The position numbers and the translations under genes were made by a program. Shown here piece after piece: positions 1 through 64,000 of a DNA stretch of 64,000 bases; position 1 is the first letter of the stretch; each line of letters opens with the position of its first letter. This stretch comes from Coriobacteriia bacterium (GTDB taxonomy: Bacteria > Actinomycetota > Coriobacteriia > Anaerosomatales > PHET01). The DNA lies in NCBI GenBank assembly GCA_035687245.1, contig DASRYH010000019.1, positions 11,733-75,732 of the forward strand. The letters are read 5' to 3'. Under the pieces are notes generated by a model that had not been told where the DNA came from, made no database searches, and saw nothing but the letters and a program-made list of their open reading frames with translations.

Positions 1-658
1 GGTAGATGGCGTCGAAGACGTCGGGCGCCTCGATTCCCAGAACGCCCGTGCTCGAGCTGCGGCCACACCACTCCGACGGCTGGCCGAAGAGCATGCGCAT
101 GTAGTCGATCTCGTGTGAGAGGTCCAATCCCACGCCGCCACCACGCCCTGAGGCGCTGTATGAGGCCTCGTGAGGCCTGTTGGGCCGCCAATCCGGCAAC
201 CACTGCCCGACTTCGATCCGGGCGAACAGAGGCGTCCCCAGAGCGCCGTCGCGCATAGCACCCTCGATCTCGCGCATGACGCCTAGGAGGCGCAGGTTGT
301 AGGCGACGCGCGCTACGACCCCGCGCGCGCGAACCGCGAGACACAGCGAAACGACGTCGGAGTCGAGCTCGACGGCTATTGGCTTCTCGACGAGCAGGTG
401 AGTGCCGGCCTCCACGAGCTGCGCGGCAGTGCCCACGTGCAGGTCGCTGTTGTTGGCGATGACCGCGAAGGGCGCCGCGTCTGCCGGCAACTCGGGCACG
501 ACGCTCACACGCGTATCGGCGAAGGCCTCGACGTCGCCCACATCACGCTTGGTGACTACCTCGACGGTGCCTACGCCCAAGGCGAGCAGGTTGCGGACGT
601 GGCGCTGGGCGATAGAGCCGCTGCCGACGACGAGTGCGCGGTCGGGTACCACGCTCAT
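1..658 (-). CDS. Gfo/Idh/MocA-family NAD(P)-dependent oxidoreductase (partial; C-terminus runs off the left edge)
   Basis: Absent from the ORF track because it is open at the window edge. My translation from the ATG at 658-656 gives MSVVPDRALVVGSGSIAQRHVRNLL... (Rossmann GxGxxA) and later ...AGTHLLVEKPIAVELDS (the EKP family hallmark). Start overlaps the upstream SDR stop (ATGA). Confidence 0.75.
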   Translation of the reverse strand, partial: MSVVPDRALVVGSGSIAQRHVRNLLALGVGTVEVVTKRDVGDVEAFADTRVSVVPELPADAAPFAVIANNSDLHVGTAAQLVEAGTHLLVEKPIAVELDSDVVSLCLAVRARGVVARVAYNLRLLGVMREIEGAMRDGALGTPLFARIEVGQWLPDWRPNRPHEASYSASGRGGGVGLDLSHEIDYMRMLFGQPSEWCGRSSSTGVLGIEAPDVFDAIY

Positions 659-1416
659 CGGGCCGTCCAGCCGCCGTCGATGACGAGGTTGTGGCCAGTG
701 ACGAAGGACGCGGCGTCGGAGGCGAGAAAGACGGTGCCGCCGACCATGTCTTGGGGCCGTCCCATTCGGCGAAGCGGAGTGAGCTCTGAGTAGCGCTTCA
801 CGAACGACTCGGCCTGCGCGTCCTCCACGCCGCCGGGGGAGAGACAGTTGCAGCGCACGCCTGCGGGGCCGTAGTAGGTGGCGAACAGGCGGGTGAGGTT
901 GATGATGCCGCCCTTGATGGCGGCGTATGCGCTGGGCATCGTCATCGAGGTGCCGTCGTAGACCTCGTAGCTGGGTCCGACGATCCCATAGATCGAGGCG
1001 ATGTTGATGACCGAACCGCTGCCGGCCTTCGCCATGCGCTCGGCTGCCTCACGCGAGGTGAGGAAGTAGCCGCCGAGGTGCATGTCGAGGTTCTCGGTCC
1101 ACGACCCGAACGACTCGGTGGCGAGCGGAGCGCCCCAGTCGGAGGTGCGTGGGTAGGCGGAGTTCACGAGGATGTCGAGGCTTCCGCTCGTCTCGATGAC
1201 GCGATCGAGAGCGGCGGCGACGGACTCCTCAGAGGTGATGTCGATCTGGAGATAGCGGGCGTCGTCGGGGCTTTCGGCGATGTCGGCCGCCCACACATCG
1301 GCGCCGGCAGCGCGCAGCCCTGCGCAGATCTCGCGGCCCAGAAGTCCCAGGCCGCCGGTGACGACTGCCGTCTTGCCAGCGCAGGAGAAAAGCCCGTCGT
1401 AGGACGCGTCAGTCAT
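655..1416 (-). CDS. short-chain dehydrogenase/reductase (SDR)
   Basis: ORF 655..1500 trimmed to the ATG at 1416 (MTDASYDGLFSCAGKTAVVTGGLGLLG). Shows the TGxxxGxG cofactor motif, NSAYPR, and catalytic YAAIKGG (YxxxK). The upstream part of the ORF looks non-coding. Confidence 0.85.
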   Translation of the reverse strand: MTDASYDGLFSCAGKTAVVTGGLGLLGREICAGLRAAGADVWAADIAESPDDARYLQIDITSEESVAAALDRVIETSGSLDILVNSAYPRTSDWGAPLATESFGSWTENLDMHLGGYFLTSREAAERMAKAGSGSVINIASIYGIVGPSYEVYDGTSMTMPSAYAAIKGGIINLTRLFATYYGPAGVRCNCLSPGGVEDAQAESFVKRYSELTPLRRMGRPQDMVGGTVFLASDAASFVTGHNLVIDGGWTAR

Positions 1417-1516
1417 GTGAGCCCCTCGTGACAGCCCGTCCGCGTGACGGGTCGCGAAAAAGTATACCAAGCACCAGCGGCCGTACTTGCTGCGACGCAA
1501 GACGTGCGGTCGTCGC

Positions 1517-3202
1517 CTAGTACTCGGGAATCTGCGGCGGCACTTGGTAGTCCACGAGCGGCTGTCCGGGCTTCCACGAGTAGGGCAGCGAGGTCAGCTT
1601 GATGCTGTGGGCGAGTTCCTTGCGAAGGCGTGCCCGGTCCGTCCAGTCCAGGAGCATGTAGCGCACCACGGTCTTGGAGGACGTGAGGTCGGGCTTTCCT
1701 TCGGCGATGGTCACCACGATGTCGGGGGAGTGGAGGGTCCAGTCCTTGAGGTTGTAGTACTGGTTGTGGTCGAGCGCCCTGAACCCGGTCGGGAAGGTGT
1801 CCGGGATGTACTTGAAGTGCGCGCGCTCGATGCCCCAGCGGCTCTGGTCGCCGAAGACCTGGGCCATCATGCCGCTGTACTCGTAGTGCTGCCGTCCGGA
1901 CCGGTGGCCGGCGTTCCAGTCTTCGGTACGGTCCACGAACAGGATTGTGTGCGCCGCTTTGATCTGCGGGTTGACCCGGAAGGCCTCCATCATCGCCTGC
2001 TCTTTGAGCCACTCGCGCTCGTAGCCTATGTAGCTCTGGAGATGTACGGCGGTGAAGTAGCCCATCGTGAAGGCGAGCGCGACGCTGATCAGAACCCGCC
2101 CGTACTTCCAGCGGCCCCGGGCGTGACCCTGTGCGATCGCGACGATGATCGCGCCCCAGCCGATAGGTGTGAGCAGCTGGTGACGGCTCTCGAAGCCGGA
2201 GAACATCGGGATCTTGCCCACCGCTGCGTACGGAGCTACCGCTAGCAGCACCAGAAGCAGGCCCGAGTCCAGCAGCCAGATGTCGGATGCGTTGTGCTCG
2301 AGACTCCAGCGCCGCCACGCCCACAGGCTGAGCGGCACCATCACGATGCAGGCCGCTACCAGCGCCAATCGTTCCGGTGTTACCTGGGTCCACACGATTG
2401 AGATGGGGTTCGAGTGCACGATGCCCGACCACAGGACGTCGGAGAGCTGCGTGTCTTGAGAGAGAAACTGGTTGTAGTCGGCGTAGAGTCCCCGCGGCTG
2501 GAACCAGAGCTTCGTCATGACGAAGAAGAGAAACGGCATGACCAGCTCGCCCGTGTAGGCGAGCAGCCGCTTGATGACGTCGAGCAGCTTCCACGACGCC
2601 GGCGGGTCTGCCATGAGGAAGACGATCGGCATGAAGCCCGAAAGCACGAGAAGTGAGCGCGTGTGGTAGGAGAGGAAGAGCAGCACGACTGCTGCGACGT
2701 GTACCCACCACTTCGGCTTGGGTGAGAAGCGGACGTTGAGCCAGATAGCGCCGAGGAAGAACATCAGGCACAGGCTGTAGGCGGTCATCACGAGCGCTTC
2801 TCGCGAGGTGAAGCCGGGGTAGACGGCGAAGAGCGCCGCGATCCAGAAGGCGGTCGAATCCGTCATCTTCGGCAGGCGCCGTACGATGCCGAAAAGCAGC
2901 AGGGTCGCCACGAGCAGGCCGGCAAACGAAAGCAGTCTGCCGAACGTGATGCCGAACTGGCTGTAGAAGATCCAGTGGTTGATGTTGGTGGGCCAGACCG
3001 AGCCCATGTCGCGGCTGACTTCGGCGACGAGCTGCTTGTCCTGCTGCCAGAAGACCCAGTCGTCCCAGAACAGGCCGCGGTCGAGCAGCCCGAGGGAGTG
3101 GGTGAGGAAGTAGATTAGCGTCAGGAAGGCGTGCGGCGCCCACGCAGCGATACTGCGCGGGTTGCTCTGACTTGTTGCCTCAGGTACCGGCTGGGACGCC
3201 AA
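1517..3202 (-). CDS. polytopic membrane protein, putative GT-C-fold glycosyltransferase (paralog of 6219..7814)
   Basis: 561 aa with many hydrophobic helices and an acidic first-loop motif GLFWDDW. Shares PRGLYADYN, PYAAVGKIP, SRHQLLTP and YEREWLKEQ with the 6219..7814 protein. Has a hydrophilic C-terminal domain of about 170 aa. The competing 576-aa ORF 1413..3143 is R/P/A-rich junk. Confidence 0.7.
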   Translation of the reverse strand: MASQPVPEATSQSNPRSIAAWAPHAFLTLIYFLTHSLGLLDRGLFWDDWVFWQQDKQLVAEVSRDMGSVWPTNINHWIFYSQFGITFGRLLSFAGLLVATLLLFGIVRRLPKMTDSTAFWIAALFAVYPGFTSREALVMTAYSLCLMFFLGAIWLNVRFSPKPKWWVHVAAVVLLFLSYHTRSLLVLSGFMPIVFLMADPPASWKLLDVIKRLLAYTGELVMPFLFFVMTKLWFQPRGLYADYNQFLSQDTQLSDVLWSGIVHSNPISIVWTQVTPERLALVAACIVMVPLSLWAWRRWSLEHNASDIWLLDSGLLLVLLAVAPYAAVGKIPMFSGFESRHQLLTPIGWGAIIVAIAQGHARGRWKYGRVLISVALAFTMGYFTAVHLQSYIGYEREWLKEQAMMEAFRVNPQIKAAHTILFVDRTEDWNAGHRSGRQHYEYSGMMAQVFGDQSRWGIERAHFKYIPDTFPTGFRALDHNQYYNLKDWTLHSPDIVVTIAEGKPDLTSSKTVVRYMLLDWTDRARLRKELAHSIKLTSLPYSWKPGQPLVDYQVPPQIPEY

Positions 3203-3312
3203 AGCGCCGACTCCTCATCTGGTTCGCGACATCTCGTGACCGCAGACATCGTAGGCGAAACGCCGGGCTCGCGCGCGCGACGTCACCCGATTGATGCATT
3301 CGGTGCGAAGCC

Positions 3313-3867
3313 CTAGGACGCGGGACTACTCGCGGCTTCCTCGTCCGGGTCATCGGGGAGAATCGCGACCTCTGCGGCCGCCTTGAGCGGCCGGAACGTG
3401 AAGTACTTGTGCCCGACGTAGCTGAAGATGACCTGGACGGCGGTGGTGGCGATTGCGCCGATCTGCGGGATCAGTCCCACGACCTGCACGAAGAACCACA
3501 GAAGGCCGGTGCCTATCCACTGCGAGGGAAGGTAGACGAAGTACGCCTTACCGACCTCATGCAGCGCGTTGCCTTTGCTCTTGAAGACGAGGTACTTCAT
3601 GGTCAGCGTGCTCTGGGGCACGGCGGCAATCCAGCCGATCCAGCCGCATACCAGGTAGTAGTTGTCGCCCAACCAGTAGATCCAGCCGGTGTCAGAGGTC
3701 TTGAGGGTCTGGACAGTGGGCCCGACGAGCTTGAGCAGTAGAAGGAAGAGGGCGTAGCTGAACGTGGTGTTCCACACACCCACGACCAGATAGCGCAGCT
3801 TCTCTTGGTGCGTCTCAGCCAGCGCCTTGAGGCGCGTGACGAGCGATGGTTTCTCGGTCACGTCCAT
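3313..3867 (-). CDS. GtrA-family small membrane protein (putative polyprenyl-phosphate-sugar translocase)
   Basis: ORF 3313..4086 trimmed to the ATG at 3867 (MDVTEKPSLV...). KLRYLVVGVWNTTFSYALFLLLLKL is a typical GtrA-like N-terminus. About 4 TM helices, 184 aa. Confidence 0.8.
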   Translation of the reverse strand: MDVTEKPSLVTRLKALAETHQEKLRYLVVGVWNTTFSYALFLLLLKLVGPTVQTLKTSDTGWIYWLGDNYYLVCGWIGWIAAVPQSTLTMKYLVFKSKGNALHEVGKAYFVYLPSQWIGTGLLWFFVQVVGLIPQIGAIATTAVQVIFSYVGHKYFTFRPLKAAAEVAILPDDPDEEAASSPAS

Positions 3868-4088
3868 GTTTGTGCGGAATCCTCCGGGACGGGTTCGGGT
3901 GTGCGCCGAAGGCGAGCTGCCGTTTGCCTGAATCGCGCGCGCTGACACACTACCAGAGTGGGCTTGTGGGCGGCGACGACGGGCGGCTGACGTAGACATT
4001 AGTGGTAGACTGCCCGAGGTCCCGCTCGAAGTGCGCTTTGGGCGCGAAGGACCGCTGTCGCACTGAGGGAAACGAGGAAGCGGCACCC

Positions 4089-5030
4089 ATGGCGAAGAAG
4101 CTCATCAGTATCGTCACGCCCTGCTACAACGAAGAAGGCAACGTCATCCCGCTCTACGAGCGAGTGAAGGCGGTCTTCGACCAGCTGCCGGACTACGACT
4201 TCGAGTACATCTTCGCCGACAACGCCTCCACCGACGGCACCGAGCGTGAGCTGCGCCAGATCGCGGCCGCCGACAAGCGCGTGAAGGTCATCTTCAACAT
4301 GCGCAACTTCGGCCACATCCGCTCGCCGTACAACGCGCTCATGCAGGCCAAGGGCGACGCCGTTGTCGCCATGGTCGCCGACTTGCAGGACCCGCCAGAG
4401 ATGATTACGGAGTTCCTCGCCAAGTGGGAGGAAGGCTACCCGATCGTGCTCGGACAGAAGGTAGGCAGCGAGGAGTCGTGGCTGCTCTACATGCTGCGCA
4501 CGATCTACTACAAGATGGTGCGGCGCTTCGCCGACGTGGAGCTGCTCGAGCACGTGACCGGCTTCGGCGTATACGACCGCGTGGTCATGGAGCAGCTTCG
4601 CGCTCTGAACGACCCGTACCCCTACGTGCGTGGACTCATCTCCGAGTTCGGCTACCCCGTGGCGCGCATCCCCTACGAGCAGAAGAAGCGCGCCGTCGGC
4701 GTCACGAAGAACAACTTCTACACGCTCTACGACATGGCGATGCTGGGCTTCACGAGCCACTCTAAGGTGCCGTTGCGTCTCGCTGCGATGCTGGGCTTTG
4801 CCAGTGCGACAATGAGTCTGGTCGCGGGCGTGGCGTTTCTCGTCTACAAGCTGATGAACTGGACCGAGGTCTCCTTCGGCACCGCGCCCCTGGCGATCGG
4901 CCTGTTCTTCCTCTCGTCAGTGCAGCTGCTGTTCCTCGGAATCGTTGGCGAGTACGTGGGCGCGATCCACACGCAGATTCAGCAGCGCCCGCTCGTGGTC
5001 GAGCGCGAGCGTCTCAACTTCGACGAGTAG
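4089..5030 (+). CDS. GT2 polyprenyl-phosphate glycosyltransferase (GtrB/ArnC/DPM1-like)
   Basis: ORF 4002..5030 trimmed to the ATG at 4089, with a GAGGAAG RBS upstream. ISIVTPCYNEEGNV, FADNASTDGT and VAMVADLQDPPEMI (the DxD-region signature of this subfamily) are present, plus two C-terminal TM helices. Confidence 0.9.
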   Translation: MAKKLISIVTPCYNEEGNVIPLYERVKAVFDQLPDYDFEYIFADNASTDGTERELRQIAAADKRVKVIFNMRNFGHIRSPYNALMQAKGDAVVAMVADLQDPPEMITEFLAKWEEGYPIVLGQKVGSEESWLLYMLRTIYYKMVRRFADVELLEHVTGFGVYDRVVMEQLRALNDPYPYVRGLISEFGYPVARIPYEQKKRAVGVTKNNFYTLYDMAMLGFTSHSKVPLRLAAMLGFASATMSLVAGVAFLVYKLMNWTEVSFGTAPLAIGLFFLSSVQLLFLGIVGEYVGAIHTQIQQRPLVVERERLNFDE

Positions 5031-5064
5031 GCCGACGAGGACGGGCGGGGGGCCAGGCTCGGTC

Positions 5065-6222
5065 ATGGGCAAGCTTGCCGACGTGCAGAAGCTGCGCGCA
5101 TTCGCGGTGTTCATGGTGCTCTTCGGCCATTTGCCCTTCACCATGCCCAACATCCTCATCCACGGCTACACCGGCGTTAGCCTCTTCTTCGTGATCTCGG
5201 GCTACGTGGTGACGCTGAGCATCCTTCGCAAGCCACCTGCAGGCAGGTTCTTCGACCGGCGCAACGTCGCGTGGCTGCGCGACTTCTACCTCCGCCGCAT
5301 CTTCCGCCTGCTCCCCGTCGCTGTGATCTGGGTGCTGATCTACTTCTGCATCGGGCAGTTCATCTCGGCCTTTGGCGGTAGCTACGGCGACATGAGCCGT
5401 TGGGCGAACGAGATCAAGTGGTTCGGGCTCGGCATCTACAACTACGGATACGCCGCGTCTCACATGCCCGGTCTGTTCGGACACTACTGGTCGCTCGCGG
5501 TGGAGACGCACTTCTACTTGATACTGCCGATACTCCTGCTCGTGCTGAGCAAACGGAGCTACCGGATCGGCATGTGCGTGCTCGCCATACTGCTTGTGTC
5601 GACGTGGCTGCGCATGATCACGCCGAGCGAGTCGATCGGTCTGCTGACCCACACGCAGGCCGACGCGCTCTTCTCGGGCGTGCTGATGGCGCTTGTCTTC
5701 TCGGGCGGCGACGATCCGTTCTCGCAGCTATTCGGCAAGCTGGAAGAGCGCCTCCCACAGCTGGTCAAGAACGCCGTGTCGCTCTCGCTGCTGGGGGCGC
5801 TGTTCGTGCTGCCGTCGTGGATGGACACGCGCGTTGAACCGATCCTCAAGTATCCGGTCTTCACCGCGCTCGCGGTCGTGATCGTCTTTCTCGCGCAGCG
5901 CGAGGCCGGGTGGATCGCCGGCGGTTCGAGAGCGGTGGATACGGCCTTGCTCTACGTTGGCGACCGTTCGTATTCGCTCTACGTGTCCCACGTGATCCTG
6001 TACTCAGGGGTCTACGTCTTCGTGACCGCCAAGTACGCCGCGGCGATGCCGACATGGATCACCCAGACTGCATCAGGAGTGGCTGCCCAGGCTGCCTTCT
6101 TGGTCCTTGCCGCGGTGGCGGTCGCCGCGTTCTCGTACCGCTACATCGAGCAGCCCTACATCGACTTCGGCAAGAAGGTCATCCGAGGGCTCGACGAGCG
6201 CTCAGCTCAGGCGGCCGCCTAG
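5065..6222 (+). CDS. acyltransferase family 3 (integral-membrane O-acyltransferase)
   Basis: ORF 4945..6222 trimmed to the ATG at 5065 (MGKLADVQKLRAFAVFMVLFGHLP). Has the AT3-type N-terminal R..A...V...H motif, about 10 TM helices, and HYWSLAVETHFYL. Confidence 0.85.
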   Translation: MGKLADVQKLRAFAVFMVLFGHLPFTMPNILIHGYTGVSLFFVISGYVVTLSILRKPPAGRFFDRRNVAWLRDFYLRRIFRLLPVAVIWVLIYFCIGQFISAFGGSYGDMSRWANEIKWFGLGIYNYGYAASHMPGLFGHYWSLAVETHFYLILPILLLVLSKRSYRIGMCVLAILLVSTWLRMITPSESIGLLTHTQADALFSGVLMALVFSGGDDPFSQLFGKLEERLPQLVKNAVSLSLLGALFVLPSWMDTRVEPILKYPVFTALAVVIVFLAQREAGWIAGGSRAVDTALLYVGDRSYSLYVSHVILYSGVYVFVTAKYAAAMPTWITQTASGVAAQAAFLVLAAVAVAAFSYRYIEQPYIDFGKKVIRGLDERSAQAAA

Positions 6223-7814
6223 TTCCCGCTCTCGTCAACGGGCATCGGCATGCTCTGGTAGGCGAGCACGCTGGGCACGATCCGCTCGAACTTGTCGTGC
6301 GCGAAGACCTCACGCGCAAGCAGCCCGAGTACCGCGCGGTCGCTATCCAGGCTCTTCGTTCCCGGATCGAGGATGAGCTGGTAGCGGTCGATCGGCTGGT
6401 GCCAACCGGTCCAGTGATACTGCTCGTAGGGGAGGAAGCGGGGAAGCTGCGCAGCGTAGCGCGGCGAGAGCGTCTCGTCGACAAGGAATCGCGTGGGTTC
6501 GCCGAAGACGGTGTAGGCCATGGCCGAAAACTCGTACGGGAGTATTCGGCGGCGATTCACCATCAACGAGGTGGTGTTGTCGCGGATGACGAAGAGGTTG
6601 CCGCGGCGCACGTTCGCGTCGGACGCCATGTGGCGCATGAGCGAGACCTGCTTGTACCAGTCACGCTGGTAGTCGATGCAGGTCGTGATGTCTGCCGCGA
6701 CGAACGCGATGAGGAAGCCGAAGAGTACCAGCACGAGGCTTCGCTGCTTGAGCCGGAGGAGCGTGCCGGCCAGCAGTACGATCGAGCACACAATGAGCGC
6801 CGCCGCGAGGGGAACCAGCAGCTGGTGACGGCTGTCCCACCATTCGGGGCCCGATGTCTGCGGGACTTTGCCCACCGCAAGGTAGGGAAAGACGGCGAGC
6901 ACGAAGCTGAGCACACCTAGCGCGAACAGGGCGATCGGCTCCCGCACGTCGCGATCGAGCCGCTTGCCCGTCCGGCGTGCGGCAAGGGCCACGATGAGTG
7001 CGACGAGCACCGCCGCGGCTACAGCGGGCCATGCCACCACGAGCGGCTGCAGCAGGGACTGCCACGTCGACGTCCACCAGTGGGAAAGGCCTTCAGCCAC
7101 CGCCTCGGCTGTGATCTCGTTGTAGCCGGCGTAGAGCCCCGACGGAGCCAGCCACTTGAGCTGGATGAACCACGAAGCGAACGGCAGAACGGCGAAGCCG
7201 GCGTAGCGGGCGAAAACCCCCGTGCGAGACCGACCGTCTCTGAGCTCGGCGCGCGTCTGCCATAGCAGGTAGATCCCGACCAACGCGAAGAACATCAGCA
7301 GTGACTTCGTGGTGAGCATCGCGAAGACGAAGAGCGCAGCCGACACGATTCGGCGAGGTAGGCGAGGGTTCTCGAGGTCTTGTGCGAGCAGGAGCCATGC
7401 ATAGTAGAAGACGGCCACTGACACGGTGTACTGCAAGTCGATGTGCGCGATTCGCGCGGCGTTGACCGGGAACACGGCGAAGACGAGCGGGACCATCCAC
7501 TGCACGACCGGCGAGAGTTCCGCGACGCGCCGAAGGATGCGGTTAAGGAACAGCGCGCTTGCGAGGAACAGCACGAAAGTCAGTGCGTGGCCGAGGTACC
7601 ATCCGCCGCGCATGTTGCCCAGCGCGACCCAGTACACGGGCTGCCAGAACTGCCCGTTCATCGCGCCCCAAGAGACAGCGCCCTTCCACGAAAGCCCCGT
7701 CAGGCACCAGTCATCCCAGTACAGCCCGCCGTTGAAGAGCATGAGCGCCCAGGCCGCAGAGTAGACGCAGGTGATAGCCAGCGTCTGGCCGTCGAACTTA
7801 CGAGCGCTCGTCAT
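6219..7814 (-). CDS. polytopic membrane protein, putative GT-C-fold glycosyltransferase (paralog of 1517..3202)
   Basis: ORF 6219..7922 trimmed to the ATG at 7814 (MTSARKFDGQTLAITCVY...). Carries GLYWDDW, PSGLYAGYN, PYLAVGKVP, SRHQLLVP and YQRDWYKQ, collinear with the 1517..3202 protein. The start lies 17 nt inside the rmlB 3' end. Confidence 0.7.
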   Translation of the reverse strand: MTSARKFDGQTLAITCVYSAAWALMLFNGGLYWDDWCLTGLSWKGAVSWGAMNGQFWQPVYWVALGNMRGGWYLGHALTFVLFLASALFLNRILRRVAELSPVVQWMVPLVFAVFPVNAARIAHIDLQYTVSVAVFYYAWLLLAQDLENPRLPRRIVSAALFVFAMLTTKSLLMFFALVGIYLLWQTRAELRDGRSRTGVFARYAGFAVLPFASWFIQLKWLAPSGLYAGYNEITAEAVAEGLSHWWTSTWQSLLQPLVVAWPAVAAAVLVALIVALAARRTGKRLDRDVREPIALFALGVLSFVLAVFPYLAVGKVPQTSGPEWWDSRHQLLVPLAAALIVCSIVLLAGTLLRLKQRSLVLVLFGFLIAFVAADITTCIDYQRDWYKQVSLMRHMASDANVRRGNLFVIRDNTTSLMVNRRRILPYEFSAMAYTVFGEPTRFLVDETLSPRYAAQLPRFLPYEQYHWTGWHQPIDRYQLILDPGTKSLDSDRAVLGLLAREVFAHDKFERIVPSVLAYQSMPMPVDESGN

Positions 7815-8844
7815 ACCACCGCGACTTCCAGTCGGCGAACTCGTCGGTCTGGTGCTTGATCTTGTGCCACCACGACTCGCTGTCGCGGTACCACCGGATC
7901 GTCTCGCGAAGTCCGGCCTCAAAGTCGACAGTGGGCGCCCATCCCAGCTCTGCGCGTGCGCGCTCGCAGCTGATGGAGTAGCGCCGGTCGTGGCCGGGAC
8001 GGTCGGTGACCTGGCGAACGCTCTCGTCCCAGGACAGGCCCAGCTCGTCGAGGATGATCGCGGTGATCTCGCGGTTCGTGCGCTCGTTGCCGCCGCCGAT
8101 GTTGTAGACCTGCCCCGGCTCGCCAGCGAGCAGTGCCGCCTCGATGCCGTCGGCGTGATCGTCTACATGCAGCCAGTCGCGGACGTTGAGGCCGTCACCG
8201 TACAGCGGCAGCTTCTCGCCTTCGATCGCGTTGGTCACAAACAGCGGGATGAGCTTCTCGGGGTACTGGTAGGGCCCGTAGGTGTTGCTTCCGCGCGTGA
8301 TAAGCGCTGGCGTGCCGAAAGTCGTGTGATACGCCAGCACCTGCAGGTCGCCGCCGGCCTTGCTGGCTGAGTACGGGCTCGACGGGTTGATGCGGTCGGT
8401 TTCGCAGAAGGAGCCCTCCTCAATCGATCCGTAGACCTCGTCGGTCGAGACCTGCACCATGCGGCTGATGCCGCGCTCGCGCACCGCTTCGAGCAGCGCA
8501 TGCGTGCCGAAGATGTCGGTTCGAAGAAACGACTCGGGATCGTCGATCGAGCGATCGACGTGGGTTTCAGCTGCGAAGTTGACGATTGCATCGACACCGC
8601 CGGCACCGTCGATAGCCGCTGCGACCTCGTTGGCATCGCAGATGCATCCGCGCATGAACGTGTAGCGAGGGTCTTCGGCGACCGGGGCCAGATTCTCGAG
8701 ATTGCCGGCGTAGGTGAGCTTGTCGAAGACGACGATCTGCCAACCGGGATGCTTGTCCAACATGCGCCGCACGAATGCGGAGCCGATGAAGCCAGCACCG
8801 CCGCACACGAGCAGCTTCATCGAGTTGCGGTCCGTTGCGGTCAT
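7798..8844 (-). CDS. rmlB: dTDP-glucose 4,6-dehydratase
   Basis: MKLLVCGGAGFIGSAFVRRML..., FDKLTYAGNLENL, YSASKAGGD (YxxxK) and DRPGHDRRY are present. The ATG at 8844 overlaps the rmlA stop (ATGA). An alternative start is at 8820. Confidence 0.9.
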   Translation of the reverse strand: MTATDRNSMKLLVCGGAGFIGSAFVRRMLDKHPGWQIVVFDKLTYAGNLENLAPVAEDPRYTFMRGCICDANEVAAAIDGAGGVDAIVNFAAETHVDRSIDDPESFLRTDIFGTHALLEAVRERGISRMVQVSTDEVYGSIEEGSFCETDRINPSSPYSASKAGGDLQVLAYHTTFGTPALITRGSNTYGPYQYPEKLIPLFVTNAIEGEKLPLYGDGLNVRDWLHVDDHADGIEAALLAGEPGQVYNIGGGNERTNREITAIILDELGLSWDESVRQVTDRPGHDRRYSISCERARAELGWAPTVDFEAGLRETIRWYRDSESWWHKIKHQTDEFADWKSRWYDERS

Positions 8845-9908
8845 CCCAGATCCACTTCCGAGTTGTCTCCGATCATGACCTGCGCTGCGACGCGCACGTT
8901 GGGTACGCGGCGAACCACGGCGTTGACGCCGAGCAGAGAGTCGGCGAGGCGCACTTGCAGGTCTTCGATGCGCGAGGACTGAAGCAGGATCGAGTGCTCG
9001 ACCTCGCTGCCGCTCACCACGCAGTCGCTACCAACGGAGGTATAGGGTCCGATATAGGCGTTCTTGATCTCGCAACGGTCGCCGATCACCGTCGGGCCGC
9101 AGATGATCGAGTTCTCGATCTTAACGTCGGTGCCGATACTAACGCGTCCACGCAGCGCCGAATCGTGGCCGACCGGGCTGAACTGCTCGGGAACCATCAG
9201 GTCGAGCACGACCCGGTTTGCTTCAAGGATGTCGTCGAGCTTGCCGGTGTCTTTCCACCATCCACCGATCACGTGGGAGCGGACCGTGCGCCCGTTGTCG
9301 ATGAGCCACTGGATCGCGTCGGTGATCTCAAGCTCGCCGCGTGGGGAGGGCTCGATAGCGTTCACCGCATCGAAGACCTGGGAGTCAAAGAGGTAGACGC
9401 CCACCAGTGCCAAGTCACTCGGAGGATTCTCGGGCTTCTCTACGAGGTGGATGATGCTGCCGTTCTCGTCGACTTCGGCGACGCCGAACTGCGATGCGTT
9501 CTCCACCTGCGCGAGCAAGATCTGCGCGTCACAGCCACCGGCCCGGAACTCATCGACGAAGTGCGTGATGCCACCCGCGATGAGGTTGTCGCCCAGGTAC
9601 ATCACGAACGGTTCGCCGGCCATGAAGTCTTCAGCGATCTTCACGGCGTGGGCGAGGCCAAGCGGGGCGTCCTGCGGGATGTAGGTGATCTCGACACCCC
9701 AGCGCGAGCCGTCGCCAAGCGCGGCTTCGACCTCTTCGGCAGTGTCGCCGACGATCACACCGATCTCGGTGATCCCTGCGTCGCGGATCGCCTCGATGCC
9801 GTAGAACAGGATGGGCTTGTTGGCAACAGGAACGAGCTGCTTAGCACGGGTGAATGTGATCGGCCGCAGCCTTGTGCCCTTGCCGCCGGCGAGTACAAGC
9901 GCCTTCAT
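8841..9908 (-). CDS. rmlA: glucose-1-phosphate thymidylyltransferase, long form with C-terminal left-handed beta-helix
   Basis: ORF 8841..10010 trimmed to the ATG at 9908 (MKALVLAGGKGTRLRPITFTRAKQLVPVANKPILFYGIE). The C-terminal third has hexapeptide-repeat character. Confidence 0.8.
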   Translation of the reverse strand: MKALVLAGGKGTRLRPITFTRAKQLVPVANKPILFYGIEAIRDAGITEIGVIVGDTAEEVEAALGDGSRWGVEITYIPQDAPLGLAHAVKIAEDFMAGEPFVMYLGDNLIAGGITHFVDEFRAGGCDAQILLAQVENASQFGVAEVDENGSIIHLVEKPENPPSDLALVGVYLFDSQVFDAVNAIEPSPRGELEITDAIQWLIDNGRTVRSHVIGGWWKDTGKLDDILEANRVVLDLMVPEQFSPVGHDSALRGRVSIGTDVKIENSIICGPTVIGDRCEIKNAYIGPYTSVGSDCVVSGSEVEHSILLQSSRIEDLQVRLADSLLGVNAVVRRVPNVRVAAQVMIGDNSEVDLG

Positions 9909-9978
9909 CGTGGAAAGATCCTCCCCGCGTACGAACAGTCCGTGCGTCAGGTTATCAGAAGCGCCGCGGCCCGGCGGG

Positions 9979-10938
9979 TCAGGGTCGGAGAAGCGACACG
10001 AGCCCGTCATGCAAGGCGACGCACGGCCGCCAGCCGAGCACCCGCTCGGCCAGACCGACGTCGAAGTAGAAGTCGCCTGTCTCCACGAGGCGGGCGTCCT
10101 CGGGCCATTCGACGCCAGCGACGACGCGACCGGAGCCGCACAGCTCCACCACCGTCTCGGCAGCTTCGCGAAGCGAGGTCCCGACGCCCGAGCCGATGTT
10201 GAACGCGAGGCCTGCTGCCTCAGGAACGAGCGAGGCGGCCAGCGCGGCGCTCACGACGTCATCGACGTGGATGAAGTCGCGCAGCTGCTCGCCGTCGCCG
10301 AATAGCTGAATAGCATCGTCGCGCTTCGCGAGATCGACGAAGAAGTTGAGAACGCCGTAACCGGTGCTTGCCGGTCCGCCGAGTGCGTGGGGACCGTAGG
10401 GGTTCGACAGGCGTAGCACGGTCGCGTGCAACCCGTGCCGAGCGGCGTACAGCGAGTAGTAGTGCGAGCACAGCGCCTTGTGGAAGGCGTAGGGGTTTCC
10501 TGGACGCAGAGGGTGGGTCTCGTCGACGGGCAGGTGATCGGCGGTCCCGTATTCGAGCCGGGAGCCGGCCAACACCACCGACGCCTTTGGCGCCACCGCG
10601 CGCATCGTTTCGAGAAGCATGAGCTGAGCGCGAGCGCTTGTCTCCAGATCGCGGACAGGGTCGGCCAGCGAACGCGTCGGGCCAAGACCGCCCGCGAAGC
10701 AGAAGAGGTGGCTGGCGCCTTCGACCACAGCCCGCACCGATTCGGCATCGGTGATGTCACCTTGGACCTGGGTCGCGCCGACAGCGACCTCGCCATCGCT
10801 GAAGTCGAACGCGACCACGTCGGCGCCGAGCGCAACGAGCGCCTTGGTCGTGTGCGAACCCATGAAGCCGCACGCGCCGAAGACGACGCAGCGCGCACCC
10901 GCGAACCGCTCGAACGTTGTTGCGACGGCGTCTGCCAC
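9979..10938 (-). CDS. NAD-dependent epimerase/dehydratase-family protein (possible dTDP-4-keto-6-deoxyhexose reductase or epimerase)
   Basis: ORF 9979..11046 trimmed to the GTG at 10938, directly after the upstream GT2 stop. Shows VVFGACGFMGSH (GxxGxxG) and YAFHKAL (YxxxK). The specific activity cannot be resolved by eye. Confidence 0.7.
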   Translation of the reverse strand: MADAVATTFERFAGARCVVFGACGFMGSHTTKALVALGADVVAFDFSDGEVAVGATQVQGDITDAESVRAVVEGASHLFCFAGGLGPTRSLADPVRDLETSARAQLMLLETMRAVAPKASVVLAGSRLEYGTADHLPVDETHPLRPGNPYAFHKALCSHYYSLYAARHGLHATVLRLSNPYGPHALGGPASTGYGVLNFFVDLAKRDDAIQLFGDGEQLRDFIHVDDVVSAALAASLVPEAAGLAFNIGSGVGTSLREAAETVVELCGSGRVVAGVEWPEDARLVETGDFYFDVGLAERVLGWRPCVALHDGLVSLLRP

Positions 10939-10939
10939 G

Positions 10940-11995
10940 CTACGCGCGTCCGATGGGATCGAAGTCCTCGGACAGGTTGTGGGTCTCGGAGACGAGGTAG
11001 AGCGGGCGACGCTTCGTCTCGTAGAAGATGCGCGATAGATACGCACCCAGCAGGCCTATGGACATGAGCTGTACTCCGCCGAGGAACATCACGATGACGA
11101 CCACGGAGGTCCAACCCTCGAGCAGCGTCGCCGGATTCATCAGCTTCTCGGTGACGAGCGCCGCCGAATAGATGAACGCGAGGAGTGTGACGAGCGCTCC
11201 GAAGCGGCCTGCGAGCACGAGGGGCTTGCTCGAGAAGCTCACGATCCCGTCGTAAGCGAGCCCCAGCAGGCGCTTGAGGTTGTAGTTGCTGCGACCCGAA
11301 TGGCGCGGGTCGCGAGAGTAGGGAAGCGGGGTCTGCCGAAAGCCCGTCCAGGCCACCATACCGCGCACGTAGCGGCTCTCCTCCCGCATCGAGCGCAGGG
11401 CGTTGGCGGCGCGCCGGTCCATCAGGCGGAAGTCCCCCGTATCCAAAGGCAGCGGTGTGTCGCTCAGCCACGAGAGGAAGCGGTAGAAGACCGAGGCGGA
11501 CGCGCGCTTGAACGAGCCTTCGCCCTTTCGCTCCGTCCGCTGCCCGTAGACCACCTCGTAGCCCTCGCGCCACAACGCCACCATCTCGGCGATCACTTCG
11601 GGCGGGTCTTGGAGATCGTCGTCGATGACAACGACGGCGTCGCCGGTCGCGGCATCGAGGCCAGCCGAGATCGCGACCTGATGGCCGAAGTTGCGCGAGA
11701 GCGAGATGACCTTGACCTTGGGGTCTGCCGAGGCGAGTGAGCGCAGCACGTAGAGGGCGCCGTCGGGGCTTCCGTCGTTGACGAAGACGATCTCGTAGTC
11801 CAGATCGGGAAGGGCCGACAGAATGCCTGACAGTCGTTCGTAGGTGTGCGGGAGTATCTGCTCGCTCCCGTAGACGGGGACGATGACAGATACAAGCCCG
11901 CTATGACCTTCGATGGGACTCACGCAAGATCCCCCAAGTGGTGCAACGGCGGCCCGATACGGTCTCGAACCTCGCACTTTCGGCGAGCAGAACAT
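10940..11995 (-). CDS. GT2 polyprenyl-phosphate glycosyltransferase (GtrB/ArnC-like), second copy
   Basis: VSVIVPVYGSEQIL, FVNDGSPDG, VVVIDDDLQDPPEVI and two C-terminal TM helices are present. Start is uncertain: ATG 11995 or in-frame GTG 11923. Confidence 0.85.
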   Translation of the reverse strand: MFCSPKVRGSRPYRAAVAPLGGSCVSPIEGHSGLVSVIVPVYGSEQILPHTYERLSGILSALPDLDYEIVFVNDGSPDGALYVLRSLASADPKVKVISLSRNFGHQVAISAGLDAATGDAVVVIDDDLQDPPEVIAEMVALWREGYEVVYGQRTERKGEGSFKRASASVFYRFLSWLSDTPLPLDTGDFRLMDRRAANALRSMREESRYVRGMVAWTGFRQTPLPYSRDPRHSGRSNYNLKRLLGLAYDGIVSFSSKPLVLAGRFGALVTLLAFIYSAALVTEKLMNPATLLEGWTSVVVIVMFLGGVQLMSIGLLGAYLSRIFYETKRRPLYLVSETHNLSEDFDPIGRA

Positions 11996-12161
11996 ACCAC
12001 AGACCGGCTTGCTGGTGAGGTACGCCGAAGCGCACGGAAACGGCTTCTATACAGGTCTTTCACGGCCGCTGAGGGTGCGGGCACGCATGCTACACTGCCG
12101 TTGCCTGAGGCCGGCGGGGACGGCCATTCAGCTCGGGGCAGCTATCGACATCTCGGAGACC

Positions 12162-14045
12162 ATGAAAGACAGACGCATCAGCATCGTAGCGGTGTGTACG
12201 TACCTGGGCGTGTTCGTGGCGCCGTGGTTCGTTCCGATGCGCAGTGCCGCGATCGTCTCCGACTCGCTTGCGGCGGGCTTCAGCAACCGGACGTCCGTCG
12301 TCGCGCTGCTGCTTGGGTGCATCGCGCTGTTCGCGCTGGCGCTGCGTCAGGCCCTGGCCAAGACCGACGCCGAGGAAGACGAGGCAGCGCTCGTTTCCGC
12401 GCAGTCGCCCTCAAGCGAAGATCGCCTCAGCCCGTGGGTAGTTGTATGCGGCATCGTCGCGACCTTCGCGATAGTAGGCATCGGTGCGGTGCTGCTGGGC
12501 AACCAGCCGCACGGCGACGCCGCCTACTTCTGCGACCGGCTCTTCCGAATGGTCGCCGGTGAGCGGCCCTACGTCGACTTCGAGTTTTCGTATGGACCCG
12601 TGCTCATCTATGGCCCGTGGGGCGTTTACAGAGTCCTCGGCAGCCGGCTGGGGCTGGGCATCTATGCGTCCTACTACTTGTGGGTCGGCTTCGCCTACTC
12701 AGTCGCCCTGCTGCTAGTCGCCTACATCGTCAACCGGGTGAGCCTAACGCGCGTGCAGCGTACGGCGGCGTTCGTACTCATCGCCGCGATGACGGTGTTT
12801 AACCCCACCTTGGGCGTCAACTACAGCGCACTGCGCTTCATGATTCCCTACGCCCTGTTCCTGTGGGCACTCGGTTGTGTGCAGGGTTCGCGCAACGCGG
12901 TCTTGCGGTGGGTCGCGCCGCTGGCAGCGATGGGGCTCGCGTTCGTGGTGACCCCGGAGATGGGCATAGCGCTGCTGATCGCACTGGGCATCGCGCTCGC
13001 GCTGCTCGTCTACCGGCAGCCGAAGGCCAACGCAGGCCCCCTCATCGTGCTGGTGGCAGGCATCGCGTGCTATGTGATCGTCTTGAGGTTGTCGGGCAGC
13101 GGCACGATGGGTGCGCTCGCTGCAGGTGCGTTCTACCTCCCGGTCTTGCCGGGTCCTTCGGCAGTCCTGTTCGTCGCGAGCGCGCTACTCGTCGGCTGGG
13201 GAGTGGGGACGGCGCTGCCCGCGTCATCACACGAGGACCAGGCGACCCAGCTCGGTTGGCTGGCGCTCGTGGCGATTCTTGCGGTGCCCGCGTTTGGTCG
13301 CGCCGACTTCATGCACATCTTCTGGAACGGCATCGGCGTCGTCCTCGTAGCCGCTGCCGTGGCCGGTCGCCGCTGGCGCCTGGGGACTGCCTACATAGGC
13401 GTTGCCGCAGCTGTCTTCCTCGTCGCGATGAGTATCTTCTCTTTGCGCTACTCCTCGACGCCCTACGTCACTGGCGTGAAGCGCCTGCTCTACGGGTCCG
13501 AAGCGAGGGCGGTGCGCGTGTCTGAGCTGCGCGGGAAGCCGGTGAAGGCTGGGTTGAAGCTGCACCGCAGTCTCGCCGACCAGGATCGCAAGCAGGAGAC
13601 GGCCGCCAAGCGACTCTCCGACATCCCGAACGTCGCGTTCTTGGCGGTTCTGTGGAATCGCCCGGGCATGCGCATTTCAAAGTCGGGGAACACCGTTCCT
13701 GTCTACAGTTTCCCGGGCAACGCGCTTACGAGTACCGAGTTCGAGGCGTCAGTCGCCGAGCTCGATGCCGCGAAGAACCTCGTAGTTCCCACGCGCGAGT
13801 ACGTCGCGTATGAGGCCGCTGCGAAGCGGGCACGGAGTAATGGTGCGGTCGCAGGCGATATCGTCATGAAGATGCCGAACAAGGTCGGCACTCCCAGCTG
13901 GTACGGGCTGCTGCAGGGTGTTCCGGTGCAGCTACAAGGCCGCAACGAGGTCTTCGACCCGGTCGCATCGTTCGGACTCGTGATGGATCGTGACTGGATC
14001 GCCTACGACACCATCGAGGGTCACACCTGGCTGAAGAGGCGCTGA
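12162..14045 (+). CDS. large polytopic membrane protein, putative GT-C (GT87/DUF2029-like) glycosyltransferase, tandem paralog A
   Basis: ORF 11913..14045 trimmed to the ATG at 12162 (GGAGAC RBS). The loop motif HGDAAYFCDRLFRMVAGERPYVDFEFSYGPVLIY resembles the GT87-type first loop. More than 12 TM helices, FGRADFMHIFWNG, and a soluble C-terminal domain of about 190 aa. Confidence 0.7.
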   Translation: MKDRRISIVAVCTYLGVFVAPWFVPMRSAAIVSDSLAAGFSNRTSVVALLLGCIALFALALRQALAKTDAEEDEAALVSAQSPSSEDRLSPWVVVCGIVATFAIVGIGAVLLGNQPHGDAAYFCDRLFRMVAGERPYVDFEFSYGPVLIYGPWGVYRVLGSRLGLGIYASYYLWVGFAYSVALLLVAYIVNRVSLTRVQRTAAFVLIAAMTVFNPTLGVNYSALRFMIPYALFLWALGCVQGSRNAVLRWVAPLAAMGLAFVVTPEMGIALLIALGIALALLVYRQPKANAGPLIVLVAGIACYVIVLRLSGSGTMGALAAGAFYLPVLPGPSAVLFVASALLVGWGVGTALPASSHEDQATQLGWLALVAILAVPAFGRADFMHIFWNGIGVVLVAAAVAGRRWRLGTAYIGVAAAVFLVAMSIFSLRYSSTPYVTGVKRLLYGSEARAVRVSELRGKPVKAGLKLHRSLADQDRKQETAAKRLSDIPNVAFLAVLWNRPGMRISKSGNTVPVYSFPGNALTSTEFEASVAELDAAKNLVVPTREYVAYEAAAKRARSNGAVAGDIVMKMPNKVGTPSWYGLLQGVPVQLQGRNEVFDPVASFGLVMDRDWIAYDTIEGHTWLKRR

Positions 14046-14049
14046 GGGT

Positions 14050-15948
14050 TTGAACGAGCACGTCGCCATCGGATTCGTTCGGCGACACCGCCACGTGTTG
14101 GCCGCGGCGACGGGCGTCGTCGCTGTGCTCTGCATCTTCGGGCTTCCGTGGCTCGTGCCATCGCAACACGCAGCGATCCTCTCCGATGCGCTCGCGTCGG
14201 GCTTCAACAACCGCGTCGCGGTGCTCGCGCTCATAGGCGCGGCATGCGCGATGTTCGCCTTGGGCGCAGTTGCCTTCGGCGAACCAGCCGCGCAGGGTCG
14301 AAGGGTGATCGGCATCGGTGCCGCTCCTGAGGGCGAACGGGTCAGCCGTCGCGTGCTCGTCGTGGCGATGGTGGCGACAGTTGCCCTGGTCGCCATTCAA
14401 GCGTGGGTAATGCGGGATCAGCCTCACGGAGACTCGGCGTACTTCATCGACCGCATCCTGCGGCTCTCCGCAGGGCAGCGGCCGTTCTCGGAGTTCGAGT
14501 TCTCCTACGGGCCGCTCATGCTCTACGCGCCGTGGGCGATCTTCCGGGTACTCAACGCCGCGTTCGGCACGAGTGCGTTCTTCGCCTACTACGTGTGTGT
14601 CGCCGCCGCTTACACGGCCGGTCTCGGACTCGTTGCGTTTACCGTGAACCGGCTCGAGATGACGCGGACCCAGCGACATGCAGCACTCACGGTCGTTGCT
14701 GTGATGACGTTGCTGCATCCGGTGATGGGCATCAACTACTGCGCGCTTCGGTTCTTCGCACCCCTTGCGGCATTCATCTGGGGGCTCGAGCGCCTTCAGG
14801 TGGACCGCGGCCTCAGCGCCGGTTGGTTGGCTGCGCCGGCCGCGGTCACGGCAGTGCTCCTGTTCTCGCCCGAGATGGGCGTCGCAACGATGGTGGCGAC
14901 GGGTTTCGCGCTCGCGTCACTCGTTGCCGTCGACCGACGACGGTTCTTGCCGCCCCTCACGGTGCTCGTAGGGTGGTCCGTAGCGTTGATCTGGCTACTC
15001 GTCTCCACTTCCGGTGGCGCGCTCGGAGCGTTTGCGGCGGGCTCCTACTACTTCCCGGTGCTCCCCGGCATTCCGGCGCTGCTCTACGTAGCGAGCGCGC
15101 TGCTTGCAGCATGGGGAATAGGCGCCGTGCTTCCTGGTTCCGAGCCCTTCGATCGCTCGGTGCAGATGGGCTGGCTAGCCCTGCTCGCGATACTGGTGGT
15201 TCCCGCCTTCGGCAGGGCGGACTTCATGCATATCTTCTGGAACGGCGCGGGCGTCCTTCTCACCGCGTCCGCGGTGGCCTCGCGCCGATGGCGTGTCGGG
15301 TTCGGATACGTCATGGGCGTGGCTGCCGTGTTCGGCGTGGTGCTGGCGGCCTACACCTACAACTTCTCGTACCCGACGCTTGCCAACGCGACGGTGGCCG
15401 CATTCCACTCCTCAGAGTCAGGTGCGAGGACGCTGGCCCGTCTGGGGGTTGAGCCGATGGAGATCGCCATGGGGCGTCATCGAGCGGTGCTCGCCGAAAG
15501 GAAGCGGCAGCTGGCCGAAGCAGCTCAGCTCACGAAGATCCCGAATATGGCGTTTCTAGCGCACCTGTGGGGGCCGGTGGGACCGGCAGTGGTGAGCTCG
15601 GGCAACCTGAGTCCGGCCTACTGGTCGTCGTGGGGGCCGATGCGTGAGCAAGAGGTCGTCACGCTGAAAGCGCAGCTGGCGTCGGCGACGAACCTCGTGA
15701 TTCCCGCCGACGTCTACGAGGCGAGCCTGAGTGCGGCGAAGGGCGCCGAGCCGCGACCGAGCGGAGCGGTGGTATCTGTGCCAGGCATCGCAAGCTCGTC
15801 GGCGTGGAACGCGATCCTCCAGAGCTGCCCCGTGATCATCCACGGCAAGAACCCAGTGCTGGATCCGACTGCCACCTGGGGCGTTCTACTCCGTGACTGG
15901 CGCCCATACCGCTACATCGGTGGCTACGTCTGGCTCGTGCGCAGGTAG
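14050..15948 (+). CDS. large polytopic membrane protein, putative GT-C (GT87/DUF2029-like) glycosyltransferase, tandem paralog B
   Basis: TTG start 4 nt after the paralog A stop. Collinear with paralog A (HGDSAYFIDRILRLSAGQRPFSEFEFSYGPLMLY; FGRADFMHIFWNG; RR C-terminus). Confidence 0.7.
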   Translation: MNEHVAIGFVRRHRHVLAAATGVVAVLCIFGLPWLVPSQHAAILSDALASGFNNRVAVLALIGAACAMFALGAVAFGEPAAQGRRVIGIGAAPEGERVSRRVLVVAMVATVALVAIQAWVMRDQPHGDSAYFIDRILRLSAGQRPFSEFEFSYGPLMLYAPWAIFRVLNAAFGTSAFFAYYVCVAAAYTAGLGLVAFTVNRLEMTRTQRHAALTVVAVMTLLHPVMGINYCALRFFAPLAAFIWGLERLQVDRGLSAGWLAAPAAVTAVLLFSPEMGVATMVATGFALASLVAVDRRRFLPPLTVLVGWSVALIWLLVSTSGGALGAFAAGSYYFPVLPGIPALLYVASALLAAWGIGAVLPGSEPFDRSVQMGWLALLAILVVPAFGRADFMHIFWNGAGVLLTASAVASRRWRVGFGYVMGVAAVFGVVLAAYTYNFSYPTLANATVAAFHSSESGARTLARLGVEPMEIAMGRHRAVLAERKRQLAEAAQLTKIPNMAFLAHLWGPVGPAVVSSGNLSPAYWSSWGPMREQEVVTLKAQLASATNLVIPADVYEASLSAAKGAEPRPSGAVVSVPGIASSSAWNAILQSCPVIIHGKNPVLDPTATWGVLLRDWRPYRYIGGYVWLVRR

Positions 15949-15953
15949 GCCGT

Positions 15954-16994
15954 CTAGGCCACGAGCATGCGGGTGAAGCGGTTGCTGCGTAGCGCAATCG
16001 TGGCAGCCGTAGCCATCACGAAGCAGAAGAGCCAGGCCGAAGCGATCCACGCAGCGTCCGGCATGGCAGTCAATGGCACCTTGCTCTGGAACAGATCGAG
16101 CCAGATGACGTGCGTCAGATAGATGCCGATCAGGAAGTTGCCGCCCCACGCGAGCTTGTCGGCACCCCACCACGAGAACTCAGCAGCCGCGCCCCAAAGC
16201 AGCACACCAACGGTCGTAGCCCACATGAGCGTGGATGCCGACGTGGCAAGCCAGGGCGGCAGAACGGCACCGTAGATGCGTAGGGCGCCAGCTCCCAGGA
16301 TCGACAGCGGCACCAGCAGCTGGATGGGCACTGGCGGCCGCTTCATCCGCCCAGCGGCGCGAAACTCCATGCCGGCGAGGTAGGCGGCAAACCAGCGTGG
16401 CGCGTACCAGAAGTTCTGGATGCCGAAGGTGGTGGTGAGCGCCTGCAGCCGCGGGCTCCAGTCGAGCGCGCACAGCAGCACGACGCACACAACGAGCAGA
16501 ATGCGTCGCCACAGAGGAGTACGCGCGCCGACCTCTGCCGCCACTGCACAGTAGAACAGCACCGGCAGTGTCCACATGATTCCGTGGGCGCCAGAGAAGA
16601 AGACCAAGCGGTAGATGTTGGGCAGCACCAGATTGCCGCGTGCAAGCGCGGCGGGTTGCTGAATGAACAGATAGACCAGACTGAAGAAGGCGTAGGGAAT
16701 CGCGAGGCGCACGAACCGCTTCTTGAGCCACGCGGCTCCCCTCGTGCCGGTGGCACCGTGGAGATAGCCAGCGACTGCGAAGAAGAAGACGAGCGCCCAC
16801 ACCATCGCCGAGACCAAGAAGTTCCCTAGCGGTGTACCAGTGCGCGCGGCGACGTGATGCAGGACGATCGAGCACGCTGCAAAGTACTTGAGGCCATCAA
16901 GCGCCAGGTTGCGCTTCTTGGGAGCAGCCGGGTTCGCGTCACCCGATGGGATCGCGGCCTGTGCTTCGGCGGAGATGCCCGGAACGCTACTCAC
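15954..16994 (-). CDS. acyltransferase family 3 (integral-membrane O-acyltransferase), second copy
   Basis: LALDGLKYFAACSIVLHHV AT3 N-terminal motif and about 10 TM helices. The start overlaps the upstream ThDP enzyme stop by 8 nt. Confidence 0.85.
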   Translation of the reverse strand: MSSVPGISAEAQAAIPSGDANPAAPKKRNLALDGLKYFAACSIVLHHVAARTGTPLGNFLVSAMVWALVFFFAVAGYLHGATGTRGAAWLKKRFVRLAIPYAFFSLVYLFIQQPAALARGNLVLPNIYRLVFFSGAHGIMWTLPVLFYCAVAAEVGARTPLWRRILLVVCVVLLCALDWSPRLQALTTTFGIQNFWYAPRWFAAYLAGMEFRAAGRMKRPPVPIQLLVPLSILGAGALRIYGAVLPPWLATSASTLMWATTVGVLLWGAAAEFSWWGADKLAWGGNFLIGIYLTHVIWLDLFQSKVPLTAMPDAAWIASAWLFCFVMATAATIALRSNRFTRMLVA

Positions 16995-18801
16995 TCGCCT
17001 CTGCCTTCAGGAAGCGGTTCATGATGGCCATGCGCTCGTCTTCGGGCAGGAACGGGTACTGGTCGTCGAGCGAGCAGGAGACGAAGGTGCCGTCGTCCTG
17101 TCGGCGCGAGACGATCTTGGGGCACTTCTCCTGCTCGAAGTTGACCTTCACCTCGACGAGGAAGGGGCCGTCGGTCTCCATGATCTCGGTGAGACCAGCG
17201 TCGATGTCGTCGTTGGATGCGAAGCAGCGGTAGGTGAGCCCGTAGGCTTCGGCCAGCGGTTCAAACTCGGGGTTGTAGACGCCCGACTCTTCGTGGCAGC
17301 CCACGAAGCGGCCTTCGAAGAAGGTCTTCTGTGTGGCGCGGATGGACTCGTAGCCGCCGTTGTTGATGACGAAGATCTTGATGTTGAGGTTGTGCTTGCC
17401 GATCGTCAGCAGCTCTTGGATGTTGAGCGCGATGCTGCCGTCGCCGGTAACGAGCACCGTGCGCTTGCCACCTTGGGCTGCGCAGGCACCGATGACCGCG
17501 GGCAGGTCCCAGCCCATGGCGCCGTAGCCATAGTTCGTGATGATGCGCTGGTCGGGCTTGACGATGAACGAGTGGTGTACCGAGACCGCATCCGACGCGT
17601 TGCCGGTGAGGACGACCTCGCCGGGCTGCATCTGCTCGGAGATTCGGTAGGCGAGCACGTAGGTGTTCGCGTGCTCGGTGTCCTCGAAGTAGTCCTCAGT
17701 CAGCAGCGGGTAGCTGCGCTTCCATTCGGCGGTCGCCGCGAGCCACTCGGGATCGATCTTGAGGTCGAGCGTGGGGTAGTCCTCAACGAAGTGCTTCATG
17801 AACCACTTCACGTCTGCGACCACGCCCAGGTCCACCGGGAAGTGCGGCTTGGCGAGCTCCTGGGCATCGATGTTGATCATCACGCGCTTGGCCTGCGGCG
17901 CGAAGCCCTTGGTGTCCCAGCCCACCGCGGTGACCGCCATACTGGCGCCCACGCACACGAGCAGGTCGGCGTTTTGCAGCGTGAAGTTCGCGCGGCGCTG
18001 GCCCGTCGGCCCGAAGCGGCCCATGTAGAGCGGGTGCTCCTCGGGTAGCAGATCCATGCCGCCCATCTGGCAGACCACAGGGCAGCCGAGGTGCTCGACA
18101 AAGGCCCTGAACTCCTCTTCGGCGCCGGCGAGGTGGATGGCGTTGCCGGTCACGATGAGCGGGCGCTCGGCCTGCTTCATCATCTCCATGACCTTCTCGA
18201 TGCCACGCGGATCGCCCGCGTGCTGCTCGTCCTCGATTTCGTCGCCGAAGAGGAACTCGTGGGCGCGCGTCTCGTCCATCTCCAGAGCCTGGATGTCGAG
18301 GGGGATGTTGAGCCACACGGGACCCGGGCGGCCAGAGGTCGCAATCTTGATCGCGCGCTCGAGTTCGAGCGCGATGTCGTCTTCGGCAGTCAGCGTCGTG
18401 GCGTACTTCACCACCGGTTCGACCATCGGGATGATGTTGACTTCCTGCGGACCGATCTGGCGGTGCTTCGAGTAGTCCGCGATGAGTGCGGTGCGCACCT
18501 GACCGGAGATGACGAGCACGGGCACAGAGTCGACCCACGCGCCGGCGATCGCCGAAAGGGCGTTGGTGCTTCCGGGGCCGGTGGTGACCAGGCAGACGCC
18601 CAGGTCGCCGGTCACGCGCGAGTAGCCTTCGGCAGAGATCGCGCAGGCCTGCTCGTGGAAGTTGCACCAGTACTTGATGTTCTCGTTTCGACCCAGTGCA
18701 TCGACGAGGTACATGATGCCGCCGCCGGTGACGGTGAAGACGTCCTTCACGCCGCGCTTAGCGAGATGTTCAAAGATGTAGTCGGCGACGAGCACGGTCA
18801 C
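16987..18801 (-). CDS. thiamine-diphosphate-dependent enzyme of the acetolactate-synthase/YerE-like family
   Basis: 604 aa. N-terminal Pyr domain (VTGGGIMYLVDAL, TTGPGSTNALSAIAGAWVDSVPVLVISGQ). C-terminal ThDP/Mg motif VTGDGSIALNIQELLT...FVINNGGY (GDG-X-NN). The genomic context is sugar biosynthesis, not ilv genes. Confidence 0.85.
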   Translation of the reverse strand: MTVLVADYIFEHLAKRGVKDVFTVTGGGIMYLVDALGRNENIKYWCNFHEQACAISAEGYSRVTGDLGVCLVTTGPGSTNALSAIAGAWVDSVPVLVISGQVRTALIADYSKHRQIGPQEVNIIPMVEPVVKYATTLTAEDDIALELERAIKIATSGRPGPVWLNIPLDIQALEMDETRAHEFLFGDEIEDEQHAGDPRGIEKVMEMMKQAERPLIVTGNAIHLAGAEEEFRAFVEHLGCPVVCQMGGMDLLPEEHPLYMGRFGPTGQRRANFTLQNADLLVCVGASMAVTAVGWDTKGFAPQAKRVMINIDAQELAKPHFPVDLGVVADVKWFMKHFVEDYPTLDLKIDPEWLAATAEWKRSYPLLTEDYFEDTEHANTYVLAYRISEQMQPGEVVLTGNASDAVSVHHSFIVKPDQRIITNYGYGAMGWDLPAVIGACAAQGGKRTVLVTGDGSIALNIQELLTIGKHNLNIKIFVINNGGYESIRATQKTFFEGRFVGCHEESGVYNPEFEPLAEAYGLTYRCFASNDDIDAGLTEIMETDGPFLVEVKVNFEQEKCPKIVSRRQDDGTFVSCSLDDQYPFLPEDERMAIMNRFLKAEASE

Positions 18802-19865
18802 GCCTCACTTCCGGTTCGGTTTGCATTGCGGTGCCACTCGGCGGTCCGGCCAATGCCGTCCTCGAGCGAGATGATGGGGGAGAGCCCGAGCTCATCCCGA
18901 GCGCGGGTGATGTCGGGCACGTAGCGAGCAGGCAGGGCGCCGGGAACCGGCGTCTGAGCCACCTCGATGTGAGCGTCGGGACACAGGACTCGCGAGACGG
19001 TCTCTGCGAGTTCGAGAATCGAGAGGTCTTGGTCGCTGCCCGTGTTGTAGGCCTGGCCAGGCCTACCCTTGAGCAGAATCGTCCAGAGCCATAGAGCAAG
19101 GTCGGCTGCGTAGAGGTAGGACCGGCGGGGAGTCCCGTCGCCGCCGATGGTGATCGTGTTGCCGGCCAGAGCGTCGCGGATGAAGTTGCCTACCGCGTAG
19201 CCTGCGTTGATGTCGAGATAGGGGCCTACGAAGCTGAAGAGGCGGGCGATGGTGGTCTCGATCCCCGTCTCAAGGTGCGCAGCCGAGCACAGAAACTCCG
19301 CCGCGCGCTTGCCATGGCCGTAGGCGGCTTTCGCGTTGTCGGCGAGCGGGGCGAAGACGTCGGTCTCGCTCACGTGGTCGCAGGTGAGCGGCTGCGTGCC
19401 GTAGATCGCGCCGGAGCTCGTGTAGAGGAACTTGCCTACACCAGCCGACTCGGCAAAGCGCAGCATGTGTCGCGTGCCGTCCACGGCGGTGTCGAACTCG
19501 AGCGTAGGCTTCGCATGCGCGACCACCTGGTTCGTCTCCGTCGCCATGTGCAGCGCGTGCGTGAACTCGCCTTCCGGAGACTCGAAGTTCAAGACGTCAC
19601 CGGCGAGCATCGTGATGGGGCGGGCGGTCGCCAGATGCGGGTGACGCGCGGCCAACCTGCCCGGATCGCGAGAGAGCACGACTGCCTCCACGCCCAGGTC
19701 GAGTTTGGCGTCGGCCCAGATGAGGCTTTCGAGCATCCAGCGACCTACAAAGCCCGTGCCGCCGGTGATGAAGATCCGCGCACCCTCGAGCTCGCCGAAG
19801 AGCTCGCCACCATGCTCGAGGATGTGATCGAGGTCAGCGTGGAGTGGATTTGCCCACTCAGCCAC
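18798..19865 (-). CDS. NAD-dependent epimerase/dehydratase-family protein (candidate keto-sugar reductase)
   Basis: IFITGGTGFVGRW Rossmann motif and YGHGKRAAE (YxxxK). I chose the GTG at 19865 (GAGGTG RBS 5 nt upstream; 8-nt overlap with ddhC). The ORF-track ATG at 19910 is the alternative. Confidence 0.7.
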   Translation of the reverse strand: MAEWANPLHADLDHILEHGGELFGELEGARIFITGGTGFVGRWMLESLIWADAKLDLGVEAVVLSRDPGRLAARHPHLATARPITMLAGDVLNFESPEGEFTHALHMATETNQVVAHAKPTLEFDTAVDGTRHMLRFAESAGVGKFLYTSSGAIYGTQPLTCDHVSETDVFAPLADNAKAAYGHGKRAAEFLCSAAHLETGIETTIARLFSFVGPYLDINAGYAVGNFIRDALAGNTITIGGDGTPRRSYLYAADLALWLWTILLKGRPGQAYNTGSDQDLSILELAETVSRVLCPDAHIEVAQTPVPGALPARYVPDITRARDELGLSPIISLEDGIGRTAEWHRNANRTGSEA

Positions 19866-21213
19866 GGCACACCTCAAGGACCACTTCGGCCATGCATTCG
19901 AGCATTGCATCGGTCATGCCGGGGTAGACGCCCACCCAGAACGCATCGTTCATGATGCGATCGGTGTTGGTCAGCTCGCCCACGATACGGAAGCCTTCGC
20001 TGGCCGCGCGCATCCGGTCGAACGCAGGCTGGCGGGTCATGTTGCCCGCGAAGAGCATGCGCGTCTGGACCTTGTTGGCCTCGAGTGCAGCCACGATCGC
20101 GTCGCGCGAGAGCGCCTTGCCGCTGCCGGTCCGCGCACCCTCGCGCACGGTCATGAGGTAGCCGAACCACGACGGGTCCGCACCTTCGGTAGCGACAGGC
20201 ATGATCAGCTTGTCCTCCACCGGCGCAAGTAGCTCGCGCAGCTTGCGGTAGTTCGCGCGACGGGCTTCGGTGAAGCTCGGCAGCTTCTGGAGCTGTGCGA
20301 CGCCGACGGCTGCCTGCATGTCGGTGGCCTTCAGGTTGAAGCCGAACTCGTTGTACGTGTACTTGTGGTCGTAGCCGAAAGGAAGGGTGCCCAGCTGCTG
20401 CCCGAAGCGGTTGCCGCAGACGTTGTCGACGCCCGAGGGGCAGATGCAGGCACGACCCCAGTCGCGCATGGAGAGCATGATGCGGTTGAGCGTAGCGTCA
20501 GAGGTGTAGACCGCGCCGCCTTCGCCCATCGTCATGTGGTGTGGCGGGTAGAAGCTCGAAGTCCCGATGTCGCCGAAGGTGCCGGTCTTGCCGCCCTTGT
20601 ACTCGCCGCCGAGAGCGTCGCAGTTGTCCTCGATGAGCCACAGGTCGTTGGCGTTGCAGAAGGCACGCACGGTGTCGATGTCGAACGGGTTACCCAGCGT
20701 GTGGGCGAGCATGACTGCCTTGGTCTTAGGCGACAGCGCAGCTTCAAGCTGCGTGACGTCGATGTTGTAGGTGCCCAGCGTGACGTCCACGAAGACCGGT
20801 ACGGCGCCGTACTGAACGATCGGCGCGACGGTGGTGGGAAAGCCCGCCGCTACCGTGATGACCTCATCGCCCGGTGCAACGCGGCGCTTGCCCAGCCGGT
20901 CGCTCGTCAGCGCCCAGAACGCGAGCAGGTTGGCGCTCGAGCCGGAGTTCACGAGCAGCGTGCTGGGCAGGCCCAGGAACTCCGCGAGCCCCTTCTCGAA
21001 CTCCTCAGAGTAGCGGCCGTATGTCAGCCAGAACTCGAGCGAAGAGTCGACGAGGTTCACGAGCTCGGCTTCGTCGAAGACGCGGCCCGCATACGGGATG
21101 CGCGTCTCGCCACGCTCGAAGTCAGGCTTCGCGCCGAACTGGGCTGCGTAGTACTCGCGAACCTTCGCGAGAATCTCGTCGCGAAGCTGGCTGGCGTTGG
21201 GAGAGTCCGTCAT
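19858..21213 (-). CDS. ddhC: CDP-6-deoxy-L-threo-D-glycero-4-hexulose-3-dehydrase (E1; RfbH/DdhC, DegT/DnrJ/EryC1 fold)
   Basis: ORF 19858..21330 trimmed to the ATG at 21213 (MTDSPNASQLRDEILAKVREYY). The E1 hallmark SSFYPPHHMTMGEGG has His where aminotransferases carry the PLP lysine. About 451 aa. Confidence 0.88.
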   Translation of the reverse strand: MTDSPNASQLRDEILAKVREYYAAQFGAKPDFERGETRIPYAGRVFDEAELVNLVDSSLEFWLTYGRYSEEFEKGLAEFLGLPSTLLVNSGSSANLLAFWALTSDRLGKRRVAPGDEVITVAAGFPTTVAPIVQYGAVPVFVDVTLGTYNIDVTQLEAALSPKTKAVMLAHTLGNPFDIDTVRAFCNANDLWLIEDNCDALGGEYKGGKTGTFGDIGTSSFYPPHHMTMGEGGAVYTSDATLNRIMLSMRDWGRACICPSGVDNVCGNRFGQQLGTLPFGYDHKYTYNEFGFNLKATDMQAAVGVAQLQKLPSFTEARRANYRKLRELLAPVEDKLIMPVATEGADPSWFGYLMTVREGARTGSGKALSRDAIVAALEANKVQTRMLFAGNMTRQPAFDRMRAASEGFRIVGELTNTDRIMNDAFWVGVYPGMTDAMLECMAEVVLEVCRG

Positions 21214-21238
21214 CGAGCAGAAGTCCTTTCGTGGAAAG

Positions 21239-22375
21239 CTAGCGGGTCCATGCCACGCCCGCTGCCGTAGCGGCAGCGACGTAGGCGGAGATGTCGTCGT
21301 TGGTGGCGGTTTCGGCATCGCGCACGCCATGGTAGGTGTCGCGGTACCAGCCGACGGTGCGGCTCAAGGCCTCGTGCACGTCGAACGCAGGGCGCCAACC
21401 GAGCAGGTCAGCGGCCTTCGAGTAGTCGAGTTTCAGAAAGCGTGCTTCGTGAACGGCGGGCGCTGTCAGCTGCGGTGTAGACCAGCCGCCGTCGCCCCAG
21501 CAGCCGATGACAGTCTCGACCACTTCGGCAACCGTGATATTGCCCGCCGGCGAGGGACCGAAGTTCCAGGCACCGTCGAACGGGTGCGTCTCGTCGCCGT
21601 CTGTGAACTGGCTCGCGGCCAGCCACAGGTAGCCGGAGAGCGGCTCGAGCACGTGCTGCCACGGGCGTACCGCTCCGGGATTGCGCACGCCGATCTCGTC
21701 GCCCTCGGAGAGCGCGCGGATGCAGTCTGGGATGATGCGGTCGAGCGCCCAGTCACCGCCGCCGATGACGTTGCCGGCACGCGCCGAAGAGACGCTCGCG
21801 GTGCTGCCGGAGCCGTAGAACGAGCGGCGGTAGGCGGCGGTCACGAGCTCGGCGCAGCCCTTCGACGACGAGTAGGGGTCGTAGCCGCCCATCGGGTCGT
21901 TCTCGCGGTAGGCGTACTCCCACTCGTTGTTCTCGTAGCACTTGTCGCTCGTGACGTTGAGCACCACGCGCACCGACGCGACCGAGCGCGCAGCCTCAAG
22001 AACGTGGACGGTGCCCATCACGTTGGTGGCGTAGGTTTCGACCGGCTCGTCGTAAGACAGGCGCACGAGCGGCTGCGCGGCAAGGTGCATGACGATCTCG
22101 GGCCGCGCGGCAACCATGACCTCGCGAAGGTGGTCGAGGTCGCGCACGTCGCCGATGTGGTGATCGATTCGAGATGCGAGGCCCAGCTGCTCAAAGAGGC
22201 TGGGGTCGGTCGGCGGCTCGAGCGAGTAGCCGGTCACTTCCGCGCCCAGAGAGAGAAGCCACGTGACGAGCCACGAGCCCTTGAAGCCGGTGTGGCCGGT
22301 CACGAAGACGCGGCGACCCTCGTAGACTCCGCCGAACAGCGGGGCGGACGGCATGCCCGTCACCATACCTTCCAA
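21239..22375 (-). CDS. ddhB: CDP-glucose 4,6-dehydratase
   Basis: RRVFVTGHTGFKGSWLVTWLLSLGAEVTGYSL, YSSSKGCAE (YxxxK) and RPWQHVLEPLSGYL are present. Start is one of 22375, 22366 or 22354. Confidence 0.9.
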   Translation of the reverse strand: MEGMVTGMPSAPLFGGVYEGRRVFVTGHTGFKGSWLVTWLLSLGAEVTGYSLEPPTDPSLFEQLGLASRIDHHIGDVRDLDHLREVMVAARPEIVMHLAAQPLVRLSYDEPVETYATNVMGTVHVLEAARSVASVRVVLNVTSDKCYENNEWEYAYRENDPMGGYDPYSSSKGCAELVTAAYRRSFYGSGSTASVSSARAGNVIGGGDWALDRIIPDCIRALSEGDEIGVRNPGAVRPWQHVLEPLSGYLWLAASQFTDGDETHPFDGAWNFGPSPAGNITVAEVVETVIGCWGDGGWSTPQLTAPAVHEARFLKLDYSKAADLLGWRPAFDVHEALSRTVGWYRDTYHGVRDAETATNDDISAYVAAATAAGVAWTR

Positions 22376-23130
22376 GGTGCCTTGCCCGAGTTCCAGAGGT
22401 CCTCGAGGTAGCGCTTGTCGCGCAGGGTATCCATCGGCTGCCAGAAGTCAGCGTGCCGAAACGCCACGAGCTGACCCTCTTCGGCAGCCGAAGAGAGGGG
22501 ATGGCCCTCGAAGATGGTGCTATCGGCCTCGATGCGGTCGAAGATCGCCGGCTCGAGCACGAAGAAGCCGCCGTTGATCCAGTCATCGTCGCCACGCGGC
22601 TTCTCACGGAAGCAGTCGATGCCGCCCTGGTCGTTGAGCTCGAGCGCGCCGAAGCGGCCGAGCGGCTGGACTGCGGTGAGCGTGGCTTCCTTGCCGTGGC
22701 TCTTGTGGAATGCGAGCAGCTCGGAGACGTCAACGTTTGAGACGCCGTCGCCATAGGTCAGCATGAACGTCTCGTTGCCCACATGCTCCTGAACGCGCTT
22801 GAGGCGACCGCCGGTCATCGTCGCGTCGCCTGTATCGACAACGGTCACACGCCACGGCGGATTATCGTCCTGGTGGACTTCGGTCTCATGGGTGCGCATG
22901 TCGAAGGTGACGTCGCAGTTGTGCAACCAGAAGTTGTGGAAGTACTCCTTGATCATGTAGGCCTTGTAGCCCGCGCAGATCACGAAGTCGTTGAAGCCGT
23001 AGTGGCTATAGATCTTCATGATGTGCCACAGGATCGGTCGCTCGCCGATCTCGGCCATCGGCTTGGGACGCAGACCCGTCTCTTCAGACAGGCGCGTGCC
23101 GAGACCACCTGCGAGTATGACCACCTTCAT
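22360..23130 (-). CDS. ddhA: glucose-1-phosphate cytidylyltransferase
   Basis: ORF 22360..23217 trimmed to the ATG at 23130 (MKVVILAGGLGTRLSEETGLRPKPMAEIGERPILWHIMKIYSHYGFNDFVICAGYK). 256 aa. Confidence 0.9.
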   Translation of the reverse strand: MKVVILAGGLGTRLSEETGLRPKPMAEIGERPILWHIMKIYSHYGFNDFVICAGYKAYMIKEYFHNFWLHNCDVTFDMRTHETEVHQDDNPPWRVTVVDTGDATMTGGRLKRVQEHVGNETFMLTYGDGVSNVDVSELLAFHKSHGKEATLTAVQPLGRFGALELNDQGGIDCFREKPRGDDDWINGGFFVLEPAIFDRIEADSTIFEGHPLSSAAEEGQLVAFRHADFWQPMDTLRDKRYLEDLWNSGKAPWKVW

Positions 23131-23302
23131 CCGGACACCCCCTGGGAGCGCTTCGCTACGACAGATGGCGAGCAGGCAAAATAGCCCCCCGCCGAATTGA
23201 CTCGTGGGAACCCGCAAAGTATATCAGGCAATAGCGGCCAGAGGCGGGGAGGCGGAGTGCGTTACGAAGCCGTCACGGGCCGAATGGCACGCCCGTTGTG
23301 GA

Positions 23303-24466
23303 CTAGTAGTCGATATCCGTGAATCCAGCCGACTGAACGCGAGCGAGCAGCGCCGAATCCGCCAGCACATCGGCGATCTTGGCGGCAGCGTGACCGTCCC
23401 CGTAGGGGTTGGACGCGGTAGCGGCCACTTCCCGGTGGAGTGGGGAGGTCGCGTGCCGGATGGCCGCCGCGATGCTGTCGCGATCTGCTTGCGCGTGCAC
23501 CACCGCGGCTGGGCGCAGCCGCCCTGACTGGCGGTGACCGATGTCGATGCTCGGTACACCAAGGGCGGGGACCTCGATCAGTCCGCTCGAGGAGTTGCCC
23601 ACGACCGCCGCGCAGTTCTTGGTCGCCGAAAGGTAGCCACGCCACCCGAGCACGGTCACCAAGTCGGCCCGTGCGGCATTCGCTTCAACCCACGACTCGA
23701 TTGCGCTTCGCACGGCGCGCCCGCCGGCATCCAGGTTGGGCGCCGTGAACAGGACGCGGAACTCAGGCACCGCATCGAGAGCCGCCAGCAGCTCGTAGAG
23801 CTCACCGAGAGACTCGCCGCCGCGCGTGACTGGGTGGAAGGTGACCAGCAGCGTACTGCCGTCGCACACCACGCCGTGTACCGACTCGAACTCGTCTTCA
23901 TCGAGCAGCTCCGTGCCGCGGACGTTGTCGACGGCCAGCGCGCCGGTGTTGAAGACGCCGATCGCCGGCTCGCCCATCTGCACGATGCGCTTGCGGTAGA
24001 CCTCGGTAGAGGCGAAGTGCAGTGTCGAGAGCTTGGTGATGGCGTGTCGGAACGCATCGTCGAGCGAGCCGAAGGTCAGCTCGCCGCCGTGAATGTGAGC
24101 GACGGGGATGTCGAGGATGGTGGCTGCCGAAGCCGCCGCAAACGCCTCGAAGCGGTCTCCGAGGATGACGACGATGTCGGGGGATGCTACGTCGAGCGCG
24201 TCGGCTATGAGCCGGATGCCTTCGCCCGTCGCGTGCGCGGTGGCAAGCCGGTCGTCGCCTTCGGCAGGCAGCGCGATGCGATGTGCTACCTCAAAGCCGT
24301 CGGCGACGATAGCGTCGACGGTCATGCCCTGCTCGGCCACGAGATGGGAGCCGGTGGCCAATACGTCGAGCTGGAAGCGGTCGTCCTCACGAAGCACGAC
24401 CAGCAGCGGACGCAGCAGGCCGTAGTCGGCGCGTCCTGTAGTGACAACGGTGACCTTCACGCTCAT
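23303..24466 (-). CDS. neuC: hydrolysing NDP-N-acetylhexosamine 2-epimerase (NeuC/LegG family)
   Basis: MSVKVTVVTTGRADYGLLRPLL..., AHIHGGE, and a 387-aa length typical of the NeuC family. 4-nt overlap with the upstream synthase. Confidence 0.85.
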   Translation of the reverse strand: MSVKVTVVTTGRADYGLLRPLLVVLREDDRFQLDVLATGSHLVAEQGMTVDAIVADGFEVAHRIALPAEGDDRLATAHATGEGIRLIADALDVASPDIVVILGDRFEAFAAASAATILDIPVAHIHGGELTFGSLDDAFRHAITKLSTLHFASTEVYRKRIVQMGEPAIGVFNTGALAVDNVRGTELLDEDEFESVHGVVCDGSTLLVTFHPVTRGGESLGELYELLAALDAVPEFRVLFTAPNLDAGGRAVRSAIESWVEANAARADLVTVLGWRGYLSATKNCAAVVGNSSSGLIEVPALGVPSIDIGHRQSGRLRPAAVVHAQADRDSIAAAIRHATSPLHREVAATASNPYGDGHAAAKIADVLADSALLARVQSAGFTDIDY

Positions 24467-25467
24467 AGCTCGATCATCTCATCGGGGGCGAAGGCGCGTG
24501 GGGCCTGCTGGCCTATGACGGAGTCCCACAGCATCGGGCTCAGCCCCGTACCCGGCCTCTTGGTGGTGAGGTTGGCCTCGGTGAACGTCTCGCCTTTGGC
24601 GATTCCGGCGGCCGCAACGATGCTCTTGCGCACGAGCGGCATGTTGCGCGACTCAGTGGGCGTGGGCACCTTGTGGCCGTCGCCGAGAGCGACCGAGACG
24701 TTTCTTACCGCTGTGACCAGCGAGGCGAGCTCATCGGGCTCGACGCTCGCGGCGTGGTCGGGGCCGGGTAGCGAGCGGTCGAGCGTGAAGTGCTTCTCGA
24801 CCACCGTCGCGCCCAGTGCGGCCGCAGCGACCGATACTTCGATGCCACGCGTGTGGTCGGAGTAGCCGATCTCGATGCCGAAGCGATCGCGGATCTCCGC
24901 CATCGCAAGCAGGTTCACTTCGTCGAAGGGCGTGGGGTACTCGGTGGTGCAGTGCAAGACCGTGATTCGGGATCGCTCCAGCCCGGCGGCTTCGAGGGCC
25001 TCGATGGCCGCGGCGATCTCGTCCAGCGTCGCCATGCCCGTAGAAAGCAAGACGCTCTCGGCGCACGCAGCGATCTCTCGCAGCATCGGCAGGTTCGTGA
25101 TCTCGCCCGAGGCGATTTTGAACTCGCGGGCGCCGAGCGAGGCGAGCAGGCGCACGCTGGGGATGTCAAAGGGCGAGGAGAGGAAGGCGATTCCGCGGTC
25201 GGCACACGCTGCGAGCAGGCGCTCATGCGAGGGTGCATCGAGCTGCAGCGCCCTGAGCATCTCGAGCTGGGAGCCGTCACCTGTCTGGGTCTTCTGGTAG
25301 TCGGCCTTCTGCGCGGCAGGTGAGACGAGCGCCTCAGGCACGAAGCTTTGGAACTTGATCGCGTCTGCGCCCGCGTCAGCGGCCGCGTCAACCATCGCAA
25401 GCGCGCGGTCAGGCGAACCGTTGTGGTTCACGCCGGCTTCGGCAATGACACGAACCCGCGACATCAT
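24463..25467 (-). CDS. neuB: nonulosonic acid synthase (NeuB/LegI family)
   Basis: ORF 24463..25932 trimmed to the ATG at 25467 (MMSRVRVIAEAGVNHNGSPDRALAMVDAAADAGADAIKFQSF). Also GYSDHT and a C-terminal SAF-like domain. ATGA overlap with the upstream gene. 334 aa. Confidence 0.9.
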   Translation of the reverse strand: MMSRVRVIAEAGVNHNGSPDRALAMVDAAADAGADAIKFQSFVPEALVSPAAQKADYQKTQTGDGSQLEMLRALQLDAPSHERLLAACADRGIAFLSSPFDIPSVRLLASLGAREFKIASGEITNLPMLREIAACAESVLLSTGMATLDEIAAAIEALEAAGLERSRITVLHCTTEYPTPFDEVNLLAMAEIRDRFGIEIGYSDHTRGIEVSVAAAALGATVVEKHFTLDRSLPGPDHAASVEPDELASLVTAVRNVSVALGDGHKVPTPTESRNMPLVRKSIVAAAGIAKGETFTEANLTTKRPGTGLSPMLWDSVIGQQAPRAFAPDEMIEL

Positions 25468-26102
25468 TCGCCTGCCTTGGGGCGGCAGGGATTGCCGAAG
25501 GCGATGGTGCCCGCGTCGATGTCGTCGACAACGACGCTTCCCACGCCGATGACCGCACCAGTGCCTATGCGAGCGCCTTGGATGACCGATGCGCCGGTTC
25601 CCACATGTGCGTCGTCGCCGACGATCACATCCCCGCTCAATGTCGCGCTCGGGGCGATATGCGCAAAGGCGCCGACCATGCAGTCGTGGTCGATCACGGC
25701 GCCGGAGTTGACGATGGCGAAGTCGCCGACTGTGACACCTGGACCCACGACAGCTCCGGCGCCGATGAAGACGCCCGTGCCGAGGGTGGCGTTCGGCGAG
25801 ACATACGCGGTGCGATGCACGACCGTCTCGAAGTGGAAGCTCATCGCACTCGCGCGCTCGACTGCCGCGCGGCGGGCGGTCGTATCGCCGACCGATCCGA
25901 TGCCGAGTACAGCGCGGTAGGTGCCCTCGCAAAACAGGCGCTCGAGGTCGGCGTCGGAACCGATGACCGGGAGGCCGCCCACGGTCTGACCAGGCGTCTG
26001 CTCGCGATCGATCGCTCCGGAAGGCTCGATTCCGGCAGAACGCAGTGCGTCGATGACGCTGTTCGCGTGTCCGCCGGCTCCGATAACGATAAGTCCGCTC
26101 AT
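25464..26102 (-). CDS. hexapeptide-repeat sugar N/O-acetyltransferase (NeuD/LegH/PglD-like)
   Basis: ORF 25464..26378 trimmed to the ATG at 26102 (MSGLIVIGAGGHANSVIDAL...). N-terminal Rossmann-like domain plus a left-handed beta-helix (GVFIGAGAVVGPGVTVGDFAIVNSGAVIDHD). 212 aa. Confidence 0.8.
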   Translation of the reverse strand: MSGLIVIGAGGHANSVIDALRSAGIEPSGAIDREQTPGQTVGGLPVIGSDADLERLFCEGTYRAVLGIGSVGDTTARRAAVERASAMSFHFETVVHRTAYVSPNATLGTGVFIGAGAVVGPGVTVGDFAIVNSGAVIDHDCMVGAFAHIAPSATLSGDVIVGDDAHVGTGASVIQGARIGTGAVIGVGSVVVDDIDAGTIAFGNPCRPKAGE

Positions 26103-26110
26103 CGTCGTGG

Positions 26111-27175
26111 CTACCTGATCCCGAGGCGATCGAGCGTGTCTTGAAGCTCCTCGATCTGCCCGATGTCGAGCCAGGAACGCTCCGCGATGGGGTAGACGCC
26201 CACGTTGCGCCCGGCCGCCTTGGTCATCTCGATGAGGTCGGTCGCATCGGTGAAGGTGTCGTCCTTGATCAGATCGAGGACATCGGACTCCATGACATAG
26301 ACGCCGGTGGAGACGAGCATGTCGAAACGCGGCTTCTCGCGGAGATTCTCGAGCATTCCGCCCTCGCCGACGTCGCACACGCCGTAAGGCAGAACGACCG
26401 ACTGCATCGACGCGATGATCGTGATCGCGTTGTTGTGGCTGCGGTGATAGTCGATCGCGCAGGAGTACTCCGTGTCGATAATGGTGTCGCAGTTGGCGAG
26501 GATGAAGGTGCCATCGATGTCGCGCGCCATGAGCTTGAGACTGCCGGCGGTCCCGAGAGGCTTGTCCTCGTCGTAGAAGCGCAGGCCGTAGTCGAGTCGA
26601 ACGTCACTGAAGTAGGCGCGAATCAGGCTCGACTTGTGGTTGAGAGAGACCAGGAAGTCGCTCACGCCCTGCTCGTGGAAGCGATCCATGATGAGCTGCA
26701 GAATCGGGATGTCGCCAACGGGCATGAGGGGCTTGGGGAGGATGCGCGTGAACGGCTGCAGCCTCGTGCCCTTTCCGCCTGCCATGATCGCGACCGGAAC
26801 GTCGATCGTAGTGTGAAACCCGCGTGGCTTGCCGAAGACGTCGTTCCAGCGAATCGCATCGATCAGCCGGCCGTCATCGTCGAGCACGGGAATCGCCTCG
26901 AGCTGACGGTCGAGGAAGATCTCGCGCACGTGCTCTTCGGAGAAGCCCTTGCGCACCACCACGGGCTCGTCGTTCATTGCCATCGATACCGGGTCGCTTA
27001 GTTGGCGACCTGCGAGGATGTGCCGACGGATGTCGCCGTCGGTGAGCACGCCAAGGAGGATCTCGCCGGCGCTGGCCACGAACAGGATGCCTCCGGTCCC
27101 GTGGTTCAACGTCTCGAGAGCCTCGATGACAGAGATGTTCGGTGTGACGATTGCGTTCTTGATGCGGTCGGTCAT
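26111..27175 (-). CDS. CBS-domain-containing sugar-phosphate nucleotidyltransferase (PtmE-like)
   Basis: ORF 26111..27229 trimmed to the ATG at 27175. N-terminal CBS pair (GVLTDGDIRRHIL), then the NTP-transferase motif VAIMAGGKGTRLQPFTRILPKPLMPV. Confidence 0.8.
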   Translation of the reverse strand: MTDRIKNAIVTPNISVIEALETLNHGTGGILFVASAGEILLGVLTDGDIRRHILAGRQLSDPVSMAMNDEPVVVRKGFSEEHVREIFLDRQLEAIPVLDDDGRLIDAIRWNDVFGKPRGFHTTIDVPVAIMAGGKGTRLQPFTRILPKPLMPVGDIPILQLIMDRFHEQGVSDFLVSLNHKSSLIRAYFSDVRLDYGLRFYDEDKPLGTAGSLKLMARDIDGTFILANCDTIIDTEYSCAIDYHRSHNNAITIIASMQSVVLPYGVCDVGEGGMLENLREKPRFDMLVSTGVYVMESDVLDLIKDDTFTDATDLIEMTKAAGRNVGVYPIAERSWLDIGQIEELQDTLDRLGIR

Positions 27176-27182
27176 TCGGCCT

Positions 27183-28361
27183 CTAGCCTCTCGCAAGCGA
27201 CCTGATCGTCGAAACGACGCGGTCGACATCGGCTTCGGTCAAGTCGCTACTGCATGGCACGTTCAGAATACGCTCCCAGAACCAGACTGCACGCTCAGGG
27301 CTGACCACGCGACAACCAGCGTAGGGAGCGTTCATGTGCACGGGCAGCCAAAGCGGCCTGCTCTGGATCTTCGCTTCCGAAAGGGCCTGCATCAGCGCCT
27401 CGCGGTCCATCCCAAACTCATCGGCGTCCACCAGCAGCGTGAAGAACCAGGAGTTGGAGAAGGTTCCTTCGGGTGCCTGCATGACAGTGATGCCCGGCAC
27501 GTCGGCGAGTCCCTCGGTGTAGCGCGCCCGGTTGCGGCGCTTGGTCTCGATGAAGCTTTCGATCTGCTCCATCTGCGCGACGCCGATGGCGGCCGACACG
27601 TTGGTGAGCGCGTAGTTGAAGCCTACCGTGCCATGCACGTAGCGGACCGGATCGTCCTTGGCCTGGCCGACGAGGTAGCGCGCGCGCTTCGCGAACTCCT
27701 CGTCGTCGGTGACGATCATGCCGCCACCGCCGGTGGTGATGAGCTTGTTGCCGTTGAAGGAGAACGCGCCGGCCATGCCCAGCGTGCCCGTGTAGCGGCC
27801 AGCCAGCGGACCTTGTGTGTAGTAGGAGCCGAGGCTTTCGGTAGCGTCCTCGATGACTGCCAGCCCGAAGCGTTCGGCAATCTCGAGAACGCGCACCATG
27901 TCGCACGGATCGCCGAAGATGTGCACCGGCATTATCGCCTTCACGCGAAGGCCAGTGACGTCGTCAACGAGTTCGCCGCCGGTGTCGATACTGTCCAGAT
28001 ACGCCTCGAGCGCGTCGGCATCCAGCCCCAGGTGCTCGTCACATCCAACAAGGATGGGCTGCGCGCCCGTGTAGTGGACCGCGTTTGCCGAAGCGATGAA
28101 GGTTGCCGTCGGCACGATCACCGCGTCACCGGCGCCCACGCCGGCAATCGACAGTGCCACGTGCAGCGCAGCGGTGCCGGTAGTGGTGGCGACGGCGAAT
28201 CGCGCTCCGGTCAGCGCCCTGACGGCGTCTTCAAAGCGGGTGACATAGGCGCCCGCGCCGGAGAGCCAACCGGTGTTGAGGCAGTCCTCGGTGTAGGCCC
28301 ACTCGTTGCCCCGCACCACCGGGACGGACAGCGGCAGAAACTCGTGCGCGCCATCAGACAT
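27183..28361 (-). CDS. DegT/DnrJ/EryC1-family PLP-dependent sugar aminotransferase (LegC-like)
   Basis: ORF 27183..28610 trimmed to the ATG at 28361 (MSDGAHEFLPLSVPVVRGNEWAYTEDCL). FSFNGNKLITTGGGGM contains the PLP lysine, in contrast to the His in ddhC. 392 aa. Confidence 0.85.
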   Translation of the reverse strand: MSDGAHEFLPLSVPVVRGNEWAYTEDCLNTGWLSGAGAYVTRFEDAVRALTGARFAVATTTGTAALHVALSIAGVGAGDAVIVPTATFIASANAVHYTGAQPILVGCDEHLGLDADALEAYLDSIDTGGELVDDVTGLRVKAIMPVHIFGDPCDMVRVLEIAERFGLAVIEDATESLGSYYTQGPLAGRYTGTLGMAGAFSFNGNKLITTGGGGMIVTDDEEFAKRARYLVGQAKDDPVRYVHGTVGFNYALTNVSAAIGVAQMEQIESFIETKRRNRARYTEGLADVPGITVMQAPEGTFSNSWFFTLLVDADEFGMDREALMQALSEAKIQSRPLWLPVHMNAPYAGCRVVSPERAVWFWERILNVPCSSDLTEADVDRVVSTIRSLARG

Positions 28362-29352
28362 TGTAGATATCCCAACGGTAGCGGCTGAGGTTGGCCGGGT
28401 CGCTGAACCACTCGATGGTCTCGGCGAGGCCTTCTTCGAGTGTGTACTTCGGCGCCCAGTCGGTGAGCGACTTGATGAGCGTGGTGTCGGCGAGAAGGCG
28501 CTCGACCTCGCTCTTCTCGGGACGCAGGCGCTCGTCGGAGGAGATGATCTCAGTGCCAGGGCGCACCATATCGATGAGCAGCTGGGCCAGCTCGCCGACG
28601 GTGATCTCACGGCCGGAGCCGATGTTGACGTCGCGACCGATCGCCTCGTCGCACTCGGTGAGCGCGATCATGCCGGCCACGGTGTCCTTGGCGAAGTTCA
28701 GGTCACGGGTGGGGTGCAGCGACCCGAGCTTGATCTGCTCGGCACCGCCACACAGCTGCGTGATGATCGTGGGGATGACGGCACGCGCGGACTGGCGCGG
28801 GCCGTAGGTGTTGAACGGTCGAACCGTCACGACCGGCAGGTCGAAGGAGCGGTAGTAGGACTCGGCCATCTTGTCGGCGCCGATCTTGGAGGCAGAGTAC
28901 GGCGACTGCCCCTGTAGCGGGTGCTTCTCGTCGATGGGAGCGTACTGAGCCGTGCCGTAGACCTCTGAGGTGCTGGTGACGGCGACGCGCTCGAGCTCGA
29001 AGTCGCGCGCAGCCTGCAGCACGTTGAGCGTGCCGCGGATGTTGGTGTCGACGTAGGAGTCGGGCGCGAAGTACGAGTAGGGGATGGCGATGAGGGCCGC
29101 CAGATGCATGCAGACGTCGGCGTCCTCGAGCGACTTGCGGACGAACACGGCGTCGCGCACGTCGCCCATCACGACCTCTATGGAGTTCTGGATCTCTGCG
29201 GGCAGCGTATCGAGCCAGCCGCGGGAGCCGAACGAGTTGTAGTAGGTGAAGGCGCGCACGTCGGCACCATGCTCAACGAGGGCTTCTACCAGATGGCTAC
29301 CGATGAAGCCGTCGGATCCGGTGACGACGACCTTCTTGCCGCGCAACTGCAT
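28354..29352 (-). CDS. NAD-dependent sugar 4,6-dehydratase (LegB-like, SDR extended family)
   Basis: MQLRGKKVVVTGSDGFIGSHLVEALVEHGADVRAF.YYNSFGSRGWL and YSASKIGAD (YxxxK). AGGAG RBS upstream. Confidence 0.8.
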   Translation of the reverse strand: MQLRGKKVVVTGSDGFIGSHLVEALVEHGADVRAFTYYNSFGSRGWLDTLPAEIQNSIEVVMGDVRDAVFVRKSLEDADVCMHLAALIAIPYSYFAPDSYVDTNIRGTLNVLQAARDFELERVAVTSTSEVYGTAQYAPIDEKHPLQGQSPYSASKIGADKMAESYYRSFDLPVVTVRPFNTYGPRQSARAVIPTIITQLCGGAEQIKLGSLHPTRDLNFAKDTVAGMIALTECDEAIGRDVNIGSGREITVGELAQLLIDMVRPGTEIISSDERLRPEKSEVERLLADTTLIKSLTDWAPKYTLEEGLAETIEWFSDPANLSRYRWDIYNV

Positions 29353-29445
29353 ATCGAGTGGCTCCTGTCACTTCGTTTTCAAGTTCGATGGTTCGGGTCG
29401 TAATTGTAACGCTAGGCAAGGGCCCGGCCGTCACGTGCGCGGGCG

Positions 29446-30699
29446 CTAGGCTTTGCCCAACGCACCGTTCTGCACGCCCGCGGCGGCAAATCGCTGGTAG
29501 ACGATCGCGCAGACGATAGCCACCAGAAGCGCCGGGTACAGGAACGACGACGTGCTCACGGTCGAGATGAGCAGCACGTAGTCGAGTGGCACCAGAAGCA
29601 GGCCGAAGAGCAGCGCATATCCGAAGTCCCACTTGTCGAGTTCGGCTTCGGCGAACAAGGCGATCGGGATCAGCAGGTGCACGAGCGTGTAGTCGTGCGA
29701 CTCGAACGGCAGAAGCAGCATGGCCGCGAACAGCAGCGTGAACCGCTTCCAGTCGGTGCGCTCGAAACGGATGACGTAGGCGCTGAGCACCACGAAGCTC
29801 ACGAGCGCGAAGACGACGTAAGCCGTGCGCATCGGATCAGACGGGAAGGCGCCGGTCACGAGCCGGTACGCGACCGTCACCACGCCCCACAGGCTGTGGC
29901 CGTGCTGGTGCGCGCCAAGCGTGTCTGCGTACCCGACGTGGCCGACGAAGAGCGACTCGTACCAGTGCTGTAGCAGCTGAGGCACGCTGAAACCAGAGAC
30001 CACGGAGAGCGCGAGCGTAGCGAGCGCCTCAAAGCCGATGGCCGCTGCGATCGCGATGCCGAGCTCCTTCCACTTGCGGTCGGCGATGAACAGCACGATG
30101 AAGACGCCGGGGTACATCTTGTAGGCGATTGCTGCACCAAGCGCGACGGCCGCCAACGACGAGCGCTTCTTCAGGAAGAGATAGGTGAACGCCGCGAGCA
30201 GCATGAAGAGGAAGATCTCCTCGTTGCCGCGGTCGACCGTGAAGAGCACCGGGTACGACATCGTGGCGATGGCGGTCGTGACGAGCAGCCCTACAACTGT
30301 CGCTCGCCCTCTCATCTCGGTTGCCACGTGATCCCAGAGAATCGCGATGACCACGACCGAGAAGCTCAAGAGCGCGAGCCCAAATGCGATCTTCTGCACG
30401 GGGATCAGCGAGAACAGGCCCATCAGCGACGTACCGAACGGTGAGTAGGGCATGTCCATGCTGTGCCCGCGGAGCAGCAGCGACGCGCGGTCGAGATCGC
30501 CGTAGAAGTCGTCGAAGCGCCTTCCAGGCTTGAACAGGAAGGTGTTGAGCGGGTACGGGTACTTGCGGTAGATGCCAAGCACGTAGTGGAAGACCGACGA
30601 CAGCCAGGTTCCGGCCACGACGGTGAGCGTTATGAGAAGAGCGCGCCGGTTCTTCGGATGGCTGAGATCCAGCGTCGTCGAAGGACTCTGGGTGGGCAC
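29446..30699 (-). CDS. polytopic membrane protein, GT87/DUF2029-like putative GT-C glycosyltransferase
   Basis: 417 aa, about 11 TM helices. First-loop region RRFDDFYGDLDRASLLLRGHSMDMPYSPFG, then AIAYKMYPGVFIVLFIADRKWK, which resembles the GT87 K..P...RxW segment. Confidence 0.65.
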   Translation of the reverse strand: MPTQSPSTTLDLSHPKNRRALLITLTVVAGTWLSSVFHYVLGIYRKYPYPLNTFLFKPGRRFDDFYGDLDRASLLLRGHSMDMPYSPFGTSLMGLFSLIPVQKIAFGLALLSFSVVVIAILWDHVATEMRGRATVVGLLVTTAIATMSYPVLFTVDRGNEEIFLFMLLAAFTYLFLKKRSSLAAVALGAAIAYKMYPGVFIVLFIADRKWKELGIAIAAAIGFEALATLALSVVSGFSVPQLLQHWYESLFVGHVGYADTLGAHQHGHSLWGVVTVAYRLVTGAFPSDPMRTAYVVFALVSFVVLSAYVIRFERTDWKRFTLLFAAMLLLPFESHDYTLVHLLIPIALFAEAELDKWDFGYALLFGLLLVPLDYVLLISTVSTSSFLYPALLVAIVCAIVYQRFAAAGVQNGALGKA

Positions 30700-30909
30700 T
30701 CACGGTCCTTTCAGTACACGACAGTTATTGTCACGCGGCCGCAGCGCAGCATCACGCGCTGCGTTCGACCGCTGAAATGTCCCCCTACGCATGCAGGATA
30801 CCGCGAAAGGGTAGCACCGAGCCGAGAGCCGCGTGGTTTCGTGTTCGAAGCGTTGCCTGCTCGTGTAAACTGTCTGGACTTGTATTCGGCGTCGTTAAAG
30901 GGGTGCGCC

Positions 30910-31827
30910 ATGTCGCTTCCGACCGTGGAAAAGATCTGGATGGACGGCCAGCTGGTCGACTGGGACAAGGCGCAGGTACACGTACTGACGCACGCCCTGC
31001 ACTACGGCACCGGCGTCTTCGAAGGAATCCGCTGCTACGAGCAGGCTGACGGCGGTTCGGCGGTCTTCCGTCTCACCGAGCACATGGAGCGTTTCGAGCG
31101 CTCGGCCAAGATGCTCTTCATGGACCTCGGCTACTCCGTCGACGAGCTCGTCGAGGCGGTCAAGGAGACGATCCGGGTCAACGGCCTGAAGTCGTGCTAC
31201 ATCCGCCCGATCGCGTTTCGCGGCTATGGCGTGATGGGTCTCGACCCGCTGCCTGCACCGGTGAACGTCGTCATCGCCTGCTGGTCGTGGGGCGCCTACA
31301 TGGGCGAAGAGGCGCTGCGCGACGGCGTGGACGCAGGCATCAGCTCGTGGCGTCAGCGCGGTATCAACGCGTGCCCGCCGGCGATCAAGGCGACCGCCAA
31401 CTACCTCAACAGCTCGCTCGCGCGCATCGAGGCCAACCAGCACGGCTATGTAGAGGCAATCATGCTCAACGAGCAGGGCCTGGTGGCCGAAGGCACTGGC
31501 GAGAACATCTTCATCGTGCGCGACGGGATCATCTCCACGCCGCCGGTCTCCGACGGCATCCTCCAAGGCATCACGCGCGACTCGATCATCGTCCTCGCCG
31601 ACGAACTCGACATCCCGGTCGTCGAAGAGTCGATCGTGCGAACTGACCTCTATACCTGCGACGAGATGTTCATGACGGGCTCGGCTGCCGAAGTCACTCC
31701 GGTGCGTTCGGTGGACCACCGCGCCATCGGACCGGCCGGCCCCATCACCCTGGAGCTGCAGCGCAAGTTCTTCCGCGTGGTTCGCGGCGAGGAGCCCGAC
31801 TACGCCGAATGGCTCGAGCGCCTCTAG
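30910..31827 (+). CDS. ilvE: branched-chain amino acid aminotransferase
   Basis: ORF 30463..31827 trimmed to the ATG at 30910 (MSLPTVEKIWMDGQLVDWDKAQVHVLTHALHYGTGVFEGIRCY). 305 aa. Confidence 0.9.
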   Translation: MSLPTVEKIWMDGQLVDWDKAQVHVLTHALHYGTGVFEGIRCYEQADGGSAVFRLTEHMERFERSAKMLFMDLGYSVDELVEAVKETIRVNGLKSCYIRPIAFRGYGVMGLDPLPAPVNVVIACWSWGAYMGEEALRDGVDAGISSWRQRGINACPPAIKATANYLNSSLARIEANQHGYVEAIMLNEQGLVAEGTGENIFIVRDGIISTPPVSDGILQGITRDSIIVLADELDIPVVEESIVRTDLYTCDEMFMTGSAAEVTPVRSVDHRAIGPAGPITLELQRKFFRVVRGEEPDYAEWLERL

Positions 31828-31860
31828 GCACTTCGAGCTCAGAGCAAGGGGCTGAAACGC

Positions 31861-33420
31861 GTGATCACGATCTACGACACGACTCTGCGAGACGGCACCC
31901 AGCGCGAAGGGCTGTCGCTGTCCGTCGAGGACAAAGTGCGCATCGCGATGAAGCTCGACCTGCTCGGCGTGCACTACATCGAGGGCGGCTTCCCCGGAAG
32001 CAACCCCAAAGACATCGAGTTCTTCGAGCGCGCCCGCACACTCAAGCTTGAGAACGCGGTCATCTCGGCCTTCGGCTCCACGCGTCATAAGGACGCGACT
32101 GCCGAAGACGACGCCGGCCTGGCAGCACTTCTCGCCACGGGCTGCTCCGCGCTGTGCATCTTCGGCAAGGCGTGGGACGTCCACGTCACCGAGACGCTGC
32201 AGACCACGCTCGAGCGCAACGTCGAGATGGTGGGGGACTCGGTTGCCCACCTCGTGGCTGCTGGACGCACCGTCTTCTTCGACGCCGAGCACTTCTTCGA
32301 CGGCTACAAGGCTAAGCCCGACTACGCGCTTGAGGTCTGCCGCGCGGCCGCCGAGGCCGGCGCGAGTGCCGTCATCCTCTGCGACACCAACGGGGGCACG
32401 CTGCCACACGAGGTCTCTCGCATCGTCGCCGAAGTGTCCGCAGCACTTCCGGGCGTAGCGCTGGGCATGCACGCGCACAACGACACCGGCTGCGCTGTGG
32501 CCAACTCGCTCGTCGCTGTGGACGCGGGCTGCGTGCAGGTACAGGGCACCATGAACGGCTACGGCGAGCGCGCTGGCAACGCCGACCTCACGAGCATCAT
32601 CCCTGGTCTTGAGCTCAAGATGGGCCGGGAAGCTATAGGTCGCGAGCGCATGAAGCTACTCACCGAGGTGAGTTACTTCATCGCTGAGACCGCCAACATC
32701 TCGCCGAACCCGCACCAGCCCTACGTGGGAGCGAGCGCGTTTGCGCACAAGGGCGGCGTGCACGCGAGCGCCGTGGTGCGACTGCCCGAGGCTTACGAGC
32801 ACGCCGAGCCTTCGGCAGTAGGAAACCTCGCGCGCGTGGTCGTGAGTGAGCTCGCGGGTCGGGCCTCGCTCACGCTCAAGGCGCAGGAGATGGGCATCGA
32901 GCTGGCGGGGGAGACCGCAGCCGAGGTGCTCGACTCGATCAAGGAGCTCGAGTACCACGGTTACAGCTTCGAGGCGGCCGACGGATCGCTCGAGCTCATG
33001 CTCAAGAAGCGCATCGGCACCTACGAGCCGCTCTTCCGACTGGAGAGCTTCCGCGTCATCGCTGAGAAGCGCGAAGACGGCCGTGTGATGACTGAGGCCA
33101 CCATCAAAGTCCATGTGCAGGGCCACCGCTACATCGCGACTGCCGAAGGAAACGGTCCGGTCAACGCGCTGGACAAGGCGCTGCGCATCGCGATCATGCG
33201 CTTCTACCCGGCGCTCGAGACGATGCAGCTGCAGGACTTCAAGGTCCGCGTGCTCGACGAGAAGAAGGGCACCGGCGCCGTCACTCGAGTCCTTATCGAG
33301 ATGGCCGATGCCGAGCACTCGTGGGGCACCGTTGGCGTCTCCGAAAACATCATCGAGGCCTCATGGGAGGCGCTCGTCGACGCCGTTGAATACGGGCTCA
33401 CACACCGCAGTCACGATTAA
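31861..33420 (+). CDS. cimA: citramalate synthase (LeuA/CimA family)
   Basis: GTG start. ITIYDTTLRDGTQREGLSLSVEDKVRIAMKLDLLGVHYIEGGFPGSNPKD, HAHNDTGCAVANS, and a C-terminal LeuA-dimer-like domain. 519 aa fits CimA better than LeuA. Confidence 0.8.
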   Translation: MITIYDTTLRDGTQREGLSLSVEDKVRIAMKLDLLGVHYIEGGFPGSNPKDIEFFERARTLKLENAVISAFGSTRHKDATAEDDAGLAALLATGCSALCIFGKAWDVHVTETLQTTLERNVEMVGDSVAHLVAAGRTVFFDAEHFFDGYKAKPDYALEVCRAAAEAGASAVILCDTNGGTLPHEVSRIVAEVSAALPGVALGMHAHNDTGCAVANSLVAVDAGCVQVQGTMNGYGERAGNADLTSIIPGLELKMGREAIGRERMKLLTEVSYFIAETANISPNPHQPYVGASAFAHKGGVHASAVVRLPEAYEHAEPSAVGNLARVVVSELAGRASLTLKAQEMGIELAGETAAEVLDSIKELEYHGYSFEAADGSLELMLKKRIGTYEPLFRLESFRVIAEKREDGRVMTEATIKVHVQGHRYIATAEGNGPVNALDKALRIAIMRFYPALETMQLQDFKVRVLDEKKGTGAVTRVLIEMADAEHSWGTVGVSENIIEASWEALVDAVEYGLTHRSHD

Positions 33421-33550
33421 GAGCTGCGGCTTTTCCCCTCGTGGGACACGTACCGTTGACCGATTGTAGGCGCAACCTCGCAGGAGTGAACGATTCCGCA
33501 TGGTAAACGACGCATGGGACACAGGTTTCGAGCGCGCCAGGGAGTCGGGG

Positions 33551-34336
33551 ATGCGAGTCGTCCGGGTGTTGTTCGAGGGAGACTGTCGTTACGGCCTTGC
33601 CGATGACGAGACGGTCACCCTCATCAGCGATGAACCGTTTGCGGCATGGGAGCCGGAAGGCGTCCTGCCGCTCCATGAGGCGACGCTGCTTTCGCCCGTC
33701 ACGCCCACCAAGATCGTCTGCGTGGGTCTGAACTACCGCACTCACATCGCCGAGATGGGCCACGAGATGCCAGTGGAGCCCGTCATCTTCATCAAGCCGT
33801 CGACGGCCGTGACTGGCCCGGGAACCGCCATCGTTCTGCCGCCCGGCGTAGGGCGAGTCGACCACGAGGCTGAACTCGGAGTCGTGGTTGGCAGGCGAAC
33901 TCACCGGGCGACGCGCGAAGAGGCCGCAGGCAACATCCTCGGCTACACGTGTGGCAACGACGTCACAGCCCGTGACCTGCAGAAACGCGATGGCCAGTGG
34001 TCGCGCGCGAAGGGTTTCGACGGGTTCTGCCCTCTCGGCCCGTGGGTCGAGACCGACGTGGACCCCACCGACCTGGCGATTCGTTGCCGCGTCAACGGCG
34101 AGCTGCGCCAGAGCGCGCACACGAGCGATATGATCTTTGACGTCTACGACCTCGTAAGCTTCGTGAGCGGTGTGATGACGCTCGTTCCCGGCGACGTCGT
34201 CCTTACGGGCACTCCCGGCGGCATCGGCGAGTTGCACGACGGCGATGTCGTTGTGGTCGAGATCGATGGGGTAGGTGCGCTGAGTAACGCAGTGGTCACC
34301 CATGACCGCGAAGTCGAGCGCGTGCACAGTCTCTAG
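33551..34336 (+). CDS. fumarylacetoacetate hydrolase (FAH)-family protein
   Basis: Trimmed to the ATG at 33551. KIVCVGLNYRTHIAEMG, HEAELGVVVGR and LTGTPGGIG are present. Confidence 0.8.
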   Translation: MRVVRVLFEGDCRYGLADDETVTLISDEPFAAWEPEGVLPLHEATLLSPVTPTKIVCVGLNYRTHIAEMGHEMPVEPVIFIKPSTAVTGPGTAIVLPPGVGRVDHEAELGVVVGRRTHRATREEAAGNILGYTCGNDVTARDLQKRDGQWSRAKGFDGFCPLGPWVETDVDPTDLAIRCRVNGELRQSAHTSDMIFDVYDLVSFVSGVMTLVPGDVVLTGTPGGIGELHDGDVVVVEIDGVGALSNAVVTHDREVERVHSL

Positions 34337-34424
34337 CGCCCGTACCGCCCAACTGCTTGAACTTCCGTGTCCAACTCCGCCGCCTACCTGCGGCTATGTC
34401 TTGAGAAAGTGCTAGGTTCTAGAC

Positions 34425-35678
34425 ATGTTCAACTGGGACAGAAACATAGCTTTCGTCGCATGCGCCCGTTTCATCGCCCGGCTGGGCGGGGAGGCGGCGT
34501 TCTTCATCGGCGTGTGGGGCATGGCCGCCTACCGCTTCCACGCGAGTGCAACACAGATCGCGCTGCTCATGGCGGTGCTCGCACTTTCGTCGATGGTGGG
34601 TGCCGCGGCTGCGGGCGCGCTTGTGGACCGTTTCGGACCGCGCAACATCATCATGGGCGCGCAGGTCTTCTACCTGCCAGTTGCGCTGCTGGTGCCTCTC
34701 GTGCCGTCGATGCAGGTGATGATCGGCGTCTGCGCGCTGTTCGGCTTCGTGAACGCGCCCATCATGACTGCTACTGGTTCCTTTGCCCCGTATCTAGTTA
34801 CTGAGCGTGCGGGCATCGAGAAGATCAACGCGCTGCTCGAAGGAGTGGGGGCGCTGTCGTTCGTGGCCGGCCCCGCGATCGGTTCGGTAGTCGCCCACGC
34901 ATTCGGCATCCCTTCGGTCTTCTACCTCGACGCCGTACTCACCACGGTCGGCCTGCTGCTGGTTCTGCCGGTTAAGACGCCGCCGCTGGTGAATCGCGAG
35001 CACAAGCACGCGCTGCGCGAGATCGCCGACGGGCTGAAGATGGCGTACTCGCTCAAAGCGGTGCGCTACTACGTGCTTATGGGCACCGTTGTCTGGTTCA
35101 GCTTCGGCGCGTTCTCAGCACTTGAGCCGCTCTTCTATCGCGACGTCGTCAAGACCGGAGTCGAGACGATCGGCTGGATGAACTCGCTGTTCGGCGCGGG
35201 TATCGCGCTCGGCGCGTTCCTGCTCACGAAGCTGCCGTCCAAGGCCACTTCGGCTCGAGGTCTCGCCATTGGTGTGGCGCTGCTGGGTCTGGGCGCGACG
35301 GTCTACATCGGCACCACCGACCTACGCATCATCGCGCTGGGAGCCTTTGCGTGGGGCACGGTGATCGGGGCCGTCGAGCCGATGCTGCGCACGCTCATGC
35401 AGCTCGACGCACCCGAAGAGTACGTAGGGCGCATCATCGGCACAGCTCAGCTGCACCGCAGCGCGGGCGAGCTCGTGCCGCTCGCGCTGGCGCCAGGACT
35501 TGCGGCGCTCTTCGGCGTACAAGGCGTGATGATCGGTGGGGGCGTGCTTGCAGCGATCGCTGCGCTGGCTAGCTTCGGGCACGCGGCCTCGATCGACAGA
35601 AGCGGACACCGTCCGCGCGGCCGTGTCACAGCCGAAGAACTGCCGCCCTACGACGAGCCACTGAGCCCGCTGACCTAG
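34425..35678 (+). CDS. MFS transporter
   Basis: About 12 TM helices and an MFS motif-A-like GALVDRFGPRN. Confidence 0.8.
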   Translation: MFNWDRNIAFVACARFIARLGGEAAFFIGVWGMAAYRFHASATQIALLMAVLALSSMVGAAAAGALVDRFGPRNIIMGAQVFYLPVALLVPLVPSMQVMIGVCALFGFVNAPIMTATGSFAPYLVTERAGIEKINALLEGVGALSFVAGPAIGSVVAHAFGIPSVFYLDAVLTTVGLLLVLPVKTPPLVNREHKHALREIADGLKMAYSLKAVRYYVLMGTVVWFSFGAFSALEPLFYRDVVKTGVETIGWMNSLFGAGIALGAFLLTKLPSKATSARGLAIGVALLGLGATVYIGTTDLRIIALGAFAWGTVIGAVEPMLRTLMQLDAPEEYVGRIIGTAQLHRSAGELVPLALAPGLAALFGVQGVMIGGGVLAAIAALASFGHAASIDRSGHRPRGRVTAEELPPYDEPLSPLT

Positions 35679-35689
35679 CGCATGCCACG

Positions 35690-35720
35690 CTTCGGCAGGC
35701 CTGTGAGGCGCCTGCCGAAG
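35690..35720 (+). terminator. stem-loop after the MFS gene (11-bp perfect stem, no U-tract)
   Basis: cttcggcaggc (35690-35700) pairs with gcctgccgaag (35710-35720), with a 9-nt loop. It sits 12 nt after the stop codon. Confidence 0.4.
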
Positions 35721-35854
35721 GGGCCGCTGGGCTCGGGCCGAGAAAATACTACTGTTCTTGTCGTATATTGACCTAGGTCATGTTTTCGTACTCGCGGCGA
35801 GCGCACAGTGGGTCGTGCCTGCCTGGGTATGTGACCTGAGAGGACCTACGCGAG

Positions 35855-36544
35855 ATGAGTGACACGATGGCCGCTGAGCTTCAGACCGTTCCCGAGCGTG
35901 TGGAGTCCGCAGATGCGGTCGACGACGCGCCGAGTGTCTGGGACACCTACAGCCTCGTATACGCGCTCGTGCTGCTCTTCCTCGTGCCGGCGATGGCCAG
36001 CCTGAGAGGCCTCTACTGGGGCGACGACCGCTCCGGGACCTACACGTTCCAGTACGTCTCACTCGTGACGGTCCCGTTCGTTCTGGGCGTCGTCGCGACC
36101 TTCTTGATCGACTCCCGCGAGCCGCTGAAGCAGAAGCTCCTGCGCATCGCGATCCTCACGCCGCTCGTGGTCATCTCCGGTGTCACGGTCATGTTCACGG
36201 CCTCGCTGCTCATGCTGCCTGCAAGCAAGGTGCTTGGCATCGCCGACCAAGGCCTCTCTTCGGCGTTCTGGGTTGGGCTTGCGCTCGTTGCAGCTCCGCT
36301 CGTCTACTCGCTCTATCACCGCATCCGTCACCCGCACGGCATCGCGCCGGTGCTGCAGTGGCTGGCGATTCTCGCCGCGCTCGTCTCGGTGGTTGGCCTG
36401 TGTGTATTCAGCGCCACGCAGGACGGGAGCCTGACCGAGTACATCCGCAAGGACATCGTCGTCTACCTCGTGGGTGCGCTCACTTGGTACCTGCCTTCGT
36501 TCGGCATCTCGGCGGGTCTATGGAGGAGCTCGGGTCTGGTCTAG
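35855..36544 (+). CDS. hypothetical integral membrane protein (about 6 TM)
   Basis: Plausible RBS, hydrophobic helices, and coding-like composition. No motif recognised. Confidence 0.55.
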   Translation: MSDTMAAELQTVPERVESADAVDDAPSVWDTYSLVYALVLLFLVPAMASLRGLYWGDDRSGTYTFQYVSLVTVPFVLGVVATFLIDSREPLKQKLLRIAILTPLVVISGVTVMFTASLLMLPASKVLGIADQGLSSAFWVGLALVAAPLVYSLYHRIRHPHGIAPVLQWLAILAALVSVVGLCVFSATQDGSLTEYIRKDIVVYLVGALTWYLPSFGISAGLWRSSGLV

Positions 36545-36718
36545 CCAGCCCCTTTTCGAGGCCGAAAGGGCGCCTCGTCCGCGGGTCGTGCACGGCACCT
36601 GCCGCTCGTCGCGCGGGCGCTCCCGTTCGGCTATCCATAGCGCATCATGTCGGGCCTGCGTGCTATTCTCGCCACGATATCTTGTGGTTCATGCTGCCGA
36701 GAGGAAGCCGCCCAAACC

Positions 36719-37024
36719 ATGCCCGAAGACCGCCTCAGAACCCCCGAGGTAGAGGAGCTGCTCTCAGCGCTGCTGTCCCTCGAAACCAACGACGAGGCCT
36801 ACGCGCTGCTCGTCGATCTGTGCACGGTTCGTGAGATCCGGGAGATGGCCCAGCGGCTCGAGGTTGCCAAGCAGCTCGCCGCTGGCGAGCACTACTCCGC
36901 AATTCAGGAGTCGACCGGTGCTTCGGCGACCACGATCTCTCGCGTAAGCAAGTCGCTCAACTACGGCGCCGACGGCTACCGTCGCGTTCTCGATCGGCTC
37001 GGCGACGAGCCGGCTGCTCGCTAA
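36719..37024 (+). CDS. YerC/YecD-family TrpR-like DNA-binding protein
   Basis: Trimmed to the ATG at 36719. LLVDLCTVREIREMAQRLEVAKQL and ESTGASATTISRVSKSLNYG (an HTH typical of the TrpR/YerC family). 101 aa. Confidence 0.75.
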   Translation: MPEDRLRTPEVEELLSALLSLETNDEAYALLVDLCTVREIREMAQRLEVAKQLAAGEHYSAIQESTGASATTISRVSKSLNYGADGYRRVLDRLGDEPAAR

Positions 37025-37043
37025 GAGGGGGCTTTTCCCGATC

Positions 37044-40000
37044 GTGTCCTTCGTGCACCTGCACACCCACACTGAGTACTCCACTCTCGACGGCGCAGCG
37101 CGCGTCAAGAAGCTCGTTGAGCGCGCCCGCGACTTCGAGATGGAGTCTTTGGCCATCACCGACCACGGCTACATGTACGGTGCCGTGGACTTCTACAAGT
37201 CGGCGCTCAAGGTAGGCATCAAGCCCATCATCGGCTGCGAGTGCTACTTCACGCCCGATGAACGCGGGCGGCGCGAGGGCAAGCCCAACCTCTACCATCT
37301 GCTGCTTCTGGCCAAGAACAACGAGGGCTATCGCAACCTGATGGCGATGGTCTCCGACGCGGCCGTCAAAGGCTTCTACTACAAGCCGCAGATCGACCTC
37401 GAGCTGCTGAAGCGGTACTCCGAAGGCGTCGTCGCCACCTCTGCGTGTATGAGCGGCATCCTCTCGAAGTCGATCGAGCGGGGAGAGCCTGAAGAGGCCC
37501 GCCGATGGGCCGAAGAGTACGCGCGCATCTTCGCGCCGGGTGATTTCTACGTCGAGATCCAGGAGCAGGGCATCGTCGCCGACAACGGCGTGAGCCAGAC
37601 CCAGCTCAATCGCGCCCTCGCCGATCTCGCGGGCGATCTCGGGCTGCCGCTCGTGGCCACCAACGACATCCACTACCTCACGCGCGAGGACGCCAAGACC
37701 CAGGACCTGCTCCTGTGCATCGGCACCGGCTCGACGATCGACCAGCCGGGCCGCATGAAGTTCTCCTGTGACGAGTTCTACATGAAGTCCGCCGAAGAGA
37801 TGGCAGCGATGCTGCCGGAGTATCCCGAGGCGCTCGCCAACACGCTCGAGATCGCGGAGAAGTGCAACGTCTCGATGGAGTTCGGCAAGATCATCCTGCC
37901 GAAGTTCGAGGTTCCTGAGGACACGACCGAAGAGGGCTACCTGCGAAGCCAGTGCATGGAAGGGCTGAAGGTGCGCTACGGCGACCCGATCCCGGAAGAA
38001 GTGCTGCACCGGCTCGACACCGAGCTCGAAGTCGTGGTGCCCAAGGGTATCGCCGCCTACTTCCTCATCGTTCAGGACTTCACGACGTGGGCGAAGGCGA
38101 ACGGCATCGGCGTCGGCCCCGGCCGAGGAAGCGCCGCCGGCTCGATCATCGCTTACGCGCTCGGCATCACCGATCTCGACCCGATCGAGAACGGCCTGCT
38201 CTTCGAACGCTTCCTGAACCCAGAGCGTACGGAGATGCCCGATATCGACATGGACTTCGATGACGAGCGCCGCGGCGACGTCATCGACTACGTGCGCGAG
38301 AAGTATGGCAACGACAAAGTCGCCCAGATCATCACCTTCTCGACGATGAAAGCCCGCGCGGCCGTGCGCGACGCCGGGCGCGTGCTGGGATACCCCTACG
38401 GCGTGCCCGACAAGATCAGCAAGATGATCTTGGACGATCTGGGCGCCACGATCGACAGCTCGCTGGCTGCCAGCACCGAGTTCAAGGCTGACTACGACGG
38501 CAACCCCGACACCAAGCGCATCGTCGATGCCGCGCGCTCGCTCGAAGGCATCGTGCGCGGCGAGGGTGTGCACGCCGCCGGCGTCGTCATCTGCCGCGAT
38601 CCGCTGCACTACTACGTGCCGGTCAAGTACGACACCAAGGGTGGCGCAGTCATCACCCAGTACGACGGTCCTACCGTCGCCGACCTGGGTCTGCTCAAGA
38701 TGGACTTCTTGGGCCTGCGCACCCTGACCGTCATCGCCAAGGCGATCGACAACATCGAGACCAACCACGGAATTCGGATCGATCCCGCCGACATTCCCCT
38801 CGATGACCCGAAGGTTTTCGAGCTGTTCCAGCGCGCTGACACCGTGGGTGTCTTCCAGGTCGAGTCGCCTGGCATGCGCCAGCTGCTCAAAGACCTCGTG
38901 CCCACCACCTTCGCCGACATCGTCGCCGTGCTCGCACTCTACCGGCCCGGCCCGCTCGGCTCGGGCATGGTCAAGGACTTCGTGGAACGCAAGCACGGCC
39001 GCCGCAAGATCACCTACTACGACGACCGCCTGGAAGACATCCTGCGCGAAACCTACGGCGCGATCGTCTATCAGGAACAGGTCATGCGTATCTCGATGGC
39101 CATGTCGGGCTTCTCTGCTGCCAAGGCCGACAAGCTTCGCAAGGCGATGGGCAAGAAGCAGGTCGACGTGCTCACGCCTATGCGTGAGGCGTGGGTCGAA
39201 GGCGCTCGCGAGAACGACTTCGACGCCAAGATGGCCTCCGATATGTGGGAAGACATCCTCAAGTTCGCCGAATACGCGTTCAACAAGAGCCATTCGGCGG
39301 CTTACGGGCTGCTCACCATGCAGACGGCATACCTGAAGGCTCACTACCCGCTCGAGTTCATGGCGGCGGTGCTCACGAGCTGGACCGGAAAGACCGACAA
39401 GATCGTCCACTATGTCGCTGAGTGCAACCGCGCAGGTAAGACGGTGCTGCCGCCGGACGTGAACTCGTCGGGGCGCGACTTCACCGCGGTTCAGGGCGAG
39501 GGCATCCGGTTCGGGCTCGCGGGCATCCGAGGAGTGGGCGAAGGCGTGGTCGACGGCATCGCCGCCACGCGGGCCGAAGGCGGCCACTTCACCTCCCTGC
39601 AGGACTTCTGCGACCGCGTCGACCTTCGACAGACCAACAAGAAGACGATCGAGTCGCTCATCAAGGCGGGCGCCTTCGACTCCACCGGCTACACGCGCAA
39701 GCATCTGATGTCGATGATGGACGCAGCGGTCGACGCCGCATCCAAGCGCCAGAAGGACCGCGACAGCGGCCAGGTCTCGATGTTTGACATGTTTGCTGCC
39801 GAAGACCACGGCTTCTCTGAAGAGATCCCCGCGCCCAACGGCGATGAGTGGGACAAGAAGATGAAGCTCGCCTTCGAGAAGGAGATGCTGGGCATCTATG
39901 TCTCGGACCACCCGCTGCGCGACATCGAAGACGTGGTCCGCGCGCATTCGGACGGATCGTTGGGCGAGGAGCTGGCGGCTGGCACGACCTGCTGGTTTGC

Positions 40001-40481
40001 CGGCATGCTGTCCTCGGTCGCGCTCAAGCCGACCAAGAAGGGCCCGATGATGGCGATCGCCACCCTCGAGGACCTCGACGGTTCGATTGAGGCCGTGCTC
40101 TTCCCCGCGATGCTGGAGAAGTACCGCGAACTGATCGTTGAGGATGCGGTGTTGCGCCTCAAGGGCAAGATCGAAGAGGACGACCGGGGCCGTAAGCTCA
40201 TCGTTCTCGACATCGAACCCTTCGATGGCGCCGAGTTCGCCGCACCCCCCAAACGCGTCGTGATTCGAGCCGACGGCAACGCTCTAGTGAACGGTCGCGC
40301 CGCAGCGCTCAAGAAGACACTCACGCACTTCCCGGGCCGCGACATCGTTGAGTTGCACGTGTGGGACGCCGCTCAGGAGCGCACGATCGTGGCCACGATG
40401 CCCGAGCGCGTGAACGCCGAGGCCAACGGCTTGTATGCAGAGCTCATGGAGATGTTCGGCGCCGAGGCCGTTGAGGCCTGA
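37044..40481 (+). CDS. dnaE: DNA polymerase III alpha subunit
   Basis: GTG start. SFVHLHTHTEYSTLDGA (PHP domain), PDIDMDF, and HAAGVVI. 1145 aa. Confidence 0.95.
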   Translation: MSFVHLHTHTEYSTLDGAARVKKLVERARDFEMESLAITDHGYMYGAVDFYKSALKVGIKPIIGCECYFTPDERGRREGKPNLYHLLLLAKNNEGYRNLMAMVSDAAVKGFYYKPQIDLELLKRYSEGVVATSACMSGILSKSIERGEPEEARRWAEEYARIFAPGDFYVEIQEQGIVADNGVSQTQLNRALADLAGDLGLPLVATNDIHYLTREDAKTQDLLLCIGTGSTIDQPGRMKFSCDEFYMKSAEEMAAMLPEYPEALANTLEIAEKCNVSMEFGKIILPKFEVPEDTTEEGYLRSQCMEGLKVRYGDPIPEEVLHRLDTELEVVVPKGIAAYFLIVQDFTTWAKANGIGVGPGRGSAAGSIIAYALGITDLDPIENGLLFERFLNPERTEMPDIDMDFDDERRGDVIDYVREKYGNDKVAQIITFSTMKARAAVRDAGRVLGYPYGVPDKISKMILDDLGATIDSSLAASTEFKADYDGNPDTKRIVDAARSLEGIVRGEGVHAAGVVICRDPLHYYVPVKYDTKGGAVITQYDGPTVADLGLLKMDFLGLRTLTVIAKAIDNIETNHGIRIDPADIPLDDPKVFELFQRADTVGVFQVESPGMRQLLKDLVPTTFADIVAVLALYRPGPLGSGMVKDFVERKHGRRKITYYDDRLEDILRETYGAIVYQEQVMRISMAMSGFSAAKADKLRKAMGKKQVDVLTPMREAWVEGARENDFDAKMASDMWEDILKFAEYAFNKSHSAAYGLLTMQTAYLKAHYPLEFMAAVLTSWTGKTDKIVHYVAECNRAGKTVLPPDVNSSGRDFTAVQGEGIRFGLAGIRGVGEGVVDGIAATRAEGGHFTSLQDFCDRVDLRQTNKKTIESLIKAGAFDSTGYTRKHLMSMMDAAVDAASKRQKDRDSGQVSMFDMFAAEDHGFSEEIPAPNGDEWDKKMKLAFEKEMLGIYVSDHPLRDIEDVVRAHSDGSLGEELAAGTTCWFAGMLSSVALKPTKKGPMMAIATLEDLDGSIEAVLFPAMLEKYRELIVEDAVLRLKGKIEEDDRGRKLIVLDIEPFDGAEFAAPPKRVVIRADGNALVNGRAAALKKTLTHFPGRDIVELHVWDAAQERTIVATMPERVNAEANGLYAELMEMFGAEAVEA

Positions 40482-40619
40482 CCCGCGCTAGAGTAGGGAC
40501 CCGGGGGCGGCAGCTTCGTGCGCTTCCCGGATCTGATTGCGCTCTATCACTCTACTGTGCTAAAGTGACGCCGCTGCAACGATGCCTGACGAATCTGACA
40601 CGAGGAAAGGCCTTGGTTC

Positions 40620-41876
40620 ATGCGTCCAGTCACACCACGCGGATTCAGAGACGTGCTTCCAGCCGAAGCTGCCGAGCGAGAGGTTCTGACCCTGCGCCTC
40701 TCCGACGCCTTCGCGGCGTGGGGCTACGAGCGCATTGAGACCCCCGTCGTCGAGCGCCTCGACGCGCTTGAGGCGGCCGCAGGACCGCTTGAGGGTACCG
40801 CGTTTCGGCTGGTAGACCTCGATGGCCACCTGCTCGCACTGCGTCCCGACCTCACGGTGCCGATCGCGCGTCTCGTCTCGTCGCGTCTTGCAGACGTGGC
40901 CGGTCCCGTGCGCTTCCGCTACGCCGGTGAAGCGTTTCGGGAGCACGAGTCGCTACGCGGTCAGGCGCGCCAGTTCACACAGGTTGGAGTCGAGCTCGTT
41001 GGCGCCTGTGGCCCCGAGGCCGATGCCGAAGTGATCGCCGTGCTCGCTGACGCGCTCAGGACCGTCGGCTTCGAGCGCTTCACCGTCGCTGTAGGTTCGG
41101 TCGAGGTCTTTAACGCTGTGGTGGCGGCTGCGGGCATGCCCGAGAGCTGGGGTGCAGACGTGTTGGCCGCTGCGCACGAGCGCAACTTCGTGGAGCTGCA
41201 GCGCCTGGCCGACCTGCCGGGAGTTGCCGAAACGGCCGCGCGTGCCTTGCGCGAAGTGCCGCGCATCCGTGGAGGCCGAGAGGCCATCGCGCGCTGTAGC
41301 GACGTGGCTTCGGCGTGTGGCTGCGACGCTACGCTGGGCGCGCTCGATGAGACGTTCGCCCTGCTAGAGGCCGCAGGTGTGCACGAGAGCGTAATGGTCG
41401 ACTTCTCCGTGATGCGCTCGTTCGACTACTACACCGGCATCGTCATCGAGGCGTACGCGCCCGGGCTCGGACTGCCCATCGGTGGCGGTGGCCGCTACGA
41501 CGGAGTGCTCGAGGCCTTCGGCGCGCCGCGCCCTGCCGCCGGATTCGCGCTCGGACTCGAGCGGCTCTCCATTGGCCTGCTGGAGCAGGGCGTCGACGTA
41601 CCGGTGCGCAGGCTCGATGCAGTGCTTGGTGGCCCGGCTGCCGAAGCGCTTTCCGCCGCCGCCCGCCTGCGGGAGGCCGGCTGGCGCGTGGCGATATCGT
41701 CGCGTGCCGGTCGCGAGCTGGTCGCCGAAGCGGACGAGCGTGGGGCAATCGAAGCACTTTTCGCTCGTGACGGGCGCGTAGTGCGCCTCGACCGCTCGGG
41801 TGAGCCAGCGCTGCCACTTGAAGATCCGGCGCCGTACCCGCCCTCTACGTCGTGGGCCGAAGGGAGCGAGCGATGA
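40620..41876 (+). CDS. hisZ: ATP phosphoribosyltransferase regulatory subunit
   Basis: HisRS-like fold without an anticodon domain (PRGFRDVLP, FRYAGEAFR, GGGRYD). Stop overlaps the short-form hisG start (ATGA). Confidence 0.85.
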   Translation: MRPVTPRGFRDVLPAEAAEREVLTLRLSDAFAAWGYERIETPVVERLDALEAAAGPLEGTAFRLVDLDGHLLALRPDLTVPIARLVSSRLADVAGPVRFRYAGEAFREHESLRGQARQFTQVGVELVGACGPEADAEVIAVLADALRTVGFERFTVAVGSVEVFNAVVAAAGMPESWGADVLAAAHERNFVELQRLADLPGVAETAARALREVPRIRGGREAIARCSDVASACGCDATLGALDETFALLEAAGVHESVMVDFSVMRSFDYYTGIVIEAYAPGLGLPIGGGGRYDGVLEAFGAPRPAAGFALGLERLSIGLLEQGVDVPVRRLDAVLGGPAAEALSAAARLREAGWRVAISSRAGRELVAEADERGAIEALFARDGRVVRLDRSGEPALPLEDPAPYPPSTSWAEGSER

Positions 41877-42538
41877 TTGCCACCTCCCGAGGAGCAGCCG
41901 ATCGACGTCTGCGCATCGCCGTGCCGAAGGGCGCGCTGCTCGAAGGCAGCGTGCGGCTGCTTGAGGGCGCCGGACTCGACACAGGCGCGCTTGCAAACCC
42001 GGGCCGCCAGCTCATCATCACGACCGACGAGGTCGAATACGTCATCGCCAAGCCCACCGACGTGCCCATCTACGTCGCGTACGGCGGTGCGGACTGCGGC
42101 GTGGCGGGCAAGGACGTGCTCGTCGAGGCCGCGCTCGAGGTCGTAGAGCTCGTGGACCTCCACTTCGGCGGATGCCGCTTCGTGGTGGCCGGCCTAGAGG
42201 ACGCTGGCGACATGGACGAGCGTTACGGGCACCTGGGCGTGCTGCGCGTTGCCACCAAGTACCCCAACATCGCGCAGGCGCACTTCGATGCGCGCGGCAT
42301 TCAGGTCGAGCTCGTCAAGCTCAACGGGAACATAGAGCTGGCGCCGCTCATCGGCATCGCCGACGTCGTCGTCGACATCACGGCGACGGGTACGACGCTG
42401 AAGCAGAACCGCTTGAAGATTATTGAAGACGTGCTGCCCTCCACCGCCCGTTTCGTGGGCAATCCGGTTGCAGTGCGCACCGATCCGCGTGTCACAGCGC
42501 TCGCCGACGCCTTGTCGGAGCTGTCAGTAGAATCGTAA
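41873..42538 (+). CDS. hisG: ATP phosphoribosyltransferase (short form)
   Basis: Trimmed to the ATG at 41873. LRIAVPKGALLEGSVRLLEGAGLD, DITATGTTLKQN. 221 aa. Confidence 0.9.
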   Translation: MIATSRGAADRRLRIAVPKGALLEGSVRLLEGAGLDTGALANPGRQLIITTDEVEYVIAKPTDVPIYVAYGGADCGVAGKDVLVEAALEVVELVDLHFGGCRFVVAGLEDAGDMDERYGHLGVLRVATKYPNIAQAHFDARGIQVELVKLNGNIELAPLIGIADVVVDITATGTTLKQNRLKIIEDVLPSTARFVGNPVAVRTDPRVTALADALSELSVES

Positions 42539-42620
42539 GCAGGCAGTGGGTCGATTGCGGCCCGCCGAACGTGTCTGGCCCGAGGTGGCCAGCCGAAGAT
42601 AGAAAGCAGGCATCGAAGAG

Positions 42621-43946
42621 ATGATGCGACGAATCGTTCTCGAGCCCGGCCAGCGCCTCACAGAGGCCGACCTCGCACGCAGTGGCGGTATCGACGCCGA
42701 GATCCTTGGGGTTGCCGGCCGGATCGTCGATGACGTGCGAACGCGTGGCGACGTTGCCGTGCGCGAGCTCACCGCCCAGTTCGACAAGGTGGAGCTTGCG
42801 GCCTTTCGCGTGACCGATGAGGAGATCGAGGCCGCCGTCGAGCAGTGCGACGAGATCTTCCTTGAAGCAATCGCCTCGGCCGCCGCAGCCATCGAGGACT
42901 TTCACCGGCGCCAGCTCCCGCAGAGCTGGTTCACCGCGCAGGAGGGCGGCGTATTCCTCGGCCAGAAGGTCACTCCCATTGCGCGCGTGGGCATCTACGT
43001 GCCCGGCGGGCGTGCGAGGTACCCCTCCAGCGTGCTGATGAACGCAATCCCGGCGATCGTGGCCGGCGTGGAGGAGATCGCGATGGTCGTGCCGCCCGCG
43101 GCCGACGGCACGGTGAACCCCTACACGCTCGCCGCGGCTGTCGAAGCCGGTGTCACAGAGATATACAAGGTGGGTGGCGCCCAGGCGGTGGCTGCACTTG
43201 CGTACGGTACCGAGTCCATCCCGCGCGTCGACAAGATCGTGGGCCCGGGCAACGCCTATGTGACCGCAGCCAAGAAGCTCGTCATGGGTGACGTGGGCAT
43301 CGACATGCTCGCCGGTCCCTCTGAGGTGCTCGTACTCGCCGACGAGACCGCGATCCCGCAGTTCGTCGCCATCGACCTCATGGCTCAGGCCGAACACGAC
43401 CCGCGCGCGGCCACCTACCTCGTCACCACCGATCCCGAGCTGCCGGATCTGGTCGAGGACGCTCTGCGCATGCTGATCGCCGAATCGCCGCGCGGCGAGA
43501 TCACGGAGCGCTCGCTCGTGGACAACGGTGTCATCGTGGTGTGCCCCGATATCGTTGCGGCGATCGACACCGCCGACCTGGTCGCGCCCGAGCACCTCGA
43601 AGTGCAGATGGCAGAGCCCTTCGAGCTTCTGGGTTCGATCCGCAACGCCGGTGCGATCTTCCTCGGCCCGTGGACGCCGGAGAGCGTGGGAGACTACGTC
43701 GCTGGCCCGAACCACGTGCTTCCCACCGGTGGCACCGCTCGCTTCTCGAGCCCGCTGTCGGTCGATGACTTCGTGAAGAAGTCCAGCGTGATCAGCTACA
43801 GCTTCGAGGCGCTCGAGATCGATGGCCCGACCGTGCTCGAGATCGCTGGCGCCGAAGGCCTATGGGCCCACGGCCGTGCCGTCTCGCTTCGCCTCGACGC
43901 GATTGAGGATGCGCGCGTCGACGCCGAGCTCGAGGAGGGCGAGTAG
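42621..43946 (+). CDS. hisD: histidinol dehydrogenase
   Basis: GIYVPGGRARYPSSVLM, QAEHDP, GDYVAGPNHVLPT. Confidence 0.95.
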   Translation: MMRRIVLEPGQRLTEADLARSGGIDAEILGVAGRIVDDVRTRGDVAVRELTAQFDKVELAAFRVTDEEIEAAVEQCDEIFLEAIASAAAAIEDFHRRQLPQSWFTAQEGGVFLGQKVTPIARVGIYVPGGRARYPSSVLMNAIPAIVAGVEEIAMVVPPAADGTVNPYTLAAAVEAGVTEIYKVGGAQAVAALAYGTESIPRVDKIVGPGNAYVTAAKKLVMGDVGIDMLAGPSEVLVLADETAIPQFVAIDLMAQAEHDPRAATYLVTTDPELPDLVEDALRMLIAESPRGEITERSLVDNGVIVVCPDIVAAIDTADLVAPEHLEVQMAEPFELLGSIRNAGAIFLGPWTPESVGDYVAGPNHVLPTGGTARFSSPLSVDDFVKKSSVISYSFEALEIDGPTVLEIAGAEGLWAHGRAVSLRLDAIEDARVDAELEEGE

Positions 43947-43950
43947 CGCG

Positions 43951-45078
43951 ATGAAAGACGTCCGAGACTCGCGCGCGGAGCTGGAAGGCCTCGTACCCTA
44001 CGACGCCAAAGAGGTCCGCGCAGAAGTAGTGCTTGCAAGCAACGAGAACCCGGAGAACCTGCCCGGTGAAATCCTCTCGAGGCTCGCGGAGCGTCTCGCG
44101 GAGTTCAAGTTCAACCGCTATCCGGACCCGACGGCGACCGACCTTCGCAAGCTCATCGCCGATGCCAACGGACTTGATATCGAGAACGTGCTGGTGGGCA
44201 ACGGTGGCGACGAGCTCATCTTCGACCTGCTTCTCGCGTGGGGTGGTCCGGGTCGCAAGATCCTCGACACGCCGCCGACGTTTTCGATGTATGCGATCGA
44301 CGCGGAGGTCACGGGGACCGAGATACTCCGTGTGCCTCGCCTCGAAGGCTTCGTGATCGACGAGGAGGCCGTGCTCGCGCGGGTCGCCGAAGGCGACATC
44401 GACATCGTCATCATCGCGAACCCGAACAACCCCACGGGTGGGCTGGCCAACGAGTCGTTCCTGATCGATCTGCTTGAGGCGACCGACGCGATCATCATGG
44501 TCGACGAGGCCTACTTCGAGTTCAGCCGCCACACGATGCGCCCGCACATGGCACGCCACAAGAACCTCGTGCTGCTGCGCACCTTCTCCAAGGCCTTCTC
44601 GCTCGCGGGCCTGCGCGTGGGCTACGTGCTCGGTCATGAAGACGTCATTCGTGAGCTGATGAAGGTTCGCCAGCCCTACTCGGTTGACTCGTTCTCGCAG
44701 ATGGTGGCGAGCACCGTCTACCGCGACCGCATGGTATTCGAGCAGCAGATCTCCGACATCATCCGCGGTCGTGACCAGATCACACACGGCCTCAGGCTGA
44801 TGCACGACATCGAGGTATTCGAGAGCGAGGCCAACTTCGTACTGTTCCGCGTCGACCACGCCTCGGCGGTCTGGCGCGACTTGCTGCACGGGCATTCGGT
44901 GCTGATCCGCGACTTCTCGCGCAGCCGCGGGCTCGAGAACTGCCTGCGAGTCACGGTGGGGACTCCTGAGGAGAACCGCCGCTTCCTCGAAGCACTCGAG
45001 GAGATACTCGCGTCGCGGCGTGCAGCCTCGCACTTCGGCGAGACCGCAACCGCACAGCGTCACGACGACAAGGCCTGA
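43951..45078 (+). CDS. hisC: histidinol-phosphate aminotransferase
   Basis: ORF 43822..45078 trimmed to the ATG at 43951. LASNENPENLP, LRTFSKAFSLAGLRVGY. Confidence 0.9.
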   Translation: MKDVRDSRAELEGLVPYDAKEVRAEVVLASNENPENLPGEILSRLAERLAEFKFNRYPDPTATDLRKLIADANGLDIENVLVGNGGDELIFDLLLAWGGPGRKILDTPPTFSMYAIDAEVTGTEILRVPRLEGFVIDEEAVLARVAEGDIDIVIIANPNNPTGGLANESFLIDLLEATDAIIMVDEAYFEFSRHTMRPHMARHKNLVLLRTFSKAFSLAGLRVGYVLGHEDVIRELMKVRQPYSVDSFSQMVASTVYRDRMVFEQQISDIIRGRDQITHGLRLMHDIEVFESEANFVLFRVDHASAVWRDLLHGHSVLIRDFSRSRGLENCLRVTVGTPEENRRFLEALEEILASRRAASHFGETATAQRHDDKA

Positions 45079-45089
45079 AGGGGAGTCAC

Positions 45090-45677
45090 ATGAGCAGAAG
45101 CGCCACGCTCGCCCGCACGACCGGCGAGACCGACATCACCATCGCGCTTGACCTGGACGGCTCGGGGCGTACCGAGATCGACACGGGCGTGCCCTTCTTC
45201 GACCACATGCTCGACGCCTTCGGCAGGCACGGGCTGTTCGATTTGAAGGTCGAGGCGGCAGGGGACCTGGCGGTCGATGCGCACCACACCGTCGAAGACG
45301 TCGGCATCGTGCTCGGGCAGTGCATCGCGCAGGCGTTGGGGGACAAGAGCGGCATCCGCCGCTTTGGCGACGCGGCGATTCCCATGGATGAGTCGCTGGT
45401 GCTCTCAGCCGTCGACATCTCGGGGCGCGGGCAGCTGCACTACGCCGTCGAGCTGCCGATTGAGATCATCGGGACGTTCGACACCACGCTTGCCAAGGAG
45501 TTCCTGATCGCGCTGGCCACCAACGCAGGCCTGACGCTGCACGTGCGCTCGCTCGCCGGCGACAACAGCCACCACATCATCGAGGCGGCTTTCAAGGCTG
45601 CGGCCCGCGCGCTTCGGCAGGCCGTTGAGATCGATCCGCGCGTCGAGGGCATCCCCAGCACGAAGGGCTCTCTGTGA
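45090..45677 (+). CDS. hisB: imidazoleglycerol-phosphate dehydratase
   Basis: RTTGETDITIALDLDGSG, DAHHTVEDVGI, NSHHIIEAAFKA. IGPD domain only, with no phosphatase domain. Confidence 0.95.
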   Translation: MSRSATLARTTGETDITIALDLDGSGRTEIDTGVPFFDHMLDAFGRHGLFDLKVEAAGDLAVDAHHTVEDVGIVLGQCIAQALGDKSGIRRFGDAAIPMDESLVLSAVDISGRGQLHYAVELPIEIIGTFDTTLAKEFLIALATNAGLTLHVRSLAGDNSHHIIEAAFKAAARALRQAVEIDPRVEGIPSTKGSL

Positions 45678-46294
45678 TAGCGATCATCGACTACAAGATG
45701 GGCAACCTGCGCAGCGTGCAGAAGGGCTTCGAGCACGCAGGCGTTACCGACGTCGTCGTGACCGATGACCCGGCCGTCGTCGAGCGCGCCGACGGCATCG
45801 TGTTGCCCGGCGTGGGCGCATTTCGTGACGCCGCCAACAACCTGAAGCTCTCGGGCGTCGAAGACGTCCTGCGTCACAAGGTGGGACACGGCACGCCGTT
45901 TCTGGGCATCTGCCTGGGGCTTCAGCTGCTTGCCGACATCGGTCTTGAGGACGGCGAGTGGGCGGGCCTCGGCCTGATCCCGGGCACGTGCGAGCGTCTG
46001 CCGGGCGGCGTGAAGATCCCGCACATCGGCTGGAACACCGTGGAGTACCCGCGTGACAGCGCCCTCTTCGACGGAATCGCCGAATCGACCGCGTTCTACT
46101 TCGTGCACAGCTATCGCGTCGTGCCGGCCGACGATTCGGCGATCATCGGCTCGACCGAGTACGGCGTGCGCTTTGCCGCTGCGGTTCAGAGCGGCAGCGT
46201 ATTCGCTGTTCAGTTCCACCCTGAGAAGTCGTCCACGAGCGGCCTGAAGCTGCTCGCGAACTTCGGTCGCATCGTCGAAGGAGCACGCGCGTGA
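45674..46294 (+). CDS. hisH: imidazole glycerol phosphate synthase, glutaminase subunit
   Basis: GTGA overlap with hisB. IAIIDYKMGNLRSV, GICLGLQLL, VQFHPEKS. Confidence 0.95.
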   Translation: MIAIIDYKMGNLRSVQKGFEHAGVTDVVVTDDPAVVERADGIVLPGVGAFRDAANNLKLSGVEDVLRHKVGHGTPFLGICLGLQLLADIGLEDGEWAGLGLIPGTCERLPGGVKIPHIGWNTVEYPRDSALFDGIAESTAFYFVHSYRVVPADDSAIIGSTEYGVRFAAAVQSGSVFAVQFHPEKSSTSGLKLLANFGRIVEGARA

Positions 46295-47025
46295 TCGTCT
46301 TTCCCGCTATCGACATCCTTGGCGGTCGTGCCGTGCGCCTGTCGCAGGGCGACTACGAGCGCGTCACCGTCTACAACGAGGACCCGGTCGCACAGGCGCG
46401 CGAGTTCGCCGAGGCCGGTGCCGAATGGATTCACGTCGTCGACCTCGACGGCGCGCGTGACGGAGTCCCCGGCAACATCGCCGTCGTTGAGCGCATCGCA
46501 CGCGAAGTCGGGCTGCCGGTTGAGAACGGCGGTGGCATCCGCACGCTGGAGACGATGCAGCGCTTGGCCGACGCTGGCGTGACGCGCATGGTGCTCGGTA
46601 CGAAGCTCGCCACCGACCCCGCGTTCGTGCGCGAGGCAGTCTCGCGTTTCGGCGCCGACGGTGTGGTCGCAGGCATCGACGCGCGCGACGGCATGGTGGC
46701 CGTCGAAGGCTGGCGCGAGGGCACGAGCACCCCGGCCGCGGAACTCGTGGCCGAGCTACGTGACCTGGGCATCCGGCACCTCGTCTACACCGACATCAGC
46801 CGCGACGGCATGCAGACCGGCGTCAACATCGAGGCCTACGACGAGATCGCCGAAACCGCCGGCTTCCCGGTCATCGCGAGCGGGGGAGTATCGACGCTCG
46901 ACGACTTCCGCGAGCTCGCGGCGCTTGGCCCCGACGTCATCGAAGGCGCTATCACGGGTCGCGCGCTCTACGAAGGCGCGTTCAAGCTCAAGCACGCGAT
47001 CCGCGCCGCTCGTGGGGAGTACTAG
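46291..47025 (+). CDS. hisA: ProFAR isomerase
   Basis: GTGA overlap with hisH. VFPAIDILGGRAVRLSQGDY, TDISRDGM. Confidence 0.9.
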   Translation: MIVFPAIDILGGRAVRLSQGDYERVTVYNEDPVAQAREFAEAGAEWIHVVDLDGARDGVPGNIAVVERIAREVGLPVENGGGIRTLETMQRLADAGVTRMVLGTKLATDPAFVREAVSRFGADGVVAGIDARDGMVAVEGWREGTSTPAAELVAELRDLGIRHLVYTDISRDGMQTGVNIEAYDEIAETAGFPVIASGGVSTLDDFRELAALGPDVIEGAITGRALYEGAFKLKHAIRAARGEY

Positions 47026-47028
47026 CCC

Positions 47029-47802
47029 ATGCTGATGAAGCGCGTCATACCCTGTCTTGATGTGCACGAGGGCCGTGTCGTCAAAGGCGTGAACTTCGTG
47101 AACCTGCGCGATGCCGGTGACCCCGTCGAGATGGCAGCGGTCTACGACAAGGCCGGCGCCGACGAGGTCGTCTTCCTCGACATCACCGCGACCCACGAGG
47201 AGCGTCCGCTGATGCTCGAGGTGGCGCGCCGAACCGCCGAAGAGTGCTTCATCCCTTACACGGTCGGCGGCGGCATGCGCTCTTCGGCAGACATCCGCGC
47301 GATGCTTTCGGCAGGCTGCGACAAGATCTCGATGAACTCGGCGGCGGTGAGAGCCCCCGAGCTCATCACAGAGACCAGCCGAATCTACGGCTCCCAGTGC
47401 ATCGTCGTGGCGATCGACGCCCGCCGAGTGCCCGGCTCGAACCCGGCTCGTTGGGAGGTCTTCGTTTCAGGTGGCCGCACGAATACGGGGCTGGATGCCG
47501 TCGCGTGGGCCGAAGAGGCGCTGAAGCGTGGCGCCGGCGAGATCCTTCTCACGAGCATGGACTGCGACGGCGTGAAGGACGGCTACGACATCGACCTCAC
47601 CCGCGCGATCACCCGCGCCGTCGACATCCCTGTCATCGCCAGCGGCGGGGCCGGCGAGCTCGACCACTTCGCCGAAGTCATCATCGAGGCCGATGCCGAT
47701 GCAGTACTGGCCGCAAGCGTCTTCCACTTCGGCGAGTTCACAGTGCGACAGGTCAAAGAACACATGGCGGCGGCGGGCATTCCCGTGCGTCTGGACTCCT
47801 AG
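47029..47802 (+). CDS. hisF: imidazole glycerol phosphate synthase, cyclase subunit
   Basis: [40 protein letters not shown]. Confidence 0.95.
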
Positions 47803-48530
47803 TGGCTCAGCGGGTGCCCGACACGACCTTCTGGGACCGCGTCTACGCCGAAGCCGGCGCAGTATGGGGCCACTTCCCAGCCATTTCGGCGGAAGAGACC
47901 TGGTGGCGTCTTCGCGCGCGCCGTGGCACGCCGCGGGTCCTTGTGGCTGGCTGCGGCTACGGACGGCACGTCGCCTTCTTCGCGCGGCGCGGCTTCGACA
48001 CCAGCGGCATCGACGCTTCGCGTCCGGCCATCGAGATGGCACACGAGGCGGCCCGCGAAGACGGTCTGGAGATCGTGCTTACCTGCGCATCGGCCACTCG
48101 TATGCCGTTTCCGAACGCCGCGTTCGACGCGGTCTACGACCACGCTCTGCTGCATCACCTCGACGCCGCAGATCGTGAGCTGGCAGTTGCCGAATACCGC
48201 CGGGTGCTTCGCCCAGAAGGCCTGCTCATAGTGAGTGCGCTCTCGGTCGAAGACCCCGACTACCATCTCGGCCCGGAGCTCGAACCGGGGACGTTCTGCG
48301 GTGCCGATGGCCGACTGGAGCACTACTTCGAGCCCGATGAGCTCGTTGCGGCGCTCGACGGCTTCCACGTGGAGTCCGTCATCCCGCTCTCAGAACCGGG
48401 CGATGACGTGCTCTCGGAACCGCGGCGCTTCCTTAGGGCAGTCGGCAGGCGAGCCTCCGACGAGGAGCTTGCCGCGCGCATGCGGCGCAAGTGGGGCAAC
48501 CAGAAGCCGAGATTGCGCCGGCCGCGGTAG
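47802..48530 (+). CDS. class I SAM-dependent methyltransferase embedded in the his operon
   Basis: In-frame tail of ORF 47244..48530. The GTG at 47802 shares 1 nt with the hisF TAG. Motif I VLVAGCGYGRHVAFFARRGFDTSGIDAS; motif post-I/II FDAVYDHALLHHL; RPEGLLIV. Basic C-terminal tail. Confidence 0.75.
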   Translation: MAQRVPDTTFWDRVYAEAGAVWGHFPAISAEETWWRLRARRGTPRVLVAGCGYGRHVAFFARRGFDTSGIDASRPAIEMAHEAAREDGLEIVLTCASATRMPFPNAAFDAVYDHALLHHLDAADRELAVAEYRRVLRPEGLLIVSALSVEDPDYHLGPELEPGTFCGADGRLEHYFEPDELVAALDGFHVESVIPLSEPGDDVLSEPRRFLRAVGRRASDEELAARMRRKWGNQKPRLRRPR

Positions 48531-48605
48531 GGTCTGGCAGTGCCAATATCGTCTCGTGTGGTGCAGACTGACGCTTAGACAGCAGCGAGGGAGAGAAGCG
48601 AGATC

Positions 48606-48992
48606 ATGAGCAATCGCGAGAAGGACCTGCTCGGTCCCGATGAGATGAAGTTCGACGACTCCGGCCTGATCCCGGCAGTCGTTCAAGATGCCGAAAACGG
48701 CGACGTCCTTATGGTCGCCTACATGAACCGCGAGTCGCTCGTCGAGACGCTTGAGACGGGCAAGACGTGGTTCTGGAGCCGCAGCCGCCAGAAGTACTGG
48801 ATGAAGGGCGAGAGCAGCGGCCATACCCAGGACGTCCAGGAGATCCTCTACGACTGTGACGCCGACTGCCTGCTCGTCAAAGTCATCCAGAACGGTCCGG
48901 GCGCCTGCCACACCAACGAGCGCAGCTGCTTCTACCGCCGCCTCTACCCGGATGCCGCGTCGCTCGCAAAGGGAGCTGCCGAAGATGAGTGA
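48606..48992 (+). CDS. hisI: phosphoribosyl-AMP cyclohydrolase
   Basis: [45 protein letters not shown]. Confidence 0.9.
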
Positions 48993-49284
48993 GCAGAGCC
49001 GATTCGGCGAGGTAATCGACGCTTTGTGGGAGACGATCGAGGGGCGCCGTGACGCCGACCCCGAGGACTCCTACACCGCGCGTCTGCTGACCGGACACGA
49101 GGACAAGCTCCTGAAGAAGATCGGCGAAGAGGCGACCGAGGTCGTTATGGCCTCGAAGGACGCCGACGTCGACCACCTGCGCTACGAGGCCGGCGACCTC
49201 GTCTACCACCTGCTGGTAGTCCTTGCTCGCCACGGGATCACCCCCGACGACCTCGCCGAGGAGCTTGCGGCCCGCTTCAAGTAG
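48985..49284 (+). CDS. hisE: phosphoribosyl-ATP pyrophosphatase
   Basis: ORF 48856..49284 trimmed to the ATG at 48985 (8-nt overlap with hisI). [39 protein letters not shown]. Confidence 0.9.
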
Positions 49285-49311
49285 CGCTTGCGCACGGCCG
49301 ATACCAAAGGC

Positions 49312-50334
49312 ATGTCAGATTCGCCTCTATATCAGCCGCGACGAGACCGTCACGAGCCGCTGTGGGACCGCGTCGATCGCAACCGGGTCGAGCTCGCGAT
49401 CTTCATCTGCGTGTTCGTGCTGGTAGCGGTAGCTGTGCTCGACGTCATGGCCACCGTCGTGCTGGGCGTCTTCGGCGTCATGGTGATGGGTTCGGTGCGT
49501 CAGAGCATCACGCTCGGACAGCTGGAGAGCGTCTTCGTCGGCTCGAGTCTGCTCTTCCTCGTTCTGTCGCTTCTGTGGGTGGGAGTCTCGCTGCGCCGTC
49601 CCGAGAAGTGGGTTGTGAAGCGCTTCGGCGCTCAGTTCGTGCCGAAGGGCGCGGAGCTGCCCACCAAGATGGCGCTCAAGGACATGGCGATCGCGGGCGG
49701 TCTGCCCATGGCGCCCGCGCTCTATCTTCTGCCGCAGTCCTCGGTGAACGCGTTCGTCTTCGCCACCGGCAGGCGTCGCGCGGTCTGCGGCGTGACTCGC
49801 GGCTTCATCGACAAGCTCTCCGTCGACGAGCAGCGCGCTGTATTCGCAAACCTCGTCGCACGCCTGATCGCCGGCGACACCTACACCGCCGCTGGCATCG
49901 CGTCGATCGTCTGGCCGATGTATGCGTGGGACGACGCGATGATGGAGGCGCGCAATGCCGAGATCGATGCCGCCTTCATAAGCGATCGCCGCAAGAAGGA
50001 CACGAGCGAGGAGGCCGCGGCGCGCATCTTCTTCGGCGTCGCGTTCGCGATTCTCTCGTCGCTGTTCGAAGCGTGGCACCGCCGCAAGCAGCGCGCAGTT
50101 TCGGAGAAGGCGGATGCCGAAGGCATGCTCCTGCTCAAAGACCCGCGCTCGATGGTCTCAGCGCTCGAGCGCTGCATCGAACTCGACAACACGGTTCCCA
50201 CGGCAGGCGAGGCCTTCGCCGACCTCTTCTTCTGCTGGACGGGCCCGGCGCGCAACGACCACACCGACCCTGAGTGGCGGCGAGTGGCGCGCCTGCGCGA
50301 GGTACTTGGCGTCGAGGGCGCTCGCATCGGCTAG
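49312..50334 (+). CDS. M48/HtpX-like membrane protein lacking the HEXXH zinc site (probable pseudo-peptidase)
   Basis: Two N-terminal TM helices. M48-like LPQSSVNAFVFATGRRRAVCGVTRGFIDKLSVDEQRAVFANLVARLIAGD, where HEXXH is expected at ANLVA (49846-49860). Downstream SEKADAEGMLLLKDPRSMVSALERC resembles the ExxAD third-ligand segment. Start is ATG 49312 or TTG 49288. Confidence 0.65.
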   Translation: MSDSPLYQPRRDRHEPLWDRVDRNRVELAIFICVFVLVAVAVLDVMATVVLGVFGVMVMGSVRQSITLGQLESVFVGSSLLFLVLSLLWVGVSLRRPEKWVVKRFGAQFVPKGAELPTKMALKDMAIAGGLPMAPALYLLPQSSVNAFVFATGRRRAVCGVTRGFIDKLSVDEQRAVFANLVARLIAGDTYTAAGIASIVWPMYAWDDAMMEARNAEIDAAFISDRRKKDTSEEAAARIFFGVAFAILSSLFEAWHRRKQRAVSEKADAEGMLLLKDPRSMVSALERCIELDNTVPTAGEAFADLFFCWTGPARNDHTDPEWRRVARLREVLGVEGARIG

Positions 50335-50442
50335 CGCGGTAGGCAGCGTACGCGCGGGTACACCAGCAGTCGAGTCTCCGGCAACAAAGAAACGGGCCAC
50401 CATTCGGCGACCCGTTCGGCAACTGCTGAGTATTCGCGATGA

Positions 50443-50589
50443 CTAGAAGGCGGGCCGCGTCATCTTGACCTGAAAGCCCGTGCCACCGCACTGCGGACAC
50501 CTGATGTGGCCCTTGCCACCCGGCGACGGCGATTTGACTTCGACGTAGCGGTTGCCCTTGCAGTGCGGGCAGGTCTCCTTGCGAACCAT
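50443..50589 (-). CDS. small zinc-ribbon protein (48 aa) with two CxxCxGxx motifs
   Basis: ORF 50443..50691 trimmed to the ATG at 50589, which has GGAGG 6 nt upstream. MVRKETCPHCKGNRYVEVKSPSPGGKGHIRCPQCGGTGFQVKMTRPAF. Confidence 0.5.
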   Translation of the reverse strand: MVRKETCPHCKGNRYVEVKSPSPGGKGHIRCPQCGGTGFQVKMTRPAF

Positions 50590-50756
50590 TTCGCGCCTCC
50601 ATCGCTCCCGAGACGGTGATCGACTCAAATCATAGTTCGGCACATACATAGCCAAACTCAAGCCAACTTTTGTGTCAGTGATGCCGCTCACCGAATGGTT
50701 ACAGCTGTTCAGACGGTGTTGATGACAATGTATGAAGAACGGTCACAAACCGCAGG

Positions 50757-50784
50757 TTGCACTCGCGGTTCGGGGCGGTATACA
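50757..50784 (+). promoter_or_regulatory. candidate sigma-70-type promoter for the trp leader
   Basis: TTGCAC (50757-50762), a 16-nt spacer, then TATACA (50779-50784), about 25 nt upstream of the T-box Stem I base. Confidence 0.35.
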
Positions 50785-50807
50785 CTCCCGTGCAACCGAA
50801 TAGCACG

Positions 50808-51097
50808 CCCATGACGGGGAAGAGTACGTCGGTACTGCAGCTATAGAGAGCCGGGGACGGTGGAAACCTGGCGCGAGGAACCGGCGGAATGGGCCCCTGA
50901 GGCTCCGGAGCAACGGCCGTGATGGCCTACTAGTTCCGGCGGACCCCCACCGATACAAGGGGCCGGGTATAAAAGGGCGCGAAAGCGCACAAGTACCGAC
51001 AGGACTGAGTGGGCCGAATCCTCTGCGATTCGGTCAACAAGGGTGGCACCGCGAGAGAGTCTCTCGTCCCTTGGAGGACGGGAGTCTTTTTGTTTTC
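50808..51097 (+). promoter_or_regulatory. T-box riboswitch leader with Trp (UGG) specifier, upstream of trpE
   Basis: Stem I base GGGG (50816-19) pairs with CCCC (50894-97), flanked by UGA...UGAG (GA/K-turn-like). AGAGUA at 50821-26. AG bay AGAGAG at 50845-50. Distal loop GGUGGAAAC. Specifier loop GAA-UGG-G with UGG at 50890-92. Stem III ccgaatc/gattcgg at 51014-33. T-box sequence AACAAGGGUGGCACCGCGAG at 51036-55, followed by a terminator. Confidence 0.85.
51058..51096 (+). terminator. intrinsic terminator of the T-box leader (alternative to the antiterminator)
   Basis: agtctctcgtcc (51058-69) pairs with ggacgggagtct (51076-87), with one G-U pair, one mismatch and a 6-nt loop. It is followed by tttttgtttt. 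The 5' arm overlaps the 3' part of the T-box/antiterminator region. Confidence 0.75.
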
Positions 51098-51152
51098 CCG
51101 GACTCTGAGTGGCGGGTGAGAGAGTCGCACGCGGTGCCTGGGAAGGACAGCA

Positions 51153-52649
51153 GTGATACTGCCGAGCAGGGAAGAGTTCGTACGGCTGGCCGCCGACCAC
51201 GACGTGGTTCCGGTGGCGCGCGAGGTCTACGCCGATCTCGCCACGCCAATCAGCGCCTTCATGGCGCTTGCCGAAGGTGCCGAGCATGCGTTTCTGCTCG
51301 AGAGCGTCGTCGGCGGAGAGCGTCTCGGGCGCTACAGCTTTCTGGGTGTGGGCGACCGTGCCGTCATCACCGGTCGCGGCCACGAGGTCGTCGTCGAAAA
51401 CGGTGGCGTGCACGGTGAGCGTGCCGAAGACCCGCTGCGCGTCGTCTCGCGCGAGCTGGGCGCGGGCAGCGTTGCGCGCGTGCCGGGGCTACCGCTTCTG
51501 GTGGGCGGGGCCGTGGGCTACATCGGCTACGAGACGGCGACCAGCTTCGAGAAGGTCCCGCGCCACACCAATGACGAGCTGAACGTCCCGGACTTCTGCT
51601 TCATGCTGGCCGACGTCGTGGTCGCCTTCGACCATGCGCGCCGCGTGCTGCAGGTCATCGCGCCGGTGCGTCCCGGTGGAGCGCCGGAGATGGCCTACGA
51701 GGCCGCGCTCAAGCGTATCGAGACCTACCTTCGCCGAATCGATCAGGGCCCGCGCGGTGTCGAGCTGGGCGCCGTGGGCATCGAGGCCGAGGTGCCGCTT
51801 CACGAGCACACCAGCCGCGACGACTTCGAGCAGCAGGTGCGCGTCGCGCAAGAGCACATTGCCGCCGGCGACATCTTCCAAGTCGTGCTTTCGCAGCGCT
51901 TCTCCGCACCGTTCGAGGGCGATGGGCTCGACCTCTACCGTGTTCTGCGCGCTGTGAACCCGAGCCCCTACATGTTCTACGTGCGCACCCGCGACGTGAC
52001 GCTTGTGGGCTCGAGCCCCGAGCCGCTCGTGCGCGTCGAGGAAGACTCAGTGCTCACCCGTCCGCTTGCAGGAACGCGTCCGCGCGGAGCCACGGCTGCC
52101 GAAGACGGTCGACTGCGTGCCGACCTGCTTGCCGACGAGAAGGAGCGCGCCGAGCACGTCATGCTCGTCGACCTGGGTCGCAACGACATCGGTCGAGTGG
52201 CCGCGCCGGGCACGGTGAGCGTGGACGAGCTCATGGAGGTCGAGTACTACAGCCACGTCATGCACATCGTCAGCAACGTCACGGGCACGCTCGCCGAAGG
52301 CAAGGACGCGATCGACGCGCTTGAGGCGACCTTCCCGGCCGGTACCGTCTCCGGTGCGCCGAAGGTGCGTGCGATGGAGCTCATCGCCGAGCTCGAGCCT
52401 GCCGCACGCGGCCCGTATGCGGGTACGGTCGGCTACTTCGGCCTCGATGGAGCGATGGACATGTGCATCACGATCCGCACCGTCGTTCTGAAGGACGGGC
52501 GCGCCTACCTGCAGTCGGGCGCGGGTATCGTGGCCGACTCAGACCCTGCTCGCGAGTACGAGGAGTGCCGCCACAAGGCCGCCGCGCTGCACAAAGCGCT
52601 CGAACTGGCCGCAGGCATGCGCCTGGGCGAGGAAGGCGGTGCGCTGTGA
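51153..52649 (+). CDS. trpE: anthranilate synthase component I
   Basis: GTG start with a [52 protein letters not shown]. Confidence 0.95.
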
Positions 52650-54355
52650 TCCTCGTAATCGACAACTACGACAGCTTCACCTACAACCTCGTGCAGCTGC
52701 TCGCGGCGCTGGGCGCAGAGGTCGAGGTGCGCCGCAACGATGTGATCACTGCCGAAGAGGCGCTGGCGCTCGCTCCCAAGGGCATCGTCATCTCGCCGGG
52801 GCCCGGCAGGCCCGAAGACGCCGGTATCTCCCGCGATGTCATCCGGGCCGCCGCCGAGGCGCGCGTTCCTCTGCTGGGCGTATGCCTCGGCCACCAGTCG
52901 ATCGCAGAGGTCTTCGGCGGGTCGGTATGCAGGGCGCCGAAAGCGATCCACGGCAAGACCGACGAGGTCAGCCACGACGGTACGGGCGTCTTCGCAGGCG
53001 TGCCGAACCCGTTCACGGCCACGCGCTATCACTCGTTATGCGTCGCCGACGATGTTGCTGCACCGCTGCACGTCAACGCGCGCACGCCGGACGGCGTGAT
53101 CATGGGCCTGCAGCACGACACTCTGCCCGTCTTCGGCGTTCAGTTCCATCCAGAGAGCGTGCTCACGCCGGAGGGAACCAAGATCCTCGCGAACTTCCTC
53201 GACGTCTCGGGTGAGGTGCCGCTCTCAGGCGAAGCCAGCGGCGCGCCGGCGATCGTGTCGGCAGCGGGCGGATCGGCGCGCGCAAGCGTGGCAACAGCCG
53301 AGATCGAGACCGTCCAGCAGGGCATCGCGCGTGTCGCAAGCGGCGAGTCGCTGACCGAGGTCGAGGCGGAGCGCCTCATGGGCTCGATCATGGACGGCGA
53401 TGCCTCGGATGCGCAGATCAGCGCGCTGGTGGTGGGCATGCGCATGAAGGGAGAGACGGTCGACGAGATCGTCGGCTTCGCGCGCGCCATGCGCGCCCGC
53501 GCCACGGCTGTCGTGCCGGTCTCCAAAGACGTCATCGATACCTGCGGCACCGGCGGCGACGGGCTGCACACCTTCAACATCTCGACCACCACCGCATTCG
53601 TGCTGGCAGGAGCCGGTGTGCACGTCGCCAAGCACGGCAACCGTGCTGTCTCCTCCAAGGCCGGCAGCGCGGACGTACTCGAGTCCCTCGGCGTGGACAT
53701 CTCGCTTTCGCCCGCCGACACGGCGCGCTGCATCGACGAAGTGGGAATCGGATTTCTCTTCGCGCAGGCGTTGCACGCGAGCATGCGTCACGCCGGTCCC
53801 ACGCGTCAGCAGATCGGCATCCGCACGGTCTTCAACATCCTCGGACCGCTGACCAACCCTGCGGGCGCCAAGCGTCAGCTGCTGGGCATCTACGACCCGC
53901 GTCTCGCTCCTGTGATCGCCGAAGTGGCCGGTCGCCTGGGCTCCGAGCGCGTGCTCGTGGTCAACGGTCACCCCGGTATGGACGAGGTCTCCGGAAGCGG
54001 TCCCACCACCGTTGCCGACTACCGCGATGGCGCCGTGAGCGTCTACGAGGTCACTCCCGAGCAGGTGGGCATCGCTCGCGGCACGCTCGCCGACATCGCT
54101 GGTGGCGACGGCACCGAGAACGCCGCCATCGTTCGGCAGATCCTGGCTGGCGAAGGCGGGCCGCGCCGCGACGTCGTGCTGCTCAACGCCGGCATGGCGC
54201 TCGTGGCGGCCGGCAAGGCCGCTGATCTCGCCGAAGGAGTCGGCCTTGCGCGCGAGAGTATCGACAGCCGCAAGGCGCTCGGCTCGCTCGACGCGCTCGT
54301 GGCGCTCTCGACCCGCTTGGCCGAGGCCGCACGCGCGAACAAGGGGGTGTCGTGA
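52646..54355 (+). CDS. trpGD: bifunctional anthranilate synthase component II / anthranilate phosphoribosyltransferase (TrpG-TrpD fusion)
   Basis: In-frame tail of ORF 52463..54355. The GTG at 52646 overlaps the trpE stop (GTGA). GATase part: [28 protein letters not shown]. Linker, then TrpD part: [34 protein letters not shown]. Confidence 0.9.
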
Positions 54356-55155
54356 GCTTCCTTGAGGACATGGTTGCCCGCCGAAAGGCCCGCATCGCAG
54401 CCGAGTTCGGCGAGATGACCCCTGCGGACCGCGAGCGGCTTGCGTGCTGCGCGCGGCCCGTCCGCGGCTTCGCTGCCGCGCTCACCGAGCGCTCCGACGT
54501 CGCCGTGATCGCCGAGGTCAAGAAGGCGTCGCCGAGTGTAGGCCCGATCGCGCCGCACTGCGAGGCGTCGAAGCAGGCGCTGCACTACCAAGACGGGGGA
54601 GCCGCCGCCATCAGCGTGCTCACCGAGACTGAGAGCTTCGGCGGGTCGTTCGGCGACCTGTCGGACGTGGCGGACGCGGTCGATCTACCGGTGCTGTGTA
54701 AGGACTTCGTGGTCGACCCGGTGCAGCTGTTCGTGGCGCGCGGGCACGGCGCCGATGCGGTGCTGCTCATGGTGAGCGTGCTGGGCGAACAGGTCGCCGA
54801 ATACGTCGACATCGCAACCACCCTCGGGCTTACGCCGCTCGTCGAGGTCATCAACGGCCGCGAGCTGCAGATTGCCTACCGCGCGGGCGCGAAGGTGGTC
54901 GCGGTCAACAGCCGTGACCTGCACACACTCGAGGTGGACGGCCGAAAGGCCCGGGGAGTCGTGGCCAAGGTCGCTTCGGCAGGGCTCGTGGCTGTGGCGG
55001 CAAGCGGCGTGAAGACACGCGGCGACGTGGCGCGCGTGGCCGAGGTAGGTGCTTCGGCGGTTCTAGTGGGCGAGACGCTCATGCGCGCCGAGTTTCCCGA
55101 AGACGTTTTGGAGGTTCTGACGGGCGTCGCCAAACGCACGCCCGTGGAGTCATAG
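54352..55155 (+). CDS. trpC: indole-3-glycerol phosphate synthase
   Basis: GTGA overlap with trp[40 protein letters not shown]. Confidence 0.9.
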
Positions 55156-55229
55156 AGATCGACAGCGGTTCCGGCTCGACCATATGGGTACGACAGTGAT
55201 GATCATGAGAGAAGGAAGGGAGTACCGAC

Positions 55230-56597
55230 ATGCCATCTGACAAGACACGATTCGGACTCGACGAGACTAGGATCCCCGAGGCCTGGTACAACGTCGTGCC
55301 GGACCTCAAGAACCCGCCGGCGCCGCCCAAGGCGTTTGCGCCCGACGGCACCGAACTCGGCATGGATCAGATCGGTGAGAGGCTCGCGTCGCTCTTCCCC
55401 ATGGAGGTGCTGAAGCAGGAGATGTCGGCCGACCGCTGGATCGACATTCCCGGCGCTGTCATCGACGTCTACAAGACCTACCGTCCCTCGCCGCTGCTTC
55501 GCGCGCGCCAGCTTGAGAAGGACCTCAACCTGCCCGCAGGCGTGAAGATCTTCTACAAGTACGAGGGCGTCAGCCCCGCGGGCTCGCACAAGCCCAACAC
55601 TGCGATCCCGCAGGCCTACTACAACAAGGCCGAGGGCATCACCAAGATCTCGACCGAGACCGGCGCCGGCCAGTGGGGTAGCGCCATGTCCATCGCCGGT
55701 GCGCTCTACGGCATCGACGTCGAGGTCTTCATGGTCGGCGTCTCCTACGACCAGAAGCCGTACCGCCGCATCCTCATGGAGACCTACGGCGGCACCGTGC
55801 ACAAGTCGCCGAGCAACCTCACCGAGGCTGGCCGCCACGTGCTCTCAATGGACCCCGACTCGACCGGTTCGCTGGGTATCGCGATCTCCGAGGCTTGCGA
55901 GGTCGCACTGAAGGATCCGGGCACGCACTACGCGCTGGGATCGGTGCTCAACCACGTGTGTCTGCACCAGACGATCATCGGCCTCGAGGCTATCGAGCAG
56001 ATGCAGCTTGCCGAAGAAGAGCCCGATGTCGTCATCGCATGCGTGGGCGGCGGCTCGAACTTCGCCGGCCTCGCGTTCCCGTACTACCACCGCAAGCTCG
56101 AGGGCAAGAGCAACGCGCGCCTGCTCGCGGTCGAGCCGAAGGCGTGCCCGACACTCACCGCTGGCGAATACAAGTACGACCTGGGCGACGAAGCGGGCAT
56201 GACGCCGCAGATGCTCATGTACACGCTCGGCCACGACTTCGTCCCGGCGGGCATCCACGCAGGCGGTCTGCGCTACCACGGCGACTCTCCACTGGTCTCG
56301 CAGCTGGTTCACGAGGGCGAGGCCGACGCGGTCGCGGTCGATCAGACCAAGTGCTTCGAGGCGGCCGTGCAGTTCGCCCGCGCCGAAGGCATCCTTCCCG
56401 CACCGGAGTCCAGCCACGCGATCCGCGCGGCGATCGACCAGGCGCTCGAGGCTGCCTACGCCGGCCAGGACCGCGTCATCCTGTTCAACCTTTCGGGCCA
56501 CGGCCACTTCGACCTTGCTGCTTACTCGCAGTTCAACGCGGGCGAGCTCAAGGACTTCGACTTTGCCGCTGGCGCTACGCTCTGCGAGAACGAGTAG
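55230..56597 (+). CDS. TrpB2-type tryptophan synthase beta-like PLP enzyme
   Basis: 455 aa with the long N-terminal extension typical of TrpB2 (RIPEAWYNVVPDL...). PLP-lysine motif SPAGSHKPNTAIPQAYY, TETGAGQWGSA, and GGGSNFAGL. Confidence 0.85.
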   Translation: MPSDKTRFGLDETRIPEAWYNVVPDLKNPPAPPKAFAPDGTELGMDQIGERLASLFPMEVLKQEMSADRWIDIPGAVIDVYKTYRPSPLLRARQLEKDLNLPAGVKIFYKYEGVSPAGSHKPNTAIPQAYYNKAEGITKISTETGAGQWGSAMSIAGALYGIDVEVFMVGVSYDQKPYRRILMETYGGTVHKSPSNLTEAGRHVLSMDPDSTGSLGIAISEACEVALKDPGTHYALGSVLNHVCLHQTIIGLEAIEQMQLAEEEPDVVIACVGGGSNFAGLAFPYYHRKLEGKSNARLLAVEPKACPTLTAGEYKYDLGDEAGMTPQMLMYTLGHDFVPAGIHAGGLRYHGDSPLVSQLVHEGEADAVAVDQTKCFEAAVQFARAEGILPAPESSHAIRAAIDQALEAAYAGQDRVILFNLSGHGHFDLAAYSQFNAGELKDFDFAAGATLCENE

Positions 56598-56601
56598 CAC
56601 G

Positions 56602-57240
56602 ATGTCTTCCCACCGGACACGCATTAAGATCTGCGGCATTACGCGGGTTGAGGACGCGGTAGCGGCCATCGAAGAAGGGGCCGACGCGCTCGGCTTCGTC
56701 TTCGCCCCGTCGCCGCGCCACGTGACGGTGGAGCTGGCGGCGGCGGTGGCGCGCGAGGTGCCACCGCCCGTCGCCCGCATCGGCGTATTTGTGGATGCGA
56801 GCCAGGACGAGGTCGCCGAAGCGGTCCGCGCCTGCCACCTTTCGGCAGTCCAGTTCTGCGGCAACGAGACGCCCGCTCAGTGCAGCGCGGCGCCGATACC
56901 GGTCATCAAGACGCTTTCGGTGCGCAGCGGCTTCGACTGGCAGTTCGCGACGCGCTACAAAGACCACATCTCAGCGCTGCTGCTCGACACCTACAAGCCG
57001 GGCATCGCGGGCGGGACGGGGGAGTCGTTCGACTGGACGTCGGCCACCGATCGTCCCAGCTGGGTGAGGCTGTTTGCCGCCGGCGGGCTGACGCCGGAGA
57101 ACGTCGCCGATGCGGTGCGCGTGATGCGACCGTTTGCGGTGGACGTCTCCTCAGGCGTCGAGTCGGCGCCTGGCATCAAAGATCACGAGAAGATTCGAGC
57201 GTTCGTGGCGGCCGTACGAGCCGCCGACGAGGAGGACTAG
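56602..57240 (+). CDS. trpF: phosphoribosylanthranilate isomerase
   Basis: ORF 56515..57240 trimmed to the ATG at 56602. RIKICGITRVEDA, ADALGFVF, LLDTYKPGIAGGTGESFDW, VDVSSGVE. Confidence 0.9.
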   Translation: MSSHRTRIKICGITRVEDAVAAIEEGADALGFVFAPSPRHVTVELAAAVAREVPPPVARIGVFVDASQDEVAEAVRACHLSAVQFCGNETPAQCSAAPIPVIKTLSVRSGFDWQFATRYKDHISALLLDTYKPGIAGGTGESFDWTSATDRPSWVRLFAAGGLTPENVADAVRVMRPFAVDVSSGVESAPGIKDHEKIRAFVAAVRAADEED

Positions 57241-57246
57241 AAGCAC

Positions 57247-58482
57247 ATGAGCGAGCTGTTCCCGAGAGCGGATGACGTCTACGAAGGCCCCGACGCCGAA
57301 GGCTTCTTCGGCGCCTACGGTGGGCGTTTCGTGCCTGAGACGGTCATGCCGGCGCTCCTTGAGCTCACCGCCGCCTACGAAGTGGCGCGGCAGGACGTCG
57401 CGTTCCAGCAGGACCTCCAGAACCTCTACGCGGACTACGTAGGTCGTCCCACGCCGCTCTACTCGGCCGAGCGACTTGCCGAAGCGGTGGGGCTGGGAAC
57501 CGTGCTGCTCAAGCGTGAGGACCTCTGCCACACGGGCGCGCACAAGATCAACAACACGCTGGGCCAGTGCCTGCTCGCCAAACGCATGGGCAAGAAGCGC
57601 GTGATCGCTGAGACCGGCGCAGGCCAGCACGGCGTCGCCACGGCCACAACGGCCGCGCTGATGGGGCTCGAGTGCGCGGTGTTCATGGGCGTCGAGGACA
57701 TCCGTCGCCAGTCGCTCAACGTCTACAAGATGCGCCTGCTGGGCGCCGAAGTGATCCCGGTCTCCGAGGGCAGCGGCACGCTCGCCGACGCAGTCACCGC
57801 CGCGCTTCGGCACTGGGTCGAGCGGGTGGATGACACTTTCTACGTGCTCGGCTCTGCGGTGGGCCCGCACCCGTACCCGCTGATGGTGCGCGACTTCCAG
57901 TCGATCATCGGCACCGAGACGATCGAGCAGCTGCGCGCCAAAGGCATCACCGGCGTGGACGCGGTCGTGGCGTGCGTGGGCGGCGGAAGCAACGCCATCG
58001 GCACCTTCTACCCGTTCGTGCTCGCCGGCGACGAGTTCGGCGACACGCTGCTCGTAGGCGCGGAGGCCGCCGGCAAGGGTATCGACACCGACCAAACCGG
58101 GGCATCGATGACGCTCGGCTCGCCCGGCGTCATGCACGGCTTCTACAGCTACCTGCTTCAGGACGATGCGGGCAACCCGCTTGAGGCTTACAGCATCTCG
58201 GCAGGTCTCGACTACCCGGGCGTCGGGCCCGAGCACGCGTACTTCAAGGACGAGGGGTTCGTGAACTACCTGCCTGTCACCGACGACGAGGCCGTGGCCG
58301 CGTTCGAGCAGCTCACGAAGTGCGAGGGCATCATCCCCGCCATCGAGTCGTCGCACGCACTGGCGCTGCTCTCGCGCCTCGCCGAAGACCTCGGCCCCGC
58401 AGCTACCGTCGTGGTCACGCTCTCGGGGCGCGGCGACAAGGACATCGACATCGTTCGGGAGGCCGGTCTTGGCGTCGACTAG
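57247..58482 (+). CDS. trpB: tryptophan synthase beta chain (canonical TrpB1)
   Basis: [52 protein letters not shown]. Confidence 0.95.
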
Positions 58483-59263
58483 AGGGCTTGGTCGGGCTTT
58501 CGGCAAGGGGCGGCCCTCGCTCGTGGCCTACGTGATGGCGGGCTACCCGACGCGCGAGACGTCGCTGGCTGCGCTCCATGCGCTTGCCGACGGCGGTGCC
58601 GACCTCATAGAGCTCGGCGTGCCCTATAGCGACCCGCTCGCCGACGGCCCCACGATCGTGGCGGCCGCCGAGGCTGCGCGCGCCAACAACGAGGGCGGCT
58701 TCGGACTCGCCGAAACGATCACTCTCGCAGCTGAGTTCATCGCCGCAGCGGGGGAGGGCGCACCGCCGGTCGCGCTCATGACCTACCTGAACCCGCTCAT
58801 GCGATTTGGCCTGCCGAAGGTTGCCGCCGCGTTGCGCGAAGCGGGAGTCGGCGGCGTCATCGTTCCCGACCTGCCGCCCGACATGGCCAAGCCGTGGCTC
58901 GCCGCGGCGGGCGACATCGACACGGTCTTTCTGGCGGCGCCCACATCCACATCCGAGCGCCTCGCGAAGGTCGGCTCGCTCGCGAGCGGCTTCGTCTACT
59001 GCGTCTCGACCACCGGCGTGACCGGCGAGCGCAGCGAGCTGCCCGCGGAGCTCTCCGAGCTTGTTGAGCGCGTGAAGGCCGCCACGGAGCTGCCGGTGGC
59101 CGTCGGCTTCGGCATCTCGACGCCCGAGCAGGCCGCGCTTGTCGCGCACCACGCTGACGGCGTCGTGGTCGGCTCGGCGCTTGTGAAGCGCCAGGAGGAT
59201 GCGCGCGTGCTAGCGGCCTACGTCGCCGAGCTCGCAGCTGCCGTACACGGCGCCGCAAGCTAG
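58469..59263 (+). CDS. trpA: tryptophan synthase alpha chain
   Basis: TTG start overlapping the trpB 3' end. [40 protein letters not shown]. Confidence 0.9.
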
Positions 59264-59381
59264 GCCGCTTCGGCAGTCTGCCGCGCCGCCGCGCCGCAGC
59301 GCCCCAACGACAAAGAGCCCGCCGCCGCGATTTCGGTCGCGACGACGGGCGAGTAGTCGATCTGAAGGGTCCGTGCGGGTG

Positions 59382-59879
59382 CTAGCCCGTGATGCCGGGG
59401 CGGCGCAGAACCTTGGCGTTGTGCTTGAGCTGGCGGACGCGCTTGTGCGCGTGGCCACCCCAGGAGGGCTCTTCGTATGCGTAGAACGTCTTCTTGGACT
59501 TGTTCTTCCAGCCGGCGAAGATGACGGCGTGTCCGGGGACCACTACCGCGTCGCCAGGCTTGGCGTCTTTCGGCTTGATGCGCTTGCCCACGCGGGGCAG
59601 GCTGCGGGAGGTGTGCGACTTTCCGAGCTTCCATGCCATTGAGACGAAGCCGGAACAGTCCTGTCGGTAGCCCCTGTAGTAGCGGCGCTGGCTGTACGGG
59701 ACGCGCTTCTGGACCCAAACCTTCGAGCGCGAGATGACGGTATCGCGGTGGATGGTCTTAGCGCGGGTAGCGGCTGCTGCCGAAGATGGCGCGGCCAGGG
59801 AGAGCATCGCGCAGAGCGCGACTGCGAACAGGCCAAGGATGCCTGCCCGAACCGGGATTACAGCTCTGATTACCTTCAC
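59382..59879 (-). CDS. secreted NlpC/P60 (C40) family peptidoglycan hydrolase-like protein
   Basis: ORF 59382..60086 trimmed to the GTG at 59879 (GAAAGG RBS). Signal peptide VKVIRAVIPVRAGILGLFAVALCAMLSLAAPSSAAA. Catalytic-type QDCSGFVSMAW ... PGHAVIFAGW. Confidence 0.75.
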   Translation of the reverse strand: MKVIRAVIPVRAGILGLFAVALCAMLSLAAPSSAAAATRAKTIHRDTVISRSKVWVQKRVPYSQRRYYRGYRQDCSGFVSMAWKLGKSHTSRSLPRVGKRIKPKDAKPGDAVVVPGHAVIFAGWKNKSKKTFYAYEEPSWGGHAHKRVRQLKHNAKVLRRPGITG

Positions 59880-60113
59880 ACGGTACCTTTCTGTGGACAA
59901 CAGTGCGCCAAAGGGCCATCTCCGGTCTTCTGCGACCAGCCGGTGCCTTCGGCACGCTCCTCCGCGTAGAACAGTCAGTTTTCGGCATCGGTTGCGGGGA
60001 GCCGAGTCCAAAAAGAGCGAACGCGATGCCATTTGGGTTGACAGCGGGTCAGGCAGCGGTGCTCGGGTAGACTGAATCGAGAGCATCTCCAGCCGTTAGA
60101 AAGGTGCGTCCAC

Positions 60114-61724
60114 GTGCGCATCGCGCTAGGCCAGATCAACACCACAGTCGGCGACATCCGGGGCAACCTGATGAAGGCGCTCGATGTCGTAGGAGCCGCC
60201 ACCGCGCTCGACGCGGGTATCACGCTGCTGCCCGAGCTCGCACTCACCGGCTACCCGCCTGAGGACCTGCTCGCCAAGGATCACTTCGTCGAAGACAACC
60301 TCGACGCGCTCGAGCAGCTCGCGGGCGCATGCGGCAGCGCCGTGATCGTCGGCTTCGTGAACAGGGTCGACGACCAGCTCTTCAACGCCGCGGCCCTGCT
60401 GGGCAACCACCGGGTGCTGCGCATCTACCACAAGCGCAACCTGCCCAACTACGGTGTCTTCGACGAGCGACGCTACTTCACCCCGGGCGAGGGCGTCGAT
60501 CTGATGGAGCTAGGCGGCAATCTCATGTCGACGACCATCTGCGAGGACATCTGGGTACCTGGCCCTGCCGAAGAGGCTGCGGCCGAAGGCGCTCAGCTGC
60601 TCTTCAACGTCTCGGCCTCACCGTTCCACACGGGCAAGGGCGCTGAGCGCGAGGCGATGCTTGCCGAACGCGCGCGCAGCAACAAGATGTGGCTTGCGTA
60701 CTGCAACCTCGTGGGCGGCCAAGACGAGCTCGTCTTCGACGGCCGCAGCTGCATCATCTCGCCCGAGGGGACCGTGATCGCGCGCGGAGCCGCCTTCGAA
60801 GAAGACCTCGTGGTCGCCGACGTCACGCTCGGTGCACGCCTCGGCGCGCCCGCTTCCGACATCAAGCCGATGCTCGAAGGCCCCGAAGAGGTCTACCGCG
60901 CGCTCTCGCTGGGCCTACATGACTACGTGACCAAGAACGGCTTCAGCGACGTCGTGTTGGGGCTTTCCGGCGGAGTCGATTCGGCGCTCACTGCTACGCT
61001 TGCGGCCGACGCGCTGGGCGCCGAGCACGTGCACGGCGTCATGATGCCGAGCCGCTTCTCGTCGGAGGGCAGTGTGGCCGACTCCGAGCTGCTCGCCGAT
61101 GCCCTTGGCATCGACGCGCGCACCATCGGGATCGAAGGCCCTCACCAGGCGTTTCTCGACTCGCTCGCACCCAGTTTCGAGGGACGCGAGCCCGATGTCG
61201 CCGAAGAGAACGTGCAGGCACGCGTGCGCGGCACGCTGCTGATGGGGCTCTCCAACAAGTTCAACTGGCTCACGCTCGCCACAGGTAACAAGAGCGAGCT
61301 GTCGGTGGGCTACTCGACGCTCTACGGCGACATGGTAGGTGGCTTCGCGCCCATCAAGGATGTCTTCAAGACGCGAGTCTACGAGCTCTGCGAGTGGCGC
61401 AACCGGCAGGGCGAGGTGCCGGTAATTCCTGAAGCGATTCTCACCAAGGCCCCTTCGGCAGAACTGAGGCCCGACCAGGTCGACCAGGACTCGCTGCCGC
61501 CTTACCCGGTGCTCGACGCGATTCTCACGCACTATGTCGAGAAAGACGACAGCCGTGACGCGATCGTGGCGATGGGCTTTCCGGCCGCAATCGTGGACAA
61601 GGTCCTGCGCCTCACCGATATTGCCGAATACAAGCGTCGGCAGGGGCCGCTTGGCGTCAAGATCACTGCCAAGGCGTTCGGACGAGATCGCCGAATGCCC
61701 GTGACCAACCTCTACAGGGGCTAA
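60114..61724 (+). CDS. nadE: glutamine-dependent NAD+ synthetase
   Basis: GTG start. N-terminal nitrilase-like CN-hydrolase domain (RIALGQINTTVGD, ICEDIW). C-terminal synthetase domain with LGLSGGVDSAL. Confidence 0.9.
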   Translation: MRIALGQINTTVGDIRGNLMKALDVVGAATALDAGITLLPELALTGYPPEDLLAKDHFVEDNLDALEQLAGACGSAVIVGFVNRVDDQLFNAAALLGNHRVLRIYHKRNLPNYGVFDERRYFTPGEGVDLMELGGNLMSTTICEDIWVPGPAEEAAAEGAQLLFNVSASPFHTGKGAEREAMLAERARSNKMWLAYCNLVGGQDELVFDGRSCIISPEGTVIARGAAFEEDLVVADVTLGARLGAPASDIKPMLEGPEEVYRALSLGLHDYVTKNGFSDVVLGLSGGVDSALTATLAADALGAEHVHGVMMPSRFSSEGSVADSELLADALGIDARTIGIEGPHQAFLDSLAPSFEGREPDVAEENVQARVRGTLLMGLSNKFNWLTLATGNKSELSVGYSTLYGDMVGGFAPIKDVFKTRVYELCEWRNRQGEVPVIPEAILTKAPSAELRPDQVDQDSLPPYPVLDAILTHYVEKDDSRDAIVAMGFPAAIVDKVLRLTDIAEYKRRQGPLGVKITAKAFGRDRRMPVTNLYRG

Positions 61725-61727
61725 CAG

Positions 61728-62180
61728 ATGCGTGAAGACTGCATGATCGACTTCGTCGATGAAGGCTGGATGCACTACCCGAAGGTCGAGCAGCTCATCT
61801 ACGACGTGCTCTACCGCGACTTCGGCGTTGCGCCCGACGGCGAGTGGCGCCAGCCGTGCAGCGCAGGCGAGATGGTGGCCGCGCAGTGCAACATGCAGCT
61901 CGTGGGCACCGCGATGCTCGTTGGGCCCCGCGGTGCCGAGCGCCTGCAGCTTCGGCAGCTCGCGGTGTTGCCTGAGTACCGTGGCGCCGGCATCGGGCGT
62001 GCGCTCATCGAGGAGCTCGAGGCTTCGGCCAGAGGGCAAGGCACCGTCGAGATCTGGCTCAACGCGCGTGAGGTGGCCTTCGGCTTCTACGAGGCGCTCG
62101 GCTACGAGTACACCGGCGACATGTTCGTGAGCGAGCTGACTCAGATCCCGCACCGGCCGATGCGCAAGCTGCTCCGTTAG
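61728..62180 (+). CDS. GNAT-family N-acetyltransferase
   Basis: LRQLAVLPEYRGAGIGRALIEELE (acetyl-CoA motif A). An alternative start is at 61743. Confidence 0.75.
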   Translation: MREDCMIDFVDEGWMHYPKVEQLIYDVLYRDFGVAPDGEWRQPCSAGEMVAAQCNMQLVGTAMLVGPRGAERLQLRQLAVLPEYRGAGIGRALIEELEASARGQGTVEIWLNAREVAFGFYEALGYEYTGDMFVSELTQIPHRPMRKLLR

Positions 62181-62234
62181 CACCCGTGCGGTATGGCACT
62201 GGGCTAGCCGTTCGCGTACCCTAACTGTGCCAAA

Positions 62235-62258
62235 CTCCGGCGCGCCGGAGGGTGTTTT
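62235..62258 (+). terminator. intrinsic terminator after the GNAT gene
   Basis: The palindrome ctccgg-cgcg-ccggag (62235-62250) is followed by ggtgtttt. Confidence 0.55.
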
Positions 62259-62314
62259 AGCGCGCCGAGCGTTGCATGTTCGAGCGTTACTGCCCATACG
62301 AGAGGGGATACGCC

Positions 62315-63253
62315 ATGCCGAGCATCACCCGCGACCAGGTTCGTGTACCGGTCGACGTCCCGGCTGATATGCGGGAGACCTACATCGACAACTACATGAA
62401 GGCCACCCGTGGTACCGGTCGCCTCATGCTGTTCGCCTGTGACCAGAAGATCGAGCACTTGAACGACGACTTCTTCGGCGAGGGCATCTCGGCCGACGAT
62501 GCGGATCCGGAGCACATGTTCCGCATCGGCTCGCAGGGCATCTGCGGCGTGCTCGCCGGCCAGCGCGGCCTCATCGCGCAGTACGCTGCTGACTATCCCG
62601 AGATCAACTATCTCGTGAAGATCAACAGCAAGACCCACCTGGTCAAGACGAGCCAGGACGATCCCTACAGCCCGCAGCTCTACGACATCCAGACCGCGCT
62701 CGACCTGCGCGAAAACGGCGTCAACGTCGTTGGTCTGGGCTACACGATCTATCTGGGCAGCGAGTACGAGTCGCAGATGATGGCCGAAGCCGGTCAGCTC
62801 ATCGCAGACGCCCACGCAACCGGCCTCGTGGTCGTTTTGTGGATGTACCCGCGCGGCAAGGCCGTTGCCGACGAGAAGAGCGCGCACCTCATCGCAGGTG
62901 CCGCTGGTACGGCCCTGTGCCTGGGTGCCGACTTCGTGAAGGTCAACCCGCCCAAGGGTGACGAGAGCGGTTCTTCGGCAGACAAGCTCAAGGAAGCCGC
63001 GCTGTCCTCGGGCCGCACCGGCCTCGTCTGCGCCGGCGGCTCGACTGTCGACTCGCACACCTTCCTGTCGCAGCTCTACGATCAGATCCACGTTGGCGGT
63101 GCCGTAGGCAACGCCACCGGACGCAACCTGCACCAGCGCTCGCTGGACGAGGCTGTCCGCCTCACCAAGGCGATCTCGGCCATCACGCTGGGTGACTGGA
63201 GCGTTGAGGACGCAGTTGCGGTCTTCAACGGCGAGAAGGACTTCTCGCTCTAA
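62315..63253 (+). CDS. class I fructose-bisphosphate aldolase family protein (DhnA/FbaB-type)
   Basis: ORF 62276..63253 trimmed to the ATG at 62315. Collinear with the FbaB layout as I remember it: LFACDQKIEH, YLVKINSKTHL, GYTIYLGSEYE, VVLWMYPRG, GADFVKVNPPK (Schiff-base Lys region). Confidence 0.75.
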   Translation: MPSITRDQVRVPVDVPADMRETYIDNYMKATRGTGRLMLFACDQKIEHLNDDFFGEGISADDADPEHMFRIGSQGICGVLAGQRGLIAQYAADYPEINYLVKINSKTHLVKTSQDDPYSPQLYDIQTALDLRENGVNVVGLGYTIYLGSEYESQMMAEAGQLIADAHATGLVVVLWMYPRGKAVADEKSAHLIAGAAGTALCLGADFVKVNPPKGDESGSSADKLKEAALSSGRTGLVCAGGSTVDSHTFLSQLYDQIHVGGAVGNATGRNLHQRSLDEAVRLTKAISAITLGDWSVEDAVAVFNGEKDFSL

Positions 63254-63277
63254 GGCTGGCCGCGTAACAGAACAAGG

Positions 63278-63316
63278 AGCGGCACCGTTCGGCAGATGCA
63301 GTCGGGCGGTGCCGCT
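63278..63316 (+). terminator. stem-loop after the aldolase gene (10-bp stem, long loop)
   Basis: agcggcaccg (63278-87) pairs with cggtgccgct (63307-16), with a 19-nt loop. Only a weak T-run follows. Confidence 0.35.
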
Positions 63317-63375
63317 GCCCACTTTCGGGGTACGAGTACGTCGAGAAGTACGACCGCAAGGAGTGCGAGCAACAG

Positions 63376-64000
63376 ATGTCGCTTGCTGACTGGTTTTCCG
63401 CGCGAGAGCGCAGGCGCTACACGCGCGTCGACGGTGAGGTAGCTCCGGCTGCCGCAGCCGTCTCTGCCGACGTGCCCGATGGCGTGTGGGTGAAGTGCGA
63501 TTCCTGCAAGCACACCCTTTACGAGGGCGAACTCGCCGAATCGCTTCGCGTCTGCAAACACTGCGGCCACCACATGGCACTCGACGCTCCTGAGCGCATC
63601 GAGATGCTCATCGACGAGGGCTCGTTCGTGGAGATGGACGAGGGCCTCACCGCGTGCGACCCGCTTGAGTTCGTGGCGGCGAAGTCGTACCTGGAGTCGC
63701 TCTCAGGCGCCAAGGCGAAGTCGGACCTGCCCGAAGCGATCGTCACCGGCCGCGCGAGCATCGACGGTAAACCGGTCGTGATCGGCGCGATGGACTTCCG
63801 CTTCATTGGCGCCTCGATGGGCTCGGTTGTGGGCGAGAAGGTGGCGCGCGCGTTCGAGGCGGCCACCGAGGCCGGCGTGCCCATCGTGCTCGTGACGGCG
63901 TCGGGCGGCGCGCGCATGCAAGAAGGCATGCTCTCGCTCATGCAGATGGCGAAGACCTCGGCTGCGGCCGGGCGTCACGCAGATGCGGGCCTGCCCTACA
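63376..64000 (+). CDS. accD: acetyl-CoA carboxylase carboxyltransferase beta subunit (partial; continues beyond the right edge)
   Basis: Absent from the ORF track (open at the edge). My translation from the ATG at 63376 gives MSLADWFSARERRRY...VWVKCDSCKHTLYEGELAESLRVCKHCGHHM (zinc ribbon) ...AIVTGRASIDGKPVVIGAMDFRFIGASMGSVVGEK...SGGARMQEG. Confidence 0.9.
   Translation, partial: MSLADWFSARERRRYTRVDGEVAPAAAAVSADVPDGVWVKCDSCKHTLYEGELAESLRVCKHCGHHMALDAPERIEMLIDEGSFVEMDEGLTACDPLEFVAAKSYLESLSGAKAKSDLPEAIVTGRASIDGKPVVIGAMDFRFIGASMGSVVGEKVARAFEAATEAGVPIVLVTASGGARMQEGMLSLMQMAKTSAAAGRHADAGLPY

Follow-up and report, generated by a model that had tools for sequence, protein, structure and literature searches.

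Does the glycan cluster at the start of this DNA encode a self-sufficient system in which membrane glycosyltransferases assemble a surface glycan outside the cell, or is it one part of a larger locus? The window (the whole stretch of DNA analyzed, 64,000 nucleotides) contains 26 closely spaced glycan genes, and genes of no other kind, at positions 1–30,699. This result from a GC3-based gene call, Pfam and NCBIfam reproduces, at nearly identical coordinates, the exclusively glycan-related content described in an earlier note on the sequence, and the gene packing leaves no space for extra ORFs. Beyond 30.7 kb the genes are housekeeping (ilvE-like, leuA-like, dnaE, and the his and trp operons). 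The order of the cluster is kept at 41–83% identity across several independent metagenomic loci, and the genes have not come together by chance. The source is an uncultured, high-GC, Gram-positive bacterium, probably Coriobacteriia-like, from freshwater sediment. We interpret the region as the rightmost 31 kb of a locus for a cell-envelope glycan, encoding an expanded, multi-component extracytoplasmic glycosylation system together with its sugar supply, and assign this explanation as a whole a probability of about 0.6.

The extent of the locus depends on its left edge, where two genes are found:

1–654, minus strand: Gfo/Idh/MocA oxidoreductase, N-terminal two-thirds (six-frame reading; 319 aa when complete)
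655–1416, minus strand: PtmA-like short-chain dehydrogenase (SDR; adh_short_C2 E 1e-39), overlapping the start of the Gfo gene

As position 1 falls inside the Gfo/Idh/MocA gene, the glycan locus is open on its left. The complete gene is present in L001, with GFO_IDH_MocA Pfam matches, and in the relatives L004 and L011 it comes after the Leg genes. The adjoining SDR matches PRK09186 (222 bits) and PtmA (146 bits) in NCBIfam, both under the cut-off; its identical 253-aa product is present on a public contig, and it shares 64% identity with the L004 SDR located after LegG. The left-hand neighbor of the locus is a convergent gene with a TPR-like tail at its end, and may consequently mark the locus boundary. 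If it does, conventional machinery does not adjoin the locus in this genome, for which the relatives are then imperfect models.

Three nucleotide-sugar routes had been proposed (dTDP-6-deoxyhexose, CDP-3,6-dideoxyhexose with a ThDP enzyme, and a legionaminic-acid-type set), and curated cut-offs bear out all three:

7798–8844, minus strand: RmlB, dTDP-glucose 4,6-dehydratase (TIGR01181 442 bits, cut-off 365)
8841–9908, minus strand: glucose-1-phosphate thymidylyltransferase, long form (RmlA; TIGR01208 462 bits, cut-off 320)
9979–10938, minus strand: NAD-dependent epimerase/reductase (SDR; Epimerase Pfam E 4e-42)
16987–18795, minus strand: YerE-like ThDP-dependent sugar C-branching lyase (three TPP_enzyme domains)
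18798–19865, minus strand: SDR, candidate YerF-like side-branch reductase (Epimerase Pfam E 8e-33)
19858–21213, minus strand: CDP-6-deoxy-4-hexulose 3-dehydrase (E1, RfbH; NF011936 692 bits, cut-off 423)
21239–22366, minus strand: CDP-glucose 4,6-dehydratase (TIGR02622 479 bits, cut-off 278)
22360–23130, minus strand: glucose-1-phosphate cytidylyltransferase (TIGR02623 421 bits, cut-off 300)
23303–24466, minus strand: NeuC/LegG-type hydrolysing NDP-sugar 2-epimerase (TIGR03568 389 bits, cut-off 236)
24463–25500 (start approximate), minus strand: NeuB/LegI-type nonulosonate synthase (TIGR03569 458 bits, cut-off 400; NeuB and SAF Pfam)
25464–26102, minus strand: NeuD/PglD-type N-acetyltransferase, LegH-like (TIGR03570 211 bits, cut-off 161)
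26111–27175, minus strand: CBS-domain nucleotidyltransferase, PtmE-like (CBS and NTP_transferase Pfam)
27183–28361, minus strand: LegC-family aminotransferase (TIGR04181 426 bits, cut-off 420)
28354–29352, minus strand: LegB-type NAD-dependent 4,6-dehydratase (TIGR04180 485 bits, cut-off 475)

A Shine-Dalgarno sequence precedes the start of the long-form RmlA at 9908, and the resulting product of 355 aa matches that of L015. No NCBIfam equivalog reaches its cut-off for the SDR at 9979–10938, which is the neighbor of the glycosyltransferase GT2b (see below) every time and is syntenic, at 61–67% identity, in L002, L014 and L015; it is either a dTDP-sugar 4-ketoreductase or an epimerase acting on a lipid-linked sugar. 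In the CDP route, E1 normally requires an E3 reductase, and none was found within the window. The candidate YerF-like SDR is placed between E1 and the ThDP enzyme, as in L015 (66% identity); the YerE/YerF scheme is set out in PMC9306805. The best solved relative of the ThDP enzyme is 8RPH (348 bits; acetolactate synthases reach at most 246 bits), which is JanthE, a YerE-like enzyme (PMC12188165). Every acetolactate synthase equivalog falls under its cut-off for this protein. In the third route, the PtmE-like gene shares 75% identity with its counterpart in L015 and 57% with that in L004, both of which lie in Leg clusters. The Leg set in the window includes no CMP-nonulosonate synthetase and no plausible nonulosonate transferase; because the route lacks its CMP-synthetase, essential genes are certainly located elsewhere.

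Also borne out, by structure-sequence matches and Pfam, was the assignment of two GtrB/ArnC-like GT2 enzymes, one GtrA and two AT3 acyltransferases:

3313–3867, minus strand: GtrA-family small membrane protein (GtrA_DPMS_TM 43.4 bits, cut-off 26.1; 184 aa in L001)
4089–5030, plus strand: GT2a, GtrB/ArnC-type polyprenyl-phosphate glycosyltransferase (GtrB 5EKP E 7e-48, ArnC E 2e-27)
5065–6222, plus strand: AT3a, membrane O-acyltransferase (Acyl_transf_3 E 7.5e-21)
10940–11923, minus strand: GT2b, GtrB/ArnC-type polyprenyl-phosphate glycosyltransferase (GtrB 5EKP E 5e-85, ArnC E 3e-40)
15954–16994, minus strand: AT3b, membrane O-acyltransferase (Acyl_transf_3 E 1.7e-25)

The alignments of both GT2s to the structures of GtrB (crystal structure 5EKP) and ArnC span each protein completely and, judged by homology, the two are genuine GtrB/ArnC-type polyprenyl-phosphate glycosyltransferases; GT2a has relatives at 75–81% identity that adjoin genes of the M1/M2 family of large membrane proteins. 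GtrA, the presumed flippase for polyprenyl-phosphate sugars, adjoins M1 homologues in L002 and L014 as well, and here GtrA and M1 are oriented divergently from GT2a and AT3a. On one strand, GT2b, the SDR, RmlA, RmlB and M2 follow one another with overlapping or abutting ends, GT2b first and M2 last, and a further minus-strand operon of 14.7 kb runs from M5, its first gene, to AT3b, its last. AT3a is 52–53% identical to AT3 genes of L002 and L014, and a natural AT3-M4 fusion elsewhere (P0049) ties acylation to the M4 family.

The five large membrane proteins are as follows:

1517–3202, minus strand: M1, GT-C-fold membrane glycosyltransferase, unnamed family (AlphaFold pTM 0.83)
6219–7814, minus strand: M2, GT-C paralog of M1 (25% identity over 470 residues, E 1e-27)
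12162–14045, plus strand: M3, GT-C-fold, tandem paralog of M4 (42% identity over 619 residues)
14050–15948, plus strand: M4, GT-C-fold membrane glycosyltransferase, large unnamed family (AlphaFold pLDDT 90, pTM 0.90)
29446–30699, minus strand: M5, GT87-family GT-C glycosyltransferase (Pfam GT87 70.7 bits, cut-off 25; weak PIG-M match)

All five had been suggested to be GT-C enzymes rather than Wzy, ligase or transporter proteins, and this assignment held. The best Foldseek matches of M1 and M4 are solely GT-C (STT3/AglB, ALG12, ArnT, DPY19, AftA, AftB), with ArnT, AftA, AglB, STT3 and AftB making up the top 11 PDB matches of M4; the E values (3e-4 to 1e-3) and TM scores (0.33–0.41) are modest and come from models built on alignments of 10–11 sequences. 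M2, the paralog of M1, scores 629 bits against the M1-family HMM, and its homologues in L002 and L014 come after GT2b and the SDR. M3 (P0011, 627 aa in the database's own call) scores 810 bits against its family HMM, and M5 is placed by its GT87 Pfam match and by similarity to solved PIG-M structures (E 3e-4). M1, the partner of GT2a and GtrA, has the canonical GT-C layout of TM1, a loop bearing an invariant DD (D47-D48, directly after TM1) and two amphipathic helices. An acidic first-loop motif, previously ascribed to all five proteins, is clear in M1 and M2 (invariant D47-D48 in both), and by inspection only a comparable one lies near residues 62–71 of M5; it falls for M3 and M4, in which the conserved acids D128 and D134 come after the third helix; in M4 the conserved acids are predicted to lie on the outer face.

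These data also bear on whether some of the large membrane proteins could be Wzy, WaaL, SEDS, MurJ or Wzx-like, making this an ordinary, divergent Wzx/Wzy locus. Wzy and WaaL are notoriously divergent and frequently unannotated, and neither M3, M4 nor any of 42 diverse M4 relatives (from a family of at least 1,238 clusters) matches a Pfam family. However, the high-probability Foldseek matches of M1 and M4 are confined to GT-C folds, with MurJ and RodA appearing only at probability <0.1 and WaaL and Wzy absent from the matches; M1 carries the GT-C signature loop; and in several genomes the large membrane genes pair with GtrB-type synthases and GtrA. We consider it highly improbable that this is such a locus.

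The earlier note had proposed comparing synteny in relatives, and there the GT2 and GT-C cassettes with a common GtrA are found again (L002, L014 and L015; 41–81% identity). Both cassettes are tied to the dTDP and CDP operons, and are conserved in relatives; in L005, E1, the ThDP enzyme, a GT2 and GtrA are contiguous on the same strand. Equivalent modules have a Wzx-type flippase and a GT4 as neighbors in the nearest relatives, L002 and L014; in L004 and L011 the neighbors are a Capsule_synth-like GT-B protein, a plain GT2, two GT4s, an ABC exporter and ManC.

Conventional machinery is indeed missing from view: at 1–30.7 kb the gene call, Pfam and NCBIfam revealed neither a GT-B enzyme nor Wzx, Wzy, an ABC exporter, a chain-length regulator or a priming transferase, nor was there any sign of an acceptor or an LCP-type ligase. 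This does not imply an all-GT-C system able to dispense with Leloir, flippase and priming functions, and such a system is not established, since the locus is cut off at position 1. In its fullest form, that proposal has the whole glycan assembled outside the membrane from polyprenyl-phosphate monosaccharides by five GT-Cs, with no Leloir elongation, Wzx/Wzy or ABC export, as for mycobacterial arabinan and mannan. It would account for the gene content at 1–30.7 kb with housekeeping genes on the right and, possibly, a boundary at the convergent, TPR-tailed left neighbor; for the ratio of five GT-Cs to two GT2 synthases and one GtrA, reminiscent of the single mycobacterial lipid donor that serves many GT-Cs; and for a second, 21-kb locus in L005 that holds only GtrB-like GT2s, GtrA, the CDP/ThDP route and five large unannotated membrane proteins. 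Besides the interruption at position 1, it is opposed by the Leg route, whose remaining genes must lie elsewhere, and by the Wzx, ABC exporter, GT4s and GT-B-like protein beside equivalent modules in the closest relatives. Moreover, we know of no lipid-monophosphate nonulosonate donor, and mycobacterial arabinogalactan too requires a cytoplasmic primer and Leloir steps. We therefore regard autonomous assembly as unlikely.

A different acceptor is also conceivable, as GT2/GT-C cassettes could modify Ser/Thr-rich secreted or membrane proteins rather than a wall polysaccharide, on the model of the Streptococcus mutans Pgf system (PgfS, PgfM1, PgfE, PgfM2) and actinobacterial Ppm1/Pmt. PgfS is the top NCBIfam match of both GT2s, the order GT2, epimerase, GT-C resembles the pgf operon (PMC5856776, PMC12041528), M1 has a weak PMT_2 match (members of its family match PMT_2, GtrII and GT87 weakly), and polymer-backbone genes are absent from view. 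Yet the PgfS scores (GT2b 291 bits, GT2a 186 bits) are far under the equivalog cut-off of 500, the locus contains no candidate acceptor protein, the cassettes of relatives sit in polysaccharide-type loci (Wzx, ABC exporter, GT4s), and the presence of AT3 O-acyltransferases and of several rare-sugar routes points more towards polysaccharide antigens. Dedicated protein O-glycosylation is, on balance, doubtful.

Under the preferred explanation, an extracytoplasmic glycosylation system within a larger locus, at least two of the three rare sugars most likely reach the cell surface by transfer, outside the membrane, from lipid-linked donors, and the decorated target is probably a polymer or proteins made elsewhere. 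The three operon-encoded routes would produce, in the cytoplasm, dTDP-6-deoxyhexose, a yersiniose-like CDP-3,6-dideoxy-4-C-branched hexose (by YerE/YerF-type chemistry) and a legionaminic-acid-type nonulosonate. Each GtrB-fold GT2 would then charge polyprenyl phosphate with one sugar taken from its nucleotide donor. GT2b shares an operon with the dTDP route and M2, and its product is most likely polyprenyl-P-6-deoxyhexose; for GT2a, beside GtrA and M1, the most likely substrate is either the CDP-derived sugar or another hexose. The lipid-linked monosaccharides would be flipped by GtrA and passed by M1, M2, M3, M4 and M5 to acceptor glycans outside the membrane, and the product would be O-acylated by the two AT3 enzymes. 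Against this scheme stand the count of only two synthases and one GtrA for five GT-Cs, the missing E3 reductase and the lack of a visible acceptor. Lipid-linked delivery, suggested earlier for all of the sugars, is plausible for those derived from dTDP and CDP and unsupported for the CMP-type sugar; for the nonulosonate, a CMP-synthetase would supply the activated form and a soluble transferase would attach it, both being encoded outside the window. Genes for the acceptor backbone, for the enzyme that primes it and for its exporter would likewise lie to the left or elsewhere.

GtrABC, CsbB/GtcA/YfhO and related systems provide established examples of the general mechanism (PMC8035078, PMC11127046). 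Characterized GtrB-type enzymes take UDP-sugars (PMC11127046), and text-string matching of the literature turned up no earlier case of a lipid-monophosphate donor derived from a dTDP- or CDP-sugar; the use of dTDP and CDP sugars by GtrB-type enzymes, implied here, would be new. The remaining new elements are M1/M2 and M3/M4, which constitute two unnamed GT-C families.

GC3-based gene calling, combined with Pfam and NCBIfam searches, resolved 26 closely packed genes between positions 1 and 30,699 of the window, every one of them plausibly glycan-related, and reproduced the gene inventory and coordinates reported in the earlier note. The genes form five transcription units (A-E), listed here with the five large polytopic membrane proteins designated M1-M5, the two GtrB/ArnC-like GT2 enzymes GT2a and GT2b, and the two O-acyltransferases AT3a and AT3b.

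Unit A, 3313-3867, minus strand: GtrA
Unit A, 1517-3202, minus strand: M1
Unit A, 655-1416, minus strand: SDR
Unit A, 1-654, minus strand: Gfo/Idh/MocA oxidoreductase (Gfo), cut by the window edge
Unit B, 4089-5030, plus strand: GT2a
Unit B, 5065-6222, plus strand: AT3a
Unit C, 10940-11923, minus strand: GT2b
Unit C, 9979-10938, minus strand: SDR
Unit C, 8841-9908, minus strand: RmlA-long
Unit C, 7798-8844, minus strand: RmlB
Unit C, 6219-7814, minus strand: M2
Unit D, 12162-14045, plus strand: M3
Unit D, 14050-15948, plus strand: M4
Unit E (14.7 kb in all), 29446-30699, minus strand: M5, a GT87 protein
Unit E, continued, minus strand: LegB, LegC, PtmE-like enzyme, LegH-like enzyme, NeuB, NeuC/LegG
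Unit E, next genes, minus strand: cytidylyltransferase, CDP-Glc 4,6-dehydratase, E1/RfbH, SDR, ThDP enzyme
Unit E, 15954-16994, minus strand: AT3b, the last gene of the unit

The genes of unit C abut or overlap. Eleven sugar-pathway enzymes exceed the NCBIfam curated cut-offs, the exceptions being the PtmE-like enzyme, the SDRs and the ThDP enzyme. Beyond 30.7 kb the window holds housekeeping genes (ilvE-like, leuA-like, dnaE, FAA hydrolase, MFS transporter and the his and trp operons). The locus borders showed neither tRNA genes nor signs of mobile elements, and base composition is uniform along the whole window (65% G+C). The source is an uncultured freshwater-sediment organism, probably Coriobacteriia-like to judge from its named relatives and its G+C content. 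A predicted T-box leader (Rfam RF00230, 97.8 bits; gathering score 93) at 50802-51074 on the plus strand, directly upstream of trpE (51120-52649), indicates that this high-GC organism controls its trp operon by tRNA sensing.

The reported absence of a GT-B transferase, Wzx, Wzy, an ABC exporter, a chain-length regulator and a priming transferase holds inside the window: the set of a Wzx/Wzy- or ABC-type locus (initiating phosphoglycosyltransferase, Leloir glycosyltransferases and exporter) is missing both from 1-30.7 kb and from the rest of the 64-kb sequence. At the left the locus is open, with position 1 falling inside the Gfo gene and known sequence reaching 458 bases further left in a 7.4-kb public contig (L001) that carries the same left end. 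Just beyond the window, L001 7241-7390 encodes the TPR-like end (...LGQARLANGDKAGAVEALEQAAKYAPGDAEIAAQLAAAKAAK, 49 residues only) of a convergent gene, which may either delimit the locus or encode a membrane glycosyltransferase with a TPR tail. The relatives of the leftmost gene found in genome and metagenome scans share 52-54% identity with it.

Both GT2 enzymes resemble the crystallized GtrB of Synechocystis (5EKP) along nearly their entire length, with GT2b aligned over residues 11-317 of 327 (E 5e-85) and GT2a over residues 6-304 of 313 (E 7e-48). ArnC structures were also matched (E 3e-40 for GT2b and 2e-27 for GT2a), as was, via the catalytic domain, an archaeal dolichol-phosphate mannose synthase, and the Pfam Glycos_transf_2 domain was detected in the two enzymes at E 9e-26 and 8e-33. 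The N-terminal GT-A domain and a homology that includes the C-terminal membrane helices place both proteins in the GtrB/ArnC type, and on this strong homology they are predicted to be polyprenyl-phosphate glycosyltransferases. Their best NCBIfam match is the streptococcal PgfS, with scores well below the equivalog cut-off, and operon context points to dTDP- and CDP-sugars as their donors. The GtrA protein (184 aa, with hydrophobic segments) covers all 117 positions of the GtrA_DPMS_TM profile at 43.4 bits (cut-off 26.1), consistent with membership of that family, and is a putative flippase for lipid-linked sugars.

The five membrane proteins were compared with each other and with named families. 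M2 is a paralog of M1 (25% identity over 470 residues, E 1e-27) and M3 of M4 (42% identity), and profile-profile comparison found the two pairs to be unrelated. When the curated thresholds of the named GT-C families were applied (GT39/PMT, GT83/ArnT, GT87, GtrII, YfhO, DUF6311 and others), only M5 passed, as GT87 (70.7 bits; cut-off 25). The M1/M2 family gave scattered sub-threshold matches, all of them to GT-C families: PMT_2 at 18.6 bits (cut-off 26.1), GtrII in two of ten members and GT87 in one of ten. For the M3/M4 family no Pfam match was obtained in 11 close and 42 diverse members, and sequence searches of the PDB returned nothing significant for either family, even with profiles built from 10, 11 and 42 sequences.

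AlphaFold models of M1 (pLDDT 78, pTM 0.83) and M4 (pLDDT 90, pTM 0.90), built from family alignments, were then searched against the PDB with Foldseek. The top eight matches of M1 are STT3, AglB, ALG12, ArnT and DPY19 (probability 0.96-1.0, TM 0.33-0.40), followed by AftD and Pmt1; the top 11 of M4 are ArnT, AftA, AglB, STT3 and AftB (probability 0.95-1.0, TM 0.29-0.41), followed by PglB. The models thus place M1 and M4, and by paralogy M2 and M3, in the GT-C fold, with modest scores (E 3e-4 to 1e-3, TM about 0.3-0.4). In the same searches transporters, MurJ and RodA reached a probability of at most 0.25, and WaaL and Wzy were absent. A Wzy, ligase or flippase identity was rejected on fold, and the view that these are GT-C enzymes, not Wzy, ligase or transporter proteins, withstood the structural comparison. 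The predicted topology of M1 is that of a textbook GT-C N-terminus: TM1, then a loop with two short amphipathic helices and an aspartate pair, D47-D48, that is invariant in M1/M2 and lies six residues after TM1, as the acidic motif of the first extracytoplasmic loop. In M3/M4 the conserved D128 and D134 come after the third helix, which puts them in loop 2 unless the first two helices have been added at the N-terminus; the conserved acids of M4 (D128, D134, E275 and D391/H394) are all predicted to lie on the outer face, after the third helix.

The size of the M3/M4 family was gauged by searching 1.84 billion cluster representatives exhaustively with its HMM: a threshold of E <= 1e-3 gave at least 1,238 clusters (50% identity), of which 623 reached E <= 1e-30, nearly all with full-length members of 580-660 residues. 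With this number of clusters, and with none of the 42 diverse members matching a Pfam glycosyltransferase model, M3/M4 represents a sizeable, unnamed family of predicted GT-C fold. A word-indexed homology search had given nine members for M1 and 12 for M3/M4; a second such search with the M1 profile added no members and missed known paralogs. In view of the exhaustive search, the impression of an extremely rare M3/M4 family of 12 proteins was wrong, and rarity estimates for divergent membrane proteins from word-indexed searches alone are unreliable.

Several family members occur in informative settings elsewhere. In L018, the gene at 533-3541 (P0049) fuses an N-terminal AT3 domain to a C-terminal M3/M4-type GT-C domain and is followed by a second AT3 gene, an arrangement that suggests that acylation and the M3/M4 family act on the same substrate. 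At L008 4309-8990 (also in L009 and L010) an M3/M4-family gene is flanked by rseP (Peptidase_M50) and dxr, within the conserved isoprenoid/undecaprenyl-phosphate neighbourhood, and is adjoined by a GT87 gene and another unannotated membrane protein of 615 aa. In L014, a locus otherwise devoid of the family, a 253-aa product encoded at 3009-3815 on the minus strand scores 157 bits against the M3/M4 profile and is probably the remnant of an M3/M4-type gene. The M1/M2 family is not confined to high-GC Actinomycetota, since one member (L016 322-3254), overlapping the end of an E1-like DegT gene, lies on a contig of 42% G+C that also carries radical-SAM, methyltransferase and GT2 genes. Further membrane proteins of 597-660 aa (L005 2371-4281, 10787-12655 and 18245-20885; L002 12267-14060; L008 9100-10947) match neither of the new families nor any Pfam model, apart from one weak precomputed DUF6311 match, and may be additional unrecognized GT-C families.

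Three sugar routes were reconstructed. The dTDP route comprises RmlA and RmlB, with RmlC and RmlD absent from the window, and on the established Rml pathway it should, with the adjacent SDR, yield some 6-deoxyhexose that is not L-rhamnose. The CDP route resembles that to yersiniose, in which YerE transfers an acetyl branch from pyruvate onto CDP-3,6-dideoxy-4-keto-glucose and YerF reduces the product (PMC9306805, PMC12247030): the predicted DdhA, DdhB and DdhC (E1) equivalents exceed curated cut-offs, an SDR occupies the YerF position beside the ThDP enzyme, and no E3 (DdhD) reductase was found in the window. The closest solved relative of the ThDP enzyme is JanthE (8RPH, 348 bits), a characterized YerE-like enzyme (PMC12188165), against at most 246 bits for acetolactate synthases; an identity as acetolactate synthase was rejected, with all equivalogs far below their cut-offs. 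In the third route, counterparts of LegB, LegC, LegH, LegG and LegI exceed curated cut-offs and a PtmE-like enzyme is also present, so that by homology the pathway is complete as far as the free nonulosonate. No CMP-legionaminate synthetase (LegF; CTP_transf_3-type) and no candidate nonulosonate transferase is encoded in the 64 kb of the window. The SDR and Gfo pair at the left edge could belong to this route or act as a DprE1/DprE2-like epimerase on a lipid-linked sugar; the nonulosonate role is more likely, because homologous pairs directly follow the Leg genes in two other loci (L004 and L011).

Homologue contexts were compared by tblastn. The closest syntenic relative, a sediment or soil metagenome contig (L015), conserves the core of the window at 73-83% identity, in the order GT2a, M2 fragment, RmlB, RmlA, SDR, GT2b and one M4-type gene, then ThDP enzyme, SDR, E1, CDP-dehydratase, cytidylyltransferase, LegG, NeuB, PtmE and LegC. 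Its M2 homologue is split into 433 and 97 aa (1123-2698) and its RmlB product is only 189 aa (3150-3719), either as pseudogenes or as assembly errors. A Coriobacteriia MAG (GCA_030652115.1, L002) and L014 have in common the ThDP enzyme, a pair of AT3 genes and a methyltransferase, besides GT2b, SDR and an M2-type gene, GT2a and an M1-type gene, GtrA, and another membrane protein of 600 aa. Directly after this set come a Wzx-type flippase (Polysacc_synt), genes for an aminotransferase and an acetyltransferase, ManC and a GT4. In L005, E1, the ThDP enzyme, a GtrB-like GT2 and GtrA are contiguous on one strand, and the locus also holds an M4-type gene and four other unannotated membrane proteins of 610-660 aa. 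From these contexts two cassettes are conserved, GT2b-SDR-(RmlA, RmlB)-M2 and GT2a with GtrA and M1, and at least four independent loci have the CDP/ThDP branched-sugar route together with GtrB-type synthases. L004 and L011 continue, after the Leg genes, SDR and Gfo, with a protein of 735-759 aa, the C-terminal half of which matches Capsule_synth (25.8 bits; cut-off 20), with TagF-like GT-B families and TIGR04396 below cut-off. Next to come are a plain GT2 and a pair of GT4 enzymes, an ABC exporter and ManC; in L004 a GT2 and M2-type pair lies directly upstream of LegB. By gene content, these relatives join the modules to ordinary Leloir and export machinery.

Together, the data suggest a locus that combines rare-sugar supply with an expanded form of multi-component transmembrane glycosylation of the GtrABC or CsbB/GtcA/YfhO kind (PMC8035078, PMC11127046). 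The GtrB-type GT2s would form polyprenyl-phosphate monosaccharides, GtrA would flip them, the five GT-Cs would add the sugars to an acceptor outside the membrane and the AT3 enzymes would O-acylate the product. The operon arrangement points to the dTDP-6-deoxyhexose as the sugar handled by GT2b, with M2 as the corresponding transferase, and suggests that the CDP-branched sugar enters via a GtrB-type enzyme, probably GT2a together with M1, M3 or M4. The nonulosonate would most likely follow the usual route of a CMP-dependent soluble transferase, whose gene would lie beyond the window. A wall polysaccharide could serve as acceptor, a view favoured by the Wzx, ABC and GT4 genes around the modules in relatives, and so could Ser/Thr-rich proteins, on the model of the Pgf system (PMC5856776, PMC12041528). 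Of the earlier note's interpretation, GT-C machinery fed by lipid-phosphate donors stands; an all-GT-C system lacking Leloir, export and priming enzymes is not established, as the locus is open at the left and relatives possess Leloir and export components, and it is unlikely for the CMP-type sugar.

Characterized GtrB-type enzymes take UDP-sugars (PMC11127046). A literature string search, a weak negative, returned no match for lipid-phosphate rhamnose or fucose donors, so a CDP-branched sugar passing through a GtrB-type enzyme would be a new donor class. The specific proposal that GtrB-type synthases load both the dTDP-6-deoxyhexose and the CDP-derived, ThDP-branched 3,6-dideoxyhexose onto polyprenyl phosphate, and that the two new GT-C families (M1/M2 and M3/M4) install both outside the membrane, is a tentative one, to which we assign a probability of roughly 0.3; in its strongest form, the polymer would be elongated by GT-Cs alone. 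If true, lipid-monophosphate donors would reach well past the known UDP/GDP-derived hexoses, aminosugars and pentofuranoses, and two new GT-C families would be defined, with dedicated AT3 acylation.

Extracytoplasmic glycosylation from lipid-monophosphate donors diversifies O-antigens, teichoic acids and rhamnose polysaccharides, yet few such donors are known and GT-C enzymes are hard to recognize by sequence. The main interest of the locus lies in its two unnamed GT-C families and the implied non-UDP donors: it points to one predicted GT-C-fold family of at least 1,238 clusters (50% identity) outside Pfam and NCBIfam models, plus a second such family, and provides a testable case for GtrB-type enzymes taking dTDP- or CDP-activated deoxy and C-branched sugars. 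It is also an entry point to the essentially unknown envelope glycans of Coriobacteriia-like Actinomycetota, and confirmation would widen the glycoengineering toolkit for rare sugars and improve the annotation of many 'hypothetical membrane proteins' in glycan loci.

Among known systems, the Campylobacter-type legionaminic acid pathway (LegB, C, H, G, I and F with PtmE, PtmA and PtmF) is matched by LegB, LegC, NeuD/LegH-, NeuC/LegG- and NeuB/LegI-type enzymes, a PtmE-like enzyme, a PtmA-like SDR and a Gfo/Idh/MocA partner, whereas the window lacks LegF and any Maf-type or sialyltransferase-like transferase, and its SDR and Gfo genes lie 22 kb away from the remaining Leg set. The CDP route was compared with that of yersiniose A in Yersinia pseudotuberculosis (DdhA-D, YerE, YerF) and the related acyl-branched sugars erwiniose and caryophyllose (PMC9306805, PMC12247030). 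As for yersiniose A, a cytidylyltransferase, CDP-Glc 4,6-dehydratase, E1, YerE-like lyase and adjacent SDR lie in one operon, but E3 (DdhD) is lacking here and the host is of Gram-positive type, not a bearer of LPS O-antigen. Yersinia uses cytoplasmic Leloir transferases to incorporate the sugar, whereas GtrB-type GT2s are the sole nearby transferases in this locus.

The Citrobacter youngae O1/O2 pentofuranose side-chain system, the founder of GT136 (PMC11127046), and the mycobacterial DPA/PPM-dependent GT-Cs (AftA, AftB, AftD, Emb and PimE) likewise deliver an unusual sugar from a lipid-monophosphate donor via a GT-C acting outside, with auxiliary epimerases or reductases, and one donor can feed several GT-Cs; M4 has AftA, AftB and ArnT among its best structural matches. 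Their donor synthases are UbiA-like and PRPP-dependent (or Ppm1), in contrast to the GtrB-type enzymes beside dTDP/CDP routes found here, and their MATE or SMR flippases and their sugars also differ. The Streptococcus mutans Pgf operon (PgfS, PgfM1, PgfE and PgfM2; PMC5856776, PMC12041528) similarly combines a GtrB-type GT2, an epimerase and two GT-Cs, but the GT2 scores here fall well below the PgfS equivalog cut-off, the GT-Cs have no detectable relation to known families and dedicated rare-sugar pathways are present.

Also among the closest known systems are GtrABC (Shigella, Salmonella phages), CsbB/GtcA/YfhO and GtlA/GtcA/GtlB (Bacillus, Listeria) and GacI/GacK/GacL (PMC8035078). As in GtrABC/CsbB-type systems, a polytopic GT-C is encoded together with a GtrA-family protein and a GT2 of GtrB fold that has membrane helices at its C-terminus, and the route would likewise run from nucleotide sugar to polyprenyl-phosphate sugar, flipping and transfer outside the membrane. 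Unlike them, this locus encodes two synthases, one GtrA and five GT-Cs, four of these in two families that lack a Pfam or NCBIfam model; its synthase genes are wired to dTDP/CDP-sugar operons rather than to UDP-Glc, UDP-GlcNAc or UDP-Gal, and two AT3 acyltransferases are integrated into it.

Follow-up and report, generated by a model that had tools for sequence, protein, structure and literature searches.

A gene train most likely for a CDP-linked 3,6-dideoxy sugar carrying a thiamine enzyme-derived carbon branch that probably stems from a sialic-acid-like keto acid

The window analyzed here is the whole 64,000-nucleotide stretch of a Coriobacteriia bacterium contig (GCA_035687245.1, DASRYH010000019.1) to which all positions refer; the genes described all lie on its minus strand. 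Six of them run head to tail at the positions given in the initial annotation of this DNA and encode DdhA, a glucose-1-phosphate cytidylyltransferase (22360-23130, with ATG at 23130; TIGR02623 equivalog, 421 bits vs. a cut-off of 300); DdhB, a CDP-glucose 4,6-dehydratase (21239-22366; TIGR02622 equivalog, 479 bits vs. 278); DdhC (E1, RfbH), the PMP- and 2Fe-2S-dependent CDP-4-keto-6-deoxyglucose 3-dehydrase (19858-21213; NF011936, 692 bits vs. 423); an extended SDR (18798-19865; Pfam Epimerase and GDP_Man_Dehyd, with GGTGFVG and YGHGK motifs), which we propose to be a YerF-like branch-carbonyl reductase; a ThDP-dependent carboligase with three TPP_enzyme domains, a member of an E1-linked, JanthE-related (YerE-like) clade (16987-18801); and an AT3 membrane acyltransferase (15954-16994; PF01757, 90 bits), probably responsible for late O-acylation. 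The junction overlaps likewise agree with those first described, namely 8 nt between E1 and the SDR, which presupposes that the SDR starts at GTG 19865, 4 nt between the SDR and the ThDP enzyme, which presupposes a GTG start of the latter at 18801 (the database record begins two codons later), and 8 nt between the ThDP enzyme and AT3.

Upstream of ddhA, across a 172-nt gap (23131-23302) that is the sole sizeable one in the gene train by gene coordinates, lies a contiguous set of nonulosonate genes. They encode a NeuC/LegG-type hydrolysing NDP-HexNAc 2-epimerase (23303-24466; TIGR03568, 389 bits vs. 236), a NeuB/LegI-type PEP-dependent nonulosonate synthase (24463-25467; TIGR03569, 456 bits vs. 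400), which is the only NeuB of the genome, a PglD/LegH-like hexapeptide N-acetyltransferase (25464-26102; PglD_N and Hexapep), a PtmE-like CBS-domain sugar-1-phosphate nucleotidyltransferase (26111-27229; CBS and NTP_transferase), a LegC-like DegT-family aminotransferase (27183-28361; PF01041, 314 bits), and a LegB-like NDP-HexNAc 4,6-dehydratase (28354-29352; GDP_Man_Dehyd, 232 bits). The initial annotation had missed both this legionaminic-type gene set and the link to a NeuB-type synthase. The head of the gene train is a GT87-family membrane glycosyltransferase (29446-30699; PF09594, 70.7 bits), which, judging from its position, may belong to the same pathway. A GtrB-like GT2 (10940-11995; PF00535) is a candidate for the transfer of the finished CDP-sugar onto polyprenyl phosphate. 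At the left edge of the window (2-1500), a GFO/IDH/MocA oxidoreductase that runs off the window is paired with a classical SDR (655-1500; adh_short_C2).

The legionaminic acid pathway of Campylobacter jejuni, as reportedly described by Schoenhofen et al. in 2009, consists of PtmE, LegB, LegC, LegH, LegG, LegI, and LegF. Homologs of PtmE, LegB, LegC, LegH (PglD-like), LegG (NeuC), and LegI (NeuB) are contiguous here, and the oxidoreductase pair at the left edge resembles PtmA/PtmF, whereas LegF, the CMP-legionaminic acid synthetase, is missing from both the window and the genome. No CTP_transf_3 match above the cut-off was detected genome-wide, although in an 81-contig draft the gene may have escaped assembly. 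The annotated parts of the window revealed neither a sialyltransferase-like nor a Maf-type transferase.

The E1 of the window is highly similar to that of Yersinia pseudotuberculosis (PDB 3bcx; E = 1e-154). The FYPPHHMTMGEGG motif reported previously is present, its first His being His225, which aligns with His220 of the Yersinia enzyme, and the 2Fe-2S motif is intact (C198-X57-C256-X-C258-X7-C266). The reductase E3, noted as absent from the window, is absent from the entire 2.24-Mb genome as well: the search for a ddhD/ascD-like protein, using domain profiles and a genuine E3 as the query, returned nothing. Specifically, the single Fer2 domain in the whole-genome domain search sits in a RACo-like protein, none of the four NAD_binding_1 proteins of the genome contains Fer2, and the E3 query produced no match at E <= 1e-20. 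Lack of E3 is the rule among clusters of this family, not a peculiarity of this genome; E3 adjoins the cluster in only one of 80 loci, and an E3-like protein is lacking in 43 of 57 genomes, this one included. The genome encodes small 4Fe-4S ferredoxins and, by analogy with SpnQ, a general ferredoxin probably serves E1. SpnQ is an E1-type PMP- and 2Fe-2S-dependent 3-dehydrase of spinosyn biosynthesis that works on a TDP-sugar without a dedicated E3, with general ferredoxin or flavodoxin reductase pairs (PMC8987622). However, its substrate is a TDP-2,6-dideoxy sugar of an antibiotic pathway, whereas the window E1 is a close ortholog of the CDP-specific Yersinia enzyme.

The ThDP enzyme contains the GDG-X24-NN motif and Glu50. 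Comparison of this protein with YerE and with true acetolactate synthases, as suggested earlier, identified a YerE-like protein as its nearest solved relative: the best PDB match is JanthE of Janthinobacterium sp. HH01 (8rph, 348 bits; also 8rpi and 8rpj), a ketone-accepting ThDP carboligase, followed by PpYerE (246 bits) and IlvB (242 bits). The alignment with JanthE (E = 7.7e-103) spans residues 3-589, and the two proteins share a C-terminal tail missing from PpYerE and IlvB. In the phylogenetic tree, the window protein falls inside the E1-linked clade, apart from both the IlvB of E. coli and that of the genome itself. Nevertheless, JanthE shares only 32% identity (BLAST) with the window protein, does not belong to the latter's E1-linked clade of 87 rows in the tree, and has a CDG motif in place of the canonical GDG. 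Sulfoacetaldehyde acetyltransferase and phosphonopyruvate decarboxylase were considered as well, and the protein scores under all their NCBIfam cut-offs. The physiological substrates of JanthE are not known (PMC12188165).

Orthologs of the ThDP enzyme were identified in at least 207 loci from many phyla; the neighborhood counts given here are from 80 loci with 10-kb flanks of the ThDP gene. An ortholog of E1, usually in a single copy, is encoded in 55 of the 56 genomes that carry the ThDP ortholog. In Aquitalea, E1 apparently lies a few kb past the flank, provided that contig C4 is the contig of the locus. The SDR ortholog adjoins the ThDP gene in 59-69 of the 80 loci, a GT2 homolog is found within 10 kb in 47, with 71-74% identity in the case of L010 and L016, and an AT3 ortholog directly follows the ThDP gene in no loci but those of the close relatives L010, L011, and L016. 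A NeuB homolog lies within 10 kb in 65 of the 80 loci, which come from many phyla, and in 12 the distance is no more than 300 nt. In this genome and in about 15 loci, the members of a full legionaminic acid-type set are intermingled with ddh, SDR, and ThDP genes, and their order varies between loci, e.g., E1-LegB-LegC-PtmE-NeuB-NeuC-..-SDR-ThDP-AT3 in L010 and L016, or NeuC-PglD-ThDP-NeuB in L070 and L073. Orthologs of the LegB-like dehydratase with 57-79% identity are encoded within ThDP loci, and the oxidoreductase/SDR pair of the left edge recurs inside the nonulosonate/ThDP operon of L010 and L016 (72% and 61% identity to L010 7182-7946 and 7943-8926, respectively). The relatives G064 and G075 possess a ThDP paralog and E1 without NeuB, and therefore the ThDP-NeuB link is confined to one clade. 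In the clade that includes the window protein, NeuB is the sole recurrent keto-acid-forming enzyme.

A gene for CMP-synthetase is present near the ThDP gene in only two of the 80 loci. Among 20 NeuB-positive relatives, 16 of the 17 with an unlinked NeuB encode this enzyme, mostly adjoining NeuB, compared to none of the three whose only NeuB is ThDP-linked (Fisher p = 0.0035). The same contrast is observed between contigs within a single genome, G062.

The most likely product of these genes is a CDP-linked 3,6-dideoxy sugar to which the thiamine enzyme adds a carbon branch, and the branch probably derives from the sialic-acid-like keto acid of the neighboring genes. We give about even chances to the hypothesis that the gene train from 29352 to 15954 encodes a single composite pathway, the product of which is a CDP-activated 3,6-dideoxyhexose bearing a long branch at C4. 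DdhA and DdhB produce CDP-4-keto-6-deoxyglucose, as shown at the family level, and E1 would remove the C3 hydroxyl; since there is no dedicated E3, its electrons would presumably be supplied by ferredoxin or flavodoxin of a general system. In parallel, the PtmE-, LegB-, LegC-, PglD-, NeuC-, and NeuB-like enzymes, whose families are established, would yield a free nonulosonic acid, an alpha-keto acid that we expect to be of the 5,7-diacetamido type. Instead of being CMP-activated, this acid would be decarboxylated by the JanthE-related enzyme and the resulting C8 acyl-anion joined to the CDP-sugar at its C4 ketone; the adjacent SDR would then reduce the new branch carbonyl, like YerF, the GT2- and GT-C-type transferases might carry the sugar to a cell-wall glycan, and the AT3 enzyme might O-acylate it. 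Several considerations count against this scheme. In nonulosonic acids the pyranose hemiketal predominates, so that the ThDP enzyme would have to capture a rare open-chain keto form; the ThDP-NeuB link, as noted, is confined to one clade; unrelated sugar pathways often lie side by side in glycan islands; and the 172-nt gap parts the ddh block from the nonulosonate block in the window.

The same gap is compatible with the proposal of the initial annotation, a yersiniose-like pathway in which pyruvate supplies a two-carbon acetyl branch on CDP-4-keto-3,6-dideoxyglucose and the SDR reduces it to 1-hydroxyethyl. On this reading, the nonulosonate genes would constitute a separate pathway within one and the same glycan island. 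The yersiniose A pathway of Y. pseudotuberculosis consists of DdhA, DdhB, DdhC/E1, DdhD/E3, YerE, and YerF; here, DdhA, DdhB, and an E1 with the same His/Cys motifs are likewise followed by a ThDP enzyme and a reductase, without E3. The logic of C4-branching is supported, as the ddhABC, ThDP, and SDR genes fit DdhABC, YerE, and YerF (PMC9306805). In favor of a two-carbon branch, JanthE takes pyruvate among several donors (PMC12188165), yet this part of the proposal fares less well: the ThDP enzyme shares only about 30% identity with the solved YerE homolog PpYerE, no more than with IlvB; the tie to a NeuB-type synthase argues for a long rather than an acetyl branch; a complete nonulosonate pathway would be left without any CMP-synthetase in the genome; and neither the CMP-synthetase pattern of the relatives nor the interleaved gene orders would be explained. 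We regard this reading as unlikely, though the most probable of the rivals, and favor a long nonulosonate-derived C4 branch because of the NeuB tie and of the complete legionaminic-type pathway lacking CMP-synthetase.

Rather less probable is another alpha-keto acid of central metabolism as the donor (2-oxobutyrate or a 4-hydroxy-2-oxo acid), with a CMP-independent fate of the nonulosonate. JanthE and MyGE take C3 to C8 keto acids (PMC12188165, PMC9306805), and the basal clade members L115, L117, and L085-L087 have E1 but no NeuB nearby. However, among the annotated genes of the cluster we detected neither a pyruvate aldolase nor any other source of a keto acid, and in the window's own clade NeuB alone recurs in this capacity. 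Slightly more doubtful still is the possibility that the acceptor of the ThDP enzyme is another ketone, such as NDP-4-keto-6-deoxy-HexNAc, the LegB-like product, yielding a branched amino sugar, whereas the ddh genes provide an ordinary 3,6-dideoxyhexose. Loci L074, L075, L078, and L081, which combine ThDP, SDR, and nonulosonate genes without ddhABC within the 10-kb flanks, and the two or three LegB-like dehydratases of several loci are consistent with this scenario, but the near-universal company of E1 is not, and no abequose or paratose synthase-type 4-ketoreductase, which an ordinary dideoxyhexose would need, was identified here. Finally, a housekeeping acetolactate synthase or an unrelated decarboxylase merely located in a sugar cluster is highly improbable: although acetolactate synthase large subunit is the top NCBIfam name and source annotations agree, the protein scores far below the cut-off of every AHAS model (e.g., 365 bits vs. 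538) and the genome has its own IlvB (contigs C41 and C81, 42-48% identical to E. coli IlvB), so that it is not an acetolactate synthase, its start codon overlaps the SDR gene and its stop codon the AT3 gene, its sugar-gene neighbors are retained across phyla, and the NCBIfam scores do not place it with IlvB or with the two other enzymes that the initial annotation had named as contrary to its proposal.

The preferred pathway with a nonulosonate-derived branch has counterparts in the erwiniose (ErwE/F/I/J), caryophyllose (MMAR_2331-2333), and gastriose (MyGE/MygF/MygI) clusters, for which a 'unifying scheme' for long acyl branches has been put forward: a cluster-encoded enzyme forms a functionalized alpha-keto acid, a YerE-like enzyme couples it to CDP-4-keto-3,6-dideoxyglucose, and an NAD(P)H-dependent reductase acts last (PMC9306805). 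There, pyruvate aldolases supply the donor, whereas here the only candidate source is the PEP-dependent NeuB-type synthase, fed by a diacetamido-hexose pathway. No natural sugar whose branch derives from a nonulosonate is known to us, and no description of a nonulosonate as the branch supply was found in the searchable literature. If the NeuB product is indeed the donor, the branch would be C8 and nitrogen-bearing.

The genome that carries the window (G000) is an 81-contig draft of 2.24 Mb with ~65% G+C, in which the window occupies positions 11733-75732 of contig C19; its nearest matches are uncultured Actinomycetota and genomes labelled Coriobacteriia. On the minus strand between 15954 and 23130, ddhA, ddhB, ddhC and a gene for a ThDP-dependent enzyme (16987-18801) belong to a single train of overlapping genes. 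The six genes that the initial annotation had placed here are borne out by NCBIfam and Pfam matches and by a check of the start codons. DdhA (equivalog TIGR02623, 421 bits) and DdhB (TIGR02622, 479 bits) score well over the cut-offs, and the E1/RfbH 3-dehydrase matches the equivalog NF011936 at 692 bits against a cut-off of 423; an extended SDR, the three-domain ThDP enzyme and an AT3 acyltransferase follow. With the most plausible starts the claimed junctions are found as well, namely an 8-nt overlap between E1 and SDR, a 4-nt overlap or tiny gap between SDR and ThDP, and 8 nt between ThDP and AT3. The AT3 gene is lineage-specific. The SDR, which is conserved beside the ThDP gene, has intact cofactor and catalytic motifs, with UDP-glucuronate decarboxylases and 4,6-dehydratases as its best PDB matches, and may serve as a YerF-type reductase of the branch carbonyl.

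Directly upstream of this train and on the same strand (23303-29352) lies a complete gene set of the legionaminic acid type, comprising a LegB-like dehydratase, a DegT aminotransferase, a PtmE-like CBS nucleotidyltransferase, a PglD-like acetyltransferase, NeuB and NeuC. The NeuB-type synthase (TIGR03569, 456 bits against 400) and the NeuC-type hydrolysing 2-epimerase (TIGR03568, 389 bits against 236) are matched by specific models, and the contiguous LegB-like, DegT-family and PglD-like proteins are assigned at the family level to the diacetamido-hexose steps. A PtmA/PtmF-like oxidoreductase pair is found at the left edge of the window.

The association extends far beyond this genome. An orthologue alignment over a collection with one genome per species recovered at least 207 relatives of the ThDP protein; the 80 loci kept, whose ThDP proteins are 39-67% identical to that of the window, come from Actinomycetota, Chloroflexota, Acidobacteriota, Verrucomicrobiota, Burkholderiales, Patescibacteria and others. 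In 65 of these loci a NeuB homologue is no more than 10 kb away from the ThDP gene, and in 12 no more than 300 nt; tblastn with the window proteins places, within the same 10 kb, the SDR in 59-69, DdhA in 48-60 and a GtrB-like GT2 in 47 of the 80. The full version with NeuC, PglD, LegB and LegC is present in ~15 loci, where the ddh, SDR and ThDP genes are intermixed with those for the nonulosonate in varying orders, from E1-LegB-LegC-PtmE-NeuB-NeuC-SDR-GFO-SDR-ThDP-AT3 in the closest relatives (L010 and L016) to NeuC-PglD-ThDP-NeuB in Paraburkholderia and Pandoraea (L070 and L073). Retention of a gene set despite such shuffling usually points to a single pathway. The 172-nt gap that separates the nonulosonate block from the ddh block in the window counts against such coupling.

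Several further genes of these clusters deserve mention. In a close relative (L009), E1 and the LegB-like gene are separated by a gene (3131-4651) whose 506-aa product contains an FkbM methyltransferase domain, which hints at one more methylation step there; nothing comparable is encoded in the window. The window also encodes two large membrane proteins without a Pfam match (1517-3202 and 6219-7922). They are weakly homologous (24-29%) to 695-718-aa proteins, likewise Pfam-less, that are encoded inside ThDP/nonulosonate clusters at seven loci of Trinickia, Paraburkholderia, Pandoraea and Aquitalea (e.g., L038 17468-19624 and L070 12907-14994), and could function as the transferase or polymerase dedicated to this sugar. 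At 7798-11046 the window encodes a nucleotidyltransferase of the long RmlA-like form, a 4,6-dehydratase resembling RmlB and another SDR of the epimerase/dehydratase family, which together represent a third nucleotide-sugar route in the island; RmlC and RmlD were not recognised in the annotated parts of the window.

Known nonulosonate pathways end with a CMP-synthetase of the CTP_transf_3 fold. In the 81 contigs of G000, no protein matches PF02348 over the cut-off, and 20 diverse CTP_transf_3 members used as tblastn seeds retrieved nothing from this genome. The same seeds found a homologue in only two of the 80 loci, L017 (~12014-12376) and L024 (~14090-14578); these exceptions, in which a CTP_transf_3-like gene is near the ThDP gene, could represent a different pathway variant. 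The Burkholderiales carriers have one CTP_transf_3 match each, which is probably KdsB and in Trinickia sp. NRRL B-1857 is more than 2 Mb away from the cluster. As a control set, we used G000 and 40 relatives from the same order; NeuB is encoded in 20 of these 41 genomes. Where NeuB is not linked to ThDP, a CTP_transf_3 gene is present in 16 of 17 genomes, mostly adjacent to NeuB, whereas such a gene is missing from all three genomes (G000, G054 and G082) in which the sole NeuB is encoded at most 3 kb from a ThDP orthologue (Fisher's exact p = 4/1140 = 0.0035). The same division is seen inside a single genome, G062, where a CMP-synthetase adjoins NeuB on contigs C24 and C44 but not the ThDP-adjacent copy on C4.

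Nonulosonic acids are alpha-keto acids and, because of this and since no CMP route is found here, we favour a nonulosonic acid as the donor of the ThDP enzyme, a proposal for and against which we consider the case about evenly balanced. It would accord with the 'unifying scheme' for long branches, in which an enzyme of the cluster forms a functionalised alpha-keto acid, which a YerE-like enzyme decarboxylates and attaches to CDP-4-keto-3,6-dideoxyglucose before a reductase completes the branch (PMC9306805). Specifically, and with confidence that falls just short of even, we propose that the legionaminic-type acid is not CMP-activated but acts as an acyl-anion donor, its C8 diacetamido chain becoming attached, after decarboxylation, to C4 of CDP-4-keto-3,6-dideoxyglucose. 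This would yield a CDP-linked, nitrogen-bearing diacetamido branched sugar of 14 carbons, the branch of which would be reduced by the SDR; after transfer by putative transferases, the AT3 enzyme would carry out O-acylation.

Three considerations count against this donor: nonulosonates exist predominantly in the ring form, we know of no report of a 14-carbon nonulosonate-branched sugar, and the genome is a draft. In a less likely rival reading the donor is another keto acid. The initial annotation had read the cluster as yersiniose-like, with a C2 branch; pyruvate would then be the donor and the product would carry a 1-hydroxyethyl group. The order of a ddh set, a reductase and a ThDP enzyme accommodates this reading, but the genomic context, i.e., the NeuB linkage, and the lack of close orthology to YerE argue against it.

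As for the acceptor, E1 is located within 10 kb of the ThDP gene in 56-62 of the 80 loci, and an E1 orthologue, nearly always in single copy, is present in 55 of the 56 genomes with a ThDP orthologue. Because of this linkage and co-occurrence, the ThDP enzyme very probably uses the E1 product as its acceptor, and a rival reading in which it acts on another acceptor is less likely. Three loci from the same family and order (L115, L116 and L117, in G075, G058 and G064, respectively) encode ThDP enzymes of a second subfamily, which share 37-41% identity with the window protein and in the tree branch basally, or nearly so, in the E1-linked clade. E1 adjoins the ThDP gene in L115 and L116, the two of these loci where it was found, and NeuB is not found near this gene in any of the three; this subfamily probably uses a different donor.

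The class of the ThDP enzyme rests on its match to JanthE, the NCBIfam cut-offs, the tree and the gene context. The N-terminal Pyr, central and C-terminal PP domains all match (PF02776, PF00205 and PF02775; E ≤ 1e-33), and the canonical ThDP motif GDG-X24-NN, with GDG at 453-455 and NN 24 residues on, and the catalytic glutamate, Glu50 within HEQ, are invariant across 12 orthologues. The best PDB match is JanthE (8rph; 348 bits, residues 3-589 aligned), followed by PpYerE (5ahk; 246 bits) and E. coli IlvB (242 bits); given the similar scores of the latter two, the PDB ranking was dropped as a test of YerE against AHAS. JanthE, which is YerE-like, joins alpha-keto acids to ketones, and its natural substrates are unknown (PMC12188165). 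The window enzyme and JanthE have in common a conserved C-terminal tail that is absent from PpYerE and IlvB, and the predicted reaction of the window enzyme is the carboligation of an alpha-keto acid, as donor, with a ketone, as acceptor. Locus L040 of Janthinobacterium lividum was ruled out as the JanthE locus, JanthE being only 37-39% identical to any fetched locus.

In a quick maximum-likelihood tree rooted on two IlvB sequences, which includes PpYerE and JanthE but not YpYerE, ErwE and MMAR_2332, PpYerE branches off first (on a long branch, its position being uncertain), JanthE next (SH-aLRT 99), and then a clade of 87 E1-linked proteins, with the window enzyme deep within a 78-member subclade (support 100). 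By HMM scores and tree, the protein is apart from E. coli IlvB and from the genome's own IlvB and groups with JanthE, in partial support of the YerE-like assignment of the initial annotation; close orthology to YerE itself finds no support. The protein does not group with IlvB, Xsc or Ppd, all scores being under the cut-offs: sulfoacetaldehyde acetyltransferase was rejected at 226 bits (Xsc cut-off 620) and phosphonopyruvate decarboxylase for want of a Ppd model among the NCBIfam matches. That the protein is an unrelated AHAS is the weakest of the rival readings, the top NCBIfam names being acetolactate synthase, yet all such models scoring far under cut-off (e.g., 365 bits against 538) and a separate IlvB being encoded in G000 (42-48% identical to E. 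coli IlvB, split over the ends of contigs C41 and C81). The two IlvB pieces (C41:10999-12099 and C81:56295-56894) cover residues 1-200 and 184-535 relative to E. coli IlvB; the split is probably an assembly break, a sign of gaps in the draft.

The E1 of the window is highly similar to that of Yersinia pseudotuberculosis (PDB 3bcx; E = 1e-154). Its His225 aligns with Yersinia His220, in place of the PLP lysine of aminotransferases, at the active-site position that is marked by the H220K mutant chain 3bb8, and C198, C256, C258 and C266 form the 2Fe-2S motif C-X57-C-X1-C-X7-C at exact spacing. Because the histidine and the iron-sulfur motif are both kept, this protein is classed as an E1 that requires electrons rather than as an enzyme of the ColD type. 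The E3 partner (DdhD/AscD) that was not seen in the window is missing from the draft genome as a whole, which encodes no Fer2-FNR fusion, i.e., a plant-type Fer2 domain with FAD and NAD domains. Fer2 is present in none of the four NAD_binding_1 proteins of G000, and its sole Fer2 domain belongs to a RACo-like protein. The latter (C8 ~113811; 1486-3012 of the fetched locus L001) has the domains Fer2, Raco_middle and RACo_C_ter, and, as an apparent reductive activator of corrinoid proteins, it hints at an anaerobic metabolism that depends on corrinoids.

A regex scan for E3 (Fer2 Cys motif, RxYS and GxGxxP) over the ORFs of the 80 loci and the window had a single match, in L083 from a Sediminibacterium MAG, where a genuine Fer2-FNR E3 (717-1754) is encoded directly upstream of ddhA, a natural contrast to the E3-less majority. 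This protein was then used as the tblastn and genome query, to avoid dependence on the regex motif. At E ≤ 1e-20 it has no match in 43 of the 57 genomes with such clusters, including G000 and all six relatives from its order, and its matches in Burkholderiales genomes are far from E1. Given that only one of 80 loci has an E3 and that 43 of 57 genomes lack it, E1 without E3 is the rule within this cluster family; like the enzyme identities, the E1 motifs, the CMP-synthetase absence and the co-occurrence figures, this holds at the family level. The E3-less cassette with NeuB-type synthases is found again across many phyla, and among its carriers are the cultured genera Trinickia, Paraburkholderia, Pandoraea and Aquitalea. 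A precedent for an E1-type enzyme without E3 is SpnQ, which uses general ferredoxin/flavodoxin reductase pairs (PMC8987622). A 357-aa FNR-like ORF on contig C56 with the size and layout of E3 was rejected, since it lacks the Fer2 domain and Cys motif and matches Fre-type flavin reductases; two PyrK/AsrB-like FAD and 2Fe-2S proteins have the cofactor set of E3 in another architecture and are at most possible surrogates. The electrons for E1 in G000 could come from these proteins or from the small 4Fe-4S ferredoxins, several of which are encoded in this genome.

The core finding is of the known YerE-like branched-sugar kind, for which more than 200 clusters have been predicted in silico (review PMC12247030). 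In the literature searched, no paper joins NeuB or legionaminic acid with YerE-like enzymes, and the supply of a donor by a NeuB-type (here legionaminic-type) route and the systematic absence of E3 are not described. Since E1 usually works without E3 in these clusters, the criteria by which genomes are screened for 3,6-dideoxyhexose pathways change as well. As biocatalysts, YerE-like enzymes are prized for making chiral tertiary alcohols, and to our knowledge the natural substrates of most of them are unknown. If the proposed donor is correct, a physiological donor class would be named for the relatives of JanthE, and chemists would have a new donor class to try. It would also amount to a second metabolic fate for sialic acid-like sugars and explain many 'sialic acid synthase' annotations in genomes without a CMP-synthetase. 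Finally, if NeuB-type synthases supply the donors, a large family of undescribed high-carbon surface sugars of soil, freshwater and uncultured bacteria would be predictable from sequence alone.
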